Origin: a virus | Reading direction: 5' to 3' (one strand) | Virus record (IMG/VR): IMGVR_UViG_3300048582_000269 | Location: 1 to 46,824 of that record | Length of the DNA: 46,824 nucleotides | Part shown: positions 1 through 46,824 of the stretch, one piece after another | Layout: every line of letters begins with the position of its first letter | Position numbering within the stretch: position 1 is the stretch's first letter | The notes under the pieces: model-generated | Seen by the model: the letters and a program-made list of their open reading frames with translations, nothing else | What the model was told of the DNA's origin: nothing | Databases searched by the model: none | Translations under genes and position numbers: made by a program

Positions 1-32
1 GGACAATAGATGTCCCATCTCCCTAAAAAATA
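1..32. repeat. Terminal direct repeat, copy 1 (circular-closure overlap)
   Basis: ggacaatagatgtcccatctccctaaaaaata is identical (32/32) to 46793-46824. Confidence 0.95.
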
Positions 33-37
33 AAACT

Positions 38-337
38 ATGAAAACACTAAAAAAAATCATCCTTTGGATTTATGCAACAAACGCTGACAGACATGTATTT
101 TTAATAGGTACGCCAGTAGCATTGTTGTTTCTGAAACTGTTATTTCTAAGCGATTCATTCAGAAACAACACACACTTTCTTTTCCATGCTTTTGTGGCTG
201 CTATTCCTGCAGTACTTGCAGGTTATGCGTGGGAAAAGTTTCAAAAGAAACAATTCAATGCCACAATGAACGAACTAGACATTTGGATTTGTGGACTTGG
301 TGGACCAATTGCAGTAATTATTTTAAACTATTTATAA
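38..337 (+). CDS. Small polytopic membrane protein, function unknown
   Basis: 99-aa ORF with several hydrophobic segments. It starts 11 nt after the stop (24-26 = 46816-46818) of the last fibre-module ORF, across the junction. Confidence 0.5.
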   Translation: MKTLKKIILWIYATNADRHVFLIGTPVALLFLKLLFLSDSFRNNTHFLFHAFVAAIPAVLAGYAWEKFQKKQFNATMNELDIWICGLGGPIAVIILNYL

Positions 338-880
338 ATGAACCAACTCTCGCCGGTTGAAATACGTTCACATTTAATACCATTTCTTTTCAAAGAATTT
401 GAAGGGAAAGAAGCCAACTATATGGGTACCCAAGTCTCATCCATTAGGTTCACTCCCTCCTCCTCTATTTCCAAATATCTGTACACGCAAATTGACTATC
501 AAAAAAAACGAGAACGCCAGGATCAGTTTCTTTTGTATCTAACTGTCGAAAAGAAAAAACGCTTGCAATATAAAGGTGTAGTTTATATTGATCAGCAAGG
601 CGTAAAATCGGCACTACTCATGTTGCCGGAACGCATCAAAGCTTTCAATGATTTGATTGAAGATATATTCCGCATATCATTTATTTATTACATAGATGCC
701 AGCCTTGACAACAAAGGAAGTTTAAAAGAAAGCATCGACAAATTTATCGACAAATATGATCTGTTGGAATTTGGTTTTGACAACGAATCGCTTCGCAGGT
801 TGTACTACCGTCAAAAAAAAACTAAAAAACTTACTCGCCTTCAGTACCAAAGTTCCAACCAGGTGCACAACTACTGTTAA
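338..880 (+). CDS. Hypothetical protein
   Basis: 180-aa ORF that abuts the previous stop. No motif recognised. Confidence 0.5.
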   Translation: MNQLSPVEIRSHLIPFLFKEFEGKEANYMGTQVSSIRFTPSSSISKYLYTQIDYQKKRERQDQFLLYLTVEKKKRLQYKGVVYIDQQGVKSALLMLPERIKAFNDLIEDIFRISFIYYIDASLDNKGSLKESIDKFIDKYDLLEFGFDNESLRRLYYRQKKTKKLTRLQYQSSNQVHNYC

Positions 881-882
881 AC

Positions 883-920
883 CATGTCACTGATTTTCAT
901 TGTTTAACAAAATACATTCG
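883..920 (+). promoter_or_regulatory. Late-promoter-like element, copy 1 (CATGTCAC-N22-TACATTCG)
   Basis: AACCATGTCAC lies directly after the stop of the 338-880 ORF. A -7-like octamer starts 30 nt downstream. The first ATG is at 954. Confidence 0.55.
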
Positions 921-953
921 TATAAAATTTAATAACAATTTAAAAACAGCAAT

Positions 954-1382
954 ATGGCAAATGTAATGTACAATTCGGCTAAAAGAGATTTTTTAAAAGC
1001 CGTTATTAACTGTGAAACCGATACAATAAAAGTGATGCTAGTTGGGGCAGGATACACTTTTGACATTGACGCACATCAAAAACGCTCACATGTTATAGCT
1101 CACGAAATAACAGGAGCAGGCTATACAGCTGGCGGTGTAGCTTTAGCAAACAAAACAGTAACTATTGATACTGACACAGACAAAGCAATTTTTAATGCTG
1201 ATGATCCGGTGATTCCAAACGCAACAATTCCTGGAGCTGTTGGTGCAGTTGTTTATAAATCGAGAGGCGGTGCTGCAAGTGCCGATGAATTGATTTGTTA
1301 CAATCAATTTCCTGAACCTGCATTTAGCACCAACGGAAACTTTGTTATTAACATTGCTCCTATTGGAGTTTTACAATTCTAA
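954..1382 (+). CDS. Hypothetical virion-associated protein
   Basis: 142-aa ORF, first gene after a late-promoter-like element. Gly/Ala/Thr-rich beta-type sequence, located in the fibre-accessory block. Confidence 0.5.
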   Translation: MANVMYNSAKRDFLKAVINCETDTIKVMLVGAGYTFDIDAHQKRSHVIAHEITGAGYTAGGVALANKTVTIDTDTDKAIFNADDPVIPNATIPGAVGAVVYKSRGGAASADELICYNQFPEPAFSTNGNFVINIAPIGVLQF

Positions 1383-1387
1383 CAAAT

Positions 1388-2215
1388 ATGATAACAGATC
1401 CAAAAGATTTACTAAAGGCACTTGGAAATAATTCAAGTAGAGTTTTAATAGACAAGCCTTCGGTAGCTAACCAAACAGCGGGAAATTACACTTCGCTTTG
1501 GCGTGCAACAGGTCAACCCGGTCAAGGAGCCATTCCAACAGCTGCAGCAGTTCCTACTTCTGCGACACTTGGATCTATGCAATTTGCTAATCAAGTAGAA
1601 CCCGCAAAAAGTTATTTTGGATGGGCCGCTTATAATTGTCAAATTGGTGGTAACGCTATTGAAATTCACGACCGCTTGGCACACATGGGAGGTTTACTTT
1701 TAAACTCAACCGCAGTTCAAAATGCAAACATTGACCTTGAAACTTTAGGAGTTGCCGCTGATAGAATTGGTGAGGCAAATTATAGCGATGTAACTTGGTT
1801 TTTAGAGGTGTACGCCGATGGTGGTGCCACAGCCTCCAACGCAACAATCAATGTTACTTATGATGATGGCACCACCGGAAACTTATTGTCGCTTGCTGTT
1901 GGTGGAACATTAAGAACTTCAAGAATGATTCCTTTGGATATTTTAAGACCGGCAGCAGCTTCGGGAAAAAACATTAAGGGAATTAATACAGTTCAAAATT
2001 CCGCGTCCACAGGCACTGCAGGTAACTTTGGATTTACAGCAACCAGACAACGAACAACATTGCCAACACATGTTGCTTTCAAATTTGAAGTAGCAAAATG
2101 GGCAGAAATGGGTTTCCCAAATATTCCAAATGATTCTTGTGTAGTACCTATGATTTTTTGTACTGCTACAACATCAGGAATAGTTAAATTATATGGCAAA
2201 ATAGCACATGGATAG
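1388..2215 (+). CDS. Hypothetical structural protein (fibre-accessory block)
   Basis: 275-aa ORF tightly packed with its neighbours. No catalytic motif seen. Confidence 0.5.
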   Translation: MITDPKDLLKALGNNSSRVLIDKPSVANQTAGNYTSLWRATGQPGQGAIPTAAAVPTSATLGSMQFANQVEPAKSYFGWAAYNCQIGGNAIEIHDRLAHMGGLLLNSTAVQNANIDLETLGVAADRIGEANYSDVTWFLEVYADGGATASNATINVTYDDGTTGNLLSLAVGGTLRTSRMIPLDILRPAAASGKNIKGINTVQNSASTGTAGNFGFTATRQRTTLPTHVAFKFEVAKWAEMGFPNIPNDSCVVPMIFCTATTSGIVKLYGKIAHG

Positions 2216-3056
2216 TTATTTTAAAGGAACAGATTTAATTGATGGCGGTTCTACAATTTGGTTTGAAGAGTCGCCTGCATCTGTTATTTTAATCAATGAC
2301 TTTTTTGAATTAAGCACTATCGTTGATGCAAACGTATCGCTAGAACTTGCCGAAGCAACCATGGAGGTATTGCAAGCAACTGCTTCCGGTTCTGCAAATG
2401 TTTCTGCAACACTAGCAGAAGCTACTTTTGAAGCGTTTCAAGCCACTGCTTCAGGTTCCGCAAATGTGCAAGCCGAACTTGCCGAAGCACTAATTGAAGG
2501 ACTACAAGCAAATGCTTCCGGTTCCGCAATCGTTGCTATTGAAATTGCGGAGGCAATTATTGAAGCTTTGCAAGCAAACGCCATCGGAAATGCCAACGCA
2601 ACACTAGACATTGCCGAAGCTACCTTTGAAGCTTTCCAAATGAACGTTACCATCGAAGGTGGCGTAGAAGTTTTTCTAGAACTGGCAGAAGCTACAATCG
2701 AAGCATTGCAAATGACTGCTTCGGGCGAAGCAAATGTGCAAATGGATTTTGCCGAAGCAACCATTGAAGCATTACAAGCCTCTGCTTCCGGCGATGCAAA
2801 TGTACAAGCAGAAATTGCCGAAGCCTATTTTACCAACGGAACAATCAGGCTTTTTGACCTTTCGCAATTTAAACAGGTAAATGTAGCATCAAAAATTACC
2901 GAAGATTTATTTGTTAGTTCCGTGGTTGGTTCCGGCTTTGCTCGAAGCTCTTCCATTACCACAGAACTTAACGCCTATTCAATTGTTTCAACAGAAATAA
3001 ATGCACAATCAAAAGTTACAACAGCTATTAACTTAACGTTTTTAATCAATGGATAA
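2208..3056 (+). CDS. Tandem-repeat protein (7.5 copies of a 22-aa LAEATxEAxQAxASGSANV unit)
   Basis: 282-aa ORF. The repeat is obvious in both protein and DNA. The start overlaps the upstream ORF by 8 nt. Confidence 0.7.
   Translation: MDSYFKGTDLIDGGSTIWFEESPASVILINDFFELSTIVDANVSLELAEATMEVLQATASGSANVSATLAEATFEAFQATASGSANVQAELAEALIEGLQANASGSAIVAIEIAEAIIEALQANAIGNANATLDIAEATFEAFQMNVTIEGGVEVFLELAEATIEALQMTASGEANVQMDFAEATIEALQASASGDANVQAEIAEAYFTNGTIRLFDLSQFKQVNVASKITEDLFVSSVVGSGFARSSSITTELNAYSIVSTEINAQSKVTTAINLTFLING
2328..2831 (+). repeat. 66-bp in-frame tandem repeat array (about 7.5 units)
   Basis: Consecutive 66-nt units begin gcaaa(c/t)gt... and end ...gcttc(c/a)ggttc(t/c). One unit is 72 nt. 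Confidence 0.9.
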
Positions 3057-3345
3057 AATATATTTAGGTCAGGACTTTCCAATAAACGTGACCATGGAAA
3101 ATATTGCAGATTTGTCGGGAGCGACAGATTTTAAAATACATCGTCGTGACCCGGACGGTATTTTAAAATCAGATTTAAACTTGTCGGTTGTAGATCTATC
3201 GCAAGGTAAACTAGTATTTCTTTCAGTTGCCAAAGAATTTAATATGATTGGCGAGTGGAACTGTTGGACTTCCTATGTCAATGCTCAGGGATTAGACAAA
3301 ATAGGAAGCCCTTTTACTGTAGAAATACACAAGCCGGGAACCTAA
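3049..3345 (+). CDS. Hypothetical small beta-rich protein (possible Ig-like accessory domain)
   Basis: 98-aa ORF that overlaps the upstream stop by 8 nt. It is the last gene of its transcription unit. Confidence 0.5.
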   Translation: MDKIYLGQDFPINVTMENIADLSGATDFKIHRRDPDGILKSDLNLSVVDLSQGKLVFLSVAKEFNMIGEWNCWTSYVNAQGLDKIGSPFTVEIHKPGT

Positions 3346-3351
3346 GTTAAC

Positions 3352-3389
3352 CATGTCACAAACAAGAGCTTTTGTTGGTTGTACTTTCG
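3352..3389 (+). promoter_or_regulatory. Late-promoter-like element, copy 2 (CATGTCAC-N22-TACTTTCG)
   Basis: TTAACCATGTCAC lies 4 nt after the stop of the 3049-3345 ORF. The octamer starts 30 nt downstream. The first ATG is at 3410. Confidence 0.55.
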
Positions 3390-3409
3390 TGTAAAATAAC
3401 TTACACGCT

Positions 3410-3589
3410 ATGGAAGATATGAAAATTTACGGCGGGTTCTTAATAACCTTTCTGTTTACGTTTACAACTGCCGACGCTTTTTTAAAATTTTGTCTGACAG
3501 CAGTTTTCATCGGTTACACCTCCCACAAATGGTATTTGATGTGGCAGGATAGAAAAAACAATAAAGTGAAAAAGGATGAAGAAGATTAA
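3410..3589 (+). CDS. Holin-like small membrane protein (59 aa, below the ORF-track cutoff)
   Basis: Hand translation: MEDMKIYGGFLITFLFTFTTADAFLKFCLTAVFIGYTSHKWYLMWQDRKNNKVKKDEED. It has two hydrophobic segments and a highly charged C-terminus, and is the first ORF of the lysis unit. Confidence 0.45.
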   Translation: MEDMKIYGGFLITFLFTFTTADAFLKFCLTAVFIGYTSHKWYLMWQDRKNNKVKKDEED

Positions 3590-3959
3590 ACATTTTTTAC
3601 AACAGTACGACGGCATTTGGAGCGTTCCATTGGCGTTTATGGGTTTTTGGTTGCTAGGTATCACCTTGCAATTTTTTGACATGAGTGCAGGAAGCTATGA
3701 TATTGCATTCATTCAACCATTAGCATTGGCAATGGCAATAGTTATTGGAGCTACCAATGCAGCGGTTTTAGGATTGTACTTCACATTCCGTGGGATATTT
3801 AGGTTTCTATACGGAAGTCACGACGAATCAGGCAAGCTAATCAACAAATCAAAAGACGAATGGGAAAACTTAACGGCTTTTCAAAAGTTCGGAATATCAT
3901 TTATGGTATTCTTTTATTTTTCATATTTGGTTGTTCACGTATATCTGAAAATGATATAG
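3576..3959 (+). CDS. Three-TMD membrane protein, holin/antiholin candidate
   Basis: 127 aa with three hydrophobic helices. It overlaps the 59-aa ORF by 14 nt and sits immediately upstream of the endolysin. Confidence 0.5.
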   Translation: MKKIKHFLQQYDGIWSVPLAFMGFWLLGITLQFFDMSAGSYDIAFIQPLALAMAIVIGATNAAVLGLYFTFRGIFRFLYGSHDESGKLINKSKDEWENLTAFQKFGISFMVFFYFSYLVVHVYLKMI

Positions 3960-4546
3960 CCAAAGAGCTCGCCGTTAATACAGAAGTAACTTCTGTACTT
4001 AGCGACGTTAGTACAGAACCTCTTGAAACAATTCCTGCACAAGAATCTATTCTTGAAATTGAGGAAGTGGTGCAAGCTCCGGTTCAAATGACCTTGCCCG
4101 AAATCTATCTTTCACAAGTTGGCGTTCGCGAAGCTACCGGAAGAAACGACGGTCCCGAAGTGGAAATGTATTTAAAAGCCGTAAATCTTGGCAAAGGCAA
4201 AGCTTGGTGTTCTGCATTTGTAGCTTGGAGCTTAAATGAAGCTGAGATTCCACACAGAATAAACGCCTGGTCTCCTACTGCCGAAAATAGATCTAATTTT
4301 ATTTACAGAACTCGAAGCTTTGTCAAAGAGCCACAAGCCGGTGATGTTTTTACTATTTGGTATACCAAACTAAAACGCATCGGTCACACAGGCTTTTATC
4401 ATGCCAATCAAAACGAGAGCATCATTATAACAGTTGAAGGAAACACCAACGAAGCAGGAAGTCGAGAAGGTGATGGAGTTTACAAGAAATACCGCAGTTT
4501 GAAAACTATTCACTCCATCAGTCGATGGGAAAAACTACTACCATGA
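3860..4546 (+). CDS. CHAP-domain peptidoglycan hydrolase (endolysin) with a possible lipoprotein signal
   Basis: CHAP-type Cys (KAWCSAFVAW), His (IGHTGFY) and EGNTN motifs. The N-terminus GILLFFIFGCS looks like a lipobox. An alternative start at Met77 (4088) would give the CHAP domain alone. Confidence 0.85.
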   Translation: MGKLNGFSKVRNIIYGILLFFIFGCSRISENDIAKELAVNTEVTSVLSDVSTEPLETIPAQESILEIEEVVQAPVQMTLPEIYLSQVGVREATGRNDGPEVEMYLKAVNLGKGKAWCSAFVAWSLNEAEIPHRINAWSPTAENRSNFIYRTRSFVKEPQAGDVFTIWYTKLKRIGHTGFYHANQNESIIITVEGNTNEAGSREGDGVYKKYRSLKTIHSISRWEKLLP

Positions 4547-5187
4547 AAAAAACAATTTTAATACTTTCAATATTCCTTTTGTTTAGTTGCGGAACCAAAA
4601 CCAAAACTAAAACAGAATCTTCCAGAGAAACCGAATTAAAACAAACGGCAAAAGCTATCGATTCTGCTCAAAAAATCGATTTACTTATTTCTAAAAAAGT
4701 AGAAGAGCGATTAACCGAAATAAGAGAGCAAACCAAAGTCACCGAAAAAACAGATGCAGAAGACAAGACTGTTACCACCACCACAGAAATTCAGGTAGAC
4801 AAGCCGGCAACTATTACGCTGTCCGACGGCCGCGTGTTGAATATTGATACAGGAAGAATTACCGAAACAAAAACAACTACCAATACCAAAAAAGCTACCG
4901 AGAATATTCGGAATAGGAATATTGAAATTTCAGAAAAAGCAGAGAAACAAATTGATGAAACCAATATGCAGATTGACACGAAAAAAATTGTCAAGGAAAT
5001 TTTAACTGAAATAAATACTCAGGAAGTAGATAAAGCTTCAGAGAATATTCAAAAAGGATGGAAGCCAGGCTTTTGGTTTTGGTTCTGGATAGTGTTGATT
5101 ATTTTATTAATCATCGCCTTTTTTGTATTTAGGAAATGGCTCGCAATTCAGTTCCCTTTTCTAAGAGTTTTCAAGATATTCAAATAA
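4543..5187 (+). CDS. Unimolecular-spanin candidate (N-terminal lipoprotein signal plus C-terminal TMD)
   Basis: ATGA start/stop coupling with the endolysin. MKKTILILSIFLLFSCG is a lipobox. The middle is long and charged, rich in Thr/Lys/Glu. The C-terminus has a GFWFWFWIVLIILLIIAFFVF TMD. The ORF track lists a start at 4525. Confidence 0.55.
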   Translation: MKKTILILSIFLLFSCGTKTKTKTESSRETELKQTAKAIDSAQKIDLLISKKVEERLTEIREQTKVTEKTDAEDKTVTTTTEIQVDKPATITLSDGRVLNIDTGRITETKTTTNTKKATENIRNRNIEISEKAEKQIDETNMQIDTKKIVKEILTEINTQEVDKASENIQKGWKPGFWFWFWIVLIILLIIAFFVFRKWLAIQFPFLRVFKIFK

Positions 5188-5208
5188 ACCACCTAGTGTG
5201 GTTTTTTT
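5186..5208 (+). terminator. Rho-independent terminator after the lysis cassette
   Basis: aaaccac-ctagt-gtggttt stem-loop followed by a T-run. Confidence 0.7.
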
Positions 5209-5333
5209 AATGCTTGTTTTTATAGAAAAACCTATTCAATGCAGCTCCTGCAATTATCACAATCACCAATAAAACAATTTCGTACCATTCCATGCTCCAA
5301 ATATAGTAAATCTTTCGATTTCCTTTTAAAAAC

Positions 5334-5371
5334 CATGTCACATAAGGAATTGTACTAATTCATCAACTTCG
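5334..5371 (+). promoter_or_regulatory. Late-promoter-like element, copy 3 (CATGTCAC-N22-CAACTTCG)
   Basis: AAAACCATGTCAC motif. The octamer starts 30 nt downstream. The first ATG is at 5386. Confidence 0.55.
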
Positions 5372-5385
5372 TTAAAAATTAAGAG

Positions 5386-6279
5386 ATGAAAGTAAATCCA
5401 CTATTAAATGAGATATGCAAAGGAACTTGGTTCATGCATATTCCTGCTTTGGAAATTTACGGTGTGTTGGCTCACAAGTTGGTAAGCGGCGAACAAATCA
5501 CGATGCCAACCAACCAGGAACCTAAATCATTAATCAATTATTATAGCGAAAACGGTTCAAGGGTTCGTCCCAATGCAGATGGCGAAATGGTACTGCCTAA
5601 AAACAGTGTTGCCGTAGTTGATATGATTGGAGCCATTATTAAATATGGCGATTGGTGTACCTATGGTGCCGACGAAATTGTAGGGGCTCTTTTTGCAGCC
5701 GACAGAAATCCAAACGTTGCAGCCATTGTTCTAAATGTTGACGGTCCCGGAGGATCTGTTTCTGCAATCGCACCTTTCAAAGATTTTGGAGCAAAAAAAA
5801 CCAAGCCGGTTATAGGCTTATACGATCAATGTTGTTCCGCACATTTATACAGTATGTTGGTTTGTTCCGATTATGTCATGGCATCCAACGACATTTCGGC
5901 TACCATTGGCTCTATTGGAGTGGTGTTATCATGGCGGGACAACAAAAAATATTTAGAATCATTGGGTTACGAGTTCCATGAAGTCTACCCAGACGAATCT
6001 GAACACAAAAACGAAGCGTTTCGTTTGGCGATGGAAGGAAACTATGAATTGATCAAACAGGAAATGCTTTCTCCTCTTGCCGTAAACTTTCAAAATGCTG
6101 TAAAAGCAGCTCGTCCAAATTTAAAAGTAAACGAACCCGGACTGTTAACCGGGAAAACATTCTTTACAGACAAAGCCATTGGGTTAGGTCTTGCAGACGG
6201 AATGGGAAGCTTAACAGACGCCATTAATTTGGCCTTACTCATGAGTGATATGAAATCGCTAAATAAAAACAAGTATTAA
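5386..6279 (+). CDS. S49-family (SppA/ClpP-fold) prohead protease
   Basis: NVDGPGGSV and CCSAHLYS motifs typical of S49 peptidases. Lies immediately upstream of the capsid gene, as in lambda gpC-type modules. Confidence 0.8.
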   Translation: MKVNPLLNEICKGTWFMHIPALEIYGVLAHKLVSGEQITMPTNQEPKSLINYYSENGSRVRPNADGEMVLPKNSVAVVDMIGAIIKYGDWCTYGADEIVGALFAADRNPNVAAIVLNVDGPGGSVSAIAPFKDFGAKKTKPVIGLYDQCCSAHLYSMLVCSDYVMASNDISATIGSIGVVLSWRDNKKYLESLGYEFHEVYPDESEHKNEAFRLAMEGNYELIKQEMLSPLAVNFQNAVKAARPNLKVNEPGLLTGKTFFTDKAIGLGLADGMGSLTDAINLALLMSDMKSLNKNKY

Positions 6280-6296
6280 TCAAATCTATTTAAACT

Positions 6297-8456
6297 ATGA
6301 AATGGAAATTTTTAGGAGGAACGGTGGCAAAGCTTCTTGCTTTCTTAACATTAACCGAGCTACCGATTAACGCACAAAGTAAAGAAGTAGCCTTTACTGC
6401 CGAACAAGAGGACAAATTGAACGCAGCATTAACTGCCGAAAAAGTGGCCGAATTGAAACAAGCTTTGAACAAAGAAATCAAAGCAATGGACGATGACTCA
6501 TTAGAATGGAAAGCCATTCAAGATGAAATCGATGCCATGGTGAAAGAAAGCGGTTTAACAGCCGAAGAAATTAAAACAGCTGCAGGAGCTAGAGATGGCG
6601 ACCCTGATATGGCTGCTAAAGTAAAAGCTTTGTCTAACAAAATAGCAAAGTATGAATCAGACTTTAACAAAATGGTGGGAGAAGCATTGCAAGACATGCC
6701 GGAAGCCGTTATTAAAAAAGCAGGTCAAATGGCTGTAAAACATTCAGATTCGCACCTTTTTGCATCGGGCAAAGACTACGATGCTTTGGACAGACCTTGG
6801 AATAAAAAGGCTGCCGCTATGGCAAACGGTGTTATTAGCATTAGTGCTACCGACTTTACCAACCAGCCAACAGTACAAAAGTTAAACGATGACTTAGAAT
6901 TGTACTACCGCGAAAATCCAACAGAATTAAAATCATTAACTCGCGATAGCTATGGTTTACCATCCTTCTGGCCTACCCGCACAAAAGTTGATGACAAAGT
7001 AGCTGACGGATCTATCGCAACTGCCGAAATTTCGCAAGCTCGCAAATTGCCTTGGTTGCCTAAAAACAGACAAACGATTCAAGCGGAAGAAGGTCAAATT
7101 TTCCCAATCCAAATCGACATCGAATTTGTTGGTTACTTCCTTCAAAAAATTGAAGCATCTTGGTTAAACATGATGAACAAAGAAGGTTCGCAACCCTACA
7201 AAGAATCGTTTGTAAAATACCTGGTTTCTGAAATCGACAAAAAAGCGAGAATCGAAGACCGTATTGCTACAATTAAAGGAATCTTTGTAAATACTCCTGA
7301 AGATGCTACCGAAGGTGGAAGATATTTAAACCGTCAAAACGGACTTTTGTACTTGTTACACAAAGCTCGTGAAATAACTAAAAAATATCGTGCATTTGAT
7401 TTAGGATTACCAACAACCACAAACATTGTGGATTATGTTGATAATATGATCAAAGCATTGCCACAAGACGTTCGCGAAACACAAGGGTTAGTATTCTACT
7501 TGTCTGACGAGTGGTTAAGAGCCTACAAACGTAGAAGCGAAGTGTTGTTTGGCTTAAACAACGATTATTCAGGCTATCCAACCAATCCAAAAGATTATCC
7601 TAACGTTCGTTTTGAACGATTAATCGATATGGCCGGATTAGACTTCATGTTCATCACATTTGATGATAACATTGAGTTGTTGGAAAACGTACCTGCAGAG
7701 AAATCAATGTACAAATTTGAGTACTTGTTACGTAAAATGTACATCTGGGCTGACTATAAAATGGGTGTTCGATTACTTCACATTGGTAACACTGTAGAAG
7801 AAGGAGATCCATTAGAATTTGCTGTACAAACAGTATGGTCAAACACAGCTCCAATCTTTACTCCAGATACATTCATCCCTGTGCACGAAGATGCAACTAC
7901 AAAAATTACTTTGGCTTACAACAATGTGTATGTAACCAAAGATAGAACCAGCACAATTACCGACATTACCAATTACGCAGACTACAAAGGTCAAGTAATC
8001 AAAATCAAAGGAAATGTATTGCTTGCTGGTGCTTTAAACGTTGTTGATGATCCTGCAAAAATCAATTTGGCTTCCAACTTCGATTTAAAATCAGGAGGAA
8101 CCTTGACACTATATGTTCCTGAAACAGGTGTGCCAATTGAAATTGCCAGAACTGTAGCTCCTGAAACAGCCGTTACAGCAGATGTTAGCTTTGCAACAGC
8201 CGCAATTGATGCAAACTTAGGTAATGTATTTAGATACAGTGGCGGTACTGACTTGGCTGTAACTAGCATCATCAATGGTGTGCCTGGAAAAACTATTAGA
8301 ATTTACGGAAACGATATTCTAAACGTGAATGTAACCTTCTCAACAGTAAACAATATTGTAATGACTTCTGCGGCTGACTTAGACACTGCACTTCATTACG
8401 TAGAGTTAACGTTAATTGATGGTTTATGGAGAGAAACTAAACGTGTAATCGTATAA
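6297..8456 (+). CDS. Major capsid protein candidate, unusually large (719 aa) with a scaffold-like N-terminus and extra C-terminal domains
   Basis: Position directly after the protease. The N-terminal ~150 aa are coiled-coil and charged, like a delta domain or scaffold. The C-terminal ~160 aa are beta-rich. Confidence 0.6.
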   Translation: MKWKFLGGTVAKLLAFLTLTELPINAQSKEVAFTAEQEDKLNAALTAEKVAELKQALNKEIKAMDDDSLEWKAIQDEIDAMVKESGLTAEEIKTAAGARDGDPDMAAKVKALSNKIAKYESDFNKMVGEALQDMPEAVIKKAGQMAVKHSDSHLFASGKDYDALDRPWNKKAAAMANGVISISATDFTNQPTVQKLNDDLELYYRENPTELKSLTRDSYGLPSFWPTRTKVDDKVADGSIATAEISQARKLPWLPKNRQTIQAEEGQIFPIQIDIEFVGYFLQKIEASWLNMMNKEGSQPYKESFVKYLVSEIDKKARIEDRIATIKGIFVNTPEDATEGGRYLNRQNGLLYLLHKAREITKKYRAFDLGLPTTTNIVDYVDNMIKALPQDVRETQGLVFYLSDEWLRAYKRRSEVLFGLNNDYSGYPTNPKDYPNVRFERLIDMAGLDFMFITFDDNIELLENVPAEKSMYKFEYLLRKMYIWADYKMGVRLLHIGNTVEEGDPLEFAVQTVWSNTAPIFTPDTFIPVHEDATTKITLAYNNVYVTKDRTSTITDITNYADYKGQVIKIKGNVLLAGALNVVDDPAKINLASNFDLKSGGTLTLYVPETGVPIEIARTVAPETAVTADVSFATAAIDANLGNVFRYSGGTDLAVTSIINGVPGKTIRIYGNDILNVNVTFSTVNNIVMTSAADLDTALHYVELTLIDGLWRETKRVIV

Positions 8457-8465
8457 TTTTAGATC

Positions 8466-9287
8466 ATGTATACAAAAGTAAATTTAACTAAAGCAGCCGG
8501 GATAACTCCCGGTTCTGCTGCCCAAAAGAACCAAATAGTTCTTGTGGACGTGGAAGACATTGCTTCTTTTCCAGACAGTGATGCAAACGGTGTGAAATTG
8601 GTTGGAACTCCTGTTTTAAAGCCAGGAGGTAAATTCATCTCGATTTATTCAACTAAATCGAAAACTGAAGCTCCTTTTGAAACAGATGGAGACGAAGACA
8701 TGATGAACTTTGCAGCAAAATTTATTGCTCAACATCCTGGAAACCGATTAGAAGTAAAAGAGTTTGTTCAAAACTGGACAGGCAGAGACATAATCGTATT
8801 TCACAAGTCTTGTGCCGATGACTTTTGGGAAGTAATGGGAACACCTTGTGCTCCGTTACAATTAAAAGCTAGTAAGCAAGATAACAACGATGGTAGATTT
8901 TATAATCTAACTTTTGAGCCGTTTGCAAAATCAGGATTTGTGCCGAAACATTACGAAGGTGATATTTCATTTACTGAGCCTTTTGCAGTGGTTTCTGTGG
9001 CTGATGTTGATGTGACTCCAGCAAATGGAATTCAGTACAAATTGCCATCATTGGCAGTTACTGATGCAATTGAGTTTGGAGACATGACTGTTGAACACGG
9101 AACGATGATTAGTTTAATTGGTTCCGGCGGTGTTGCTCCTGCTACTTTGGTAGATGGAGTTTCGGGTTCTGCAACTGTTTTATTAAAAACAGGCATCACC
9201 TGGACTGCTTTGAACAACGCTGTAATTCATTTACAAGTTTTCAAAACAGCTGCCACAACTTACTTAATTGAAATGTCTAGAGGGTAG
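8466..9287 (+). CDS. Virion structural protein (head-associated or tail-tube-like), function unknown
   Basis: 273-aa ORF after the capsid gene and followed by a strong terminator. By eye its C-terminal segment resembles the C-terminus of the 719-aa protein. Confidence 0.5.
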   Translation: MYTKVNLTKAAGITPGSAAQKNQIVLVDVEDIASFPDSDANGVKLVGTPVLKPGGKFISIYSTKSKTEAPFETDGDEDMMNFAAKFIAQHPGNRLEVKEFVQNWTGRDIIVFHKSCADDFWEVMGTPCAPLQLKASKQDNNDGRFYNLTFEPFAKSGFVPKHYEGDISFTEPFAVVSVADVDVTPANGIQYKLPSLAVTDAIEFGDMTVEHGTMISLIGSGGVAPATLVDGVSGSATVLLKTGITWTALNNAVIHLQVFKTAATTYLIEMSRG

Positions 9288-9318
9288 TTTTTTTCATAAT
9301 TTTTGAGTTAGTTGAGTG

Positions 9319-9348
9319 AAACCTCCTGAGAAATCGGGAGGTTTTTTT
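9319..9348 (+). terminator. Rho-independent terminator after the head genes
   Basis: aaacctcc...ggaggttt stem followed by a run of 7 T. Confidence 0.8.
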
Positions 9349-9360
9349 ATGCAGTAAAAC

Positions 9361-9398
9361 CATGTCACACGAAACGATGAATGTAATTACCAATTTTG
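9361..9398 (+). promoter_or_regulatory. Late-promoter-like element, copy 4 (CATGTCAC-N22-CAATTTTG)
   Basis: AAAACCATGTCACACGAAAC motif. The octamer starts 30 nt downstream. GTAATTAC palindromes lie at 9383-9390 and 9407-9414. The first ATG is at 9430. Confidence 0.55.
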
Positions 9399-9429
9399 AC
9401 TGTCATGTAATTACTAAAACTATTTTAAA

Positions 9430-10281
9430 ATGAGTAAAAAATTAATAATCATTGCATTTCTGGCATCATTGCCCGAAAGCAAGTATGATCAGTTCAATCA
9501 GGCGTTTGCATTGTACCGAGAATCGGAAAACAAAAACCCCGGATTTGAAACGCGATTAAACCGAGTAGGTTTTTCCGAAGACGGTTTAAAAAACCTTTTG
9601 TATGATTTGCAGAAAATCAACGACATCACCGATTTGGAAGTTGCCAACTACAAAGCTCCGATAACCGAAGAAAAAGGTGTTGAAGTTGTAGAAAATGCTG
9701 AAGGAGAAACAAAAGCTCTTGCTGATGGTCCTGCAAAAGAAAATCCTAACGATGAAAAAGAAATGATTCATATCGAAACGGTTGACGAATCAAAACCTTT
9801 GCGAGAGGAATTCCCGTTCTTAAACAGCCCTGATTGTCCGCAATTGTTGTATGTAGTGGTTGGTAAAAAAATAGCTGCTTTCAAATCGTACCAGGAGAAG
9901 CACGAATTGCTTCAAAAAATTGGTTCAGGAGTGCTACAAGTTACCGAAGATGAGCAATTGGAAATCACTGCAGCAGCCGAGCGAGCTTTCAACGAAAACA
10001 GAGCTTTGTATGATGAATTGAATCATTATGCCACAACAGGCGAAATTTTAGGAAAGCATCCATTATTTCGTGAAACCGAAATAGCTAGAGAGGTTGAAGT
10101 AATGACTAATCAGGAAATGGTAAAGTTCAGAACGGCATCGGCTACCTTCTTCTCCAGAGCAAAAGGCGATTTGATCAAAGCCAAAGGCGACGAGAAGAAG
10201 ATAGCAGCTATTAACGATAAAGTTGCAGAACGCAAATACAAATTGGATTTGGTAAATGCAAAACTAGGTATCAGTGAATAG
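9430..10281 (+). CDS. Hypothetical acidic protein
   Basis: 283-aa ORF, first gene of the packaging unit. No motif recognised. Confidence 0.55.
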   Translation: MSKKLIIIAFLASLPESKYDQFNQAFALYRESENKNPGFETRLNRVGFSEDGLKNLLYDLQKINDITDLEVANYKAPITEEKGVEVVENAEGETKALADGPAKENPNDEKEMIHIETVDESKPLREEFPFLNSPDCPQLLYVVVGKKIAAFKSYQEKHELLQKIGSGVLQVTEDEQLEITAAAERAFNENRALYDELNHYATTGEILGKHPLFRETEIAREVEVMTNQEMVKFRTASATFFSRAKGDLIKAKGDEKKIAAINDKVAERKYKLDLVNAKLGISE

Positions 10282-10864
10282 ATTTTTCAATCCGAAAAAT
10301 GTACCACAAGAAGTAAAGGAAGAAAAACTCGCCGAGCAATGGACCTCAAAATACATTGCCAAGCATTTTCAGAAAGTCAGTTCGTTAGAGCAGGATTTAA
10401 TGAGAATACCAAGTGCGGATGAGTTTTTCTTCCTTCAATCAGATACCGCGTTTAACGCATTTACGTTCATTCCGTTTGTTGCAAAAGTGCATCCAATAAA
10501 ATCATTGTACGCTTCGACCTATTCCATCAGCAACAAAGTAATACAAGCATTGGTAGAACTGCACGATAAAGGAATGATAGAACGCATCACACTGTTAATT
10601 TCCGACAGTATGATCAAGCGGAACCCTCTTACGATTGAAAATTTAAAAGGAATGTGCAGCACTCGTCCAAATATACAAGTGTTGTATGCCTGGAGCCATG
10701 CAAAGGTTTGTTTGATGGAAACACACGATTTTCATTTTGTAGTAGAAGGTTCAGGAAATTGGGCAGAAAACGCACATTACGAACAATACTGTTTTGCCAA
10801 CAGCAAAGGATTGTTTGATTTCAGATTGCAATTGTTTACTAACTCAAAACTCAAAAAATATTAA
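10274..10864 (+). CDS. PLD-family (Nuc-like) HKD-motif protein, putative nuclease
   Basis: SHAKVCLME...VVEGSGNW resembles the HxK(x)4D(x)nGSxN signature. Glu replaces Asp and the spacer is 3 residues longer. Confidence 0.5.
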   Translation: MNRFFNPKNVPQEVKEEKLAEQWTSKYIAKHFQKVSSLEQDLMRIPSADEFFFLQSDTAFNAFTFIPFVAKVHPIKSLYASTYSISNKVIQALVELHDKGMIERITLLISDSMIKRNPLTIENLKGMCSTRPNIQVLYAWSHAKVCLMETHDFHFVVEGSGNWAENAHYEQYCFANSKGLFDFRLQLFTNSKLKKY

Positions 10865-11046
10865 TGAAACCCTACTTTCTATTTGTCGGAATCCTATCCA
10901 TTACTTTGGGTTTTATTATCGGAGTTGGAACGGAAAGCATGTTGCCGGAGCTTGTTCAGGTTCCTGTACTTGTAGCTTTCTGTTTATTGGTTTTCGGAAT
11001 GTATCATTTAATACTCGCCAAAAATGAGCCACCTAATCGAACTTAG
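10864..11046 (+). CDS. Small two-TMD membrane protein
   Basis: 60-aa hydrophobic ORF with ATGA-type coupling to the upstream stop. Confidence 0.4.
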   Translation: MKPYFLFVGILSITLGFIIGVGTESMLPELVQVPVLVAFCLLVFGMYHLILAKNEPPNRT

Positions 11047-11353
11047 ATTTTCAGACGAAGAAATTCAGACTATCATGGATTTGGGAGCGTGTAATTATGC
11101 TCCTTCACAAGTGGCTTTGCAATTGGATTGCAACAAAAAAGCTTTTTTAAAACTATGGAACGATATGGATTCGGACGTTCGGCAAGCCTATGAAGCCGGA
11201 CGATTGAAAGCGAACTTTGGCATTATGAACAAACAGCGAGAATTGGCCGAAAGTGGCAACATTACTGCAGCACAAATATTTTTAAAAGAAAGTAAGGAAA
11301 TTGAAATAGCGGCTATTCGCGATAGAATTTTATTTGGACACGATGTTGATTGA
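11024..11353 (+). CDS. Terminase small subunit-like HTH protein
   Basis: 109 aa with an HTH-like N-terminus and an AYEAGR...GNITAAQIFLKES segment typical of small terminases. Located two genes upstream of TerL. Confidence 0.45.
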   Translation: MSHLIELRFSDEEIQTIMDLGACNYAPSQVALQLDCNKKAFLKLWNDMDSDVRQAYEAGRLKANFGIMNKQRELAESGNITAAQIFLKESKEIEIAAIRDRILFGHDVD

Positions 11354-11972
11354 TAATGTAAACTTAGAAGACATTTACCGTTTCATGGAAACCGGTAACC
11401 CGGACAATGCTCCAGTTGAAATTGTGGCTTATTTGGAAGCTCTCACGCGAGTGCACGGAATGCTTTTAAGAATAGATAAGTTTGGAAGCAGAGAAGCCGT
11501 TATAAAGCACCTCGTGGTTTCAGACAAACTTTCTCGACTCAAAGCTTCGCAATTATGTAGCGAGGCGATTGAATATTTTTATGTAGATAAAGAAGTTTCT
11601 AAAAAAGCCTGGGCAAATTTTTACGCCAATATAGTTGACCAAGAAATTAACTTTCTCCGATTAACCAAAAAAGACGGTCAAGATTCTAAACGAGTAGCAG
11701 AGCTTGCAAAAATTGCAGCCGAAATGCGAGGAGTTTATAATGAAGACAAGGAGGAACTGCCGGCAGAACTCTTCCAAAAACCGGTTGTTATTTACACGAC
11801 CGATATTTCCGATTTAGGTTTGCCAAAAGTAGACCGAAACCGAATTAAAGAAATGATTGATACCAAGTTTGGCCAATTGACTGAAAAAGAACGCCAACGA
11901 CTGTATCAAGAAGCCGACGTAATCCCATTTAAAGCACTACCGAATGAGCAAGAGGACCCGCGTAAATCTTGA
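11334..11972 (+). CDS. Hypothetical protein (packaging module)
   Basis: 212-aa ORF that overlaps both neighbours. Confidence 0.55.
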   Translation: MDTMLIDNVNLEDIYRFMETGNPDNAPVEIVAYLEALTRVHGMLLRIDKFGSREAVIKHLVVSDKLSRLKASQLCSEAIEYFYVDKEVSKKAWANFYANIVDQEINFLRLTKKDGQDSKRVAELAKIAAEMRGVYNEDKEELPAELFQKPVVIYTTDISDLGLPKVDRNRIKEMIDTKFGQLTEKERQRLYQEADVIPFKALPNEQEDPRKS

Positions 11973-13650
11973 TGATAAAGATGTCGATTTGCGATTTGCT
12001 ACGAAGGCAAAAGTGCTAATTGATTTGATTGCTCCACAAAATCTATTCTTCATTGGAGGTAGAGCTACCGCAAAAACATCGGATATCATTGCCGAGCGTT
12101 CCAAAGCAATTATATACGATATGCCTCGTAGTTATCAATTATTTGTTTCTGATACGTATCAAAACGCATTGACCAACGTTCTACCTGCACTAATTGAAGG
12201 ATGGGAACGAAAAGGATGGCGAGAAGGTATTCACTTTGTCACAGATAAGCGTCCGAACTACGGGAAAAACTTTATCATGCCTTATAAACCTGCAATTAGC
12301 TTCAAACATACCATTTCAGTATTTAACGGAACATTTTTCAATTTAGGTTCGCTTGATCAACCATCAGGTTTGGCAGGTTCTTCGTATCAACACAGATACG
12401 GTGACGAAGCCCGATTATTGAAAAAGAAAAAACTAGACCGTTCCTCCCCTGCTTTGCGTGGTGAGTTTGCGAGCTTTGGTCACTCGGTGTACTACATGGG
12501 GAATACATTTACTACCGATATGCCCAATCTAACGCTTGGTGATGACGATTGGATTTTGAATATGGAGAAGGAAATGGATTTGGAGCAAATAGAATTGGCT
12601 TTGCAAGCGGCACTCGTTTTGAATGACATTAAAAGAGAAATGATTGCCAACGAACAAGCGGGAATCATCAGCGAACGAGCACGTTTGGAAAAAGCCTACC
12701 GAAGCTGGAACGAGATTTGGATAAGAGCTCGCAAAGATTCCACTTTCTTTTATGCAGTTTCATCGTTGGTCAATTTAGATATATTGACGGACGGTTATTT
12801 CAAATCGGTTTTAAAAGCTTTGGGACCGGAAGAATTTAAAACGGCTATTCTTTCGTTTAAAATTCAAATTTCTAAAGGCGAAAAGTTTTATTATAACTTG
12901 AGCGATCATCATTATTTTGAAGATGGAGTAGATAATTCCTATTTTGATAGGTTTTCATTGCGTGACGATATTGTTCCCAGTTCGTTATCCTTACGCTACA
13001 TTGATCATAATGCAAAGTTAGAATGTGGTGTTGATTTTGGAGATATGTGTTCGATGGTTGTGGGACAACAGCGAGGCGTTAACTTATACGCATTGAAGGA
13101 GTTTTTTACATTAGCTCCCGAAAATCAGATACATTTAGGATTGAAATTCAGAGAATTTTTCAAGGATCATAAACACAAAGTTCTCGACATGTATTATGAC
13201 CGTTCCGGAAATCAAAATTCTAAAACCAAACGCGATTGGGCATCAGCCATCAAAGAAGCGATAGAATTTCATCACGGCAAGAGCACAGGATGGGTAGTAA
13301 ATTTAATGAGTCAGAATCAAGCCACCATCCTTCAGGAAGAAGAATATAATTTTGCGGGGAAATTGATGTCGGGAAATGTTCCGGGATTGCCACATTTAAA
13401 AATCGACCGTTTTCGTTGCAAACATTTGAAATCGTCGTTGGAGCTTACCAAAACCTTAGTAAAAACAAACAGGCTTGGGTCTAGAACCATACACAAAGAT
13501 AAATCCTCCGAAAAGCTGCCGTTAGAATCACGACCGTTGTATTCAACGAATTTTAGTGATGCTTTTAAATATTGGATTTATCGAGCTTCATTCGTAGATA
13601 AGGCGAATCCTTATTCGGCTTATCAAGGATATGACCCTGGAGTGATATAG
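11944..13650 (+). CDS. terL: Terminase large subunit
   Basis: 568 aa with a deviant Walker A (FIGGRATAKTS) and a Walker B-like YGDEARLL. Size and two-domain layout are typical of TerL. Confidence 0.85.
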   Translation: MSKRTRVNLDDKDVDLRFATKAKVLIDLIAPQNLFFIGGRATAKTSDIIAERSKAIIYDMPRSYQLFVSDTYQNALTNVLPALIEGWERKGWREGIHFVTDKRPNYGKNFIMPYKPAISFKHTISVFNGTFFNLGSLDQPSGLAGSSYQHRYGDEARLLKKKKLDRSSPALRGEFASFGHSVYYMGNTFTTDMPNLTLGDDDWILNMEKEMDLEQIELALQAALVLNDIKREMIANEQAGIISERARLEKAYRSWNEIWIRARKDSTFFYAVSSLVNLDILTDGYFKSVLKALGPEEFKTAILSFKIQISKGEKFYYNLSDHHYFEDGVDNSYFDRFSLRDDIVPSSLSLRYIDHNAKLECGVDFGDMCSMVVGQQRGVNLYALKEFFTLAPENQIHLGLKFREFFKDHKHKVLDMYYDRSGNQNSKTKRDWASAIKEAIEFHHGKSTGWVVNLMSQNQATILQEEEYNFAGKLMSGNVPGLPHLKIDRFRCKHLKSSLELTKTLVKTNRLGSRTIHKDKSSEKLPLESRPLYSTNFSDAFKYWIYRASFVDKANPYSAYQGYDPGVI

Positions 13651-13668
13651 AAAAATAAAACAGACGTA

Positions 13669-13716
13669 CGCCCGTCAGGGCGAAAAAATTTTTATACCCC
13701 TCAATTCGAGGGGTAT
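13669..13716. terminator. Convergent terminator region (two hairpins flanked by A6/T5 runs)
   Basis: Hairpins cgccc-gtca-gggcg and tacccctc-aatt-gaggggta lie between TerL (+) and the 13701-14357 gene (-). The second overlaps the - strand stop codon. Confidence 0.55.
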
Positions 13717-14357
13717 TTCATTATGATGTGCGGAGTTTTTACTTTCCAAAATTGATGATTGATATAAAACGAGAATCGTATATCGGTCATTCGTATAGTG
13801 TCCATACAGTGAACCTCTGACTTAATTTCGTGCATGGCTAAGTTTACTGCGGTCATTTTTGCACACATTGGGTCAAGGTCCTGACACACATAATAATTTC
13901 CTTTGGTGGAATTGTTAAAAGCGAGAACCATTCGACCACTGCCGGAACAGGGTTCATTTATATTCTTTCCCCATTGCCCATCATCAATCATTTTTGCCAT
14001 CATGTCGCAAAGTGCAGGAGGTGTAAAAAACTGTCCTAATGCGGATTTCTTAGATTTAGAAGAAAGAAATTCGTAAAAATCGCCTAGAGGGTCAACCCAG
14101 CGATTTTTTGTTTTGGCTTCGGAATAAATGTTTAAGAGCTCGCCCATCATTTGGGCAAATATATCGAGTTCATCTCGCTTATATTTTTTTATCGTCTGCA
14201 GATAAAGTTCTTCATTTGTTCCGAAGCCAAAACAGCAGATTGTTACTGTTAACAAGTCATCAAATACGGTTATATAATCGTATTTGATACCTAATTTTTG
14301 AAATAGGGAGTCAAATTTCTTTAACTCCCTATTGATGGTTACTGCATCGTTTTTCAT
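13701..14357 (-). CDS. N6-adenine DNA methyltransferase-like protein truncated before catalytic motif IV
   Basis: GQFFTPP (motif X), NEPCSGSGRM (motif I), CQDLDP (motif II) and AVNLAMH (motif III) are present. No (D/N/S)PP(Y/F/W) motif occurs before the stop at 218 aa. Confidence 0.7.
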   Translation of the reverse strand: MKNDAVTINRELKKFDSLFQKLGIKYDYITVFDDLLTVTICCFGFGTNEELYLQTIKKYKRDELDIFAQMMGELLNIYSEAKTKNRWVDPLGDFYEFLSSKSKKSALGQFFTPPALCDMMAKMIDDGQWGKNINEPCSGSGRMVLAFNNSTKGNYYVCQDLDPMCAKMTAVNLAMHEIKSEVHCMDTIRMTDIRFSFYINHQFWKVKTPHIIMKYPSN

Positions 14358-14689
14358 CGCTTTTCAACCTGAGCATTAGAAAATAAATAGCAAAGCGGGT
14401 AAAAGTCGTCTTCCTCCTCTTCTGCGTTGGTTGGTTCTGCGGTTTGTTTGGCTTTTGGTCTTCCCCAAACTAAAAAAGATTGTGAACCTTTTAAAACCTT
14501 GTATCCTTCTGCGTTCCATTGGTGCAGGGTTTTAAATTCTTGGTTTGCTTCATCTGTGTAAAACTCACTAACTAAAACTTCGTTAACGGTCATTCCGTCG
14601 CAATCTGCTGAAATTCTCATTTTTGCAATTTTCGAGAGTTCTCTCAATGCTTTGCGTCTTTCCTTGTGTTTCTCTTGGTTCTCTGTCAT
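14354..14689 (-). CDS. ArdC N-terminal (DUF1738)-like small protein
   Basis: FKTLHQWNAEGYKVLKGSQSFLVWG...FYPLCYLFSNAQV parallels the ArdC-N pattern T.xQ...G..VrKGe...v.W...f..y.VFN..Q. It overlaps the methylase-like gene by 4 nt. Confidence 0.5.
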   Translation of the reverse strand: MTENQEKHKERRKALRELSKIAKMRISADCDGMTVNEVLVSEFYTDEANQEFKTLHQWNAEGYKVLKGSQSFLVWGRPKAKQTAEPTNAEEEEDDFYPLCYLFSNAQVEKR

Positions 14690-14699
14690 GGCTTATAAA

Positions 14700-14885
14700 T
14701 TAGAGTGATAAAATTATTTTTCCGTGTTCAACTTGTACGTTAAGAGTTTGACCGATGTCAAAACCCGCTTTTGCTATCCAGTCGCCCGAAAGGGTTATTT
14801 TTGGCTTGTGGCTTGTCTTAAATTGTGCCTTTGCAAAAATGTAAGACACACGAACGGAGCGATTTTTTTTAATAAACGTACTCAT
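14700..14885 (-). CDS. symE: SymE-family (AbrB/SpoVT-fold) toxin-like protein
   Basis: RSVRVSY...KPKITLSGDWIAKAGFDIGQTLNVQVEHGKIILSL parallels E. coli SymE RQLTVSY...[33 protein letters not shown]. Start chosen at the internal Met. The ORF track extends it to 14987. Confidence 0.75.
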   Translation of the reverse strand: MSTFIKKNRSVRVSYIFAKAQFKTSHKPKITLSGDWIAKAGFDIGQTLNVQVEHGKIILSL

Positions 14886-15090
14886 CGAAATCGCTTTTAG
14901 TGTTGGTTTCTTGAATGAATAACTCTGCAATTGTATGGGCTTTGTTAAATGCCGATTTGGCAAGGCTTTTAAAGTATTGGTAATCATCCCAATTAAAAAG
15001 GAAAGAATAACCTTTTTCGGTTAAAATTTGTCTAACCTGATATGATAATAAATTTGTATTTTTACGGCTGATATTCGTCTGTGTGTTCAT
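14869..15090 (-). CDS. Hypothetical protein overlapping the SymE-like gene start
   Basis: 73-aa ORF whose stop overlaps the SymE-like start by 17 nt. Confidence 0.5.
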   Translation of the reverse strand: MNTQTNISRKNTNLLSYQVRQILTEKGYSFLFNWDDYQYFKSLAKSAFNKAHTIAELFIQETNTKSDFDEYVY

Positions 15091-15110
15091 GGCGGATAAA
15101 ATTTAAGTGT

Positions 15111-15140
15111 AACCCCTACCCTCGACAGTAGGGGTTTTTT
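15111..15140 (+). terminator. Strong hairpin with a T6 tail on the + strand, inside the leftward island
   Basis: aacccctac-cctcgaca-gtaggggtt followed by tttttt. The 9-bp stem lies between two - strand genes. Confidence 0.55.
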
Positions 15141-15146
15141 AATGGT

Positions 15147-15551
15147 TTAGATTTCAAAGGTTAAAACCTCGTTTTGTGCCTCGTTCAATAAAATTGAAAG
15201 TTCCTCTTTTGCGGCTTTTGTCAGTCTGTCAATTACGTTAGAATTTTGTACTTCAAAACTGAAACCCTGTGCATTTTTAAAAACGATTTTTGCGTTTGTT
15301 TTGTCGTTTCCTGCGTGGAAAGTTTTCAACTCGTTTTCTTTTTCCTTTAAAGCGTTGTAACGGGTTGAAAGTGCTTCAAACTGTTTCGCTCTGTTTATTC
15401 GCTCCTCTGCCGTTTTTATGGGTTCGGGTTTGAATTTCTCCATTACTTTCTCCAAAGATTCTTTTTTCTCGTCGATGGCGGTTTTCGTGGTCGTTGTGTT
15501 TGGTAACTCTTTTACCTCTTGCCTTTTTGGCGTGGATGTTTGTGTGTTCAT
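15147..15551 (-). CDS. Hypothetical coiled-coil protein, first gene of the leftward island
   Basis: 134 aa with a Thr/Lys-rich N-terminus and heptad-like charged helices. Confidence 0.55.
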   Translation of the reverse strand: MNTQTSTPKRQEVKELPNTTTTKTAIDEKKESLEKVMEKFKPEPIKTAEERINRAKQFEALSTRYNALKEKENELKTFHAGNDKTNAKIVFKNAQGFSFEVQNSNVIDRLTKAAKEELSILLNEAQNEVLTFEI

Positions 15552-15592
15552 TGTGATAATGATTTAAATTAATAATACTTAAAGATACAAAA

Positions 15593-15610
15593 TTCCGTAT
15601 ATATACGGAA
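15593..15610. promoter_or_regulatory. Perfect palindromic operator TTCCGTA-TATA-TACGGAA
   Basis: Lies 42 nt upstream of the leftward ATG at 15551 and overlaps a -7-like GAATTTTG on the - strand (15588-15595). A near-identical copy is at 20390-20407. Confidence 0.6.
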
Positions 15611-15737
15611 ATAATTAATACAAAAAATGATATTACAACCATCTTTTTTAATCAATTTATATTTATTCTAAATAGGGTAGAAATCACATAAAAACTTTTA
15701 AAAAATCCATCTTTAAAAAATCGAAAAAAAAATAAAG

Positions 15738-15905
15738 CAGTCAAAAACAACAATTTAACCCTCCTTTAAAGGGGGTTTAATTTTGTTTGTATTGACTGAA
15801 ACACCGCCCCGCTCGTTTCTGTTATTGTAATTACGAAAACCCCTGAAATTTGAGATATATGACCGTGAGAGGGCATCCCACCAATAGAGCGGGGTGGCAC
15901 ACCCC
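15738..15905. other. Structured non-coding element: a long AT-rich hairpin followed by a GC-rich stem-loop with an alternative 3' hairpin
   Basis: cagtcaa (15738-15744) pairs with ttgactg (15792-15798) around a tttaaa centre. ccgccccgctc (15804-15814) pairs with gagcggggtgg (15887-15897). Alternatively ggggtg (15891-15896) pairs with cacccc (15900-15905). Confidence 0.4.
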
Positions 15906-15944
15906 ACCATATTAATACTATTTACCTACTATTGATGTGTGTGT

Positions 15945-15982
15945 CATGTCACACCATTTGAGATTACATGTTGCTAAACTTG
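15945..15982 (+). promoter_or_regulatory. Late-promoter-like element, copy 5 (CATGTCAC-N22-TAAACTTG)
   Basis: The octamer starts 30 nt after the motif. The ATG at 16001 is 56 nt from the motif, matching the other copies. Confidence 0.5.
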
Positions 15983-16000
15983 TATCAAATTGGTAATTAC

Positions 16001-16285
16001 ATGAATGATTCTATAACACCAAGCCAAGCGGTTAAAAGAATGCGAGAGCTTACAGAAAATGGAGCACAGTTTTCTTTTTCGTTCATGTCATACAGCTCCA
16101 AGAAGCATTATTGTAGTGGTATCAAGCATGTAGCTAAGGCTCAGTTGCGAAAGGGATATACTAACAGTCAAAGCGAATTATCACGGCAGTTAATAGGGTA
16201 TGTAGATATAGATGCAGGTCACATCAATCGTTTCTTTCACTTACCACTACTGCTTTCATTTAATAACTATCAAATAAAACCATAG
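16001..16285 (+). CDS. Hypothetical protein
   Basis: The ORF track starts at 15968. The Met at 16001 is preferred because 15968 would sit inside the promoter-like element. Confidence 0.5.
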   Translation: MNDSITPSQAVKRMRELTENGAQFSFSFMSYSSKKHYCSGIKHVAKAQLRKGYTNSQSELSRQLIGYVDIDAGHINRFFHLPLLLSFNNYQIKP

Positions 16286-16287
16286 CC

Positions 16288-17676
16288 ATGCATATAGAAT
16301 TTATGGGTAGAGATGCCATCGTTCAAACTCCTGAAGTAGCCTTTACCTACCAAGTTGCTGAAACACCAAGAGAGTTTGATAAACTAAGAGGCACATCAAA
16401 CACATTGAATTGGGACAATCTTAATGACTATTTAGGGGACTACGTTATATTGCCTTATGGTTCAAACAACGATTTACCGGATATTATTAAAGAAGTAGTT
16501 AAGAATAACTACATTGCTCCTGGTTTATTGAATAGAAAGACTGAGTTACTATGGGGATTAGGTCCTCGTCTATACAGAGAGAAGCTAGAGAACAACAAAA
16601 TCATACGTCAGTGGGTAGATGATAAGGAAGTACAGAAATGGCTAGAATCCTTTGATTACGAAAACTACCTATTGAGCTCCTCTGAAGATTACCAACATCT
16701 TCAAGGTACGTTTACTAAGATATACCTAAACAAAGGTACATTAGTTGGCAAACCTCCTAAGATATCCAAGCTCGAGCATATCGCTCCAGATAAAGCTAGG
16801 TTAGCATTATTACGCACCAAGAAAGTAAAAGACACTCCTACACATTGTGTTATATCAGATTGGAATTTCAGCCATATATCAGCAATAGCCGATTCAAAGG
16901 TTTATCCTTTGTTTGACTATAAGGATCCTTTTTCTAGACCTAACTCAATAATGTATAGCAACAAGTACTCATTCTGTACAGATTACTATACAATACCGGA
17001 TATCTATGGTTCTCTTGAATGGTTAAATAGGTCTACATCTGTTCCTCTTATTTTCAAAGCATTATCAAAAAACAGCATTAATCTTAAATATCATATCATT
17101 TCGCCTGCGAAATTTTGGGATAAGAAAAAAGCAGAAATGATGGAAAGATGTTCTTTAAAAAATGTACAATATACCGAAGAGATGTTCCTTGCCTATCAAA
17201 AAGAATTCCTTGAAAAAATAGGCAAAGTATTATCAGGAGAAGAAAACACAGGTAAATACCTTCACACAGTTAAAGAACTAACTGTCGATGGAACCAACCT
17301 ACTAGAGCACCAATGGGAAGTTAAAGTAATCGACCAAAACATCAAAGATTTTGTCGAGGCTCAAATCAAGATTTCTCAACGTGCTGACAGAGCTGTAGCA
17401 TCAGGTATTTCCTTGCATTCCGCTTTAGGAAACATGTCAGAAACAGGAAAAGTTGATTCAGGTTCAGAACAACACTACGCTCTGATCAGTTACCTAAACA
17501 CCGGTATTGATATTCAAGAAATGATTATCACCAAGCCATTGAACTACGCTATCAAAGCCAATTTCCCCGACTCAGGTCTAAAAATAGGCTTCTATCACAA
17601 TGTACCGGAAAAACAAGAAGATGTTTCGCCATCCAATCGTTCAGCAAACAATTCACCATTAACACCGAAAGAATAA
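16288..17676 (+). CDS. Portal protein candidate
   Basis: 462 aa, the first large ORF of the block that follows TerL. The call rests on size and position only. Confidence 0.45.
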   Translation: MHIEFMGRDAIVQTPEVAFTYQVAETPREFDKLRGTSNTLNWDNLNDYLGDYVILPYGSNNDLPDIIKEVVKNNYIAPGLLNRKTELLWGLGPRLYREKLENNKIIRQWVDDKEVQKWLESFDYENYLLSSSEDYQHLQGTFTKIYLNKGTLVGKPPKISKLEHIAPDKARLALLRTKKVKDTPTHCVISDWNFSHISAIADSKVYPLFDYKDPFSRPNSIMYSNKYSFCTDYYTIPDIYGSLEWLNRSTSVPLIFKALSKNSINLKYHIISPAKFWDKKKAEMMERCSLKNVQYTEEMFLAYQKEFLEKIGKVLSGEENTGKYLHTVKELTVDGTNLLEHQWEVKVIDQNIKDFVEAQIKISQRADRAVASGISLHSALGNMSETGKVDSGSEQHYALISYLNTGIDIQEMIITKPLNYAIKANFPDSGLKIGFYHNVPEKQEDVSPSNRSANNSPLTPKE

Positions 17677-18707
17677 TGAAACTGCTTTTTACATCCGCAA
17701 CTGGTTCCGATGAAATAAAAGAACTTTTAGGCTTTGTTGATGCTGATTTAAAATTCAACAATTTATTGCCAGACATTCGGACAGCATCACGCCAGGTAAT
17801 CAATATTATTGGTCGTGAAGTTTACGATTATGCAATTGAAAAATACGATAATGGACAAATCGAAGAATCAGAAGATAACAACGATTATCTATTAGTACAA
17901 TCCATCAAATATGCTATCGCTGTCGATGCATATCGCCATTATGCTCCATCAAACGACCTTTCGCACACCAACGACGGTAGAAAGATGCGTAACGAACAGC
18001 ATGAGAAAAATGCTTTCGAATGGATGATTGATCGTGATAACGATGCTCTTGAAAAAAGATATTACAGAGCATTGGAAGATTTAATCATTTTCCTTGACGA
18101 ATTAGAATCCGTTCCGGTGGTCGACGAAGCTCCAGAGGACTTAGAACCCGAAACAGGAGATACTATTTATGAACTGTGGAAAAACTCCGATTCTTATAAA
18201 AAAAGCCACAAATTATTTGTACGCTCGACCAACGACTTTGACGACTATTTTCCTATTCATAGCCGATTATTGCTGCTAAAATTGCAAAATGGCCTATCTC
18301 GTTGCGAACGCTACGAAATTGCTCCAAGATTGACTACTACTGTTTTTGATGACTTGAAAGAACGATATTCGAACCAAACCGAGATAACAGACGAAAAAGA
18401 ACTTAAACTAATCGATTTAATTAAAGAAACCTGCTGCTTCTATGCCTTAGCATGGGCAATTCCTAAATTATCAATTAATATCTTCCCGGATAACATCATT
18501 CAGAAGTATCACGGCGAGAGAGCTACAACCAAGGCGTCAATGGTTCCGGCACTAAACGAATCAGAATGGGCTCGTTCTTCTTTCGAAATGAGCTACCAAA
18601 AATCATTGAGAGAAATCGAAGATTTATTAAAGCCTGCAGTAGATCCAACAGACACAATCGTTTCACCCGACATTATTTCAGACGACCACTCATTTTCAGC
18701 AATATGA
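17676..18707 (+). CDS. Hypothetical acidic protein (head-completion or minor head candidate)
   Basis: 343-aa ORF that overlaps the portal-like gene stop by 1 nt (TAATG junction). Confidence 0.5.
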   Translation: MKLLFTSATGSDEIKELLGFVDADLKFNNLLPDIRTASRQVINIIGREVYDYAIEKYDNGQIEESEDNNDYLLVQSIKYAIAVDAYRHYAPSNDLSHTNDGRKMRNEQHEKNAFEWMIDRDNDALEKRYYRALEDLIIFLDELESVPVVDEAPEDLEPETGDTIYELWKNSDSYKKSHKLFVRSTNDFDDYFPIHSRLLLLKLQNGLSRCERYEIAPRLTTTVFDDLKERYSNQTEITDEKELKLIDLIKETCCFYALAWAIPKLSINIFPDNIIQKYHGERATTKASMVPALNESEWARSSFEMSYQKSLREIEDLLKPAVDPTDTIVSPDIISDDHSFSAI

Positions 18708-19036
18708 TAACTAATTTAACTATCCCTATGATCTATCAATTAAAATTCGCGTTTTGGAGTATCTGGTACTCAATCATCAATTACAGAAAGGCTCGAAAGT
18801 TCAAAAAGATTGAAAAAAGCCTTGACCATGCTATTTATACCAAAGAAACCAACCAAGTCGAATTGATGATTGCAATCAAACGACGTATTCGAAGTTACTA
18901 CCCAAAAGGCTGGTCTAAATTCATTCCGCTTTCCATCAAACAACAGCGTGAAATTCATGCTGCAATTGTTTTGGAATTTGGCGATGCTATGAAAAAACAT
19001 GATGTGAAGCTCACCAAAACATTAAAATTCCTTTAA
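18704..19036 (+). CDS. Hypothetical protein with an N-terminal hydrophobic segment
   Basis: ATGA overlap with the upstream stop. The longer track ORF from 18566 would overlap the upstream gene by 142 nt and has an Arg-rich, low-complexity N-terminus. Confidence 0.4.
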   Translation: MITNLTIPMIYQLKFAFWSIWYSIINYRKARKFKKIEKSLDHAIYTKETNQVELMIAIKRRIRSYYPKGWSKFIPLSIKQQREIHAAIVLEFGDAMKKHDVKLTKTLKFL

Positions 19037-19947
19037 TGCATACAATTGTAATCAGAGAGGCCAAAATTGAAAAGTTTGTTCCCGAGGAATTGGCTGAGTG
19101 TGACGCTCAACAATACCTCGATATGTGCGAGCTTATTTTTAAATTTCAAGCCCAAATGATAACTTATGATGAACTTCGTATTCATGCCATTTACAAGTTA
19201 ATGAACATGAAGCCGGTAAAAGAGTTTATCCTGGAAGAGGAAGAAAACAAACTCTCAAACGCCTATCGATTATCCGAGTTAATTGATACTTTTTTCTTCA
19301 TTAATGATCAAGACCAAAAAGTCATCAAACAAAATTACATCAATAATCCGGTACCAAAGTTCAAGCCTCTTTGGCATGATTACTACGGACCATCTGATGG
19401 ATTTCAAAACATCAAGTTTGGCGAGTATACCGATGCTCTGCGTTTGTTCTTCCAATTCAATGCAACAGGCGATTATGAATTACTTTTTGCTTTAACAGCT
19501 GTTTTGTACCGAAAAAAGAAATCCTTTCATTGGTTTAAAAAGCGTTTGAATAATTACGATGGCGATATTCGCGAACCATATAACCAGGTGTTTGTTGACA
19601 AGCGTGCCATTGTCTTTAAACAAGCTCCAATCGGTTTTGTTTATGGAACCTACCTCCTATTTTCATCCTTTCAACAATTCATATCATCGGCTCAGGTTCC
19701 GTGGGGAAGTTCTGTTTTAGACTTCTCCATCTTATTCCAAACAGGCGAAGCTTCAGAACCAGAATCCATACCCGGAATCGGAATGGATACCGTTTTATTC
19801 TCCATGGCCGAAAGTGGAGCGTTCGGCACATTAAAGCAAGTGCAAAATACCAACCTTTGGGAAGTGTTAGTTCGTATGTACGACATCAGAAAAAGAGATT
19901 TAGACAACCAAAAACGAGAAGAAAATGCTAGAAGTAAACAGCCTTAA
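19036..19947 (+). CDS. Hypothetical protein
   Basis: 303-aa ORF that overlaps the upstream stop by 1 nt (TAATG junction). Confidence 0.55.
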   Translation: MHTIVIREAKIEKFVPEELAECDAQQYLDMCELIFKFQAQMITYDELRIHAIYKLMNMKPVKEFILEEEENKLSNAYRLSELIDTFFFINDQDQKVIKQNYINNPVPKFKPLWHDYYGPSDGFQNIKFGEYTDALRLFFQFNATGDYELLFALTAVLYRKKKSFHWFKKRLNNYDGDIREPYNQVFVDKRAIVFKQAPIGFVYGTYLLFSSFQQFISSAQVPWGSSVLDFSILFQTGEASEPESIPGIGMDTVLFSMAESGAFGTLKQVQNTNLWEVLVRMYDIRKRDLDNQKREENARSKQP

Positions 19948-20389
19948 ACAATTTACTGCCGAAATGCAAGGCAAAATCAGCGGTATCAACAAATCAATCG
20001 TGCTATTGGATGACTCCGAGCTTACCAATATATTAAAAGAGTTAAAGCTAACCGAAAACTGTATTCTCATTGCAATCATGCCACAATATCCCGTAAAAGG
20101 AAACGACGATGCAATTAAATGGGTAAACCAACTACAGTTCATGATTCTGAAAAAATCTGCCGATCGAGATTTTAAAAATCACGACGAATATTTAGATATG
20201 TTTCAGCAAACACAATTATTAATGAGGGAATTCGTTAGTATTTTATTAATGGAAAAAACGGGCGACAATGGCGATATGTGCGGACTATTAAACGAACTCG
20301 TTGAACAAAGCATACTCGTTTATCCGGTGTGGAGAAAAGCACAATGCAATGGTTGGGCACTCGAAATTGATTTGCTTTCAAATATATAA
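19925..20389 (+). CDS. Hypothetical protein
   Basis: 154-aa ORF that overlaps the upstream gene by 23 nt. Confidence 0.55.
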   Translation: MLEVNSLKQFTAEMQGKISGINKSIVLLDDSELTNILKELKLTENCILIAIMPQYPVKGNDDAIKWVNQLQFMILKKSADRDFKNHDEYLDMFQQTQLLMREFVSILLMEKTGDNGDMCGLLNELVEQSILVYPVWRKAQCNGWALEIDLLSNI

Positions 20390-20407
20390 TTCCGTATATT
20401 TACGGAA
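20390..20407. promoter_or_regulatory. Palindromic operator TTCCGTA-TATT-TACGGAA, copy 2
   Basis: Lies 12 nt upstream of the ATG at 20419. The flanks aattccgtata...tacggaaata are shared with the copy at 15593-15610. Confidence 0.6.
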
Positions 20408-20418
20408 ATATTTAAGCA

Positions 20419-20637
20419 ATGAACCAATTAGAAATCGATTTACTGTTTCACGAAACAATTCAGCAACGAGGAATTTATAACAAATTGGAAGGCATCACCG
20501 AAAACATGATTTACAACTGGCGAAAAGGCAGAGGTAAAAAACCGGACATAGGCACCATGTTAGGAGTACTCTTCCAATTAGATTTAATCAGAATCCATGG
20601 CAAACCTACTACAACAGCGGCAGAACAACAGCGATAA
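20419..20637 (+). CDS. Small HTH-like DNA-binding protein
   Basis: 72 aa. The ENMIYNWRKGRGKKPDIGTMLGVLFQL segment looks like an HTH. The gene sits directly behind the palindromic operator. Confidence 0.45.
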   Translation: MNQLEIDLLFHETIQQRGIYNKLEGITENMIYNWRKGRGKKPDIGTMLGVLFQLDLIRIHGKPTTTAAEQQR

Positions 20638-20971
20638 AATACTCGAAGGTCGTTTCATTCGCATGAAGTTGGCCGAAACAGCCAATGATATTCAAGAAGC
20701 TTCTGCAAAAAAAATGGCAGGCTTTAATTCTGCTTTTTGGAAAAACCGTTCGTTTGCTGTCACCGATAACGAAATGCAGTACGATCATTTAAAAGTGCAT
20801 CGCTTTATCGACATGAAAACCCGAACCGAAAAAGACGGTTCCAAGAGCAAAAAGAAGTTTTACCCAATCCACAACCGCATAGTTATGGGGCAATATTCGC
20901 AACTCACCAGAGAGCTTTCTTTTGGGTTTACCCAAGAAATTAAGCGACAATTGCTATCAATGGGCGATTAA
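20597..20971 (+). CDS. Hypothetical protein
   Basis: 124-aa ORF. An alternative non-overlapping start exists at 20663 (MKLAETAND...). Confidence 0.5.
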   Translation: MANLLQQRQNNSDKILEGRFIRMKLAETANDIQEASAKKMAGFNSAFWKNRSFAVTDNEMQYDHLKVHRFIDMKTRTEKDGSKSKKKFYPIHNRIVMGQYSQLTRELSFGFTQEIKRQLLSMGD

Positions 20972-21010
20972 TTAATAATTTTAAACCCTAACCTATAAAC
21001 TATTATTATT

Positions 21011-21184
21011 ATGAAACCTTCAAGTGTTGATTTTTCTGCGTTAAAACAAGCCAAAAAAACATTTAAATTCTGGTATCAAGTACTTTTGGAGACCGAATTA
21101 ATGAATGATCCTGAACATCGCAAAGAATACCACACGGCACTAAAGGTTTTAAAAACAGAAATTAAAAAAGAGAAAGGGAGTTAA
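21011..21184 (+). CDS. Small hypothetical protein (57 aa, below the ORF-track cutoff)
   Basis: Hand translation: MKPSSVDFSALKQAKKTFKFWYQVLLETELMNDPEHRKEYHTALKVLKTEIKKEKGS. The stop is embedded in a terminator hairpin. Confidence 0.35.
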   Translation: MKPSSVDFSALKQAKKTFKFWYQVLLETELMNDPEHRKEYHTALKVLKTEIKKEKGS

Positions 21185-21196
21185 TCCCTTTTTTTT
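21174..21196 (+). terminator. Rho-independent terminator
   Basis: aaggga-gttaa-tccctt stem-loop followed by a T-run. Confidence 0.6.
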
Positions 21197-21229
21197 ATAT
21201 TTACGGTCTAACACTTAAAAATATACATT

Positions 21230-21448
21230 ATGCTTGGCTCTTACGAAAAAGATTTAAAGAAAAAGGAAATATCTGAAATGACAGATAGACAAATTAAAGA
21301 AGACTTATTATTGCAGATGCACATCTCAAACGGATTTAATAAAAGAATAATGAATAACATTATTTTTTTCTTTTGGTTAACATTAATAGGTGCATTGTTT
21401 ACATTCATTGGTTACATGAATTTAATGGATGTATTCAAAAGAATGTAA
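21230..21448 (+). CDS. Small protein with a C-terminal TMD
   Basis: 72 aa with a charged N-terminus and the hydrophobic segment IIFFFWLTLIGALFTFIGY. Confidence 0.5.
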   Translation: MLGSYEKDLKKKEISEMTDRQIKEDLLLQMHISNGFNKRIMNNIIFFFWLTLIGALFTFIGYMNLMDVFKRM

Positions 21449-21450
21449 TA

Positions 21451-21475
21451 AAAAAAGCCCCAAACGGGGCTTTTT
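21451..21475. terminator. Bidirectional terminator between convergent genes
   Basis: aaaaaa-gcccc-aaac-ggggc-ttttt. Confidence 0.8.
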
Positions 21476-21477
21476 AA

Positions 21478-21876
21478 TTAATCAATCTTTTCAAACGCAT
21501 TCGGGTCAAAACCGCTACCTATATATTGATCATCATCAACCATAATTAAATAATCATGTTGGCGTTTCCATAAAGCTCCGGCATCAACCTCGGTTTTGTC
21601 TTCCAGAACCAATTGGGTTTTGTTTCTATATAAACCATCACACTCGGTTAGTTCCACCAATTCGGGTTGTTCCAGGTTACCTTCCAGATATTGCAAAAAA
21701 GCGGCTTTATCATAATATAAAATCTTACCGGTGCTAAACTTTAGTTGCAATGGATCATAATCTTTCAACCCGGGTTTTTCTGCAATAAACTTGGCAACAT
21801 CTTTAAAACTGCAGTTTTTTAAATGAAGCTTTACACCACCGGTGTACAATACTTCTACTTCTAGCGGTTTAGTCAT
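21478..21876 (-). CDS. Hypothetical protein (second gene of the leftward two-gene island)
   Basis: 132-aa ORF. No motif recognised. It overlaps its partner by 8 nt. Confidence 0.55.
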   Translation of the reverse strand: MTKPLEVEVLYTGGVKLHLKNCSFKDVAKFIAEKPGLKDYDPLQLKFSTGKILYYDKAAFLQYLEGNLEQPELVELTECDGLYRNKTQLVLEDKTEVDAGALWKRQHDYLIMVDDDQYIGSGFDPNAFEKID

Positions 21877-22201
21877 GACGCACCTCCTGACTTTGCAATT
21901 TCAAAATACCTTGTTTAATAATCTCGCTTCCCACTTGCACGGCATGAAAGCTTTCAATTTCTTCAATGTTTTCAAACGCTTGTACAATCTCGTTTAATCT
22001 ACACATGGCGTTACTGTAGTTGCGGCGTTCTTCCACATCGTCAAAAACTTCACTATCCAGTGAAACCAATAAATGATCAATTAAAAAATTTCGGGTTTCT
22101 TTAAGCCCTTGCGGGTCAATTCTTCGGGTTGCTTCCAGCAATTCAATTGCTACATTAGCATGACCACAAAAGGTTGTGGTGTCGTTGTTTTGGTTCTGCA
22201 T
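21869..22201 (-). CDS. Hypothetical acidic helical protein (first gene of the leftward two-gene island)
   Basis: 110-aa ORF. No motif recognised. Confidence 0.55.
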   Translation of the reverse strand: MQNQNNDTTTFCGHANVAIELLEATRRIDPQGLKETRNFLIDHLLVSLDSEVFDDVEERRNYSNAMCRLNEIVQAFENIEEIESFHAVQVGSEIIKQGILKLQSQEVRHD

Positions 22202-22221
22202 GATAAAAATGATTTAAGAAA

Positions 22222-22301
22222 CCTACCCGCAAGCTTGCAGAACCAAAACAATATGATTGTAGTGAATGCTCCGTTTCTCTCGAAGCTTCTTGCGGGATAG
22301 G
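22222..22301 (-). promoter_or_regulatory. Structured 5' leader hairpin of the leftward two-gene island
   Basis: cctacccgcaag (22222-22233) pairs with cttgcgggatagg (22289-22301), giving 12 bp with one bulge. On the - strand RNA the hairpin is followed by a UUUCUU tract. Two -7-like boxes, TACGTTTG and TACCTTTG, lie at 22350-22365 on the - strand. Confidence 0.45.
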
Positions 22302-22437
22302 CTGGATTTTTTACTGTGTGAATTATCATATTACTTAAGTTCTGCACAGCAAACGTACAAAGGTAAAATGTAACTACCAAACAAAATATATGTAAATACA
22401 TAAAGTTCAACTGTTTAGTAAAACAATGTGTAAAATG

Positions 22438-22468
22438 TTTTACTTTTTAGTAAAAATAGTTATATTTG
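22438..22468 (+). promoter_or_regulatory. Operator palindrome TTTTACT-TTTT-AGTAAAA plus -7 box TATATTTG (rightward KilA-N promoter)
   Basis: Palindrome at 22438-22455 and a TAnnTTTG match at 22461-22468. The same palindrome occurs twice in the int-proximal switch region. Confidence 0.55.
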
Positions 22469-22520
22469 TGGTGTAGAAGTCTCACCTACTTTACGATATT
22501 GATTAGCAATAATCACCAAG

Positions 22521-22566
22521 AAACCCTAACAAGTGAGTGAGACCACAAGTTAGGGTTTTCTTTTTA
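22521..22566 (+). terminator. Leader terminator upstream of the KilA-N gene
   Basis: aaaccctaac (22521-22530) pairs with gttagggttt (22549-22558), followed by tcttttt. The loop contains gtgagac, complementary to gtctcac at 22479-22485. Confidence 0.55.
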
Positions 22567-22579
22567 AAACATATATATT

Positions 22580-23215
22580 ATGAGTAAACCGGAATCAAAA
22601 GCATTAGAGTTCATCTATCAAGATGTTCAAATTCATTTTTTATTATCTCAAGGAGATAACGTGATGGTTAACGCTACAGAAATGGCTCAGCTGTTTAATC
22701 AAGAAACAAGATACTTTTTAAGACTTGATTCTACTAAAAATTTCGCAAAAGCAATGTTGAGAGAAAAATTTAATCGTGCAGATTACTCCAATTTTGACCC
22801 TTTTTTTGGTAAAAAGAAACAAAATAACTCAGATAATCGTGCAGAATTGCACGATTATATCAAAGAGAATATTTACTATTCTCAAAAAAAGGGTGGAACT
22901 TACTTATGTAGCGAGTTAGCTCTTAAATTTGCAGCTTGGCTTGACCCTGATTTTGATTTATGGGTACAAAGAACAATATATAGTATATTGTTTAGTGAAT
23001 ATTACATGATTCATAAAAAGAAGGTAATTGAAATTGAAGAAACCAAAAACAAAATCGAACAATTAAAATTTAAAATCAGAAACAAAATAGCTACAGAAAA
23101 CACAGCTATTGAACTGTTAGACTTACAAGATTTACTTTTAAAATTGATGAATGAGAAAAGAAATGCAATTAATAGTCAAGTAAGAAATATTCAATATTCA
23201 TTTTTTGAAGATTAA
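22580..23215 (+). CDS. KilA-N domain protein
   Basis: VNATEMAQLF...FLRLDSTKNF...GGTYLCSELALKFAAWLDPDFDLWV matches the KilA-N/Bro-N pattern. The C-terminus is coiled-coil. Confidence 0.75.
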   Translation: MSKPESKALEFIYQDVQIHFLLSQGDNVMVNATEMAQLFNQETRYFLRLDSTKNFAKAMLREKFNRADYSNFDPFFGKKKQNNSDNRAELHDYIKENIYYSQKKGGTYLCSELALKFAAWLDPDFDLWVQRTIYSILFSEYYMIHKKKVIEIEETKNKIEQLKFKIRNKIATENTAIELLDLQDLLLKLMNEKRNAINSQVRNIQYSFFED

Positions 23216-23280
23216 TCATTTCCTTATTGCACAAAAAATCATTAAAAATTGTGCAATAACAAATATGTGTAAATACACAT

Positions 23281-23320
23281 AACCAGTCATAACCAGTCAT
23301 AACCAGTCAAAACCATTCAA
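23281..23320 (+). repeat. Four tandem 10-bp units (aaccagtcat x2, aaccagtcaa, aaccattcaa)
   Basis: Read directly from the sequence. Preceded by the hairpin ttattgcacaa/ttgtgcaataa (23224-23259) and the palindrome atgtgta-aa-tacacat (23265-23280). Confidence 0.85.
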
Positions 23321-23321
23321 A

Positions 23322-23350
23322 CACTGTCAAATCATGGCAGTGTTTTTTTT
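23322..23350 (+). terminator. Rho-independent terminator
   Basis: cactgtca-aatca-tggcagtg followed by a run of 8 T. Confidence 0.75.
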
Positions 23351-23376
23351 ATTTCATGTAATTACTTACGTTTTCT

Positions 23377-23414
23377 CATGTCACACGAAACCACATAGCT
23401 AAAAATGACCTTTG
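23377..23414 (+). promoter_or_regulatory. Late-promoter-like element, copy 6 (CATGTCAC-N22-GACCTTTG)
   Basis: The 15-mer CATGTCACACGAAAC is identical to copy 4. The octamer starts 30 nt downstream. The tape-measure ATG is at 23431. Confidence 0.55.
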
Positions 23415-23430
23415 ATAAAATCATAAGGTC

Positions 23431-26400
23431 ATGGCTAAAACAATAACCGACGAAAAAATAAAACTTTCCATCGAAGTTAACGGAGATCCGGCTCAAAAGG
23501 AACTTATCGCTCTCGAAAAAACCACACGTAAACTTACCGAAGAAACCAAAGCTCTTACTGCCCAAAAAAAGTTATTGGAACAGCAAGGCAAAAAAGATAC
23601 TGCCGAATATAAAAACCTTACGGCTGCCATTAACGCTAATAACAAAGTTATTGCCGAGAACAAAGCCAAAATGAAAGGATTGCAGGATCAAATCGGAATA
23701 ACTGGTTTAACCCTTTCGCAACTCCGCCAAAAAGCAACCATACTTCGTGCTACATTATCAAACATGATACCTGGAACCGAAGACTTTCGCCGTTACCAAG
23801 CAGAATTAAACCAAGTAAACGCACGTATAGGAGAACTTACCGGTCGTGCGGCACAAGCACGCTTTTCCTTATCATCGTTAGCCGATGGTTTTAATCGTTA
23901 CCAAGCATTAGCGTTTTCGGTCATTGCATCATTAGCGGGAATTGCTTTGTCTGTTCAAAAAATAATCGACATCAACGGTAAACTCTCCGATGCTCAATCC
24001 GATGTTATGAAAACCACCGGTATGACCAAGGATGAAGTGAACGAACTTACCAAATCGTTCGGTGCTCTCAAAACCAGAACCGCACGAATCGAATTATTAG
24101 GCCTTGCCACCGAAGCCGGACGATTAGGAATCGAAGGTGTGGCAAACGTGCAAGCGTTCGTAGAGCAAGCCAATAAAATGAAAGTGGCGTTAGGCGATGA
24201 TCTTTCCGATGAAGCTATTCGCGAAGTTGGTAAACTTGTAAACGTTTACGAAGTTGGAGAGGCAACAGGCAGAGACTTTGCAGGTTCTATGGATGCTCTA
24301 GGTTCTTCCATCAACGAAGTTTCGGCTTCTGGAGCCAACCAAGCCGGATTTTTAGTCGATTATTTAAAACGCCAAGCTGGTGTTGCTCGATTAACAAAAC
24401 TTTCGGCTGCTGATAATATTGGTTATGCGGCAACCTTTGACGAATTAGGACAAACTACAGAGGTGGCTGCTACTGCCATGAATAAGGTGTGGTTAGAAAT
24501 GATGAAGAAGCCTCAAGAATTTGCAAAAGTGGCAGGAGTTAGTGTGAAAGAATTTAAAAACATAATGGATAAAGACGCTAACGCTGCAATGCTTATGTTT
24601 TTAGATGCTGTTGGCAAAAACAAAGGTGCTGCATCTGATTTATTAGAATCATTAAAAGAAATAGAAGCTGGTGGTGTTCGAGGCGACCAAGCTTTATTAA
24701 CTTTAGCAGGAAAGACTGATTTGCTTCGCCAAAGACAACAAATTGCAAATCAAGCGTTAATAGAAGCTACTTCGTTAACCGATGAATACAATATAAAAAA
24801 CACCAATTTAGCAGCTACTTATGAAAAAATACAAAAAACGTTATTAGGTTGGTTTTCTTCAGAAACAATAGTTGGAGGCTTAACCGATTTTTTTAACTGG
24901 TTTGCAAAATTAATTGGAGCGACAGAAGATTTAGATGGTAGCGTTACAAGTTTTAAGGACAAATTAATAGTCTTTTTAAAAGTACTATCAATAATAATTG
25001 TTTCATATATTTCATACAATGCAGCATTGAAATTAACTCTGTATTGGACAAGATCAGTAGCGGCAGCTCAATCACTTTATAACTTAATTCAAACGAGAGG
25101 AGCGGTAACAACTAATTTACTAAAAAGCTCACAATTATTACTTGCTTCTGCTTATTATCTAGTTACTGGCCAAGTTACACGTGCAACTGCTGCAATGAGA
25201 TTATTTAATGCGGTTAGTAAAATGAATCCTTTAGGATTACTTCTGGGACTTTTAGCCGCAGCGACTGCCGCTTTTGTTTTATTTAAAAAGAAAGTAGATG
25301 AAACTACAATCGCACAAAAAACTTTAAGTGATTTACGTGCCACAGTTGCAAAAAATATAGATACAGAAAAGAATAAATTAATTCAATTATTAGCCATAGC
25401 CAAAGATGAAACTATTGAAAAAGGCAGAAGACTTGAGGCTATTAAAAGATTAAATGAGCTTTCTCCTGAATATTTAGGCAATCTTACTTTAGAAACTATT
25501 AAAACAGCAGAAGCCGCCAAAGCCATAAATTTATATATTGGAGCTTTAGAGAAAAAAGCAATGAAAGAGGCTTTTGAATCCAAACGTTCTGAATATCAAC
25601 AAAAGAAATTAGACGCGTTACTTGACCCTGAAAAAGATAAAATTACACTTGGATCAAGAGAAGTGGAACTAAAGAAAGTATATGAAGCTGAACAAAAATT
25701 ATTACAAAAGCTCAATCAGGAGCAGCGGGATTTATATTTTAAATCAGACCTAAGTGTTGAAGAAACTAAAAAGAAATATGATGCTATTAACGCTGCCAAA
25801 AAAGAACTTTCAGACGAAGAAATTTTACATTTAAAACTTTTAGCAGGTATGTCCTCCGCTTCAAAGGACGTATATCGTGAATATAAAAAGCCAATTTCTG
25901 ATGCAGTTGTTGCTTTAAAAACTTTAAAAGAAGAAGAAGAAAAATTCATAAAAGAAAACACGGGTCTTTACATTCAAAAAGATGATGTAACGATAACTGC
26001 TAATGACCCAGCCGGCGAATCAGAAGATGCTAAGAAAAAACGTGAAGAAGCCGCACGAAAAGCCAAAGAAGCCGCAGACAAACGCCTCGAAGAATTAAAG
26101 AAATCCGCCGAAGAACGTTTGCGTATTGAACGTGAGTTAGAAGATGCTATTCTTGCCAATATGTCCGAAGGTTACCAAAAAGAATGGAAGTTGGAACAAA
26201 CTAATTGGAAACGTAAAGTTGAGGATTTACAAGCCCGAATGATTCAAGAAATAGAAATCGAAGAGGCTCTATTAAAATCAAAAGACCAAAGTTTGTCGCC
26301 CGAAGCTCGTGATTATTGGGCAAAACAAGCAAAGCACTGGACAGATACAAACAAGCATCTTAAATCCTTAATCGAAACGCAAGAGCAAGCCCATAAAATC

Positions 26401-27783
26401 AGATTGGCTACTATTCAGGAGAAAGCAGCCAATAAAGAAATAGGCACCTTACAAGATAAATATAACCGTGAAAAGGTTGTTAGAGAAACCGATTTTAATA
26501 ATCGAATTGCTGAACTAAACCTTACCGAAGACCAAAAGGCACAAGCAAAAAAAGACTTCCAATTGAAGGAATTGGAAGAAGAAGAAAAGCATTTGCGTAA
26601 CCTTTTAGAAAGCTACAAAACCATTATCGGTGGTGGCGAATTCAGCGGTATCGATTTATCTCTTCTTACACCTGAGCAAGTTGAAGAATTTAAAAAACTA
26701 GCCGAAGATGTAGGGTTGAAGCTTTCAGAAATGAAAGATAAAAAAGATGCTATTTCTGGCAAATCCACACAATCAAACGCCGAAGCTCTCGGGCTTGGTG
26801 GTAACGTGGATATTTTCGGATTTACTCCTGATAATTGGCAACAACTATTTAACAACCTATCACAAGGTAAAGTAGGTATTGAAGAAATGGTTTTTGCCGT
26901 GCAAGCGTTGAGCAATATGTGGGGTCAGTACTCGCAGTTCTTAGCCGCAAACGAAGCACAGCAATTACGTTCGTACGAAGTTCAAAACGACCGCAGAAAA
27001 GCAACGTTAAAACGACAATTAGATGCAGGTTTGATTTCTCAAAACCAATACAGTCGTGCCGTTGAAACTATTGATGCAGAACTCGACCGTAAAAAAGCGA
27101 AGATTGAATATGATCAAGCCAAGCGTCAAAAAACATTAGCAGCTATTCAAATCATTACTAATACTGCCGGTGCCATCATGGGTATTTGGAAAGATGTGCC
27201 AAAATTCGATTTTGGTTCTGCTGCTTTTGCCTTATCTGCTATGGTTGGAGCACTCGGAGCTTTGCAATTGGCTACCGTAATGAAAACTCCGCTACCAACC
27301 AAAGGTTACGAAGAGGGTTATTATCCCGTAAAACGTGAGCAAGATGGCAAAATGTTTAATGCCACCATGGGAGGCCGTCCAACTTCGCAAATGGTTCGTA
27401 AACCTAAGGTTTTCTTAGCAGGCGAAAACGGAGAGAATTTCCCCGAAATGATAATCGATGGGCGAAGCTTTGCCCGTTTCTCACCCGAATTAAAAAATGC
27501 TTTACAAAGAGAACTTAGTGGCGTTCGTGGTTTTGAGCAAGGCTACTACAAAGATGGAAGATATGAAGTTCCGGCTTCATCTTCTGGTGACGCTTTACTA
27601 CAATCAGTTATGTCCTTAATAGCAAATAACAACGCATTAATAGCTGAAAACACCGAAGTAATGAGAGATATTAAACTTAACGGGTTACGTGCGAAAGTAC
27701 TTGCCAACGATTACAAATCAATCGAAAACCTTGAAGACGGATTTAAAAACTTTAACGAACTAAAAACTAAAAACCGAAGATAA
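23431..27783 (+). CDS. Tail tape measure protein
   Basis: 1450 aa, the longest ORF. It has extensive coiled-coil/charged regions, central hydrophobic helices (residues ~510-620) and C-terminal TMDs, and is followed by large distal tail genes. Confidence 0.85.
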   Translation: MAKTITDEKIKLSIEVNGDPAQKELIALEKTTRKLTEETKALTAQKKLLEQQGKKDTAEYKNLTAAINANNKVIAENKAKMKGLQDQIGITGLTLSQLRQKATILRATLSNMIPGTEDFRRYQAELNQVNARIGELTGRAAQARFSLSSLADGFNRYQALAFSVIASLAGIALSVQKIIDINGKLSDAQSDVMKTTGMTKDEVNELTKSFGALKTRTARIELLGLATEAGRLGIEGVANVQAFVEQANKMKVALGDDLSDEAIREVGKLVNVYEVGEATGRDFAGSMDALGSSINEVSASGANQAGFLVDYLKRQAGVARLTKLSAADNIGYAATFDELGQTTEVAATAMNKVWLEMMKKPQEFAKVAGVSVKEFKNIMDKDANAAMLMFLDAVGKNKGAASDLLESLKEIEAGGVRGDQALLTLAGKTDLLRQRQQIANQALIEATSLTDEYNIKNTNLAATYEKIQKTLLGWFSSETIVGGLTDFFNWFAKLIGATEDLDGSVTSFKDKLIVFLKVLSIIIVSYISYNAALKLTLYWTRSVAAAQSLYNLIQTRGAVTTNLLKSSQLLLASAYYLVTGQVTRATAAMRLFNAVSKMNPLGLLLGLLAAATAAFVLFKKKVDETTIAQKTLSDLRATVAKNIDTEKNKLIQLLAIAKDETIEKGRRLEAIKRLNELSPEYLGNLTLETIKTAEAAKAINLYIGALEKKAMKEAFESKRSEYQQKKLDALLDPEKDKITLGSREVELKKVYEAEQKLLQKLNQEQRDLYFKSDLSVEETKKKYDAINAAKKELSDEEILHLKLLAGMSSASKDVYREYKKPISDAVVALKTLKEEEEKFIKENTGLYIQKDDVTITANDPAGESEDAKKKREEAARKAKEAADKRLEELKKSAEERLRIERELEDAILANMSEGYQKEWKLEQTNWKRKVEDLQARMIQEIEIEEALLKSKDQSLSPEARDYWAKQAKHWTDTNKHLKSLIETQEQAHKIRLATIQEKAANKEIGTLQDKYNREKVVRETDFNNRIAELNLTEDQKAQAKKDFQLKELEEEEKHLRNLLESYKTIIGGGEFSGIDLSLLTPEQVEEFKKLAEDVGLKLSEMKDKKDAISGKSTQSNAEALGLGGNVDIFGFTPDNWQQLFNNLSQGKVGIEEMVFAVQALSNMWGQYSQFLAANEAQQLRSYEVQNDRRKATLKRQLDAGLISQNQYSRAVETIDAELDRKKAKIEYDQAKRQKTLAAIQIITNTAGAIMGIWKDVPKFDFGSAAFALSAMVGALGALQLATVMKTPLPTKGYEEGYYPVKREQDGKMFNATMGGRPTSQMVRKPKVFLAGENGENFPEMIIDGRSFARFSPELKNALQRELSGVRGFEQGYYKDGRYEVPASSSGDALLQSVMSLIANNNALIAENTEVMRDIKLNGLRAKVLANDYKSIENLEDGFKNFNELKTKNRR

Positions 27784-28187
27784 TGACCTATACCGAAGCC
27801 GAAGTTTTTGCAAACCAAAAACACAATACAATCGTTGACCTCATGTATTTTCATTTGGTCGATTGGTCTCGAACCCAAGACCCTGAACCAAATATCGATT
27901 TAATATTTTGCCTCACAGGTAAAGCAGCTGCTATTTGGCAAGGTGCTACCAACACGCCAATTAATAATGCCGTTTTTATTACTGATAACGCTGAGTGTTT
28001 TCAATTTGTTTTGGATAAACTAGGGGCATTGTTAAAGCTTCCAACCATCAAATACCAAGAAAAGGTTTTGATGTACACAGACGATCTGTTTATCGAAGTT
28101 CACTACTGGACAGGAGCTTTCACTCCTTACTATGTAGATTTTATCAGCGTTCATCCAACAGCCGAAATTCCACCTCAATTTTTATAA
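27783..28187 (+). CDS. Hypothetical tail-associated protein
   Basis: 134-aa ORF with a 1-nt overlap with the tape-measure stop. Confidence 0.5.
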   Translation: MTYTEAEVFANQKHNTIVDLMYFHLVDWSRTQDPEPNIDLIFCLTGKAAAIWQGATNTPINNAVFITDNAECFQFVLDKLGALLKLPTIKYQEKVLMYTDDLFIEVHYWTGAFTPYYVDFISVHPTAEIPPQFL

Positions 28188-28190
28188 ACT

Positions 28191-30365
28191 ATGCCAATCA
28201 CAACCAACCCTTCGCAAAGTAATACTACAACCACAGGAACGCCGCTCTTTCAAGATTGGGGACCACAACCTGCGGTTACCAATATTACGTATTCAACAGC
28301 CTATCCTGGTGTAATTTCTTCACCGGCAATCACCTTTAAAATCAAAGATGTGGTAGGAACTCCAATTGCTGCATCCTATACAAACTTTCGTTTAAAAGCA
28401 GTACAGTCATATTTCAATACAGGTGTTCCGTTTGTTAACCCAACTTCATACACTGGCGATGGTTATCCAACTAGTTTGGCTTCATCGGTTCCAATCACCA
28501 CAACCGGAATAACCTTTTCGTTTACTCCTATTTTTCAAAACCTCACGACTATTATTCCTGGAGTGTATGAATTTCGTCATTGGTTTTATGTACAAGGACA
28601 ATTACCATCTGGTGCATGGGAAGATGTTAGTACCTATATGCATTCGCTAGTGTTAACAGTAAGCAATAATACATTACTTTGGAACCCAACATCACTTGCT
28701 TTTGTTCATGCACAAAATTCAGGAACCACAACTTTAGAAGTGGTAATGAACGGACCTAGTTGGATACTTGCTTCTTTAAATCCTAAGATAATATTATCTT
28801 CTTTAGATGTTGGTGTAACGATTGGTACTTCTTCTCATCCTCAAGGAACAACGTATTCAGCGTCAGGAAGCGGAGAAAAAACAATTCAAGTTACGCTATC
28901 TGATTTTTATGATGAAGGAGAAATAAATACTTATTTATCTGGTGGTTTACTTGTGTTAAATGGAACTGTTTTTATAGGAACAATTCCGTATTCAATTCAA
29001 ATTTTAAACGAAAACACCTTTGACGTAACCCCCGAAAGTCTTTCGTTTTATGCTGTAAAAGGAATTACAGAAGCACCATCGCAAGATCTAACTTTGCTTT
29101 TATCCGAAGGTGCTGCAACCATTACCAAATCCTCATGGATTGAAGTAATTGATGCTTTGGTCACAATTGACGAAGTGAGCTATCCGGTAAAGCGAGTTTC
29201 GGTGATAAATTCTGCCAATTTAGAAACCGGAACATACATTGGTTTTATCAATTTCTTTGCTGTAATTGATGGTATTGATTCCAATATCAATATTTCGGTA
29301 ACATATGTTATCGACGATTTCATTGCCAATCCCTATAACGGAAAAGCCTTTACATTAGATCCTTTGTTTTATGGGTTGTCAACCGAAAATTTAAATTCAT
29401 ATTTTGAATTGATTACAACTGTAAAAACATTCAAATTTTTTACAAATGAAGAAAAAGTTACGGTTATACCCGAAAAGTTTCCTTTATTCAAAAATCAAGG
29501 AAAATTTAATCTAGGCAAAAAGATTCACCAAATAATGGATCGTTTTGCTGCTCCAAACGAAATATACCAGCAGTACAAACCTGCCGAAGTATATTTTGAG
29601 GTCAATGAACGTAGTAGTATTGATGATTCATTGATTCGTTCTGCTCTTGGTGAAGTACAAGAATACATTGCCGGAATATCCGACGATGTGATTCCAAACG
29701 TTTCTTTTCTCGATGTCAATTACAAACAGAAAAGAGTCACCACAAAGTCATTTGAAATGCTAAACATGTTGATTCCAAATTCACCACACCAATTGGATAT
29801 CTACAAAAACAATGTTTTGCATCAATCAATACCGCTTTTGTTTTCTGGCAATAAAATTGTTTCCAAAAAAATAACCTTTGCCGAGTTTAACCAGGGCGAT
29901 GTTATTCGGTACGAAATAATTGACCAAATGAATGAACCAATTGAAACTCCAAGGCTAGAATTTGTTGTGTTTCCTGAGAATGATTTTTCGCAAATGGTTG
30001 TTTGGGAAAATGAATTTCTTTTACAATCGGCTTTAGAATTTACCGGAGCTTTCGCAGTAAAAAACGACTTCGAAATGATTTCGCAGTCTGTTTACGAAAA
30101 CTTGGTTGATGTCTTGAAATATTTAGAAACACGCAAAAAAAGCACATTCACTATCAATACAGGTTGGGTGTTGCAATCGCAAGAGCGAACCATCGAAAGC
30201 CTTATGCGTGCTCAACGTGCTTGGATTCTATTCAATAACGAATGGATTTCAGTCGTGCCAATTTCAAAATCGGTTCCAACATACAGCAGTGAGACTGATT
30301 TATACTCCTACAATATTGAATTCCACATAAACAGATCATCAGATGAGAAAGCTTATACATACTAA
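28191..30365 (+). CDS. Distal tail/baseplate protein candidate
   Basis: 724-aa beta-rich ORF directly downstream of the tape measure. The call rests on position. Confidence 0.5.
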   Translation: MPITTNPSQSNTTTTGTPLFQDWGPQPAVTNITYSTAYPGVISSPAITFKIKDVVGTPIAASYTNFRLKAVQSYFNTGVPFVNPTSYTGDGYPTSLASSVPITTTGITFSFTPIFQNLTTIIPGVYEFRHWFYVQGQLPSGAWEDVSTYMHSLVLTVSNNTLLWNPTSLAFVHAQNSGTTTLEVVMNGPSWILASLNPKIILSSLDVGVTIGTSSHPQGTTYSASGSGEKTIQVTLSDFYDEGEINTYLSGGLLVLNGTVFIGTIPYSIQILNENTFDVTPESLSFYAVKGITEAPSQDLTLLLSEGAATITKSSWIEVIDALVTIDEVSYPVKRVSVINSANLETGTYIGFINFFAVIDGIDSNINISVTYVIDDFIANPYNGKAFTLDPLFYGLSTENLNSYFELITTVKTFKFFTNEEKVTVIPEKFPLFKNQGKFNLGKKIHQIMDRFAAPNEIYQQYKPAEVYFEVNERSSIDDSLIRSALGEVQEYIAGISDDVIPNVSFLDVNYKQKRVTTKSFEMLNMLIPNSPHQLDIYKNNVLHQSIPLLFSGNKIVSKKITFAEFNQGDVIRYEIIDQMNEPIETPRLEFVVFPENDFSQMVVWENEFLLQSALEFTGAFAVKNDFEMISQSVYENLVDVLKYLETRKKSTFTINTGWVLQSQERTIESLMRAQRAWILFNNEWISVVPISKSVPTYSSETDLYSYNIEFHINRSSDEKAYTY

Positions 30366-32175
30366 TTTTGAACTAGATTTATCCTCGTTGCAATTAATAG
30401 ACAACGAGGAAAATCCTTGGTTTCTCGACGAGATTCCATTGCGTTTCACTTTTCCGTTTGAGTTAGATCTAACCGATGAAAACGAACAAAACTTTGGTTT
30501 CATTTCTTCCTACCAAACTTCGCCCGAAACAATCTATCCATTGGTTTACGTTCACGGCAACCAAATGGAGCAAGCAGAGTTGGAGCTGGAGGAACTCAAC
30601 GACAAAAAACTGCAAGCCACTTTATCTTTTGGCTTGGAGAAATTGCCGTCTTGGGATAAAAAACTTTCCGAACTTCCTTTGGATAAGTTTGATTTAGATG
30701 GAGAAACCATCTATGAACATGCCGAAGATGTGATAGCTCTCACCTATCCGGCTGTCAATTACAACTTCCCGCAAGTGCATGTAGAAAATTTTGATACAGA
30801 AAATGATTTATATGCATCATTCCCCGGACGAATAAACAATACCGTTGCAGGTTCGTTTATTCCAAACACTATTGATCCAATTGATTATAGTTCAAACAAT
30901 CCAACCATCATTCAACCACTTCCCTACTGGTTGCATGTGTTGCAAAAAGGTTTTGAAGCTTCGGGACTAACCCTCGAGGGTGAAATTTTATCAGACGAGC
31001 GTCTTTTAAAAAAATGCTTGTATACCAGCAAAGAATATTTCACAAAAAGAGATAATCCTGAATATAGTGCATTTCTTCTCGGAATCGACGAAGTAGAACA
31101 AATAGGAAGCTCTCCCTCCTGGGGTACGATGGGTAAATATGAAGTGATTGTCGATATCGCACAATGGGGAAAGTTCAATATTCTTGGAAACATTAAACGC
31201 TTGGTAGTCGCAAACAATCCATTTCCACCAACCACAATCAAGTTTAATGATGTGGTTATCTGGTCACAATCAGGATATGGTCAAAGCTATTTTGTTGATA
31301 CCACATTCGACACTACAGAATTTGGTCCCAACGAATTAAAAATAACAATCTATTCTCGTATTCCAATCAATCCAAATCTGGTTGATTTAACACAGTTGAT
31401 TATTTGTGATTTACAAATATTGGCTCTTGTATTATATGATGCTCCCGACAGTTTGGTTCCAACCATTATAAACGAAGATAAAATTGATTTAACCAAAGCA
31501 GTTCCCGACATGACCTTTGGCGATTTTGTAAAAGTCATTCTCAATTGGTACAATTACGATTACGATATTCAAGATGGAATTGTTACCATGAATAAAATTG
31601 AAAGCCAAATGAATTACAATAGTGCATTTGATTTATCCATGTTTGAAGTGCGTTCGCCTATACGCCGATTCAAAAAAGGTTATTCATTTGAGTTGAAATT
31701 TCAAGAGGTAGAAACTGATTACGAATACCTTCCGGTGTTTCAATCAGCCACAGAAATTCTTACTGCAGGTTATAAAAAAGATGACAAAACCAAAACAATC
31801 GAAGTAAATGCTTTGCCTTTGCCAAATCTTTTACGTGATGGTATTACAACAGCTCACGCTTTTGCAACCGATGAAAGTAAACCTTTTGCGGTATTTTATA
31901 GTGGTTTAATTGATGGTTTGAATACAACCGAAAGTCCACAAGCTATGATGATTCCGCAAGTGCATGAAACCAATTGGCGACGATGGTTTACTAATAGAAT
32001 TGATGCACAACAATTCACATGGAATTTTAAATCGTGGTTTGATGATATCTCCGGTTTAAAAGCAAAAGGCAAATGCTTTGCTTATGGCCGCTACCACATT
32101 ATAAAAAAAATCCAGCGTACAGAATTGTCGCCGGATCTATTTGAAGTTGAAATTGAAACCGAAACATTAAAATAA
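30343..32175 (+). CDS. Tail-associated/baseplate hub protein candidate
   Basis: 610-aa ORF, second large gene after the tape measure. Its stop overlaps the convergent integrase stop by 9 nt. Confidence 0.5.
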   Translation: MRKLIHTNFELDLSSLQLIDNEENPWFLDEIPLRFTFPFELDLTDENEQNFGFISSYQTSPETIYPLVYVHGNQMEQAELELEELNDKKLQATLSFGLEKLPSWDKKLSELPLDKFDLDGETIYEHAEDVIALTYPAVNYNFPQVHVENFDTENDLYASFPGRINNTVAGSFIPNTIDPIDYSSNNPTIIQPLPYWLHVLQKGFEASGLTLEGEILSDERLLKKCLYTSKEYFTKRDNPEYSAFLLGIDEVEQIGSSPSWGTMGKYEVIVDIAQWGKFNILGNIKRLVVANNPFPPTTIKFNDVVIWSQSGYGQSYFVDTTFDTTEFGPNELKITIYSRIPINPNLVDLTQLIICDLQILALVLYDAPDSLVPTIINEDKIDLTKAVPDMTFGDFVKVILNWYNYDYDIQDGIVTMNKIESQMNYNSAFDLSMFEVRSPIRRFKKGYSFELKFQEVETDYEYLPVFQSATEILTAGYKKDDKTKTIEVNALPLPNLLRDGITTAHAFATDESKPFAVFYSGLIDGLNTTESPQAMMIPQVHETNWRRWFTNRIDAQQFTWNFKSWFDDISGLKAKGKCFAYGRYHIIKKIQRTELSPDLFEVEIETETLK

Positions 32176-33291
32176 ATTATCCAAAAGGAAAATTTCTTTA
32201 TTGGCTTCGCTTTGTAAAATATGTACATATACCATTGTTTGATTGATTGATGAATGCCCTAAAAGCTTTTGCAACATCTCTACCTTTCCACCCATTCGCA
32301 AAAAGAGAGTTGCAAAAGTATGTCGGGCTACGTGAAACGAAACTTTTTTAGTTATTTTCAGGTTGGGCATAATCTTTTTTAATTCATCATTCATGTGCTG
32401 ATCTGTGAACTTGGTGACAAATAAATTAGGAAGCGTTTCTAAAATTCTACGTGCGTTTTGATTTAAAACAATGCTTTGATTCTTATTTGTTTTCTGAGAA
32501 ACAAAGGAAATTTCATTTTCTAGCAAGTCTTTTCTTTTCAATGCTTGAATATCAGAAATTCTCAAACCTGTAAAACACGAAAACAAAAAGTAACCTAGAA
32601 TCATTCGGTGACTCGTGTTTACGTATTCCAGATTTATAAAATCAAAACAACGTCGAACTTCTTCTTTCGACAAATAGGTTCGGTTACCTTTTGTGGAACC
32701 GGTGGTTATATCGTCTACATTCACAGCTAATTTAATACCTGCTCTACTTGCCAATCTTAGAAACTTTTTGATACTCGCAATATTACTATTAATTGTGGTG
32801 CTTTGATTTCCTAGTGAAGAAAGATAGTTTCTGTAACGATCAAACCAACCCATGGTTATCTCCGAAAAAGCAATGTCCGGATTATACTTTTTTACTTTTT
32901 CCATCACTGCTTTATGTCGTGCATAGGTTCCTGGTTCCATCGATGCTCGAGCATCTTCAAGAGCATGTTTAAAAAATGCACAAAAATTTACGCGGCTCAT
33001 GTTTTCAGACAGTTCCTTTTTTAAAAGAGCCGGTGTAATAACCTTTTCCTGCAGCCGATACTCAATTTTTATTTTATTGACTTTAGCCTCGATTGCTTCC
33101 AGAACCAGGTTAATGTCATTTGAATCGGCATTTTCTCCCTTTACCCTCTTTTTGTCACCCAACCAAATTTGGGGGTCAACATAAATTTTGGTATGAATAC
33201 GCTCGCGTTGCTTGCTACCACTACACATTAAATATATCGGCGATTTTCCGTCGATTATTTTGTCTTTACGAAGTAAAAAATAGGTTCTCAT
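32167..33291 (-). CDS. int: Tyrosine recombinase (phage integrase)
   Basis: TGLRISD (Arg I), HVARHTFAT (HxxR) and LLGHSSINQTMVYVH (His/Tyr) motifs. The start at MRTYFLLRKDK matches the typical Bacteroidota integrase N-terminus. The ORF stays open upstream to 33405. Confidence 0.9.
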   Translation of the reverse strand: MRTYFLLRKDKIIDGKSPIYLMCSGSKQRERIHTKIYVDPQIWLGDKKRVKGENADSNDINLVLEAIEAKVNKIKIEYRLQEKVITPALLKKELSENMSRVNFCAFFKHALEDARASMEPGTYARHKAVMEKVKKYNPDIAFSEITMGWFDRYRNYLSSLGNQSTTINSNIASIKKFLRLASRAGIKLAVNVDDITTGSTKGNRTYLSKEEVRRCFDFINLEYVNTSHRMILGYFLFSCFTGLRISDIQALKRKDLLENEISFVSQKTNKNQSIVLNQNARRILETLPNLFVTKFTDQHMNDELKKIMPNLKITKKVSFHVARHTFATLFLRMGGKVEMLQKLLGHSSINQTMVYVHILQSEANKEIFLLDNLF

Positions 33292-33329
33292 TGACACATA
33301 AATTTTTTGGGTGTCAACCAGGGTGTCAA
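33291..33329. promoter_or_regulatory. GGGTGTCAA direct repeats and an inverted partial copy just upstream of the int start
   Basis: gggtgtcaa at 33309-33317 and 33321-33329, ttgacac at 33291-33297, and a third gggtgtcaa at 33505-33513. Confidence 0.45.
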
Positions 33330-33509
33330 AAATCCTTTCAGAAGGGGTTAAATACATAGTCAAACGTTTTTGGGTAAAACAATTAAAGCACATCAAATCA
33401 ACCATTTACGGTGTTTTGAGTGTGCTTCTTTTGACTTTGTAATCTAAATATGTGACCCAGTCAGGAACAAAAACAACACTGATTAACAGTAAGTTACATC
33501 AATCGGGTG

Positions 33510-33824
33510 TCAATTGCGTGACAAATTAAGTTTTAATTCACGCAATCGTTCCTCCAATTCTTCAATAAGAACAAGGTTCCTTGTCTTATATTCTTCCGCT
33601 GCTTCGGCGACAGAATCCATCGTCAGATCGTCCGATATTAAAAAGTTAATATCAGCATCCGGAAAGTACTTCTTAATTTTTTGAATGAAGGTTTTTGAAA
33701 TGTTATCTGAGTTCAGATACCTTGAAATCAAACTCTCACTATAACCGTCCATTATTTTGGATATCTGACGGTTATCGAGATTCTTCTCTTCAAAAAAATG
33801 TTTGGCTTTTGCTGAAAATCCCAT
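33510..33824 (-). CDS. XRE/cI-like HTH repressor candidate
   Basis: 104 aa with an N-terminal HTH (LDNRQISKIMDGYSESLISRYLN). Transcribed divergently from the early rightward operon. Confidence 0.6.
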   Translation of the reverse strand: MGFSAKAKHFFEEKNLDNRQISKIMDGYSESLISRYLNSDNISKTFIQKIKKYFPDADINFLISDDLTMDSVAEAAEEYKTRNLVLIEELEERLRELKLNLSRN

Positions 33825-33851
33825 ACTGATTAATTTAGAAACATTTTAAAT

Positions 33852-33915
33852 TATACTTTTTAGTAAAACTTTTTATCATTTGTTTTACTTTTTAGTAAAA
33901 CTTTTATATACATTT
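33852..33915. promoter_or_regulatory. Lysis-lysogeny switch region: two operator copies and the rightward -7 box TACATTTG
   Basis: TACTTTTTAGTAAAACTTTT occurs at 33854-33873 and 33886-33905, 32 bp apart. A TAnnTTTG match lies at 33908-33915, 21 nt before the ATG at 33936. Confidence 0.6.
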
Positions 33916-33935
33916 GTGACAGATATAACAAACCT

Positions 33936-34223
33936 ATGACAAATATAAAAGAAAAAAACACAAACGGAGATGTGTATTCGCACATTAACAAGGCATTCGA
34001 TATAATCGACAAGTTCCTTCCTAAAATGTATGTGGAGAAAGTTTTAGAAAAACTTCCTGAGAATACCAAAATCACTTCAGCAATAATTAGAAATGTTAGA
34101 AACAGAACTCAACCAAATCTTACTTCAAGATTGGAGGTTGTAAATGCACTTGTCGAGGTTGCATTAGAAAATCAAAAGTACCAGGAAAAGCTAGGAAGCC
34201 TAGTTACCGAAAAAAACACTTAA
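33936..34223 (+). CDS. Early regulator in the Cro position
   Basis: 95 aa, the first rightward gene after the switch region. HTH-like segment TKITSAIIRNVRNRTQ. Confidence 0.45.
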   Translation: MTNIKEKNTNGDVYSHINKAFDIIDKFLPKMYVEKVLEKLPENTKITSAIIRNVRNRTQPNLTSRLEVVNALVEVALENQKYQEKLGSLVTEKNT

Positions 34224-34232
34224 AATTTTATT

Positions 34233-34790
34233 ATGAACGCACTAAAACTACTACCAGGAATGGCTTGCAACTCTGTCGAGTTTTTTGTACACCATTCAGA
34301 AATGAAGGCCATTCAACACGGCAAAGTAATCGACTTTACCGAACTGCCTTTTGCAACCATCGAAATCATGCAAGAGGAAATCAAAAAAAACAAAGAAGTA
34401 AACTTGGCTTTGCATGATATGCAACCCTACTCTTCTATCAAAAGAGTCGAACAATTTGCAAAATGCAGATTTGGAGGATTAGATTTTCAAGGAGACATTA
34501 AAAATAATCAGCTACAAGATGGTGAATATTGGCCTTGTCCAATGCACGGAAATTGCCCGCACGAAGGAGTGCTTTGTAAACTTCCGCTTTACAATGGCAT
34601 CCGACTAACCAAACAAGATGTGCAGCTGCTTAAGCTACTTGTTTCCAACAAAACCAACGATGTGGTTGCGGACGAAATGCGAATACCACTCGGAACCTTC
34701 CATCAAGCAAAGAAAAATCTTTACGAAAAATTAAGCATTCAAACCAAGCAGGAGGCTGCGGTAATTGCAATGAGCCTCAATATTATATAG
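34233..34790 (+). CDS. LuxR/GerE-type HTH transcriptional regulator with a Cys/His cluster
   Basis: The C-terminal LTKQDVQLLKLLVSNKTNDVVADEMRIPLGTFHQAKKNLYEKLSIQTKQEAA matches the LuxR C-terminal HTH. YWPCPMHGNCPHEGVLCK is a putative metal site. Confidence 0.7.
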   Translation: MNALKLLPGMACNSVEFFVHHSEMKAIQHGKVIDFTELPFATIEIMQEEIKKNKEVNLALHDMQPYSSIKRVEQFAKCRFGGLDFQGDIKNNQLQDGEYWPCPMHGNCPHEGVLCKLPLYNGIRLTKQDVQLLKLLVSNKTNDVVADEMRIPLGTFHQAKKNLYEKLSIQTKQEAAVIAMSLNII

Positions 34791-34835
34791 TACGTTCTTA
34801 CCCATTAATATGTTTTGCGTGTGCTTCACGCTTTG

Positions 34836-34866
34836 GCCACTCGCAGGAGTGTGGGTGGCTTTTTTT
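34836..34866 (+). terminator. Rho-independent terminator after the LuxR-type gene
   Basis: gccactcgca-ggag-tgtgggtggc (10 bp, 2 G-U pairs) followed by a run of 7 T. Confidence 0.7.
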
Positions 34867-34887
34867 AAACTAAACAAACCAATTGAC

Positions 34888-35073
34888 ATGACTCCAAACA
34901 TATCCAACGACATCATACTTGTCGAAGCTCGTATCAAACAATTTCAAGAATCGGAATTGTATACTCCGGAAGAAAAAGAAATCAAAATCAAACCTCTAAA
35001 GCTAGAGCTAGAGCGTTTGCAATTGCAACACCTAAACAAAATTGATGTCATCAACCCGGAAATAGTAAGCTAA
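34888..35073 (+). CDS. Small coiled-coil protein
   Basis: 61 aa from the Met downstream of the terminator. The track ORF from 34810 would span the terminator hairpin. Confidence 0.4.
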   Translation: MTPNISNDIILVEARIKQFQESELYTPEEKEIKIKPLKLELERLQLQHLNKIDVINPEIVS

Positions 35074-35074
35074 G

Positions 35075-37954
35075 ATGAGCTACGTAAAAGACGAACAAAT
35101 TTTTGACAGAACCAATGGAGGTCTCGACATCATTCTGTTTTATTATCCAAATGCGGCAAAAGTAGTTCATAAAGCGGCACGCCAATTCAAAATTCGCGAA
35201 TCCGAAAAAACGGCTTCTGCTTCCTTGAAACAATTGCAAGGTGGTGTTTGGGTTGTCACCGATTTTGGCGGCGATCAAAAAAGCAGAAACGGAATACAAG
35301 TATGTGCCTTTGAAGAAAACATCGCCTATGGTGAAGCTTGCCAATTGTTGGGAGCTCGCTACGGTATTGAAGGTGCAAAAATGCAAATTCACAAACCGGT
35401 GATTGAAAAACGTTCTTTGAAATCAAGTGAAACAAAAGGCGAATATAAATTCGAATTCAACGAAAAACTTTCCGATGCCGAACTAAAACTTTTAGGACCG
35501 CGAATCAACCAGGACACTTGCAACAAATATAATTTGAAGTCATGCAAAAGATTTACCTATTGCAAGGATAACGAAGCAATTGTAACAACGGCTACGGAAG
35601 AATATCCTATCCTTGTTTTTGACTTTGGTTCTTGGCAAAAAATCTATCAACCGAATTCGTTTGAAAAGCAATACCGCTTTAGATATGCCGGTACAAAACC
35701 CGAACGCCATGTTTGGGGATTGGAAGAAATCGAAAAGGAATTTAAACGCAGAAAGAAAAAACAAGAGGAAGAAGCTTATGATGATAGCGTTATTGATGAT
35801 GACGATGACACCAAAAAGAAAAAGAAATTCGACCCACGTTTAGACCGTATTTATATTGTTTCCGGTGGTTCTGATGGCATTAACCTGCGTTCGTTTGAAC
35901 AATATCCAATATGGTTCAATTCTGAAAGCGAGCATTTGAATTGGGACGAATACAAGCAACTGAAAGTTTGGACAAAGGAAATCATCTACATTGCCGACCT
36001 TGACAATACAGGCGTAAAACAAGCCGTAGAATTAGGTTTGAAATTCATGGACATCAAAATCCTTTGGTTGCCAAACAAATTGAAAACCTTCCGTGACAAA
36101 CGTGGAAATCCTCGCAAGGATTTTAAAGATTATGTAGAAGTATTTTATTCAGCCGAAAATAAGTCGTTTATAAACGGATTTAATAAACTTTCAGACAATG
36201 CTTTACCTTTTCAGTTCTGGACAGAGCATTACAATGCAACCACCAAAAAAACGCAGTACAATCTTTCCAACACGCGACTGTATCATTTCCTTTCGAACCT
36301 TGGATTTGGCAGATACGAAGGCGAAAACTTTAAAGATGGTTTCATCTACGTAAAAAAAGACGGTTCAATTATTCGAGTATTGGAACCATACAAAATTGAA
36401 AACTTTGTACATGAGTTCCTGGAAGAGCGAGGTATGAGTCCTGACCTGCGAGACTATGTTTACAAGTCGCCACAATTGGGTGACAGATCATTGTCGAAGC
36501 TTCCGAAGTTGACCATTGATTTTACCGATGCTGATAGAGATACGCAGTATTGGTTTTTCAACAAAAAAGTTTGGAAAATCACAGCTGAAGAAATTACCGA
36601 ATACAAACAAGGCGAAGTAGACAAGTTTGTTTGGGAAGATAAAATCATCGATTTCGAAATTCGTTTGGAAGACCCGCATTTTGATATTCATAAAGACGAA
36701 TCCGGAAACTATGATATCAAAATCAATGTAGATGATAATATGTTCTTGAACTATTTAATCAACACATCGCGGGTGCATTGGCGTAAAGAATTGGAAGATT
36801 ATTTTGAAACCAAAACACCAAAGGAAGCCGAAGAGTATTTCGCAAAGCATCAGTTCAATATAGAAGGACCAAATTTAACCGAAGATGAACAACACGAGCA
36901 GAAGCTCCACCTGATCAATAAGATTTATAGCATTGGCTATTTGCTCCACAAATACAAAAACTACAACAAACCTTGGGCAGTTTTTGCAATGGACAACAAA
37001 GTGTCAGATTTGGGAGAGAGCCACGGTGGAACCGGTAAATCGTTGTGTTATTCGTTCTTGAACAAAATTTTGAAACGCCGGGTATATCTAAAAGGTAGAG
37101 ACCCAAAGTTGACACAAAACGACTTTATCTATCATGAGGTGACAGAAGATACAGACTATGTGTTGATAGATGATGCTACGCAGTACTTGAACTTTGATTT
37201 CTTCTTTTCAGAAATCACCGGTTCATTGAAAGTGAACCCGAAAAACGGTAGTCCGTTTGAGATTCCTTTCGAAAAGTCTCCAAAGTTTTGTTTCACTTCC
37301 AACTTTGCATTGCGAAATGTAGATCCATCAACAGCTCGTCGTTTGTTGCTATCGGTTTTCTCCGATTATTATCATTCCAATGATGATGACGAATACAAAC
37401 AAGTGCGAAAAGTATCAGACGATTTTGGAGGTAAAAACTTGTTTACCGATTTCGATTGGAAACAATACAACTACTTCTACAACTTCTGCAGCCAAGCCAT
37501 TAGGTTTTACTTATCGGTTTCCGAAAAGATGAATCCGCCAATGGACAACGTAACCAAACGTCAACTGCAGGTTGAAATGGGTGATGCATTCATGGGATGG
37601 GCTGATGCATTTTTTGCTACACAGCACCAGGAAGGAACTTACAAATATGTAAACGATTTTGTTTCCAAAGAATTTGCCTTTGAAGAATTTATCAAAGCAA
37701 CATCGCAAAAGAAATGGAGCCAAAACAAGTTCAAAAAAGCATTGAAAGCCTATTGCACTTGGAACGAATGGGTGTTTAATCCAAAAGAGCACCACAATTC
37801 GGGAAGCCGAATTATTAAAACCATTGACGGAAAAAGTGTGGAAGTATTCTACTTAGACACCAAAAATGCCGAGCAAATATCAAAAGTAGAACAAATAATT
37901 CAAGACGAATTGCCCGACGGATTATTTGACGATGAGAAAACCATATTTGATTAA
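35075..37954 (+). CDS. Bifunctional primase-helicase (Toprim-like region plus a D5/P4-type P-loop NTPase)
   Basis: 959 aa. IYIADLDNTG is a Toprim-like DxD. Walker A is GESHGGTGKSL and Walker B is DYVLIDDA. Confidence 0.8.
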   Translation: MSYVKDEQIFDRTNGGLDIILFYYPNAAKVVHKAARQFKIRESEKTASASLKQLQGGVWVVTDFGGDQKSRNGIQVCAFEENIAYGEACQLLGARYGIEGAKMQIHKPVIEKRSLKSSETKGEYKFEFNEKLSDAELKLLGPRINQDTCNKYNLKSCKRFTYCKDNEAIVTTATEEYPILVFDFGSWQKIYQPNSFEKQYRFRYAGTKPERHVWGLEEIEKEFKRRKKKQEEEAYDDSVIDDDDDTKKKKKFDPRLDRIYIVSGGSDGINLRSFEQYPIWFNSESEHLNWDEYKQLKVWTKEIIYIADLDNTGVKQAVELGLKFMDIKILWLPNKLKTFRDKRGNPRKDFKDYVEVFYSAENKSFINGFNKLSDNALPFQFWTEHYNATTKKTQYNLSNTRLYHFLSNLGFGRYEGENFKDGFIYVKKDGSIIRVLEPYKIENFVHEFLEERGMSPDLRDYVYKSPQLGDRSLSKLPKLTIDFTDADRDTQYWFFNKKVWKITAEEITEYKQGEVDKFVWEDKIIDFEIRLEDPHFDIHKDESGNYDIKINVDDNMFLNYLINTSRVHWRKELEDYFETKTPKEAEEYFAKHQFNIEGPNLTEDEQHEQKLHLINKIYSIGYLLHKYKNYNKPWAVFAMDNKVSDLGESHGGTGKSLCYSFLNKILKRRVYLKGRDPKLTQNDFIYHEVTEDTDYVLIDDATQYLNFDFFFSEITGSLKVNPKNGSPFEIPFEKSPKFCFTSNFALRNVDPSTARRLLLSVFSDYYHSNDDDEYKQVRKVSDDFGGKNLFTDFDWKQYNYFYNFCSQAIRFYLSVSEKMNPPMDNVTKRQLQVEMGDAFMGWADAFFATQHQEGTYKYVNDFVSKEFAFEEFIKATSQKKWSQNKFKKALKAYCTWNEWVFNPKEHHNSGSRIIKTIDGKSVEVFYLDTKNAEQISKVEQIIQDELPDGLFDDEKTIFD

Positions 37955-37956
37955 TC

Positions 37957-38154
37957 ATGTACAGCTATTTAGAAATAGAATTTATTTGGAAGAACGTAAA
38001 CACATGGGAAGAATGGGATTTGGTTTGCAACACATTCTCCTGGTTGTTCGATGACATAGAAGTATCAAGCTGCTATGACGAATACAGACAGCAGCATTTT
38101 CAAGAAACATCATTAAAAGCACTACAAAGACTAGAACAAAATGGAAAAGCATAA
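37957..38154 (+). CDS. Hypothetical small early protein
   Basis: 65-aa ORF packed against its neighbours. Confidence 0.4.
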   Translation: MYSYLEIEFIWKNVNTWEEWDLVCNTFSWLFDDIEVSSCYDEYRQQHFQETSLKALQRLEQNGKA

Positions 38155-38623
38155 CATCATACAAGTACGAGCTTCGATTGTTCAGGCAAGCAGAAGCGAT
38201 GTTTTTGATGGCGAAGGAATTCCTCTCGAAAACAAACTATTGGTTTTAAAAAATCCTTTTACTAAAGTAATCGAAGGGATGTATCGCATTGGAGGAACCG
38301 ACCGCTATGATATTATTGAATTGATCAACGGATTGAGTAAAAGTCAGTTTTTTAAACTGAGTGAAATTCAAAACGAAACCGACTTTCAGTTCAAGCTATT
38401 TCTTCGTCCTGCAGATGATTTTGATTTGTTCTACACGCCTAGTTTTCAAAAAAACAATGTGCTGCATTATGTAAAGCCTTCTGTCAATGCAATTGTAGGT
38501 CCGCTTTACACTGGCGAATTCAGCGATAAAAACGCACTTCGCAACCATATAGAAAATCAGACAATCTATGTGCCATTCAAAAAACAATTATTCGAACCCA
38601 TTAGTAAACAAAAAACCGCTTAA
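38141..38623 (+). CDS. Hypothetical early protein
   Basis: 160-aa ORF. Confidence 0.5.
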   Translation: MEKHNIIQVRASIVQASRSDVFDGEGIPLENKLLVLKNPFTKVIEGMYRIGGTDRYDIIELINGLSKSQFFKLSEIQNETDFQFKLFLRPADDFDLFYTPSFQKNNVLHYVKPSVNAIVGPLYTGEFSDKNALRNHIENQTIYVPFKKQLFEPISKQKTA

Positions 38624-38625
38624 TC

Positions 38626-38826
38626 ATGAAAAAATTAAAATTCCTTTTGGTCATTGAGGCATTTGTTATGTTCATAACAGCCTTATTCAACTTGATTTTT
38701 TATTTAAACAATCAAGAATTTGGTATTGAGATATATATAATCATGGCAGTAATGGTGCTGTTTTCATCATTAATTACTATGTATATTCTTGAGCCTATTC
38801 AAAAAATAATCAACAACAAATCTTAA
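38626..38826 (+). CDS. Small two-TMD membrane protein
   Basis: 66-aa hydrophobic ORF. Confidence 0.45.
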   Translation: MKKLKFLLVIEAFVMFITALFNLIFYLNNQEFGIEIYIIMAVMVLFSSLITMYILEPIQKIINNKS

Positions 38827-38831
38827 ATTTT

Positions 38832-39152
38832 ATGAACACTACCCATTATTTCATTCACCTTAGTTACTGTACAGCAACTAAGAACAAATTGCAGAACGAC
38901 GTTCGCGACTATTTAAAGTCACTTGATGGCAAACTTGTGACAGCAGAAGAAACAGTTACGGCACAAGAAAAGATTATCGAACACATTGAAGCTTTAAACA
39001 AGAAACATTCCAAATGCACTCCTTTAAAAGTGTATTTCTGGAACCACATAGAAGGTCGTCCACTTTCGCTTTCAGGCTTCGGGTCGGTAACATTCCACCT
39101 TCGTCCGGCAACCCTAACTCATATTTCATCATTAACTCCAACAACCGTTTAA
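38832..39152 (+). CDS. Hypothetical early protein
   Basis: 106-aa ORF. Confidence 0.45.
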   Translation: MNTTHYFIHLSYCTATKNKLQNDVRDYLKSLDGKLVTAEETVTAQEKIIEHIEALNKKHSKCTPLKVYFWNHIEGRPLSLSGFGSVTFHLRPATLTHISSLTPTTV

Positions 39153-39153
39153 A

Positions 39154-39390
39154 ATGAAAAAATTAAAAACAATTTTCTGCGAAGCTTTCAACGATCTAAA
39201 AGGAACCAATGTTCATCACCTAGACGAAATTCACACAGCCACGTTCAAAGGACGTGAGCTGTTTAACATCTGCGATATTTATGCCGGGAGAGCCGAGCAT
39301 GAATACGGAAGAAAAAACAGCCGCAAAGCTTTTACCAAAGGTTTGGTTCTTGGGTTGGTAGTAGGTTTGATAATTTTAATATTTCTGTAA
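39154..39390 (+). CDS. Small protein with a C-terminal TMD
   Basis: 78 aa ending GLVLGLVVGLIILIFL. Confidence 0.45.
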   Translation: MKKLKTIFCEAFNDLKGTNVHHLDEIHTATFKGRELFNICDIYAGRAEHEYGRKNSRKAFTKGLVLGLVVGLIILIFL

Positions 39391-39391
39391 C

Positions 39392-40030
39392 ATGAAATTC
39401 ATCCCAATATTATTCAGCACATCAATGGTTCAAGCCATTTTAGCTGGTAGAAAAACACAAACCCGAAGAACTAGAGGTTTGAATAAAGTAAACGAGCAGC
39501 CTAGCCTTTGGAAATTTGAAGACACAGCTATAGCACCATATACCGAAGATCCTCTTTTTTACTTTAAATGTGATGAATATGAAAAACATGTTCTTATCAA
39601 TTCACCTTTTGGTAAAGCTGGGGATGTTCTATGGGTTCGTGAGAGTTTTTTAATAAACCCTATTGGGCAGACCCCATTTTTATACAAAGCATCTTCAACT
39701 ATTTCAAAATTTTTAAAATGGAAACCCTCCATCCACATGCCAAAAGAAGCAGCTCGCATTTTCCTGAAGATAAAAGATATTCGTGTGGAGCGGTTATTTG
39801 ATATTTCTGAAAGCGACGCAATTGCTGAAGGAATTGATGCTGTAGACATAAGAGATGGTTCTATTCTTTACAAAGATTATAGAAAATATCGTCCTAATAT
39901 TTTGAGAGATCCAAATAAGTCATTTTTGTCTTTATGGGAAAGCATCAATGGAGTTGATTCGTTAAATGACAACCACTGGGTTTGGGTAATTAAGTTTGAA
40001 AGAATTGAAAAACCTGAAAACTTTGTGTAA
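39392..40030 (+). CDS. ASCH/PUA-like domain protein
   Basis: ILFSTSMVQAILAGRKTQTRR...GDVLWVRESF...KPSIHMPKEAARIFLKIKDIRVERL...SDAIAEG matches a pattern common in phage ASCH-like proteins. Confidence 0.5.
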   Translation: MKFIPILFSTSMVQAILAGRKTQTRRTRGLNKVNEQPSLWKFEDTAIAPYTEDPLFYFKCDEYEKHVLINSPFGKAGDVLWVRESFLINPIGQTPFLYKASSTISKFLKWKPSIHMPKEAARIFLKIKDIRVERLFDISESDAIAEGIDAVDIRDGSILYKDYRKYRPNILRDPNKSFLSLWESINGVDSLNDNHWVWVIKFERIEKPENFV

Positions 40031-40335
40031 TGAAACTCTACGAACCATCCAACGGAACCGAAGGAGAGATATTTATGGAGAAGTTTTGCTACCAATGCAA
40101 AAACGAATTGTTTATCCATACCAATAACGAGAGCCACCATAAGTGCGATATTCTGAATAGAGCATTAACCTATACCAGATATGAACCCGATTATCCAAAA
40201 GAATGGGTAATAGAAAATTCCGAACCAACTTGCAAAGCTCACATAAAACATCAATGGCTTGATGAAAATAACGAGATCAAAGAATACGAGGAAATCATAG
40301 AAGATCCTAATCAATTAAAACTATTTGATTTATGA
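40030..40335 (+). CDS. Cys/His-rich small protein
   Basis: 101 aa with CYQC...HKC...CKAH spacing that suggests a zinc site. Confidence 0.45.
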   Translation: MKLYEPSNGTEGEIFMEKFCYQCKNELFIHTNNESHHKCDILNRALTYTRYEPDYPKEWVIENSEPTCKAHIKHQWLDENNEIKEYEEIIEDPNQLKLFDL

Positions 40336-40514
40336 ACCTATCAGCAACATACACCGGAACCTCCTGCGAGTTTTGGAAAACAGGCAAGACCTATGACATC
40401 ACCATCAACAACAACTCAATGATGGTTTACAGAGCCGGAACAAGCATTAAAAAAGTTTACCGCAGCTTGAGTGATTTTTTTAAAGATTTTAATAATGTAA
40501 TTGTCAAGCCATGA
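40332..40514 (+). CDS. Hypothetical small early protein
   Basis: 60-aa ORF with 4-nt overlaps on both sides. Confidence 0.4.
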   Translation: MNLSATYTGTSCEFWKTGKTYDITINNNSMMVYRAGTSIKKVYRSLSDFFKDFNNVIVKP

Positions 40515-40750
40515 ATCTAACAGAAACACGATTTTCAGAAGCTCGAAGATTATATGGAGAAACCCGTGGAGCTTTCTTTGTTCTAACTGCAACAAACGAT
40601 GGTGAACAATGGAAATTAACAATACCATCGGTCCAGGAGACTTATATTGGCGACATTAATTTCGTTCTGCAGAAATATATCCTTTACGTGGAAAACAATC
40701 GCGAATTAGCTGGGAAGAATTTAAGAAGCAAGAAATACAAACTATTTTAA
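40511..40750 (+). CDS. Hypothetical small early protein
   Basis: 79-aa ORF. Confidence 0.45.
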   Translation: MNLTETRFSEARRLYGETRGAFFVLTATNDGEQWKLTIPSVQETYIGDINFVLQKYILYVENNRELAGKNLRSKKYKLF

Positions 40751-40761
40751 TAAAATTAACC

Positions 40762-41040
40762 ATGCCAAAACTCAATAAACAATACACATTAGAAGTCACA
40801 GTAGAGCAGTTCCTAGAGGCCTGCTCCTTGACAGAGCTGCAAGAGATAGATTTATTATTAAATAGATTTATCCAATATAAAATCCACACTTCCTCCATAA
40901 AAAATGAGGAACAAGCATTTGATCAAAAATGGGAAGCTTCTAGAAATAAATTTCGACAAAAGATGGAAGATGCCTCTTGGTTGAAGAAAATGAAAGATGA
41001 ATATGAAAAAACGCTACCAGAAAGCTCCGAGAATCAGTAA
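40762..41040 (+). CDS. Hypothetical small early protein
   Basis: 92-aa ORF. Confidence 0.45.
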   Translation: MPKLNKQYTLEVTVEQFLEACSLTELQEIDLLLNRFIQYKIHTSSIKNEEQAFDQKWEASRNKFRQKMEDASWLKKMKDEYEKTLPESSENQ

Positions 41041-41166
41041 ATGGAATCAGGCACCATCTTTTACAGTCAATTGCATTAAAGAGATGGAAAAAATTACAGG
41101 ACAACCTATACCAAGTGATTTAAAAGAGATAATGAAGAAAGTCGCTAACGCATATAAATAACAACT

Positions 41167-41400
41167 ATGAAACCAAACGAAACATTCATCCAATGGAAAG
41201 GCACGGACGTCTGTATGGACTTTCGATGCGAATGCGGGCATGCAAATCACTACGATGGCTATTTTGCCTACAACATCAAATGCGGCCACTGTGGGAGTGT
41301 GTTTGAACTCGGAACACAAGTAACAGCTACTAAGGTTGATAACAAAAGACCCTATTTAGAACCAATGCAAGATCCCGAAGATGAAACGACCAATATTTAA
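41167..41400 (+). CDS. Zinc-ribbon small protein
   Basis: CMDFRCECGH...KCGHCGS provides two CxxC-like pairs. Confidence 0.5.
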   Translation: MKPNETFIQWKGTDVCMDFRCECGHANHYDGYFAYNIKCGHCGSVFELGTQVTATKVDNKRPYLEPMQDPEDETTNI

Positions 41401-41578
41401 CCAGGACGATCGCCAAATAATAATTGAAGACGACTCATATTTTGCCAGTAGAGCAAAGCTCCACATCGCAGTCAAAAAATTTGAACGTGACATCGCCAAT
41501 ACTCGCGTATTTAAAAAAATTGAAAATTTTTTCTTGAATATCGCACAGAAATTAAACCAACTTATTAAATCAATTTAA
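41381..41578 (+). CDS. Hypothetical small early protein
   Basis: 65-aa ORF. Confidence 0.4.
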   Translation: MKRPIFNQDDRQIIIEDDSYFASRAKLHIAVKKFERDIANTRVFKKIENFFLNIAQKLNQLIKSI

Positions 41579-41587
41579 TTTATAACC

Positions 41588-41866
41588 ATGAAAATCACAG
41601 CAACAATCAAACGCATCAAGCCGGTGCAAACCGTAGGAACCAACAACTTCAAAGTTCAAAAAATTCACGTTGTCACAGAAGAGCAATATAGCCAAACGTT
41701 GGAGATCCAATTTGTCCAGGATAAAACAAGCCTTCTGGATAACTTCAAAGAAGGCGACAAAGTAACCATCGACGTGAACCTCAAAGGTCGTGAAGCTACA
41801 AAAGCCGATGGAGAGATAGCAGTATTCAACACCATCGATGGTTGGAAGATTGAGAAAGCAGTATAA
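41588..41866 (+). CDS. DUF3127-like OB-fold protein
   Basis: MKITATIKRIKPVQTVG...FKVQKIHVVTEEQYSQTLEIQF...GDKVTIDVNLKGRE...DGWKIEK follows the DUF3127 pattern common in Bacteroidota. Confidence 0.6.
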   Translation: MKITATIKRIKPVQTVGTNNFKVQKIHVVTEEQYSQTLEIQFVQDKTSLLDNFKEGDKVTIDVNLKGREATKADGEIAVFNTIDGWKIEKAV

Positions 41867-41890
41867 TACCACAAAACAGTTAACCCATTA

Positions 41891-41915
41891 AACCTCTCCT
41901 TGAGAGGTTTTTTTA
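41891..41915 (+). terminator. Rho-independent terminator ending the early operon
   Basis: aacctctc-ctt-gagaggtt followed by a T-run. Confidence 0.8.
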
Positions 41916-42034
41916 TGTCTTATTGTCACGTTCCGGAGCTGCTTTATTACAAAATTCCTTTCTCTGAACGACACACCTCAAAAGCACGTTTTTTCCGACA
42001 CGTTTTTCCCCTACCCCCCATCATAAAAATAAAC

Positions 42035-42279
42035 CACTAAAAAAGTGTAATTTTGTAATCTCTGGCGGTATGCCTTGAAAACACTAGGAAAATAGATTAC
42101 AATTAATTTGTAATTTTGTAATTGAAATTACAAAAAAAATGTAATTTAAAAAGAGCGTACAAAAATACATTTCCTTAAACAGGCAAAATTACAATTTCAC
42201 TGTACGACCAAAACCCCTTATTTTATAGTACTTCGCAACGCATAAAAAGTGAAAATTACAGAATTACACTTTTTTAGTG
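42035..42279. repeat. 245-bp segment bounded by perfect 18-bp inverted repeats and filled with TGTAAT/ATTACA iterons
   Basis: cactaaaaaagtgtaatt (42035-42052) is the exact reverse complement of aattacacttttttagtg (42262-42279). The 14-mer TGTAATTTTGTAAT occurs at 42046-42059 and 42109-42122. Confidence 0.85.
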
Positions 42280-42306
42280 AACTTTTGACTTATTTCAAAA
42301 TACTAC

Positions 42307-42323
42307 TTTTACTTTTTAGTACA
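42307..42323. promoter_or_regulatory. Imperfect copy of the switch-region operator (TTTTACTTTTTAGTACA)
   Basis: 15 of 17 positions match TTTTACTTTTTAGTAAA. Lies 50 nt upstream of the fibre operon start. Confidence 0.4.
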
Positions 42324-42372
42324 TTTTATTTGACTATTTTGTAATATTTTTTTATATCTTCGTGTAAACTTT

Positions 42373-43281
42373 TTGCCAATGGATGCAGTTTATAAGAAGG
42401 TTCCCCAAAACCCTTATCCATGTAAAATCTATATTGATTTTTCCGGGCAAATGGTTGCCTCTAATAGTCAAGGCATTGCGAGTTTCTACAATTCAAAGTC
42501 GGTTGATGCTACTTGGTTTGAAATATATTCCGGAAAAGCCGCTATCGGTTTTGGAGAGGAATCAGCAGAAACTGCCGCCGGAACCATCTATACTCAAAAA
42601 CTAGAAATACGCTTTCCATCAAACGACTCATTGCGAGCTGTGCGATTAGATTACCTCCGAAAAGCTAAGTTCATTGCTATAAAACTCACAGACAAAAGAT
42701 ACCTGGTGTTAGGCAGAAATGACTATCTGCAAAACAAAAAACCAAGTATCAGCACAGAAAGTAATGAAAAGCTCACTGCTGTAACCTTTGGAAATAGATC
42801 ATTATTTCCTGCAGCGTTTTTGGATAGTGAAATAAGTGGTACAATTGTCAACCTTAATAATTCAAACCTAACCGGATTGATCAACGGTATCAATACTATT
42901 TTTTTAACAGCTACAGAGTTCCTTCCAGGATCAACAAAGTTGTATAGAAACGGAGTTCGCCAAAAGCTAGGAATTGATTATACAGAAAGTACCACGGTGG
43001 GAGTAGTGTTTACCATAGCTCCACTCACTGGAGACATTTTAGTAATTGATTATCAAACCGGAAACATCGTGAGCAATGTTACTTTAATTGGCGTTCGCAA
43101 CGGAATCAATGTGAATTTCACTACACCATCGCCTTTTGCTATCGGACAAACAAATGTTTTCAGAAACGGAGTATTACTACAATTAGGAATTGATTATTAC
43201 GAATCAGGAAGTAGCACTATTGTTTTTGTGGTACCTCCGGTAGATACAGATCTATTAGTAATTGACTATCAAATGAATTAA
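42373..43281 (+). CDS. Virion protein with two tandem ~65-aa Ig-like repeats (tail tube or fibre-base candidate)
   Basis: 302 aa with a TTG start at 42373 (ATG at 42379). The repeats are NGINTIF...LYRNGVRQKLGIDY...ILVIDYQ and NGINVNF...VFRNGVLLQLGIDY...LLVIDYQ. Confidence 0.55.
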   Translation: MPMDAVYKKVPQNPYPCKIYIDFSGQMVASNSQGIASFYNSKSVDATWFEIYSGKAAIGFGEESAETAAGTIYTQKLEIRFPSNDSLRAVRLDYLRKAKFIAIKLTDKRYLVLGRNDYLQNKKPSISTESNEKLTAVTFGNRSLFPAAFLDSEISGTIVNLNNSNLTGLINGINTIFLTATEFLPGSTKLYRNGVRQKLGIDYTESTTVGVVFTIAPLTGDILVIDYQTGNIVSNVTLIGVRNGINVNFTTPSPFAIGQTNVFRNGVLLQLGIDYYESGSSTIVFVVPPVDTDLLVIDYQMN

Positions 43282-43282
43282 C

Positions 43283-43834
43283 ATGAGTACACAAGTAAAA
43301 GACGATCAGTTAAATGAATCCTACATAAAAGCAAATGGACAACGACCATTTAGCGAACATCAATCAATGGGTGGAAAAAGATTAACCAATCTTGCTGCTC
43401 CAGTAGATGATAATGATGCAGCCAGAAAAATTGATGTTATCAGCGAAACAGGACAACGCAACCAAAACAACATCACTTTTACCAATATAAACGGTGATTA
43501 TTTTGGTACAGCATCATCACCAAGAACCGGAACATTAACCTTTGATGCAACGGGAGCTGTGATAGGAGGAATTGCAGTGGTGTATTACAACAATGCAACC
43601 TTAGACATGCCGGAACCTCTATTGCAAAAAGGAACTTTTGCACCAGGAGAATTGAATAAAATATACCTTGAAAGAGACAGTCAAGGTTTTATTACGGCAA
43701 ATATTATAAATGGAGCTACCACAGTTCCGGGAATACCATCGGCAACAGCTCCAACAATAACCGTCACCGACCCAGTGTTTGACCCCGACGCACCGTCGGC
43801 AACCGCACCAACAATTACAGTCACAAATCCATAA
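43283..43834 (+). CDS. Tail fibre-like protein
   Basis: The N-terminal LTNLAAPVDDNDAARKIDV resembles the fibre N-terminal motif (itnLadP...DAv.k.yvd). The C-terminus has a duplicated PSATAPTITVT(D/N)P. Confidence 0.5.
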   Translation: MSTQVKDDQLNESYIKANGQRPFSEHQSMGGKRLTNLAAPVDDNDAARKIDVISETGQRNQNNITFTNINGDYFGTASSPRTGTLTFDATGAVIGGIAVVYYNNATLDMPEPLLQKGTFAPGELNKIYLERDSQGFITANIINGATTVPGIPSATAPTITVTDPVFDPDAPSATAPTITVTNP

Positions 43835-43845
43835 ATTAAAATACA

Positions 43846-45381
43846 ATGGCCACAGTAAAAAAAGTAACAGTAACAGCTGCAAGTGTAGTAACAAATGACA
43901 CGCTTGCCGGATATAATATTTATTCAAATATTGATGGAAAACTCAACACATCGGTTGTGCCTCCTGCAACAGCCAATGCGGGTGTTGATTATTCACTATC
44001 AGATGGCGAGATTCATAGCATAATAGCTAAGCCCGTTGGAACTGTAAACGGCGAATTTACAGCTGTTTCAAGTACTCCAGTAGTAGTTGATTTAACCGGT
44101 GCAGGAGCTCCCGTTGTTACATTTGGAGAGGTTGGAACAATCAATGCAACTACGGTTGTTTTGACTGCAAACGAACCTTTGGTGGTTATGAACCTTTCTG
44201 GGGCAAATGGATTCACAATTGATAACTCGACAGAGGGAACTGCAATCACAGTTACCAATGTGCAGGTTCAATTATCAGACCCAACAAAAATAATTTTAAC
44301 TGTAACCGCAGGATTAAAAGATTCGTCTGAAGGTATTGTTTCAGTTGATTATATTGGAACAGCAGTTGAAGGAACTGATGGTAATCCGTTAGCTTCTATT
44401 TCAAACTTGACGCTTGTAAATAATATTCCGCCACCAGCTTTAGAATTGTTCAATTTTATTAATGCGGCTTCGGCTCCAAACGAAGCTAATGCAAACACAG
44501 GATTCTCAGCCGCAACTTTAGTACATGCTGAAATTATTGGAACTCCAACAGTTTTGCCACAGCATGGTGCGAGATTCTTAGAAGTAAAATCTGCAAACGC
44601 AGCTTTGGGTGGTGGTGATAATTTGAATTTAGCGGCAAACCTATTAACAGCTATTCCGCAAGCGGGTGATTTATACACTTTGAGTTGTAAATACTTCATC
44701 CCTACTTCAAACACCGATACAGGGCAGAAAATTATTGGTACGGTAGCCTCTTTAAATGAAAACGGAACAATGATGGCCGACTTCGATTTGTCATTAACAG
44801 GTGCAAAAGGACAATGGAACACAGCTTCATTAGCTAATTTAAGAATAGCTTCCAAAGGAACAGATATTCGTTTTGCTTTTAGAGGTGGTGCTGCGTCTGC
44901 AATTAACCAACCGGTTTATTACGATGAAATTAAATTAACAAAAACACATCAAGCTTCATCGCTTTTTAACACCTATTCGGCAACAGAAGCCGGTGGTAAA
45001 AATAGAGTAGGAACATTAACTTATACTTGGACTGGTGGTGTTGGTGTGTTAAGTGCGATCACAGATTCAAATGGACCAAGTGGAGCTCCTGGAGAAACTT
45101 ACTTGGAATGGTTAGACACAGGTGCAACTTTTAACACCGGACGAACATTGAGTTTAGGTTCAGGAACTCGCTTAATTAAATGTAAAATAAAAATATCAGG
45201 AACAGGTGCATTTAGAATTGGCGGACGTAGAAGATTAAATGCAGCCGATTATGCAACATGGCAAGATGTTGAATTTGTAAGTGCTAATGGCTTTCAATTT
45301 GTTGCACTTCAGGCAGCCAATGGATCAAGACTATTCATCTCTGATATCGAAATGGGAACTGTAATAGATACGGCAGTATAA
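43846..45381 (+). CDS. Receptor-binding/fibre protein with an Ig-like domain and two CBM-like jelly-roll segments
   Basis: 511 aa. The Ig-like segment is VVLTANEPL...ILTVTAGL...VSVDY. Two C-terminal segments end in YYDEIKLTK and LFISDIEMG, as in carbohydrate-binding modules. Confidence 0.5.
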   Translation: MATVKKVTVTAASVVTNDTLAGYNIYSNIDGKLNTSVVPPATANAGVDYSLSDGEIHSIIAKPVGTVNGEFTAVSSTPVVVDLTGAGAPVVTFGEVGTINATTVVLTANEPLVVMNLSGANGFTIDNSTEGTAITVTNVQVQLSDPTKIILTVTAGLKDSSEGIVSVDYIGTAVEGTDGNPLASISNLTLVNNIPPPALELFNFINAASAPNEANANTGFSAATLVHAEIIGTPTVLPQHGARFLEVKSANAALGGGDNLNLAANLLTAIPQAGDLYTLSCKYFIPTSNTDTGQKIIGTVASLNENGTMMADFDLSLTGAKGQWNTASLANLRIASKGTDIRFAFRGGAASAINQPVYYDEIKLTKTHQASSLFNTYSATEAGGKNRVGTLTYTWTGGVGVLSAITDSNGPSGAPGETYLEWLDTGATFNTGRTLSLGSGTRLIKCKIKISGTGAFRIGGRRRLNAADYATWQDVEFVSANGFQFVALQAANGSRLFISDIEMGTVIDTAV

Positions 45382-46818
45382 ATGAAAATATTTATAGCAT
45401 CATTACCGGCTAGCAGTGGAACTGTAACGCCTCCGCCTTTAGAGGCAGAGGCGACAGCTCCAACTATTGAGGTTGTAAATCCTCTTGAAAGCATAGTTGG
45501 TTGTATGAACCCGATGGCTATTAACTATAATCCATTTGCAAATGTAAGCGACGGAAGCTGTGTTTTGGAAAGTGCTGTGATGGAGGAAGACGATGTTGTT
45601 TACATACCATTAATTGGTCACTCTCAAATTGCCGGAAAAGGATGGACCAATGCACCCGGAGTTCCAACAGGTGATTACTTGCAAGATGCCGATAAGATTT
45701 TAAACGATATGCAGTATGCTAATGGTGCGAGTTCATTCGTATTATACAATCCTGCAACACTTGGAATAGATCATGGGCGTGAAGCTTATTTAAATTTGAA
45801 CTGGAAGGATTATATTGATTCAACAAATGGCGAACCTCTTTACATAAGTAAACACGTTTTGGTGGGTGCTGCAAGGTTTTCGCAATTGATGATTGGAGGT
45901 CGCTACTTTGAGCAAGCTTTGAATCAAATTCGTCCAAAAATTAATAACCTCGTTGCGTCGGGTAAAAAAGTAACCATATACTTCATTTTCGATATGTGGG
46001 CTGATGATGCGATATACGGCGAACGACCCATGTATGATGTATATCATTCGCATTGGTGTTTGGCGAGAGCTTTAGGCTTACAGCAAATCAATGCTAATTT
46101 GACAACTTCGGCAAACATGGTGGCGTGGTACCCATTTATGAATAATGCATTTATAAATTATGCAGAGGCAGATCCAACGCGAAGAAGTACAGCGGTTGCA
46201 TCACCATCTACACCAACGGTTGACGGAGCACATTGGAGTTCATTCGCTTTGCGTGACTTTGCGTTGGAACATTTAGCAGCTATTGAATTCCAACCAAAAA
46301 TGAAAATCAATTGGACGGTTCCAACTATTTCAGGTTTGACAATGGCATTTAAAGAAGTGCCCAATCAAAGAGGCTTGGGCTTTTCAGTTGAATGGGATGT
46401 GCCTTGCGAATGTCGTGTGTTTACCGACCAAGAGCTTTTATACGAAAAGGAAATATCAATATTCTCAATTGATATTCGATTGATGAGATACGGCTTTGTA
46501 ACATTAATTGGAAACCTAACAGGTATGACCCGATTTGTAGCACCATACACCGGAACCTGTGTTGAATTTGAATTGGTTGACAAGTTTGTTAGCACTTTGA
46601 ATTTTATTGATTTACGTGGTAATGCATTAATAGCCGGAAATCCTGCTTTCATTGTAAGTTACAGTAACGATTACAACGTAATGAAATTGGCACAGGGATC
46701 AGTTTCAAACGGCACACTAAAAATAGCCGGAAGCGTGAATGGCTTAACAGCAGCTTCTGCTTCATATTATGCAACTTTAATTTCAAGAGGTTGGACAATA
46801 GATGTCCCATCTCCCTAA
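45382..46818 (+). CDS. Fibre-associated protein with an SGNH/SASA-like esterase signature
   Basis: IPLIGHSQIAGKG resembles the GQSNMxG block and TVDGAHWS resembles the DxxH block of sialate O-acetylesterase-type hydrolases. The N-terminal ATAPTIEVVNP motif is shared with the 43283-43834 protein. Confidence 0.4.
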   Translation: MKIFIASLPASSGTVTPPPLEAEATAPTIEVVNPLESIVGCMNPMAINYNPFANVSDGSCVLESAVMEEDDVVYIPLIGHSQIAGKGWTNAPGVPTGDYLQDADKILNDMQYANGASSFVLYNPATLGIDHGREAYLNLNWKDYIDSTNGEPLYISKHVLVGAARFSQLMIGGRYFEQALNQIRPKINNLVASGKKVTIYFIFDMWADDAIYGERPMYDVYHSHWCLARALGLQQINANLTTSANMVAWYPFMNNAFINYAEADPTRRSTAVASPSTPTVDGAHWSSFALRDFALEHLAAIEFQPKMKINWTVPTISGLTMAFKEVPNQRGLGFSVEWDVPCECRVFTDQELLYEKEISIFSIDIRLMRYGFVTLIGNLTGMTRFVAPYTGTCVEFELVDKFVSTLNFIDLRGNALIAGNPAFIVSYSNDYNVMKLAQGSVSNGTLKIAGSVNGLTAASASYYATLISRGWTIDVPSP

Positions 46819-46824
46819 AAAATA
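46793..46824. repeat. Terminal direct repeat, copy 2 (circular-closure overlap)
   Basis: Identical to 1-32. Contains the stop codon of the 45382-46818 ORF. Confidence 0.95.

Follow-up and report, generated by a model that had tools for sequence, protein, structure and literature searches.

Middle promoters of phage T4 keep the host-type downstream element but have, instead of the upstream one, an asymmetric box of ~9 bp, always at the same distance. These promoters are many, they are scattered through the genome, and their specificity factor is encoded by the phage. Phages P2 (Ogr/Delta) and Mu (C) have several late promoters with a poor -35 element and one small phage activator. Phage lambda uses one late promoter (Q/pR') and terminator read-through. 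In siphophages of Gram-positive bacteria, expression of the late morphogenesis and lysis genes requires a small phage-encoded activator of the RinA/ArpU/LtrC type, which is sigma-region-4-like, and a single late promoter lies upstream of terS. The sigma-A promoters of Bacteroidota combine a -33 TTTG with a -7 TAnnTTTG box.

The window analysed here, a sequence of 46,824 nt from a Flavobacterium-type temperate phage (IMGVR_UViG_3300048582_000269), contains six exact copies of CATGTCAC, at 883, 3352, 5334, 9361, 15945 and 23377. All six are on the + strand, with none on the - strand of the whole window; dinucleotide shuffles contained 0.96 copies on average, and none of 100 shuffles reached six. 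The copies all lie in gaps between the main ORFs, which make up ~6% of the window. Each is followed after exactly 22 nt by an octamer resembling the -7 box (nAnnyTyG); AACCATGTCAC is common to four copies, and CATGTCACACGAAAC to those at 9361 and 23377. A sequence-only reading of the window had described these features, and all of them were confirmed. The predicted promoters, with the octamers in copy order and the blocks that they head, and the two candidate genes for a protein that reads the box are as follows.

338 to 880, + strand: gene of a 180-aa protein of unknown function (phrog_21888), the leading candidate reader of the box
883 to 920, + strand: predicted late promoter 1, CATGTCACT-N21-TACATTCG, predicted start ~925; heads 954-3345, whose four genes have no known function and were labelled fibre-accessory in the sequence-only reading
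3352 to 3389, + strand: predicted late promoter 2, CATGTCACA-N21-TACTTTCG, predicted start ~3394; heads the lysis block, which starts at 3410 with the gene of a 59-aa membrane protein and includes the endolysin gene at 3860-4546
5334 to 5371, + strand: predicted late promoter 3, CATGTCACA-N21-CAACTTCG, predicted start ~5376; heads the head block, with an S49 protease at 5386, a 719-aa capsid-like protein and a 273-aa protein
9361 to 9398, + strand: predicted late promoter 4, CATGTCACA-N21-CAATTTTG, predicted start ~9403; heads the packaging block 9430-13650, whose last gene encodes the large terminase
15945 to 15982, + strand: predicted late promoter 5, CATGTCACA-N21-TAAACTTG, predicted start ~15987; heads the portal/head-completion block
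23377 to 23414, + strand: predicted late promoter 6, CATGTCACA-N21-GACCTTTG, predicted start ~23419; heads the tail block, which begins with the tape-measure gene (23431) and extends to 32175
34233 to 34790, + strand: gene of a regulator of 185 aa that has a Cys-rich N-domain and, at its C-terminus, an HTH of the GerE/LuxR type

The elements stand 71, 58, 52, 69, 56 and 54 nt before the first start codon of their blocks (promoters 1 to 6). This agrees with the 52 to 71 nt given earlier once two starts are corrected, that of the lysis block to the membrane protein gene at 3410 and that of the portal block to the ATG at 16001, not 15968. Relative to the start codons, the position of the octamers is compatible with a Bacteroidota sigma-A -7 box. 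Because this box lies at -12 to -5 in Flavobacterium psychrophilum (PMC9723704), the upstream box falls at -42 to -34 from the predicted start, and the predicted +1 is an A at 5 of the 6 sites. The octamer is degenerate, with a TA start in three copies and a TTTG end in two (TTCG in three), and a -33 TTTG 17 to 21 nt upstream of it is found at none of the six sites. There the -33 region reads CACTGATT, CACAAACA, CACATAAG, CACACGAA, CACACCAT and CACACGAA. A canonical TACATTTG box is present at the phage's early promoter, at 33909.

Only nine contiguous positions are conserved in the box; they are asymmetric, and no second half-site was found in the flanks. With a position-weight matrix derived from 11 sites of the window and of the related phage laban6-1, the six window sites scored 22.8 to 26.4 and the next-best position only 10.4, a bimodal distribution showing that there are no partial or hidden copies of the element. 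The same scan of the window found no element at the fibre-like rightward block that runs from 42373 to 880, which contradicts the earlier statement that every rightward block has one. This block seems to carry a repressor-type operator instead.

The surroundings of the promoters contain the following signals.

5186 to 5211, + strand: intrinsic terminator at the end of the lysis block (hairpin 5186-5204)
9318 to 9349, + strand: intrinsic terminator at the end of the head block (hairpin 9318-9345), with a 12-bp stem (-19.6 kcal/mol) and then a T-run
9383 to 9414, no strand assigned: two GTAATTAC palindromes, on either side of the -7 box of promoter 4
23319 to 23351, + strand: intrinsic terminator with an 11-bp stem (hairpin 23319-23345) and then T8

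Three copies had been placed just behind terminators. This holds for those at 9361 and 23377, which stand 12 nt and ~26 nt behind strong terminators, but not for that at 5334, whose terminator hairpin is 130 nt upstream. Further copies of GTAATTAC occur in the window at 15827, 15993 and 23358, for a total of five, a number that none of 100 shuffles reached. The sequence is kept in laban6-1 and other relatives, and the 6H group has a TTGCAC/GTGCAA-type sequence in its place. The palindromes are probably a second regulatory site.

The host-type downstream element, the asymmetric ~9-bp box at a fixed distance and the scattering of many promoters through the genome are all as in T4 middle transcription, and the specificity factor would likewise be encoded by the phage. 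However, the MotA box is at -30 and not at -42 to -34, the host polymerase here is of the Bacteroidota -33/-7 type, and this phage is temperate. Pfam and PHROG scans of window proteins revealed no homologue of MotA or AsiA. The likeness supports a similar way of working, not membership of that system. The likeness to P2 and Mu lies in four to six late promoters with one upstream element, each heading a morphogenetic or lysis operon, and the Cys cluster of the LuxR-like protein superficially resembles the zinc finger of P2 Ogr. Unlike the asymmetric box, the sites in P2 (TGT-N12-ACA, centred near -55) and the C site of Mu, which overlaps -35, have dyad symmetry; sequence or fold similarity of the candidates to P2 Ogr/Delta or Mu C was not found. 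As with lambda Q and pR', the candidate gene 338-880 ends directly before the first late promoter, whose box begins 2 nt past the stop codon, and in laban6-1 and 6H the first late promoter is followed by lysis genes, which is the lambda order. The single lambda promoter contrasts with the six promoters found here, two of them directly behind terminators, and Foldseek detected no similarity to the Q fold in the model of the 180-aa protein. Homology to RinA, ArpU or LtrC was not detected here.

The two-part design at fixed spacing recurs in phages of Flavobacterium, Cellulophaga, Bacteroides and Porphyromonas, and orthologous positions carry it in laban6-1, the 6H group, Ingeline, Mea-Yong924-1, BT-TP2 and a Porphyromonas phage. 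The site of promoter 1 is identical in close relatives (L039-L042), and promoter 2 has its counterpart in laban6-1 at 32739, upstream of the holin gene. Promoter 3 has orthologous sites in 15 related loci, with a box specific to each lineage, and promoter 4 in laban6-1 (26976), L003, L005, L006, L007, L011 and 6H. The laban6-1 counterpart of promoter 5, at 19193, has the identical TAAACTTG box, and promoter 6 has orthologous sites in laban6-1 (10124), Ingeline (4560), BT-TP2 (25811) and the Porphyromonas phage (26214). We counted the sites with a strict -7 box in 17 relatives (genomes and partial contigs). Forty of these 45 sites have a 22-nt spacer and five a 21-nt spacer; the Porphyromonas phage, which is outside this census, has the same promoter design. 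The promoter-bearing lineage comprises the Duneviridae and relatives with a common protease-capsid-terminase-portal module. Bacteroides phage Versailles has a different late module and none of these promoters. Judged by these comparisons, the predicted promoter architecture is old. No description of these promoters was found in the literature searched. BT-TP2, a gut Bacteroides phage, also carries a reverse-transcriptase gene.

The box itself differs by lineage (CATGTCACA, CATGTTACA, CATGATACA, CATGTCTTAAA or nnTGTCCTTTT). At the protease promoter it is CATGTCACA, CATGTTACA, CATGATACA/T, CATGTCTTAAA or CCTGTCACA, at constant spacing. Within a genome there is nearly always one variant: in laban6-1, five orthologous positions carry YATGTCACA-N21-octamer, with spacers unrelated in sequence, 6H has 4x CATGTCTT, L003 and L005 have 3x CATGTTACA, and L006 has 3x CATGATACA. 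The register is also kept in Ingeline (nnTGTCCT at five sites), Mea-Yong924-1 (GCTGTCCT at five sites), BT-TP2 (three sites) and Porphyromonas phage026a (three to four sites). The box thus changes in concert across promoters, and the presence of one variant per genome indicates that the factor is encoded by the phage; its reader is probably a phage protein. Orthologous sites, fixed register and concerted boxes lend strong comparative support to the phage-specific late promoter class with a dedicated box that had been proposed.

Several known types of site were compared with the element and rejected. ECF (SM6) promoters have AAC at -35 and CGT at -10, ~16-17 nt apart (PMC9723704). In the window, AAC precedes the box at four of the six sites, 36 nt away from the octamer's CG, and CGT is present at three of six. 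Sigma-54 promoters have the sequence TGGCAC-N5-TTGC (-24/-12); here TGTCAC lacks the GG, there is no TTGC at 5 nt, and the conserved partner is 22 nt away. A LuxR/GerE dyad site (~16-20 bp) does not fit nine asymmetric positions with no second half-site. A phage sigma factor would have sigma-70 regions 2 and 4, but Pfam detected no Sigma70 domain in the ORFs of the early region or in most of the others.

By its distribution, the 180-aa protein is the most likely reader of the box, with putative DNA binding. Of the seven lineages with these promoters, six have firm members of its family and the seventh a weak one. Members are present in laban6-1, 6H, Ingeline and the Porphyromonas phage, BT-TP2 gp8 and the Porphyromonas member share 41% identity, and the match in Mea-Yong is weak (hhalign E 0.018); no match was found in Versailles. 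In most of 24 loci checked, the first box lies at most ~20 nt from the stop codon of the family member or overlaps it. The AF2 model of the protein (pLDDT 83) has no recognisable DNA-binding fold and no Foldseek match, and searches of PDB, Pfam, NCBIfam and functional PHROGs gave no match. Linkage to the late module could by itself explain why the family is found together with the promoters. A simple "made first" model is also harder to reconcile with Ingeline, whose family member is within a block that a promoter of this type drives; in the window, the candidate gene belongs to the fibre-like block 42373-880, which has no such promoter.

The sequence-only reading had regarded the protein encoded at 34233-34790 as the obvious reader, binding CATGTCAC through its C-terminal HTH and activating the six promoters. 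We now consider this unlikely. The protein is the only one with a recognisable HTH in the early rightward operon besides the CI/Cro pair. It has a Pfam GerE domain at residues 125-179, and its AF2 model (pLDDT 89.9) shows a C-domain matching DosR/LiaR/GerE and a novel, Cys-rich N-terminal domain; sigma region 2 was not found in the model. LuxR-type activators typically act from ~-42, which speaks for it, as does its synteny after a cro-like gene in five lineages, including laban6-1, 6H, Ingeline and Mea-Yong, all with promoters. However, it is missing from BT-TP2 and Porphyromonas phage026a, both of which have the promoters, and it is present in Versailles, which has a different late module and none of the promoters. 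Residues Q158, A159 and N162 align with the base contacts of NarL and are the variable ones in the family, but across 10 regulator-box pairs the residues of the recognition helix do not sort with the box class. Binding to a dyad as a dimer is usual for GerE/LuxR proteins, whereas this box is asymmetric, and a position as second gene of the early operon provides no obvious delay. This regulator ranks second after the product of 338-880, or is a possible upstream step of a cascade.

Alternatively, a host factor, either an alternative sigma or a conserved Bacteroidota regulator, might read the box while the phage controls its availability or relieves repression. This would agree with the occurrence of the TGTCCTTT variant in phages of Cellulophaga, Bacteroides, Porphyromonas and an unknown host, and no protein shared by all the phage lineages was found to have a proven DNA-binding fold. 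Nevertheless, phages of the single genus Flavobacterium have at least five box variants, nearly always one per genome, the architecture matches neither ECF nor sigma-54 promoters, and lysogens would express their lysis genes if a host reader were constitutive, which makes this account quite improbable. It is hardly credible that the elements are non-promoter DNA or RNA signals, be it for RNA processing, antitermination or the binding of packaging or replication proteins. The 22-nt register to a host-type -7 box is rigid in very divergent phages, and the elements precede the first start codon of each block at short distance, downstream of terminators and not upstream. Their spacer sequences are not conserved, arguing that they hold no conserved RNA structure, and no Rfam family or tRNA was found that would explain these regions.

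We thus favour, as fairly probable, the reading that the elements form a class of late promoters specific to a single Bacteroidota siphophage lineage and that a phage protein, most likely the 180-aa protein of 338-880, reads the box. The motif with its statistics, conservation, register and concerted variation is seen in the sequences; promoter activity, late timing and the identity of the factor are what we infer. Host sigma-A would read the weakened -7 box nAnnyTyG, and the asymmetric 9-bp box (CATGTCACA here), 22 nt upstream of it, would stand in for the -33 TTTG. The phage-encoded protein would bind this box and recruit or remodel the host RNA polymerase, like a class II activator or by sigma appropriation of the T4-middle kind, and would turn on the blocks for lysis, head, packaging, portal and tail. 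Each block would restart transcription, some just after a terminator. The LuxR-type protein would be a weaker candidate or act at an earlier step of the cascade. More speculatively, the 180-aa family (338-880, BT-TP2 gp8 and Porphyromonas phage026a 10087-10560) may represent a previously unrecognised kind of transcription initiation factor without known fold, which would recognise the TG-centred, asymmetric box at -42 to -34 and contact the unusual RNA polymerase of Bacteroidota, with a rigid spacing to sigma-A region 2. If so, the factor would in effect replace -33 recognition, and its specificity, having diversified among the phage lineages, would supply naturally orthogonal promoter/factor pairs for use in Bacteroidota.

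Transcription in Bacteroidota relies on an atypical primary sigma factor and -33/-7 promoters, and late timing in their temperate phages is essentially undescribed. The present finding provides a sharply defined cis-element with at least 40 instances, a fixed register, natural specificity variants and two candidate genes, and the box/factor pairs could serve as orthogonal, inducible expression tools for Bacteroidota. The predicted promoter class spans phages that infect fish pathogens (the F. psychrophilum 6H group), marine flavobacteria or gut Bacteroides (BT-TP2) as well as prophages of Porphyromonas gingivalis, and its motif could thus help to annotate late operons better.

The sequence CATGTCAC, upstream part (the box) of a two-part element, is present in six copies in the 46,824-nt window, always on the + strand (starts at 883, 3352, 5334, 9361, 15945 and 23377) and always between main ORFs. 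Dinucleotide-preserving shuffling yielded a mean of 0.96 copies, and none of 100 shuffles reached six. Exactly 22 nt separate each copy from a downstream octamer, and the six octamers jointly match nAnnyTyG; longer common strings surround the box, with AACCATGTCAC present in four copies and CATGTCACACGAAAC in two. The positions, strand, intergenic placement, constant spacing, octamers and shared extensions described in the sequence-only reading were thus all recovered by recounting, shuffling and inspection of the ORF gaps. When the window was scanned with a position-weight matrix covering both conserved parts, the six sites scored 22.8 to 26.4 bits and everything else at most 10.4.

The elements stand before every lysis and morphogenesis block, at times just past a terminator. 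The earlier distance of 52 to 71 nt from element to first ATG stands once two block starts are corrected, to a 59-aa membrane protein at 3410 for the lysis block and to the ATG at 16001 for the portal block. Three copies had also been placed just past terminators. This holds for those at 9361 and 23377, the only ones directly preceded by strong hairpin-plus-T-run terminators, but not for the copy at 5334, whose upstream terminator is 130 nt away. The proposal that an element heads every rightward late unit is overstated, since the matrix scan of the window found no copy for the fibre-like block, which begins at 42373 and extends past the window ends as far as 880. Neither Rfam nor tRNA scanning of the whole window gave matches, and a generic sigma-70 promoter scan, uninformative for Bacteroidota, returned 53 sites versus 54.7 expected.

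The -7 box of Flavobacterium psychrophilum sigma-A, TAnnTTTG, sits at -12 to -5 (PMC9723704). With the octamers in that position, transcription is predicted to start 42 nt past the first box base (at about 925, 3394, 5376, 9403, 15987 and 23419), where five of the six sites have an A, and the box would span -42 to -34. The host -33 TTTG is absent at its usual 17 to 21 nt from all six sites, and the -7 boxes are weakened, three of them ending in TTCG. In contrast, the early rightward promoter of the phage carries the canonical TACATTTG. Neither the sequence nor the spacing of the elements matched ECF or sigma-54 promoter designs. An asymmetric box where the upstream element of the host would be, a rigid register, placement at the front of gene blocks and concerted variation between lineages are what would be expected of promoters that need a phage-encoded specificity factor on the host polymerase. 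Judged from these sequence features, the elements are very probably promoters, and they would be active late. The reader of the box, i.e., the protein that binds it, is probably encoded by the phage; Pfam scans of the early-region and most other window ORFs found no phage protein with a sigma region 2.

The window covers all or nearly all of the genome of a temperate siphophage of Flavobacterium type. Besides the genes listed here, it encodes a divergent repressor/cro-like pair, a primase, an endolysin, an S49 head protease, a large terminase and a tape-measure protein.

338-880: 180-aa protein of unknown function (phrog_21888), its gene ending 2 nt before the first box
32167-33405: tyrosine integrase
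34233-34790: LuxR-type regulator of 185 aa (AF2 model pLDDT 89.9)

Megablast against phages gave a 190-nt match only. The closest cultured relatives are Duneviridae, with terminase identities of 74% for Flavobacterium phage vB_FspS_laban6-1 (laban6-1), 50% for the F. psychrophilum 6H group and 46% for Cellulophaga phage Ingeline; the late module also has more distant relatives in Bacteroides phage BT-TP2, Porphyromonas gingivalis prophages and the "Microcystis" phage Mea-Yong924-1. A 959-aa primase-like protein (35075-37954) is very similar to BT-TP2 gp6 (E 9e-184), and neither laban6-1 nor 6H has a detectable counterpart, so the early region is mosaic relative to the late module. Two islands break up the late region and look like moron or anti-defence cargo. 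One (13701-15551, - strand), partly common to laban6-1 and 6H, encodes an N6-adenine methyltransferase, an ArdC-N-like protein and a SymE-type toxin, and the other (21478-23215) two small unknown proteins and a KilA-N protein.

In laban6-1, YATGTCACA is found at five orthologous positions, before the lysis, head, packaging, portal and tail blocks. The spacers equal those of the window in length and are unrelated to them in sequence, a pattern that amounts, at the level of sequence, to a classic phylogenetic footprint. At the head-protease promoter of 15 related contigs, the box varies by lineage (CATGTCACA, CATGTTACA, CATGATACA/T, CATGTCTTAAA or CCTGTCACA) at a constant distance from the -7-like box. 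A genome nearly always uses one variant: the related loci L003 and L005 each have CATGTTACA three times, L006 has CATGATACA three times and 6H has CATGTCTT four times. The sole exception in this comparison, L007, mixes CATGTTACT (at 569 and 6256) with CATGATACT (at 2207). Another related locus, L016, has CATGTCCTA next to CATGTCTTA at about position 3038. Given these mixtures, box positions 5 to 7 seem to be read less strictly than T3 and G4. Nearly all variants seen have TG at positions 3 and 4 of the 8-mer, the one exception noticed being AACTTCACA, downstream of the 180-aa-family gene in the related locus L008.

Very distant phages keep the register, with nnTGTCCT, 22 nt and a -7 box at five sites each in Ingeline and Mea-Yong924-1, three in BT-TP2 and three to four in Porphyromonas phage026a. 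A census of 17 genomes and partial contigs, requiring a strict -7 box, collected 45 sites, 40 with a 22-nt spacer and five with 21 nt, the latter all of the CATGTCTT class. In the register-based k-mer motif search, AT-rich words dominated the first try, and 7-mers alone gave a signal. The orthologous sites, fixed register and concerted box change make a phage-specific late promoter class, as first proposed, a well-supported reading. In Mea-Yong924-1 (MZ447863.1), the acacGCTGTCCTtttt-N22 promoters with Bacteroidota-type -7 boxes lie at 13088, 17597, 19632, 23769 and 28689. This phage, whose recorded host is Microcystis, has its late module and a LuxR-type regulator in common with flavobacterial phages, and its host assignment looks doubtful.

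The LuxR-type protein at 34233-34790 had been named the obvious reader. Its C-terminal domain is of the four-helix GerE/NarL type, the AF2 model matching DosR, LiaR and GerE with target-normalised TM-scores near 0.8, and it is not a sigma factor. The novel N-terminal domain has four cysteines (C78, C102, C108 and C115) that are invariant across 58 homologues and lie in a loop-rich part (residues 78-115), which suggests a metal site, zinc or iron-sulfur, that might gate activity. The Ingeline paper terms the gene only a quorum-sensing-type regulator. In laban6-1, 6H, Ingeline and Mea-Yong, a homologue comes just after the cro-like gene, and others occur in prophages of many Flavobacteriales, but none is present in BT-TP2 or the Porphyromonas phage, which both carry the promoters, whereas Bacteroides phage Versailles has a homologue but lacks such promoters, and its late module is of another kind. 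It is therefore the late module, and not the CI-Cro-LuxR switch module, with which the promoters travel. Moreover, the residues that align with the NarL base contacts were not sorted by box variant in the ten regulator-box pairs compared, and comparing the recognition helix with the box for covariation revealed no consistent code. Searching GTDB species-representative genomes for the regulator turned up 23 prophages, and in only three of them did the 10-kb flank reach the first late promoter; a search anchored on the N-domain of 42373 gave only three loci. The LuxR-type protein is thus not the best candidate, and we consider it unlikely to read the box.

We tentatively favor the 180-aa family, although its case is circumstantial and falls short of an even chance. 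Its distribution follows the late module, as that of the promoters does, but linkage within this module could by itself account for their co-occurrence. In most of 24 related loci, the first box either overlaps the family gene's stop codon or is no more than about 20 nt away, an arrangement reminiscent of lambda Q and pR'. Members are present in laban6-1 and 6H, and Ingeline gp41 (hhalign E 1e-4) and Porphyromonas phage026a 10087-10560 (HMM 3e-7; hhalign probability 80%, E 1.5e-5) also belong to the family. BT-TP2 gp8 is connected to it only via the Porphyromonas protein (41% identity, E 2e-49); direct profile comparison with the family was weak (E 0.05), and jackhmmer from gp8 gave no matches. 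Mea-Yong 8977-9450 is a weak match only (HMM 5.6e-6, hhalign E 0.018), and no member was found in Versailles. The AF2 model of the 180-aa protein (pLDDT 83) combines an alpha/beta N-domain with a helical C-domain and has a basic tail, with no PDB fold match, sequence match, or Pfam or NCBIfam family; the reader may belong to a protein family without a known fold. Between the window and L003, the two candidates are 55% and 61% identical, versus 70 to 81% for structural proteins, a faster divergence that does not tell them apart. The remaining probability falls to some other reader, a host factor included. Two further window proteins were rejected: a conserved 109-aa protein (11024-11353), which has no recognisable domain, lies within a late block and is more likely the small terminase subunit, and the KilA-N protein (22580-23215), which is not conserved in relatives.

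Other repeated sequences were noted. The palindrome GTAATTAC, often TGTAATTAC/ATGTAATTAC, occurs at five intergenic positions (9383-9390, 9407-9414, 15827-15834, 15993-16000 and 23358-23365), a number reached in none of 100 shuffles. At the packaging and portal promoters it flanks the -7 box on both sides; it also lies just upstream of the tail promoter, and is kept in laban6-1 and other relatives, the 6H group having a TTGCAC/GTGCAA-type sequence instead. A second regulator probably acts there on three of the six late promoters. Within the lysogeny switch region, the sequence ACTTTTTAGTA, part of the inverted repeat TTTTACTttttAGTAAAA, occurs at 33855-33865 and 33887-33897; it is also found upstream of the KilA-N gene at 22442-22452 (and at 22410 with one mismatch), and once upstream of the fibre-like block, at 42311-42321. 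These sites resemble repressor/Cro operators. Were they to act as such, the fibre block, whose last gene is that for the 180-aa protein, would be controlled by the switch and not by a CATGTCAC promoter. The 506-nt non-coding stretch 41867-42372, with a strong terminator at its start (about 41893-41915) and dense TGTAAT/ATTACA repeats, is a possible origin, pac region or regulatory region.

From the T4 MotA/AsiA, P2 Ogr and Mu C systems it is well known that a single phage factor can turn on several late promoters in which the upstream host element is missing. The defining features of these systems (dyad sites, box positions and protein homology) were looked for here and not found; in function, the elements come closest to class II activation and to sigma appropriation at T4 middle promoters. 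The literature searched held nothing relevant on late promoters of Flavobacterium or Bacteroidetes phages, and promoters go unmentioned in the papers on laban6-1 and Ingeline. The comparative evidence lends good support to the elements being a late promoter class fitted to the Bacteroidota -33/-7 polymerase, in phages of at least four host genera. This finding makes the question of late-gene control in Bacteroidota temperate phages directly testable by a few experiments.

Follow-up and report, generated by a model that had tools for sequence, protein, structure and literature searches.

Why should a phage carry, among its late genes, a block of genes read in the opposite direction, and what might this block do? 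The question was raised by a viral stretch of 46,824 nucleotides (IMG/VR record IMGVR_UViG_3300048582_000269), called here the window, in which a minus-strand block lies between a TerL-like and a portal-like gene. The window also codes for a tape-measure protein and an integrase (32167–33405), and because of the latter we considered the phage to be temperate. It is a Flavobacterium phage, one of the Duneviridae-like siphophages of Flavobacteriia, and the operon is read against the flanking late genes. A sequence-only reading of the same DNA had placed the block between TerL and portal; the position and the synteny stood, and the flank names are ones that we infer, since neither protein had a named match in Pfam, PHROGs or PDB sequence searches. 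The TerL-like protein (568 aa) carries Walker-A-like GGRATAKT and Walker-B-like YGDEARLL motifs, and synteny fits TerL. That reading had also listed five minus-strand ORFs, which the ORF check found exactly where it put them:

15147–15551, minus strand: cc134, core gene 1, 134 aa (phrog_19224, 4e-39, function unannotated)
14869–15090, minus strand: p73, core gene 2, 73 aa (phrog_21262)
14700–14885, minus strand: SymE-family AbrB/SpoVT-like protein, 61 aa, exchangeable cargo
14354–14689, minus strand: ArdC-N-like protein, 111 aa, exchangeable cargo, its stop overlapping the methylase-like start (ATGA)
13701–14357, minus strand: HsdM-like half-methyltransferase, 218 aa, exchangeable cargo

From p73 onwards, the ORFs are joined by a 17-nt overlap with the SymE-like ORF, a 10-nt gap and a 4-nt overlap (ATGA). 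Since the downstream ORFs overlap or abut, the cargo ORFs are likely translationally coupled to p73. The view that no such system had been described was not supported: the laban6-1 RefSeq entry already lists all five gene products, although the laban6-1 phage paper does not discuss them (PMC7077304).

The block had been taken for an island splitting the late region, which comparison with relatives contradicted. A counter-oriented operon was present in 15/15 related phages and prophages having a complete TerL-to-portal gap, with cc134 and p73 on the strand opposite to the flanks in every one of them, and both genes were also on the opposite strand in Pustulibacterium, F. taihuense and Leeuwenhoekiella prophages. 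This two-gene core was universal in a lineage surveyed down to about 43–50% TerL identity. The block is an old, separately regulated operon, ancestral in the phage lineage, and not a recent insertion.

The genes following the core were exchanged among relatives. The first cargo slot held SymE or RadC, or was empty; the second held the ArdC-N and methylase-like pair, DUF932, DUF6943 or nothing, the replacements scoring 138.7 bits (RadC), 64.6 bits (DUF932) and 105 bits (DUF6943). One relative, L037, had cc134 and p73 only. As the genes after the core are exchangeable, the five do not make up a single obligate system, and the idea of a fixed five-gene unit was not supported. The ArdC-N-like and methylase-like genes were adjacent in most methylase-bearing Flavobacteriia loci surveyed, with exceptions including L041. 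A same-strand slot beside TerL in relatives carried SNF2, ParB and PAPS-reductase/DUF3440, that is, DNA-modification-type cargo, which makes the region a hotspot for such genes. Collectively, these comparisons showed directly a fixed 5′ part, namely a regulatory region that carries inverted repeats of two kinds, cc134, a bidirectional terminator and p73, and a 3′ cargo slot whose genes are exchanged among relatives.

Both core genes were found in every related locus. The cc134 protein has a disordered K/E/T-rich N-terminus followed by a helix, a β-hairpin and a helix, in a prefoldin-like coiled-coil topology (AF2 pLDDT 75); a structure search gave nothing significant, the best hit being prefoldin at E 0.2. 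The p73 protein is small, helical and highly conserved, with a tail SDFxEY(I/V)F, and is the best-conserved protein of the block (61% mean column identity). A search of 1.84 billion proteins with p73 returned 58 clusters, in which the clear full-length matches were stand-alone proteins of about 45–95 aa, and its predicted model (pLDDT 68) had no fold match. Sequence, profile and structure searches gave no recognisable fold or family for either protein.

The sequence-only reading had endowed the block with its own regulatory signals and terminators, and all of these were located: the palindrome, the hairpin inside the block and the terminators that converge on its end. No consensus promoter could be placed upstream of the operon. 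The elements upstream of cc134, with their counterparts elsewhere in the window, were as follows:

15593–15610, unstranded: perfect 18-bp palindrome TTCCGTATATATACGGAA, symmetric over all 18 bp, 42 bp upstream of the cc134 ATG
20390–20407, unstranded: second palindrome copy (17/18 identical), preceding a small HTH-like ORF (20419–20637, plus strand) by 11 nt
15552–15592, minus strand: non-coding block with the highest conservation, TATCTTTAAGTATT...AATCA..., separating the palindrome from the cc134 start
15656–15672, unstranded: inverted repeat TTTATATTTATTCTAAA, about 105–120 bp upstream of cc134
33834–33850, unstranded: inverted repeat TTTAGAAACATTTTAAA, preceding the CI-like gene by 10 bp

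Allowing up to 3 mismatches, the palindrome occurs twice in the window, at a distance of 4.8 kb, versus 0.02 occurrences expected. This second copy is a new finding, and the same arrangement ahead of the HTH-like ORF, each genome with its own palindrome, was seen in laban6-1, L003, L023, L032 and L037. Among relatives the position is kept, the sequence is genome-specific, and the changes on the sense strand are G·U-compatible; the palindrome may be either an operator or an RNA hairpin. The 15552–15592 block, which yielded no consensus Bacteroidetes −7 box, may serve as a promoter or as a leader.

The operon-side repeat has the consensus TTTAGAA-N3-TTCTAAA, conserved in 16/19 relatives, and the window's copy departs from it by 2 mismatches. 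The CI-like gene (33510–33824, minus strand) encodes an XRE regulator of 104 aa and adjoins the integrase gene. With at most 1 mismatch, the consensus was found in three complete genomes only beside the CI-like gene (all three) and upstream of the laban6-1 operon, where 0.07 occurrences were expected per genome. The window's CI-side repeat is identical to the L037 operon-side repeat over 19 nt. The presence of this repeat at the CI-like gene, likewise a new finding, would tie the operon to the lysogeny switch.

Downstream of cc134, we located terminators and a putative antisense transcription unit:

15111–15142, unstranded: bidirectional intrinsic terminator between cc134 and p73, stem 15111–15119/15128–15136, then T6
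13659–13716, unstranded: convergent terminator hairpins between the TerL-like stop (13650) and the methylase-like stop (13701)
15027–15056, plus strand: predicted antisense promoter inside p73 codons 12–21
15064–15142, plus strand: predicted cis-antisense RNA of ~80 nt, spanning the p73 start codon (15088–15090) and ending at the hairpin and T6

The region 13400–16400 holds 12 terminator-like sites versus 2.1 expected. The cc134/p73 terminator was present in 17/17 relatives with differing stem sequences, a TCGAC loop in 11/17, and hairpin energies that ranged from −15.6 to −21.5 kcal/mol, no locus lacking a hairpin, which points to a conserved bidirectional terminator, a new finding. The antisense promoter combines a −33 TTTG (15027–15030), an 18-nt spacer and a −7 box TAAATTTG (15049–15056) that is an exact TAnnTTTG. 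An exact −7 box fell within the same 23-nt interval in 12/16 loci, versus 0.026 expected per interval; each of the 12 has a TTG 17–21 nt upstream, and the other loci carry a one-mismatch version. These signals are retained in L037, where the cargo is absent. Also new is the ~80-nt cis-antisense RNA that we infer over the p73 start from this Bacteroidetes-type promoter; it belongs to no Rfam family.

In phage P1, icd/ant is held off in a manner comparable to ant of P22. A possibility was that the fixed core is an immI-like secondary immunity region, p73 being a small antirepressor or dosage-critical switch protein that repressor site, terminator and antisense RNA would keep off, the cargo merely riding on the early transcript. 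The layout matches that of P22 arc-sar-ant and of the hypervariable 'ant moron' in the late operon (PMC2629481), in that the unit lies within late genes with palindromic sites of its own and a predicted antisense promoter, placed early in the second gene, reads back over that gene's start to an intergenic terminator. The universality and conservation of p73, the persistence of the antisense signals without cargo in L037 and the repeat common to the operon and the CI-like gene region all fit. However, cc134 and p73 resemble neither Arc, Mnt, Ant and Icd nor any antirepressor family in sequence or fold, and the comparison with P22 and P1 is one of architecture only. We hold this explanation, which is compatible with an anti-restriction role of the cargo, to be unlikely.

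Turning to the cargo, the SymE-like protein scored 53 bits against the SymE_toxin domain (PF08845, cut-off 29), which upheld its assignment to a SymE/AbrB-like family. Its 61 aa are counted from the ATG used in homologue annotations, and a 95-aa upstream extension is possible. Against the SymE equivalog NF010128, an NCBIfam profile of 113 positions with a cut-off of 132 bits, it scored 37.9. The "toxin" label was not supported: only the Pfam family name stands behind it, for a bare 61-aa AbrB/SpoVT-like domain, and the toxin reading of the gene is weak. The strongest signature of an antisense RNA lies over p73 and not over SymE. An antisense TAnnTTTG box does occur at 14796–14803, about 89 nt into the SymE-like ORF and at a comparable position in 7/10 SymE-bearing loci, but it lacks a terminator and is explicable by P-K-I codons.

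These data bear on whether the block is a moron expressed from the prophage, either a SymE-like type I toxin–antitoxin or addiction unit or a superinfection-exclusion or defence module that aids the lysogen. Its counter-orientation, own promoter region and terminators are those of morons, and the SymE_toxin match, the cis-antisense RNA predicted within the operon and the second antisense box inside SymE would suit a toxin–antitoxin pair. As a matter of fact, laban6-1 lysogens resist reinfection (PMC7077304), although ordinary immunity explains this resistance. However, the SymE-like gene is dispensable, since many relatives have RadC in its place or lack it altogether and still keep the antisense signals at p73, its product falls far under the equivalog cut-off, and the internal box has the shortcomings given above. 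Moreover, no PADLOC defence model was matched except generic MTase models, and the repeat common to the operon and the CI-like gene suggests repression in the lysogen rather than expression. We regard such a moron as distinctly improbable.

The ArdC-N-like call was upheld at the level of the family: the window protein fell just below the ArdcN (PF08401) cut-off (21.2 versus 22.6 bits, profile positions 62–107 only), yet 14/16 family members matched PF08401 at E ≤ 0.01, the best at 7.4e-7. The family shares a conserved F-T-W-G-VKKG...FSNAQV motif. Searched against the PDB, its profile found no chain, ArdC included, and tblastn detected no plasmid homologue. The 111-aa protein has neither HExxH nor a protease family match, so the C-terminal zincin metalloprotease domain is missing.

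The last gene had been described as N6-methylase-like without the catalytic motif, and this was confirmed. Its product matched N6_Mtase (PF02384) with 52.6 bits over profile positions 4–115 of 311 only, and EcoR124 HsdM at 3.4e-13; its best sequence matches were type I HsdM and the DarB-type MTase domains of polyvalent proteins. It keeps the SAM-binding motifs X, I, II and III, and motif X (GQFFTP), motif I (PxxGSGR; EPCSGSGRM) and D160/D162 were invariant among 17 aligned homologues. In the same alignment the motif IV position was not invariant: the NPPF/Y motif is degenerate, reading NHQF in the window and NYEF, NPYI, NRLL, VPLM or others in homologues, and the position is deleted in Vibrio and gut-phage (Dulem-virus) members. 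The protein ends 14 residues past this position, without a target-recognition or HsdS-binding part. Because the match stops at 115/311 and the protein ends early, strands β5–β7 and any target-recognition domain are missing. It belongs to a family of its own, made up of phage proteins of roughly 215–300 aa that occur in Bacteroidota, Vibrio and gut phages. A further element lies within the first 60 nt of the ORF:

14302–14333, minus strand: conserved hairpin GGAGTT...AACTCC

Its synonymous positions are invariant in 8 relatives, and the 121-nt stretch has z = −6.25.

RefSeq and JGI name the 218-aa protein an N-6 DNA methylase or type I M protein, and one might suppose that it is an orphan adenine methyltransferase, still active, whose methylation shields the phage DNA, all the more so as the SAM-binding motifs are intact and the N and F of NPPF survive as N-H-Q-F in the closest subgroup. 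The loss of motif IV conservation across the family, its deletion in the Vibrio and gut-phage members and the truncation of the domain make this highly improbable.

Longer relatives of the protein suggested another role. Their extreme C-termini read QLSLF, QLTLF or QLSFL and are clamp-binding-like, and in prophages carrying them an MgsA_C (RarA-like) protein ends in GMSLF. Their genes directly precede the terminase genes on the same strand, in many cases together with a SymE-like gene, and one relative is encoded close to RecA and QueC in the replication/modification region of a phage of 101 kb. Such tails would hint at the replication fork, not at restriction enzymes, and count against an anti-restriction role. 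The cargo might then serve phage DNA replication, repair or packaging, through an ssDNA-binding ArdC-N-like protein, a clamp-associated SAM-binding factor and RadC, and not act against host defence. However, the window protein has no clamp-type tail, and the clamp-binding reading is one of motif resemblance only. The cargo is also not essential, as some complete relatives have none. We judge a replication role quite unlikely.

The explanation that we prefer, tentatively and with somewhat less than an even chance of being right, is that of an ancestral, autonomous accessory operon that is expressed early, is tightly gated and carries anti-restriction-type cargo. The operon would be transcribed early and transiently, and in the lysogen the CI-like repressor would shut it off, since the same type of inverted repeat adjoins the repressor gene, a matter of motif similarity only. 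The terminator and the ~80-nt cis-antisense RNA over the p73 start would gate expression past cc134. The cargo would target incoming or replicating phage DNA and thereby blunt host restriction: the ArdC-N-like protein may coat or mark DNA, as ArdC does, and the translationally coupled HsdM-like half-domain, its SAM pocket kept and methylation presumably impossible, may disturb type I (SAM-dependent) restriction as a decoy or as a SAM-binding partner. As the HsdM-like protein has no HsdS-binding regions, a simple subunit-decoy model is without structural support. In relatives, RadC, DUF932 and DUF6943 fill the same slot.

The likeness of the cargo to anti-restriction and establishment genes of conjugative elements, already proposed from the sequence, was sustained, since ArdC-N, RadC and adenine-MTase recur there (PMC5512222, PMC11541004). 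ArdC-N, RadC and γ-class adenine MTase are hub domains of anti-restriction polyvalent proteins (PMC5512222), the anti-defence islands of plasmid leading regions are dominated by orphan MTases and ssDNA-binding proteins (PMC11541004), and ArdC counters type I HsdRMS in the recipient, its protease activity being dispensable (PMC7213743). A bolder reading, which we think unlikely, is that the cross-phylum "half" HsdM family is a new class of anti-restriction or anti-SAM-dependent-defence proteins, with an ArdC-N-only DNA binder as partner in this lineage, and that the operon is a Bacteroidota-phage counterpart of immI. If so, the family would combine an intact SAM pocket with a lost catalytic motif and, in some members, a clamp-binding-type tail, p73 would act as a novel effector of switching or takeover under the control of terminator and cis-antisense RNA, and the operon would be a plug-in slot for early counter-defence cargo.

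How does this operon compare with known systems? Leading-region islands of plasmids and ICEs are likewise small, early-expressed gene clusters, modular and variable, that mix MTase-type, ssDNA-binding-type and toxin–antitoxin-type proteins (Samuel et al. 2024, PMC11541004). In contrast, the present block lies in a tailed phage without an adjoining oriT or an ssDNA promoter (Frpo), its methylase-like protein is catalytically crippled, and its ArdC-N-like protein had no plasmid homologue by tblastn. ArdC of R388/pSa shares the ArdC-N sequence signature, and because the anti-type-I activity of ArdC needs no protease (PMC7213743), an N-domain-only protein could in principle act like it. However, the 111-aa protein has no zincin/HExxH, its match to the ArdcN profile is confined to the C-terminal half, and its family profile does not detect the ArdC structure sequence. 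Furthermore, ArdC works in conjugation, where DNA enters single-stranded, whereas this phage presumably injects double-stranded DNA, which counts against an anti-restriction role.

With HsdM (EcoR124, EcoKI, StySJI) and DarB-type MTases, the methylase-like protein shares the DxxGxxYE helix, FxTP (motif X), motif I, an acidic motif II and motif III. It differs from these in ending after the motif IV position, in its degenerate NPPF, in lacking the C-terminal HsdS-binding helices and in having no HsdM_N domain match and no helicase partner. With SymE/SymR of E. coli (PMC1891008), the operon has in common the AbrB/MazE-like fold family PF08845 and a cis-antisense RNA, predicted here. However, the 61-aa protein has only about half of SymE's length and falls far short of the equivalog score, and the conserved antisense unit is directed at p73 and is also kept where a locus has no SymE.

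The P22 immI region comprises mnt, arc, the sar antisense RNA, ant and variable genes (PMC2629481). cc134 and p73 are not homologous to Arc, Mnt or Ant, for which no Pfam or PHROG match was found among the five proteins. Host phylum and promoter type are also unlike, the block lies between TerL-like and portal-like genes and not before the tailspike as in P22, and the cargo is of the DNA-entry/anti-restriction type and not sieA-like. What the two have in common is an independently regulated block among late morphogenetic genes whose promoter has palindromic control sites, a small antisense RNA (predicted here) that originates within the 5′ part of the second gene and runs over the start of that gene, and, as in P22-like phages, a very high gene flux in the remainder of the block (PMC2629481).

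The window is the genome of a temperate Flavobacterium siphophage, and its closest records, all in Duneviridae, are those of the 6H group and of phage vB_FspS_laban6-1 (nucleotide identity of ~70% over the region). A sequence-only reading had described five counter-oriented genes between the terminase and portal genes, and we recovered all five ORFs at exactly the same coordinates:

15147-15551, minus strand: 134-aa coiled-coil protein (cc134)
14869-15090, minus strand: 73-aa protein (p73), which forms the core of the operon with cc134
14700-14885, minus strand: SymE-like protein, 61 aa
14354-14689, minus strand: ArdC-N-like protein, 111 aa
13701-14357, minus strand: methylase-like (HsdM-like) protein, 218 aa

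The family calls proved right, with N6_Mtase at 52.6 bits, SymE_toxin at 53 bits and ArdcN at 21.2 bits, slightly under its cut-off of 22.6. The perfect 18-bp palindrome (15593-15610), the GC-rich hairpin with its T6 tract and the hairpins separating the pair of convergent stop codons were all found, and terminator-like sites were six-fold above expectation in the 3 kb around the block. The flanking genes are presumed to encode TerL and the portal from Walker-type motifs, size and synteny; neither protein had a named match in Pfam, PHROGs or PDB, distant homologues included. PADLOC returned generic methylase models and otherwise nothing in the block, and an Rfam scan of 13500-16300 gave one sub-threshold chance match only. 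The RefSeq annotation of laban6-1 already lists all five gene products; the description of this phage leaves them undiscussed and reports no obvious host benefit among the phage's genes (PMC7077304). The earlier observation was confirmed, and its interpretation as an anti-restriction/toxin module was partly supported.

We surveyed 32 IMG/VR loci fetched with the TerL-like protein, along with laban6-1 and 6H as complete genomes and three prophages found in sequenced genomes, with TerL identities down to ~43-50%. All 15 loci with a complete TerL-to-portal gap carried a counter-oriented operon beginning with cc134 and p73 homologues. The block, which had been seen as an island inserted into the late region, is an ancestral operon found throughout the lineage. 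A recent insertion was rejected because the base composition was unremarkable and the block is lineage-wide. The rest of the operon varied. The first cargo position held a SymE-like gene, RadC (138.7 bits) or nothing, and the second an ArdC-N-like plus a methylase-like gene, DUF932 (6H), DUF6943, an ArdC-N-like gene alone or nothing (L037). The ArdC-N-like gene adjoins the methylase-like gene in most methylase-bearing loci, and the two ORFs overlap by ATGA. Since the cargo positions are combinatorial, there is no system of fixed composition: out of the five genes first proposed as a combination, a core of two is conserved and the remaining cargo is exchangeable. In one relative, a further ORF was present, which we take, by the look of its sequence, to be an IS1595/ISXO2-like transposase:

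L024, 12692-13627: 311-aa ORF, an insertion that separates cc134 from the portal side of the intergenic region

Relatives carry a second hypervariable slot directly after TerL, on the late strand, often with SNF2, ParB and PAPS-reductase/DUF3440 genes that, by sequence, look like DNA-modification genes. As this slot lies beside the cargo slot of the operon, the whole junction is a cargo hotspot. A recurrent cassette was seen on the same strand right after TerL in L010, L012, L017 and L020, and as gp26-gp29 in 6H. It encodes four products, one of 107 aa, an SNF2-related one (~406 aa), a ParB-like one (~180 aa) and a PAPS-reductase/DUF3440 one (~380-424 aa), resembling IbrA/IbrB. The cassette in this second slot is likely a DNA-modification module. 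The window has another counter-oriented pair, probably marking a further cargo slot:

21478-22201, minus strand: pair of genes for 132-aa and 110-aa proteins amid the head/tail genes

Further along its late-gene block, laban6-1 carries a counter-oriented DNA methyltransferase and DUF262 pair.

The N6_Mtase match of the 218-aa protein was confined to profile positions 4-115 of 311. The best matches of its family profile were type I HsdM subunits (EcoR124, 3.4e-13; StySJI; EcoKI), in an alignment limited to the stretch from the DxxGxxYE helix through motif III. Because the match ends at motif III, the protein corresponds to the SAM-binding half of an HsdM-type methyltransferase, and it lacks the catalytic loop, strands beta5-beta7, the target-recognition part and the HsdS-binding part. 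Besides longer relatives, the family has about 80 close homologues, with lengths of ~217 aa. Four elements are invariant across the family: a CAKMTAxN helix peculiar to it, GQFFTP (motif X), PxxGSGR (motif I) and the acidic residues of motif II. The motif IV position was variable (NHQF, NYEF, NPYI, VPLM and others), and the 218-aa protein terminates 14 residues past it. The absence of a catalytic motif, as noted from the sequence, was thus borne out: the motif IV position is unconserved in the family and the catalytic loop is missing. That the protein is nonetheless an active orphan methylase is very unlikely, the least likely of the rivals.

The family was also found in Cytophagales and Bacteroidales prophages, and in Vibrio and primate-gut phages, whose members lack the motif IV segment altogether. 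At the extreme C-terminus, several long forms (L043-L047, L049, L053; Cytophagales/Bacteroidales prophages) carry QLSLF, QLTLF or QLSFL, a tail that we take to resemble a beta-clamp-binding pentapeptide, as a resemblance only. Several of these prophages also encode a 189-aa MgsA_C (RarA-like) protein ending in GMSLF or GNGLF, and thus several proteins of one phage have a common clamp-binding-like C-terminus. In at least six of these prophages a SymE-like gene lies between the long-form methylase-like and MgsA_C genes. One main rival to a role in protection from restriction is that the cargo works at the clamp, in phage replication or repair. Two structured elements lie within the methylase-like ORF:

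14302-14333, minus-strand RNA: hairpin GGAGUU...AACUCC at the 5' end of the ORF
14259-14288, plus strand: 30-bp near-perfect palindrome ATCAAATACGGTTAT/ATAATCGTATTTGAT

Synonymous positions of the hairpin were invariant in eight relatives, and a 121-nt stretch folds at z = -6.25; the hairpin may control translational coupling or mRNA stability. The palindrome overlaps the region's best sigma-70-like promoter match (11/12) and an Rfam 'cow-rumen-4' match below threshold, and was not kept in relatives.

ArdcN matches were obtained for 14 of the 16 members of the 111-aa protein's family (best E 7.4e-7), and the protein itself displays the ArdC-N signature F-T-x-x-W-x-x-x-G-x-x-V-K-K-G ... F-S-N-A-Q-V. 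Unlike ArdC, it has no protease domain; by sequence, we class it as ArdC-N-like, not as ArdC. In the recipient, R388 ArdC counteracts restriction by type I HsdRMS and does so without need of its protease activity (PMC7213743), and anti-restriction polyvalent proteins repeatedly contain ArdC-N, RadC and gamma-class adenine-MTase domains (PMC5512222). A profile of the ArdC-N-like family did not retrieve ArdC in PDB, and tblastn against 72,556 plasmids gave zero homologues. An SprT-like neighbour of the methylase-like gene in Dulem virus 37 was considered as an ArdC relative and rejected (hhalign probability 0.03, no PDB match). The 61-aa SymE-like protein is a bare AbrB-type domain that scored 37.9 bits, versus 132 required for the SymE equivalog, and its gene is dispensable in the lineage. 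The toxin label had come from the family name only and was not upheld. That the block is a lysogen-expressed toxin-antitoxin or defence moron is another main rival to an anti-restriction role.

Both core proteins are members of PHROGs of unknown function and of no other family, and PDB sequence-profile searches returned nothing meaningful. An AF2 model of cc134 (pLDDT 75) had weak PDB matches of prefoldin-like topology and no named one in BFVD, and structure search with the p73 model (pLDDT 68) gave zero matches; as modelled, neither fold points to a function. The p73 family has a conserved acidic-aromatic C-terminal tail, SDFxEY(I/V)F, reminiscent, by resemblance only, of the SSB C-terminal tips that dock partner proteins.

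The hairpin between cc134 and p73 (15111-15142) was conserved in 17/17 relatives examined by per-sequence folds; stems differ in sequence, the loop is TCGAC in 11 of the 17, and A and T runs stand on both sides. By these features, it is a bidirectional intrinsic terminator. On the antisense strand, the first p73 codons contain a Bacteroidetes-type -7 box (TAnnTTTG), 22-39 nt before the start-codon complement. It was exact in 12/16 loci, where the background rate of these operons would give 0.026 per window, and had one mismatch in the remaining loci; each exact box is preceded, at 17-21 nt, by a TTG. The window has lost the homologous -33, in place of which stands a shifted pair, TTTG (15027-15030), N18 and TAAATTTG (15049-15056). 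Promoter and terminator together predict a cis-antisense RNA of ~80 nt (~15064-15142) over the p73 start. As these signals are kept in loci without SymE, and even in loci without any cargo, the antisense unit belongs to p73. A further antisense box was found:

14796-14803, plus strand: second TAnnTTTG box, ~89 nt into the SymE-like ORF

Of the 10 SymE-bearing loci, 7 have a box at a comparable position. The window's box could be the promoter of a SymR-like RNA, but its sequence falls on conserved P-K-I codons and it lacks a terminator downstream.

The sense strand upstream of cc134 contained no exact TAnnTTTG box, and the conserved cc134 leader block has no further occurrence in the window. 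In relatives, the 18-bp palindrome lies at a fixed distance (~42-59 nt) before the cc134 start, its sequence being genome-specific yet palindromic throughout. Six genomes have a near-identical second palindrome at a distance of ~4.75 kb, flanked by a 154-aa late gene on one side and a small HTH-like ORF on the other; in the window, palindrome and ORF are:

20390-20407: second palindrome copy, 17/18 identical, directly upstream of the 72-aa ORF
20419-20637, plus strand: 72-aa ORF among the structural genes, with a '...YNWRKGR...' helix-turn-helix pattern of XRE-like type

The five other genomes are arranged likewise around palindromes of their own, and where the palindrome changes, so does the putative recognition helix. 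The 72-aa ORF, which had no Pfam match, may encode the regulator that binds the palindrome. That the two sites match within a genome and differ from one genome to the next suggests a specific binder that co-evolves with them, which may be a protein acting at a DNA operator or one that binds an RNA hairpin of the boxB type. The SymE-like protein was rejected as binder because SymE-less loci retain their palindromes.

Another repeat, TTTAGAA-N3-TTCTAAA, was present ~105-120 bp upstream of cc134 in 16 of 19 relatives. Allowing at most one mismatch, it occurred four times in three complete genomes, versus 0.07 expected per genome: three times at 10 bp ahead of the integrase-adjacent gene for the CI-like XRE regulator, and once upstream of the laban6-1 operon. 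The window's operon-side copy (15656-15672) has two mismatches. From these sites we infer that the lysogeny repressor also controls the operon. The corresponding genes in the window are:

32167-33405: tyrosine integrase
33510-33824, minus strand: CI-like gene, encoding a 104-aa protein
33936-34223, plus strand: Cro-like ORF

The intergenic region of this switch (33825-33935) holds the TTTAGAAACATTTTAAA repeat at 33834-33850 and two direct copies of ACTTTTTAGTAAAACTTTT, which are probably further operators. On the portal side of the operon, we noticed a candidate promoter:

15778-15785: rightward -7 box TAATTTTG, right after hairpin 15757-15777, within 15745-15967

Between it and the 105-aa and portal-like genes lies a GC-rich leader (15800-15900) of ~170 nt that seems to be structured; Rfam had no match for 15745-15967.

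The anatomy of the block, its conservation, and the family memberships and motif losses of its products are direct observations. From them, we infer timing, the existence of the antisense RNA, repressor control and every biochemical function. The block would be an early, transient, tightly gated operon under the lysogeny repressor. Its cargo here, an ArdC-N-like DNA binder, a coupled HsdM-like SAM-pocket protein and an AbrB-type DNA binder, would protect incoming or replicating phage DNA from SAM-dependent (type I-like) restriction. We propose this tentatively, giving it somewhat less than an even chance. A main rival, compatible with this reading, is that the core is an antirepressor-type secondary immunity module with the cargo as passengers.

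An independently regulated accessory/anti-restriction-type block inside a phage late region is of a known kind. In the literature searched, we found no description of the core, with cc134, p73 and the predicted antisense RNA, nor of the half-HsdM family and its pairing with an ArdC-N-only protein; the block potentially holds two new mechanisms. To our knowledge, regulation and counter-defence are almost unstudied in Bacteroidota phages, and the operon is a compact, widely conserved and tractable case, laban6-1 and 6H being cultured, inducible phages. Its defined slot makes candidate anti-restriction genes recognisable by position, namely ArdC-N-only proteins, catalytically dead HsdM-like proteins, RadC, DUF932 and DUF6943. 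Should the half-methyltransferase block SAM-dependent restriction, this mode of anti-restriction would be new, and the protein has relatives in Vibrio and gut phages.

The architecture resembles that of the P22 immunity I region, the "ant moron" (PMC2629481). Here, a control region is followed by a first small gene, a terminator and a second gene with a predicted internal antisense promoter, whose RNA would cover the start of that gene; the whole lies among late genes, with fast-changing extra genes attached. It is this likeness that leads us to read the block as early, transient and tightly gated, the predicted antisense RNA being a concrete candidate for a gate analogous to P22 sar.

Follow-up and report, generated by a model that had tools for sequence, protein, structure and literature searches.

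A conserved iteron array between the early and late genes of a Flavobacteriia phage as a probable replication origin

The window analysed here is the whole of IMG/VR virus record IMGVR_UViG_3300048582_000269 (46,824 nucleotides). A 457-bp gap in it (41916-42372), hereafter the hub, separates the early genes from the late genes and is crowded with copies of a single hexamer, which raises the question of what this region does for the phage. An earlier note on this DNA had proposed either a replication origin with iterons or an invertible promoter of the Bacteroidota type, and after comparative analysis and structure-based annotation of a 959-aa early protein the former is the best-supported reading. 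On the basis of sequence comparison and modelled structure, we consider the part of the hub at 42008-42279 to be an iteron-type replication origin for the phage's own primase-helicase, with a probability of roughly 0.65.

Anatomy of the hub and its flanks

A direct count placed TGTAAT at 42046, 42054, 42109, 42117, 42140 and 42340, and ATTACA, the same hexamer in the opposite orientation, at 42096, 42127, 42188, 42255 and 42263. All coordinates given by the earlier note for the hexamers, the 14-mer and the inverted repeat were reproduced in this recount, as was its figure of 11 hexamers within 300 bp; one more copy, which it had missed, lies at 41946 and brings the total in 41916-42372 to 12. 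The entire 46.8-kb window has 54 copies (0.35 per 300 bp), and 5000 dinucleotide-preserving shuffles of the hub region gave an expectation of 0.59 +/- 0.76 hexamers with a maximum of 5. The 14-mer TGTAATTTTGTAAT occurs at 42046 and 42109, with an inverted copy carrying one mismatch at 42255, and matches to the -7 consensus were found at 42048 and 42111 (TAATTTTG) and at 42184 (CAAAATTA). The inverted repeats, which had been described as perfect over 18 bp, are exact over that length and extend to 25 nt with 24/25 matches (42035-42059 and 42255-42279), leaving a segment of 195 bp between the arms; the 25-nt repeat has no second instance in the window, and shuffles gave 0 matches.

The repeats have the properties of iterons, being short, present in both orientations and gathered within a few hundred bp, and they form two double iterons, opposite in polarity, with a palindromic cluster at the centre (Table 1). 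An easily melted AT-rich region flanked by iterons is also present, as GC content over any 60 bp of the genome is lowest (12%) at 42093-42152. The central cluster runs in the order ATTACA (42096), TGTAAT (42109 and 42117), ATTACA (42127), A8 (42132-42139) and TGTAAT (42140), and its palindrome has 24-nt arms, which are 83% complementary and 8 nt apart. The C-rich block (C4..C4+) in the leader is found only once in the whole genome when both strands are counted, and no second iteron array was found elsewhere in the window. The view that the gap holds no credible ORF was upheld: only ORFs of 31-46 aa were found, none of them conserved.

Table 1. Features of the hub and its flanks, with the gene of the proposed initiator
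Feature	Position	Strand	Remarks
959-aa primase-helicase-like protein (rep959)	35075..37954	+	proposed initiator binding the iterons
DUF3127 SSB gene	41588..41866		upstream of the terminator
Intrinsic terminator	41890..41910	+	closes the early (replication) operon; 9-bp stem, 3-nt loop, T-run
Conserved leader	41945..42034	.	C-rich block CCCCTACCCCCC (42008-42019); alignable with the L098 group and L130
Left arm	42035..42059	+	A6 run and double iteron TGTAAT-TT-TGTAAT, 8-bp register
GC-richer spacer	42060..42095	.	44% GC; length kept (~50 bp iteron-to-iteron), sequence variable
Central AT-rich palindromic iteron cluster	42093..42148	.	proposed helicase assembly and DNA-unwinding region
Single interior iteron ATTACA	42188..42193	-	AATTACAA invariant in 7/7 lineages
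Right arm	42255..42279	-	inverted double iteron ATTACA-GA-ATTACA and T6 run
Operator-like near-palindrome TTACTTTTTAGTAC	42309..42322	+	in the late-promoter segment, outside the iteron array
-7-like box TATCTTCG	42355..42362	+	17 nt before the start codon
First late (virion-module) gene	42379..43281	+	300 aa; phrog_23018 and 'virion structural protein' repeat

The ~100 bp to the right of the array (42280-42378) appear to be a separate late-operon promoter with a repressor-type operator, in which the -7-like box is probably the late promoter. At the position aligned with this box, the L098 group has TATCTTTG and L125 has TATATTTG (L numbers denote related loci), both of which are perfect matches to TAnnTTTG. 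Other copies of the operator-like sequence with at most one mismatch occur only at 22440, 33853 and 33885, all intergenic and upstream of plus-strand operons, and two of them sit in the divergent repressor/early promoter region; prophage L125 has the same pairing. The first late gene starts at ATG 42379, not at TTG 42373. The label 'fibre operon', which the earlier note had given to these genes, is not supported by the matches of the first late protein, which fall only in PHROG families whose function is unknown or given as 'virion structural'. Over its N-terminal 150 aa this protein has homology to the first late gene product of L017, L125, L130 and L131, which is 162-164 aa long; a search for related loci with this protein gave two distant matches only, and exact-protein look-ups for the hub-flanking genes returned no record.

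Conservation of the architecture and lineage-specific iterons

The hub element recurs in over 30 contigs of related phages and prophages, where its parts follow a fixed order: the C-rich block, an A-run with two iterons in an 8-bp register, a spacer of ~36 bp, the AT-rich palindromic cluster and, ~208 bp or roughly 20 helical turns away from the first pair, an inverted iteron pair. The two double iterons of the window are separated by 209 bp, and a value of 207-209 bp between the arms is common to the window, the L098 group, L012, L125, L130, L131 and L132, despite their diverged interiors. An intrinsic terminator is found at the equivalent place in relatives. In an alignment of seven lineages, the invariant columns were the hexamers and the A-tracts, and the spacers had diverged; the spacer at 42060..42095 is shared by the window and the L098 group and differs in L130, L125, L131, L012 and L132. 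The left-arm 14-mer was invariant in all seven aligned lineages (with TGTAAC in L132), ATTACAAAAAAA(A/T)TGTAA(T/C) in the central cluster was invariant across lineages, and an inverted repeat of 19-24 nt was retained in most of them. The hub core of the L098 group is nearly identical to that of the window, with the adjacent protein only 61% identical.

The hexamer itself is lineage-specific, with seven variants (TGTAAC, TTGTAA, TCTGTA, TGGACT, TCTCAA and TGTGGTA besides TGTAAT). The change is concerted in Maribacter prophage L132, where TGTAAC stands at all 10-11 copies, and the same architecture is built from TTGTAA in L070, TCTGTA in L026, TGGACT in L057, TCTCAA in L017 and TGTGGTA in L127. 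Nearly all lineages, those with other iterons among them, have a corresponding C-rich block ahead of the array. The -7 consensus pointed out previously in the 14-mers is indeed there, but its reading as a promoter box is not supported by the lineages with other iterons, which keep the architecture and have no -7 match at that place.

A search of IMG/VR with the 18-bp inverted repeat gave seven single unrelated matches, all due to chance, and the spacer 18-mer CTGGCGGTATGCCTTGAA gave chance matches only, in GC-rich DNA, among metagenome and viral contigs in which the window and its relatives were absent. No description of the hub element was found in a full-text literature search.

The primase-helicase and the proposed initiation

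The sequence signals of rep959 are weak (DUF5906, E=5.7e-4; phrog_28855), although it has more than 500 homologs, of which those at 67-71% identity are named 'primase-helicase family protein' by NCBI. Sequence searches of PDB and NCBIfam gave no matches, and structure comparison alone was informative. The AlphaFold model (mean pLDDT 84.3) has as its best PDB match the SaPI5 primase-helicase 7OLA (E=3.6e-9, probability 1.00), followed by poxvirus D5/E5, ASFV PrimPol and NrS-1, and its C-terminal domain of helix-helix-hairpin form (about residues 862-944) seems to be a winged helix.

The array and the gene of a primase-helicase are linked. Every array-bearing locus that extends far enough encodes a large primase(-helicase), and the array starts 2 bp past the stop codon of this gene in L014, with wider gaps of ~60 bp in L017 and ~230 bp in L134. 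The primase-helicase that accompanies the TGTAAT array of L014 is a 733-aa protein of the VapE type without BLASTP similarity to rep959. In the window, as in most close relatives, the hub is directly upstream of the late operon and ~4 kb downstream of rep; in L017 and L131 the array is 2 kb and 1.3 kb, respectively, from the first late gene, which has a short upstream region of its own. Overall Rep identity does not cleanly predict iteron type, as L063 (41%) and L075 (29%) keep TGTAAT and L026 (41%) has TCTGTA, and when nine Rep homologs were compared in sliding windows with their iteron types, no specificity sub-domain stood out. These findings speak against the origin model, as does the use of TGTAAT with an unrelated Rep in L014. 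The SSB was rejected as the specificity factor, because the SSB of L127 is 75% identical to that of the window, yet the iteron of L127 is TGTGGTA.

We propose that rep959 would act as a self-loading initiator of the SF3 type, which would bind the TGTAAT hexamers, probably through its C-terminal winged-helix domain. The two iteron pairs of opposite polarity, ~20 helical turns apart, would present themselves on the same face of the DNA on either side of the AT-rich palindromic cluster, predicted to be the least stable DNA of the genome. Helicase rings in opposite orientations may then assemble at the cluster and melt the duplex, and the DUF3127 SSB, encoded just upstream, could coat the opened DNA. 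The detrended cumulative minimum of GC skew at 43,979, ~1.7 kb from the hub, is weak evidence for an origin here, as the skew is confounded by nearly all genes being on one strand. In its place upstream of the late operon, the hub may have a regulatory role.

Alternative readings and comparison with known systems

It is unlikely that the hub is, instead of an origin, an array of binding sites through which a phage transcription factor, for instance the 185-aa protein of LuxR/GerE type (34233-34790), would activate or silence the late operon. A GerE-type regulator is encoded in the early operon, the first late gene follows directly on the hub in the window, the L098 group, L130, L125 and several IMG/VR contigs, and the 14-mers contain TAnnTTTG matches. 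However, the arrays of L014 and L017 sit within the replication module, immediately behind the primase-helicase gene, those of L017 and L131 are 1.3-2 kb from the first late gene, and L063 and L075 have TGTAAT arrays without a LuxR185 homolog within the DNA examined. The loss of the -7 match from an otherwise preserved architecture also argues against this role, and ten to twelve sites over 250 bp with a 20-turn phasing are atypical of a promoter-proximal regulator. As for a CI-type operator, TGTAAT was ruled out, because the immunity region (33824-33936) has no TGTAAT cluster and carries a different motif, TTACTTTTTAGTAA, instead.

A more elaborate and rather improbable reading is that the hub forms a looped nucleoprotein machine, which would couple replication initiation to the licensing of late transcription, or which would invert rarely. 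It is suggested by the adjacency of the origin and the late operon, by the promoter operator in common with the lysogeny-switch region, and by the opposed iteron pairs 20 helical turns apart together with the unique C-rich block (G-rich on the bottom strand). If it were true, the hub would be a portable module that has exchanged its DNA specificity at least seven times and would serve several structurally different primase-helicases, of the DUF5906/D5-like, VapE/BT4734-like and DnaG-fusion types, in Flavobacteriia phages.

Sites of the small terminase subunit are often short-repeat arrays at the start of late operons, and the hub could be imagined as such a packaging site (cos/pac, cosB-like or pacL/pacR-like), the more so as the position of the terminase genes is uncertain, none having been identified with Pfam, PHROGs or NCBIfam. 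We give this little credence, as the arrays of L014, L017 and L134 lie inside or at the end of the replication module beside the primase-helicase gene, the assembly of the window is circular, with an arbitrary 32-bp overlap that lies elsewhere and no end at the hub, and the gene after the hub encodes a conserved virion-module protein, not a recognisable terminase.

The invertible promoter of the earlier note, in which the 25-nt repeats would be recombination sites and flipping of 42060-42254 would switch the late or host-recognition operon, is very improbable. The hub does resemble the invertons of Bacteroidota, which lie upstream of surface or host-interaction genes, in having inverted repeats (24/25, and 19-24 nt in most lineages) around an AT-rich segment of ~200 bp, with -7-like boxes inside on both strands. 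We examined the polarity of the interior with the C-rich block as the external marker and the A7-9 tract at offset 72-76 as the internal marker, both of which were readable in 19 hubs. The polarity was identical in 19/19, with 0 inverted forms, although a rare minority orientation is possible, as these are consensus assemblies; L141, without the C-rich block, has the same polarity relative to its late genes, and all alignable relatives are collinear across the hub. No invertase was found near the hub in the early and late flanks of the window, in L125, L130, L131 or L132, or in any relative of the TGTAAT or TGTAAC type, and the sole recombinase of the window is an arm-binding, attP-type integrase (32167-33405) 9 kb away. 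The arms, unlike those of invertons, are putative binding-site pairs repeated inside the segment; their iterons change sequence together with all interior copies, and the T/C asymmetry between them is conserved across most lineages. The box at 42184 is not conserved, and the -7-like boxes inside the segment are parts of iterons, lost where the iterons differ, and do not constitute an outward promoter. Moreover, several relatives have the hub away from the late operon (L131 and L017, or inside the replication module in L014). Since the arms are paired iterons with an A-run, kept at 207-209 bp in most close lineages, a nucleoprotein architecture fits better than a switch. Note that an AT-rich segment bounded by inverted repeats in Bacteroidota is not automatically an inverton.

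That the hub is an attP, with TGTAAT as the arm-type sites of the integrase, or a MITE-like insertion whose target duplication is AAC, is hardly credible. The integrase has an Arm-DNA-binding domain, the hub is the longest of the non-coding regions examined around the early and late modules, and AAC flanks both arms in the window, but the hub is intact and internal in the prophages of Flavobacterium facile (L125, GCA_036321945.1), Flavobacterium sp. PLA-1-15 (L131, GCA_049060005.1) and Maribacter flavus (L132), and the lack of an attL/attR split of the hub in these three isolate genomes refutes the attP. The prophage end in L131 and L132 abuts a repressor-like gene, and the interval from int to this gene (33405-33510 in the window) is thereby indicated as the place of attP. 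The MITE was rejected, because the element is always single-copy and syntenic in the window and its relatives, and the flanking AAC is not kept in relatives. An RNA gene was also rejected, as the fold z-scores (-7.4 and -7.0) are nearly equal on the two strands, which is what DNA palindromes would give, the covariation term is +1.02 with hexamers invariant rather than compensated, and the hub has no Rfam match and no tRNA.

The reading of the hub as a replication origin can be compared with known systems. The origins of SaPIs have 6-12 penta- or hexanucleotide iterons downstream of rep and an AT-rich centre with at least two iterons on each side in opposite directions, and the iterons are bound by the C-terminal winged helix of Rep (PMC9371898). 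The hub is similar to these SaPI/PICI origins in its hexanucleotide iterons, its AT-rich centre with at least two opposed iterons per side, its element-specific iteron sequence and its place downstream of (pri-)rep, immediately so in L014, L017 and L134, and the model of rep959 folds like the SaPI5 primase-helicase. It differs in that it belongs to a complete temperate siphophage of Flavobacteriia and not to a satellite, that 4 kb separate rep from the array of the window, which stands at the early/late junction, that its arms are 208 bp apart in strict phasing, and that a conserved C-rich block precedes it; rep959 has no detectable sequence similarity to the SaPI Reps.

Phage P4 alpha is a multidomain primase-helicase-initiator, which reads short iterons in both orientations. 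The hub would be analogous to ori/crr of P4, with rep959 as the putative initiator, although P4 has two separate cis elements (ori and crr) with octamer iterons and the window phage has one compact array. At the origins of SV40 (large T) and papillomavirus (E1), inverted recognition pairs beside AT-rich DNA nucleate two opposed hexamers. The modelled helicase of rep959 falls in the same D5/SF3 structural neighbourhood, whereas these eukaryotic systems have a far more compact core origin and unrelated DNA-binding domains.

Origins of replication in phages of Bacteroidota are essentially uncharted, and the signature described here (a C-rich block, an iteron pair, an AT-rich palindrome and an opposed pair ~208 bp off) may allow origins to be annotated in hundreds of phages and prophages of Flavobacteriia. 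The rep gene and the hub could together make a minimal replicon for genetic tools in two genera that are difficult to manipulate, Flavobacterium and Maribacter, and the natural variants (TGTAAT, TGTAAC, TCTGTA, TGGACT and others) offer a route to how self-loading helicases of the SF3 type read DNA. A possibly related array was also seen in L046, a locus which encodes a Prim-Pol protein.

Conserved architecture of the intergenic hub

The window assembled as a closed circle, as shown by an exact 32-bp direct repeat at its two ends (1-32 and 46793-46824), and represents a complete temperate siphophage genome of the Flavobacteriia type (~46.79 kb, GC ~38%), the nearest database relatives of which are Flavobacterium phages and prophages. 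In the hub, the non-coding gap at 41916-42372, all hexamers (TGTAAT/ATTACA, hereafter iterons) reported in the earlier note were at their positions, and one further ATTACA at 41946 gives 12 copies in 457 bp, against an expectation of 0.59 +/- 0.76 (maximum 5) in 5000 dinucleotide-preserving shuffles of the region; the remaining genome has 0.35 copies per 300 bp. The double-iteron 14-mers and the -7-like octamers were likewise present where the note had placed them, and the 18-bp inverted repeats extend to 25 nt with one mismatch (42035-42059 and 42255-42279). The sites share the extended consensus (A/T)-rich-T-TGTAAT-TT, and the central cluster, at 12%, has the lowest GC of all 60-bp stretches in the genome. 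No Rfam family, tRNA or conserved ORF was found in the hub, in agreement with the note's claim that it contains no credible ORF.

Protein-based look-ups retrieved homologous regions from many independent assemblies: a Logan contig (L095; neighbouring protein 77% identical), six contigs (L097-L102; 61% identical), L130, L012, 17 more IMG/VR contigs, and prophages in the isolate genomes of Flavobacterium facile (L125), Flavobacterium sp. PLA-1-15 (L131) and Maribacter flavus (L132). The window and the L098 group, with a flanking protein of 61% identity, hardly differ in sequence over the core (42046-42161), and in an alignment of seven lineages the invariant columns are the hexamers and A-tracts, whereas the spacers diverge. 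The outer pairs are 207-209 bp (~20 helical turns) apart in the window, L012, the L098 group, L125, L130, L131 and L132, and inside the array the spacings of 31 bp and 63 bp likewise correspond to whole helical turns. Most interesting in the hub, in our view, are the strictly kept spacing of 20 turns, the C-rich block with its single occurrence in the genome, and an iteron specificity that was swapped repeatedly.

Features of the window and parts of the hub, the latter in order from the early side
Feature	Position	Strand	Remark
Tyrosine integrase gene	32167-33405	-	with arm-binding domain
Repressor-like gene		-	104 aa; beside integrase gene
Near-palindrome copies	33853-33866, 33885-33898		divergent repressor/early promoter region
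GerE/LuxR-type regulator gene	34233-34790		rightward early operon
rep959 gene (959-aa proposed initiator)	35075-37954	+	early operon; ~ten small genes and SSB gene follow
SSB gene	41588-41866		DUF3127 single-strand-binding protein; end of early operon
Strong intrinsic terminator	41890-41910		between SSB gene and hub
Hub part 1: C-rich block CCCC..CCCC	42008-42019		motif once only in window genome
Hub part 2: A-run			~15-20 nt beyond C-rich block
Hub part 3: two iterons			8-bp register
Hub part 4: GC-richer spacer			~36 bp; length constant, sequence variable: perfectly conserved with L098 group, varies in other lineages
Hub part 5: AT-rich palindromic cluster			ATTACA-N7-TGTAAT-NN-TGTAAT-N4-ATTACA-A7-TGTAAT
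Hub part 6: further single sites			one or two
Hub part 7: two iterons, then T-run			opposite polarity; three iterons in L132
Near-palindrome copy	42309-42322		before late operon
-7-like box TATCTTCG	42355-42362		perfect boxes at the aligned position in relatives
First gene of long late (virion) operon	ATG 42379		directly after hub
Near-palindrome copy	22440-22453		before operon starting 22580

The C-rich block (CCCC-N2-3-CCCC(CC), bottom strand G-rich) lies before the array in nearly all lineages, irrespective of their iteron and type of primase, with equivalents in L012, L026, L070, L075, L125, L127, L131, L132 and most of L133-L148. In L070 and L075 its bottom strand has four G-runs, from which a G-quadruplex could arise; the block may serve for priming or as a structural element. 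In L097 (680-1230), L098 (1050-1557) and, equivalently, L099, an extra segment of ~550 bp separates the hub from the SSB terminator; it has its own terminator, a near-DnaA-box TTATCCACT and a 112-aa ORF (- strand; gene-caller prediction) that starts within the hub spacer, has no counterpart in the window and is probably either a moron or a spurious prediction.

Iteron swaps and the accompanying primase-helicase

Lineages with the same architecture differ in their iteron: TGTAAC at all 10-11 copies in the Maribacter prophage, TTGTAA in L070, TCTGTA in L026, TGGACT in L057, TCTCAA in L017 and TGTGGTA in L127-L129. Such concerted change at all copies points to recognition by a sequence-specific protein co-evolving with the sites, not to RNA pairing; fold energies were symmetric on both strands and RNAalifold gave no covariation support. 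The sequence TAATTTTG is indeed present in the 14-mer, but its proposed meaning as a -7 promoter box was not borne out, since the iteron-variant lineages show it to be incidental to TGTAAT. A separate phage group (L046, 6100-6420; L051; L060) has an ACTTCC/GGAAGT array, made of a triple and, 190 bp from it, an inverted triple, between divergent genes beside a VRR-NUC gene, and the L046 locus also encodes a Prim-Pol + DUF3987 protein; this array may be related to the hub arrays and may be an analogous origin.

Every array-bearing locus that extends far enough has a large primase or primase-helicase gene, encoding a member of the rep959 family (29-75% identity), a DnaG-zinc-ribbon or DnaG-primase fusion (1016-1090 aa) or a 733-aa BT4734_N + PriCT_2 + VapE/DUF5906 protein. 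L014 has TGTAAT iterons yet an apparently unrelated primase-helicase. As the binder, the LuxR-type regulator is weakened by its absence from the L063 and L075 loci, both of which have TGTAAT arrays, and the SSB is excluded, since that of L127 is 75% identical to the window's and its iteron is different. In L127 a 267-aa XerC/D-like tyrosine recombinase (5179-5982) is encoded immediately ahead of the SSB gene and hub, a place where none was found in any TGTAAT lineage; integration, dimer resolution or inversion are possible roles.

Sequence methods gave only a sub-threshold DUF5906 match for rep959, the homologs of which bear the NCBI name 'primase-helicase family protein'. The top PDB match of its AlphaFold2 model (36 homologs; mean pLDDT 84.3) was the SaPI5 primase-helicase 7OLA (E=3.6e-9, probability 1.00, TM 0.56 on target), with further matches to poxvirus D5/E5, ASFV PrimPol and NrS-1. 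At the C-terminal end of the model lies a helix-helix-beta-hairpin domain (~residues 862-944), which we infer to be like a winged helix. According to the paper on 7OLA (PMC9371898), SaPI origins have six to twelve iterons of five or six nucleotides just downstream of rep, with an AT-rich centre and at least two iterons per side in opposite directions; the iterons are recognised by the C-terminal winged helix of Rep, and some islands have a pri-rep fusion. The anatomy of the hub agrees with this published description feature for feature.

The conserved architecture, the iteron swaps, the primase-helicase linkage and the SaPI-type fold together make a replication origin, one of the readings in the earlier note, the best-supported interpretation, to which we give a probability of about 0.65. 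The hub would then be an origin at which a self-loading primase-helicase acts through iterons, in a replicon of Flavobacteriia temperate phages. Iteron origins of such replicons are known; a full-text literature search found no earlier description of this element in these phages.

Alternative readings of the hub

The main rival is a late-gene enhancer, because the hub adjoins the late operon in the window. Array positions in other lineages favour a link with replication over one with late genes. The L014 array starts 2 bp past the primase-helicase stop codon, and VRR-NUC and SSB genes come next, which places it inside a replication module; that of L017 directly follows the gene of a 1064-aa DnaG-type protein, with the first late gene 2 kb downstream; that of L134 lies ~230 bp beyond the end of the Rep homolog; and in prophage L131 moron cassettes lie on either side and the late operon is 1.3 kb away. 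These L131 cassettes (18162-21860), a umuDC-like one (Peptidase_S24 and Y-family polymerase IMS) and a SRAP-domain gene, are moron insertions flanking the putative origin.

A cos or pac packaging site is unlikely, since the arrays sit inside replication modules, and keeps a small probability because terminase genes were not identified. None of the window's large late proteins (11944-13650, 16288-17676 and 43846-46818), the large terminase among them, had a match in Pfam, the functional families of PHROGs or NCBIfam, and virion modules in this phage group are essentially without annotation.

The invertible promoter cassette, the other reading in the note, was unsupported. When 19 hubs were oriented by the external C-block, the internal A7-9 tract was always at offset 72-76 from the left arm and never at the mirror position, in consensus assemblies that are blind to rare inversion; L141, without the C-block, shows the same polarity once its late genes are used for orientation, every relative that could be aligned is collinear with the window across the hub, and no invertase gene was found near it. 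An attP at the hub was rejected by its intactness within three integrated prophages. Because the host/phage junction of L131 (7751-8000) and L132 (7306-7828) adjoins a repressor-like gene (- strand), with no integrase on that side, the window attP is probably the 105-bp gap at ~33405-33510 between the integrase and 104-aa genes. A MITE was rejected since the element is never dispersed in the window and the relatives compared.

The segment between array and late operon

The segment 42280-42378 is functionally distinct from the iteron array, and we read it, from its motifs, as a putative late promoter with a repressor-type operator. Its near-palindrome TTACTTTTTAGTAC has three other copies in the genome at <=1 mismatch, and as the 14-bp motif TTACTTTTTAGTAA it occurs solely in four intergenic promoter regions (see table); a perfect TAnnTTTG box follows the copies at 22440 and 33885. 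Prophage L125 has one copy in its immunity region and two before the first late gene (3173, 14231 and 14253). The near-palindrome is probably the operator of the phage repressor, in which case the late operon would be directly repressed.

The first late protein of the window (42379-43281) is a fusion, the N-terminal 150 aa of which are homologous to free-standing first late proteins of 162-164 aa in relatives. Two tandem copies of a ~65-aa domain follow (NG.N..F...G....RNG....G.DY........F...P....D.L.IDYQ); this domain matches a PHROG 'virion structural protein' and in relatives is carried by the next gene.
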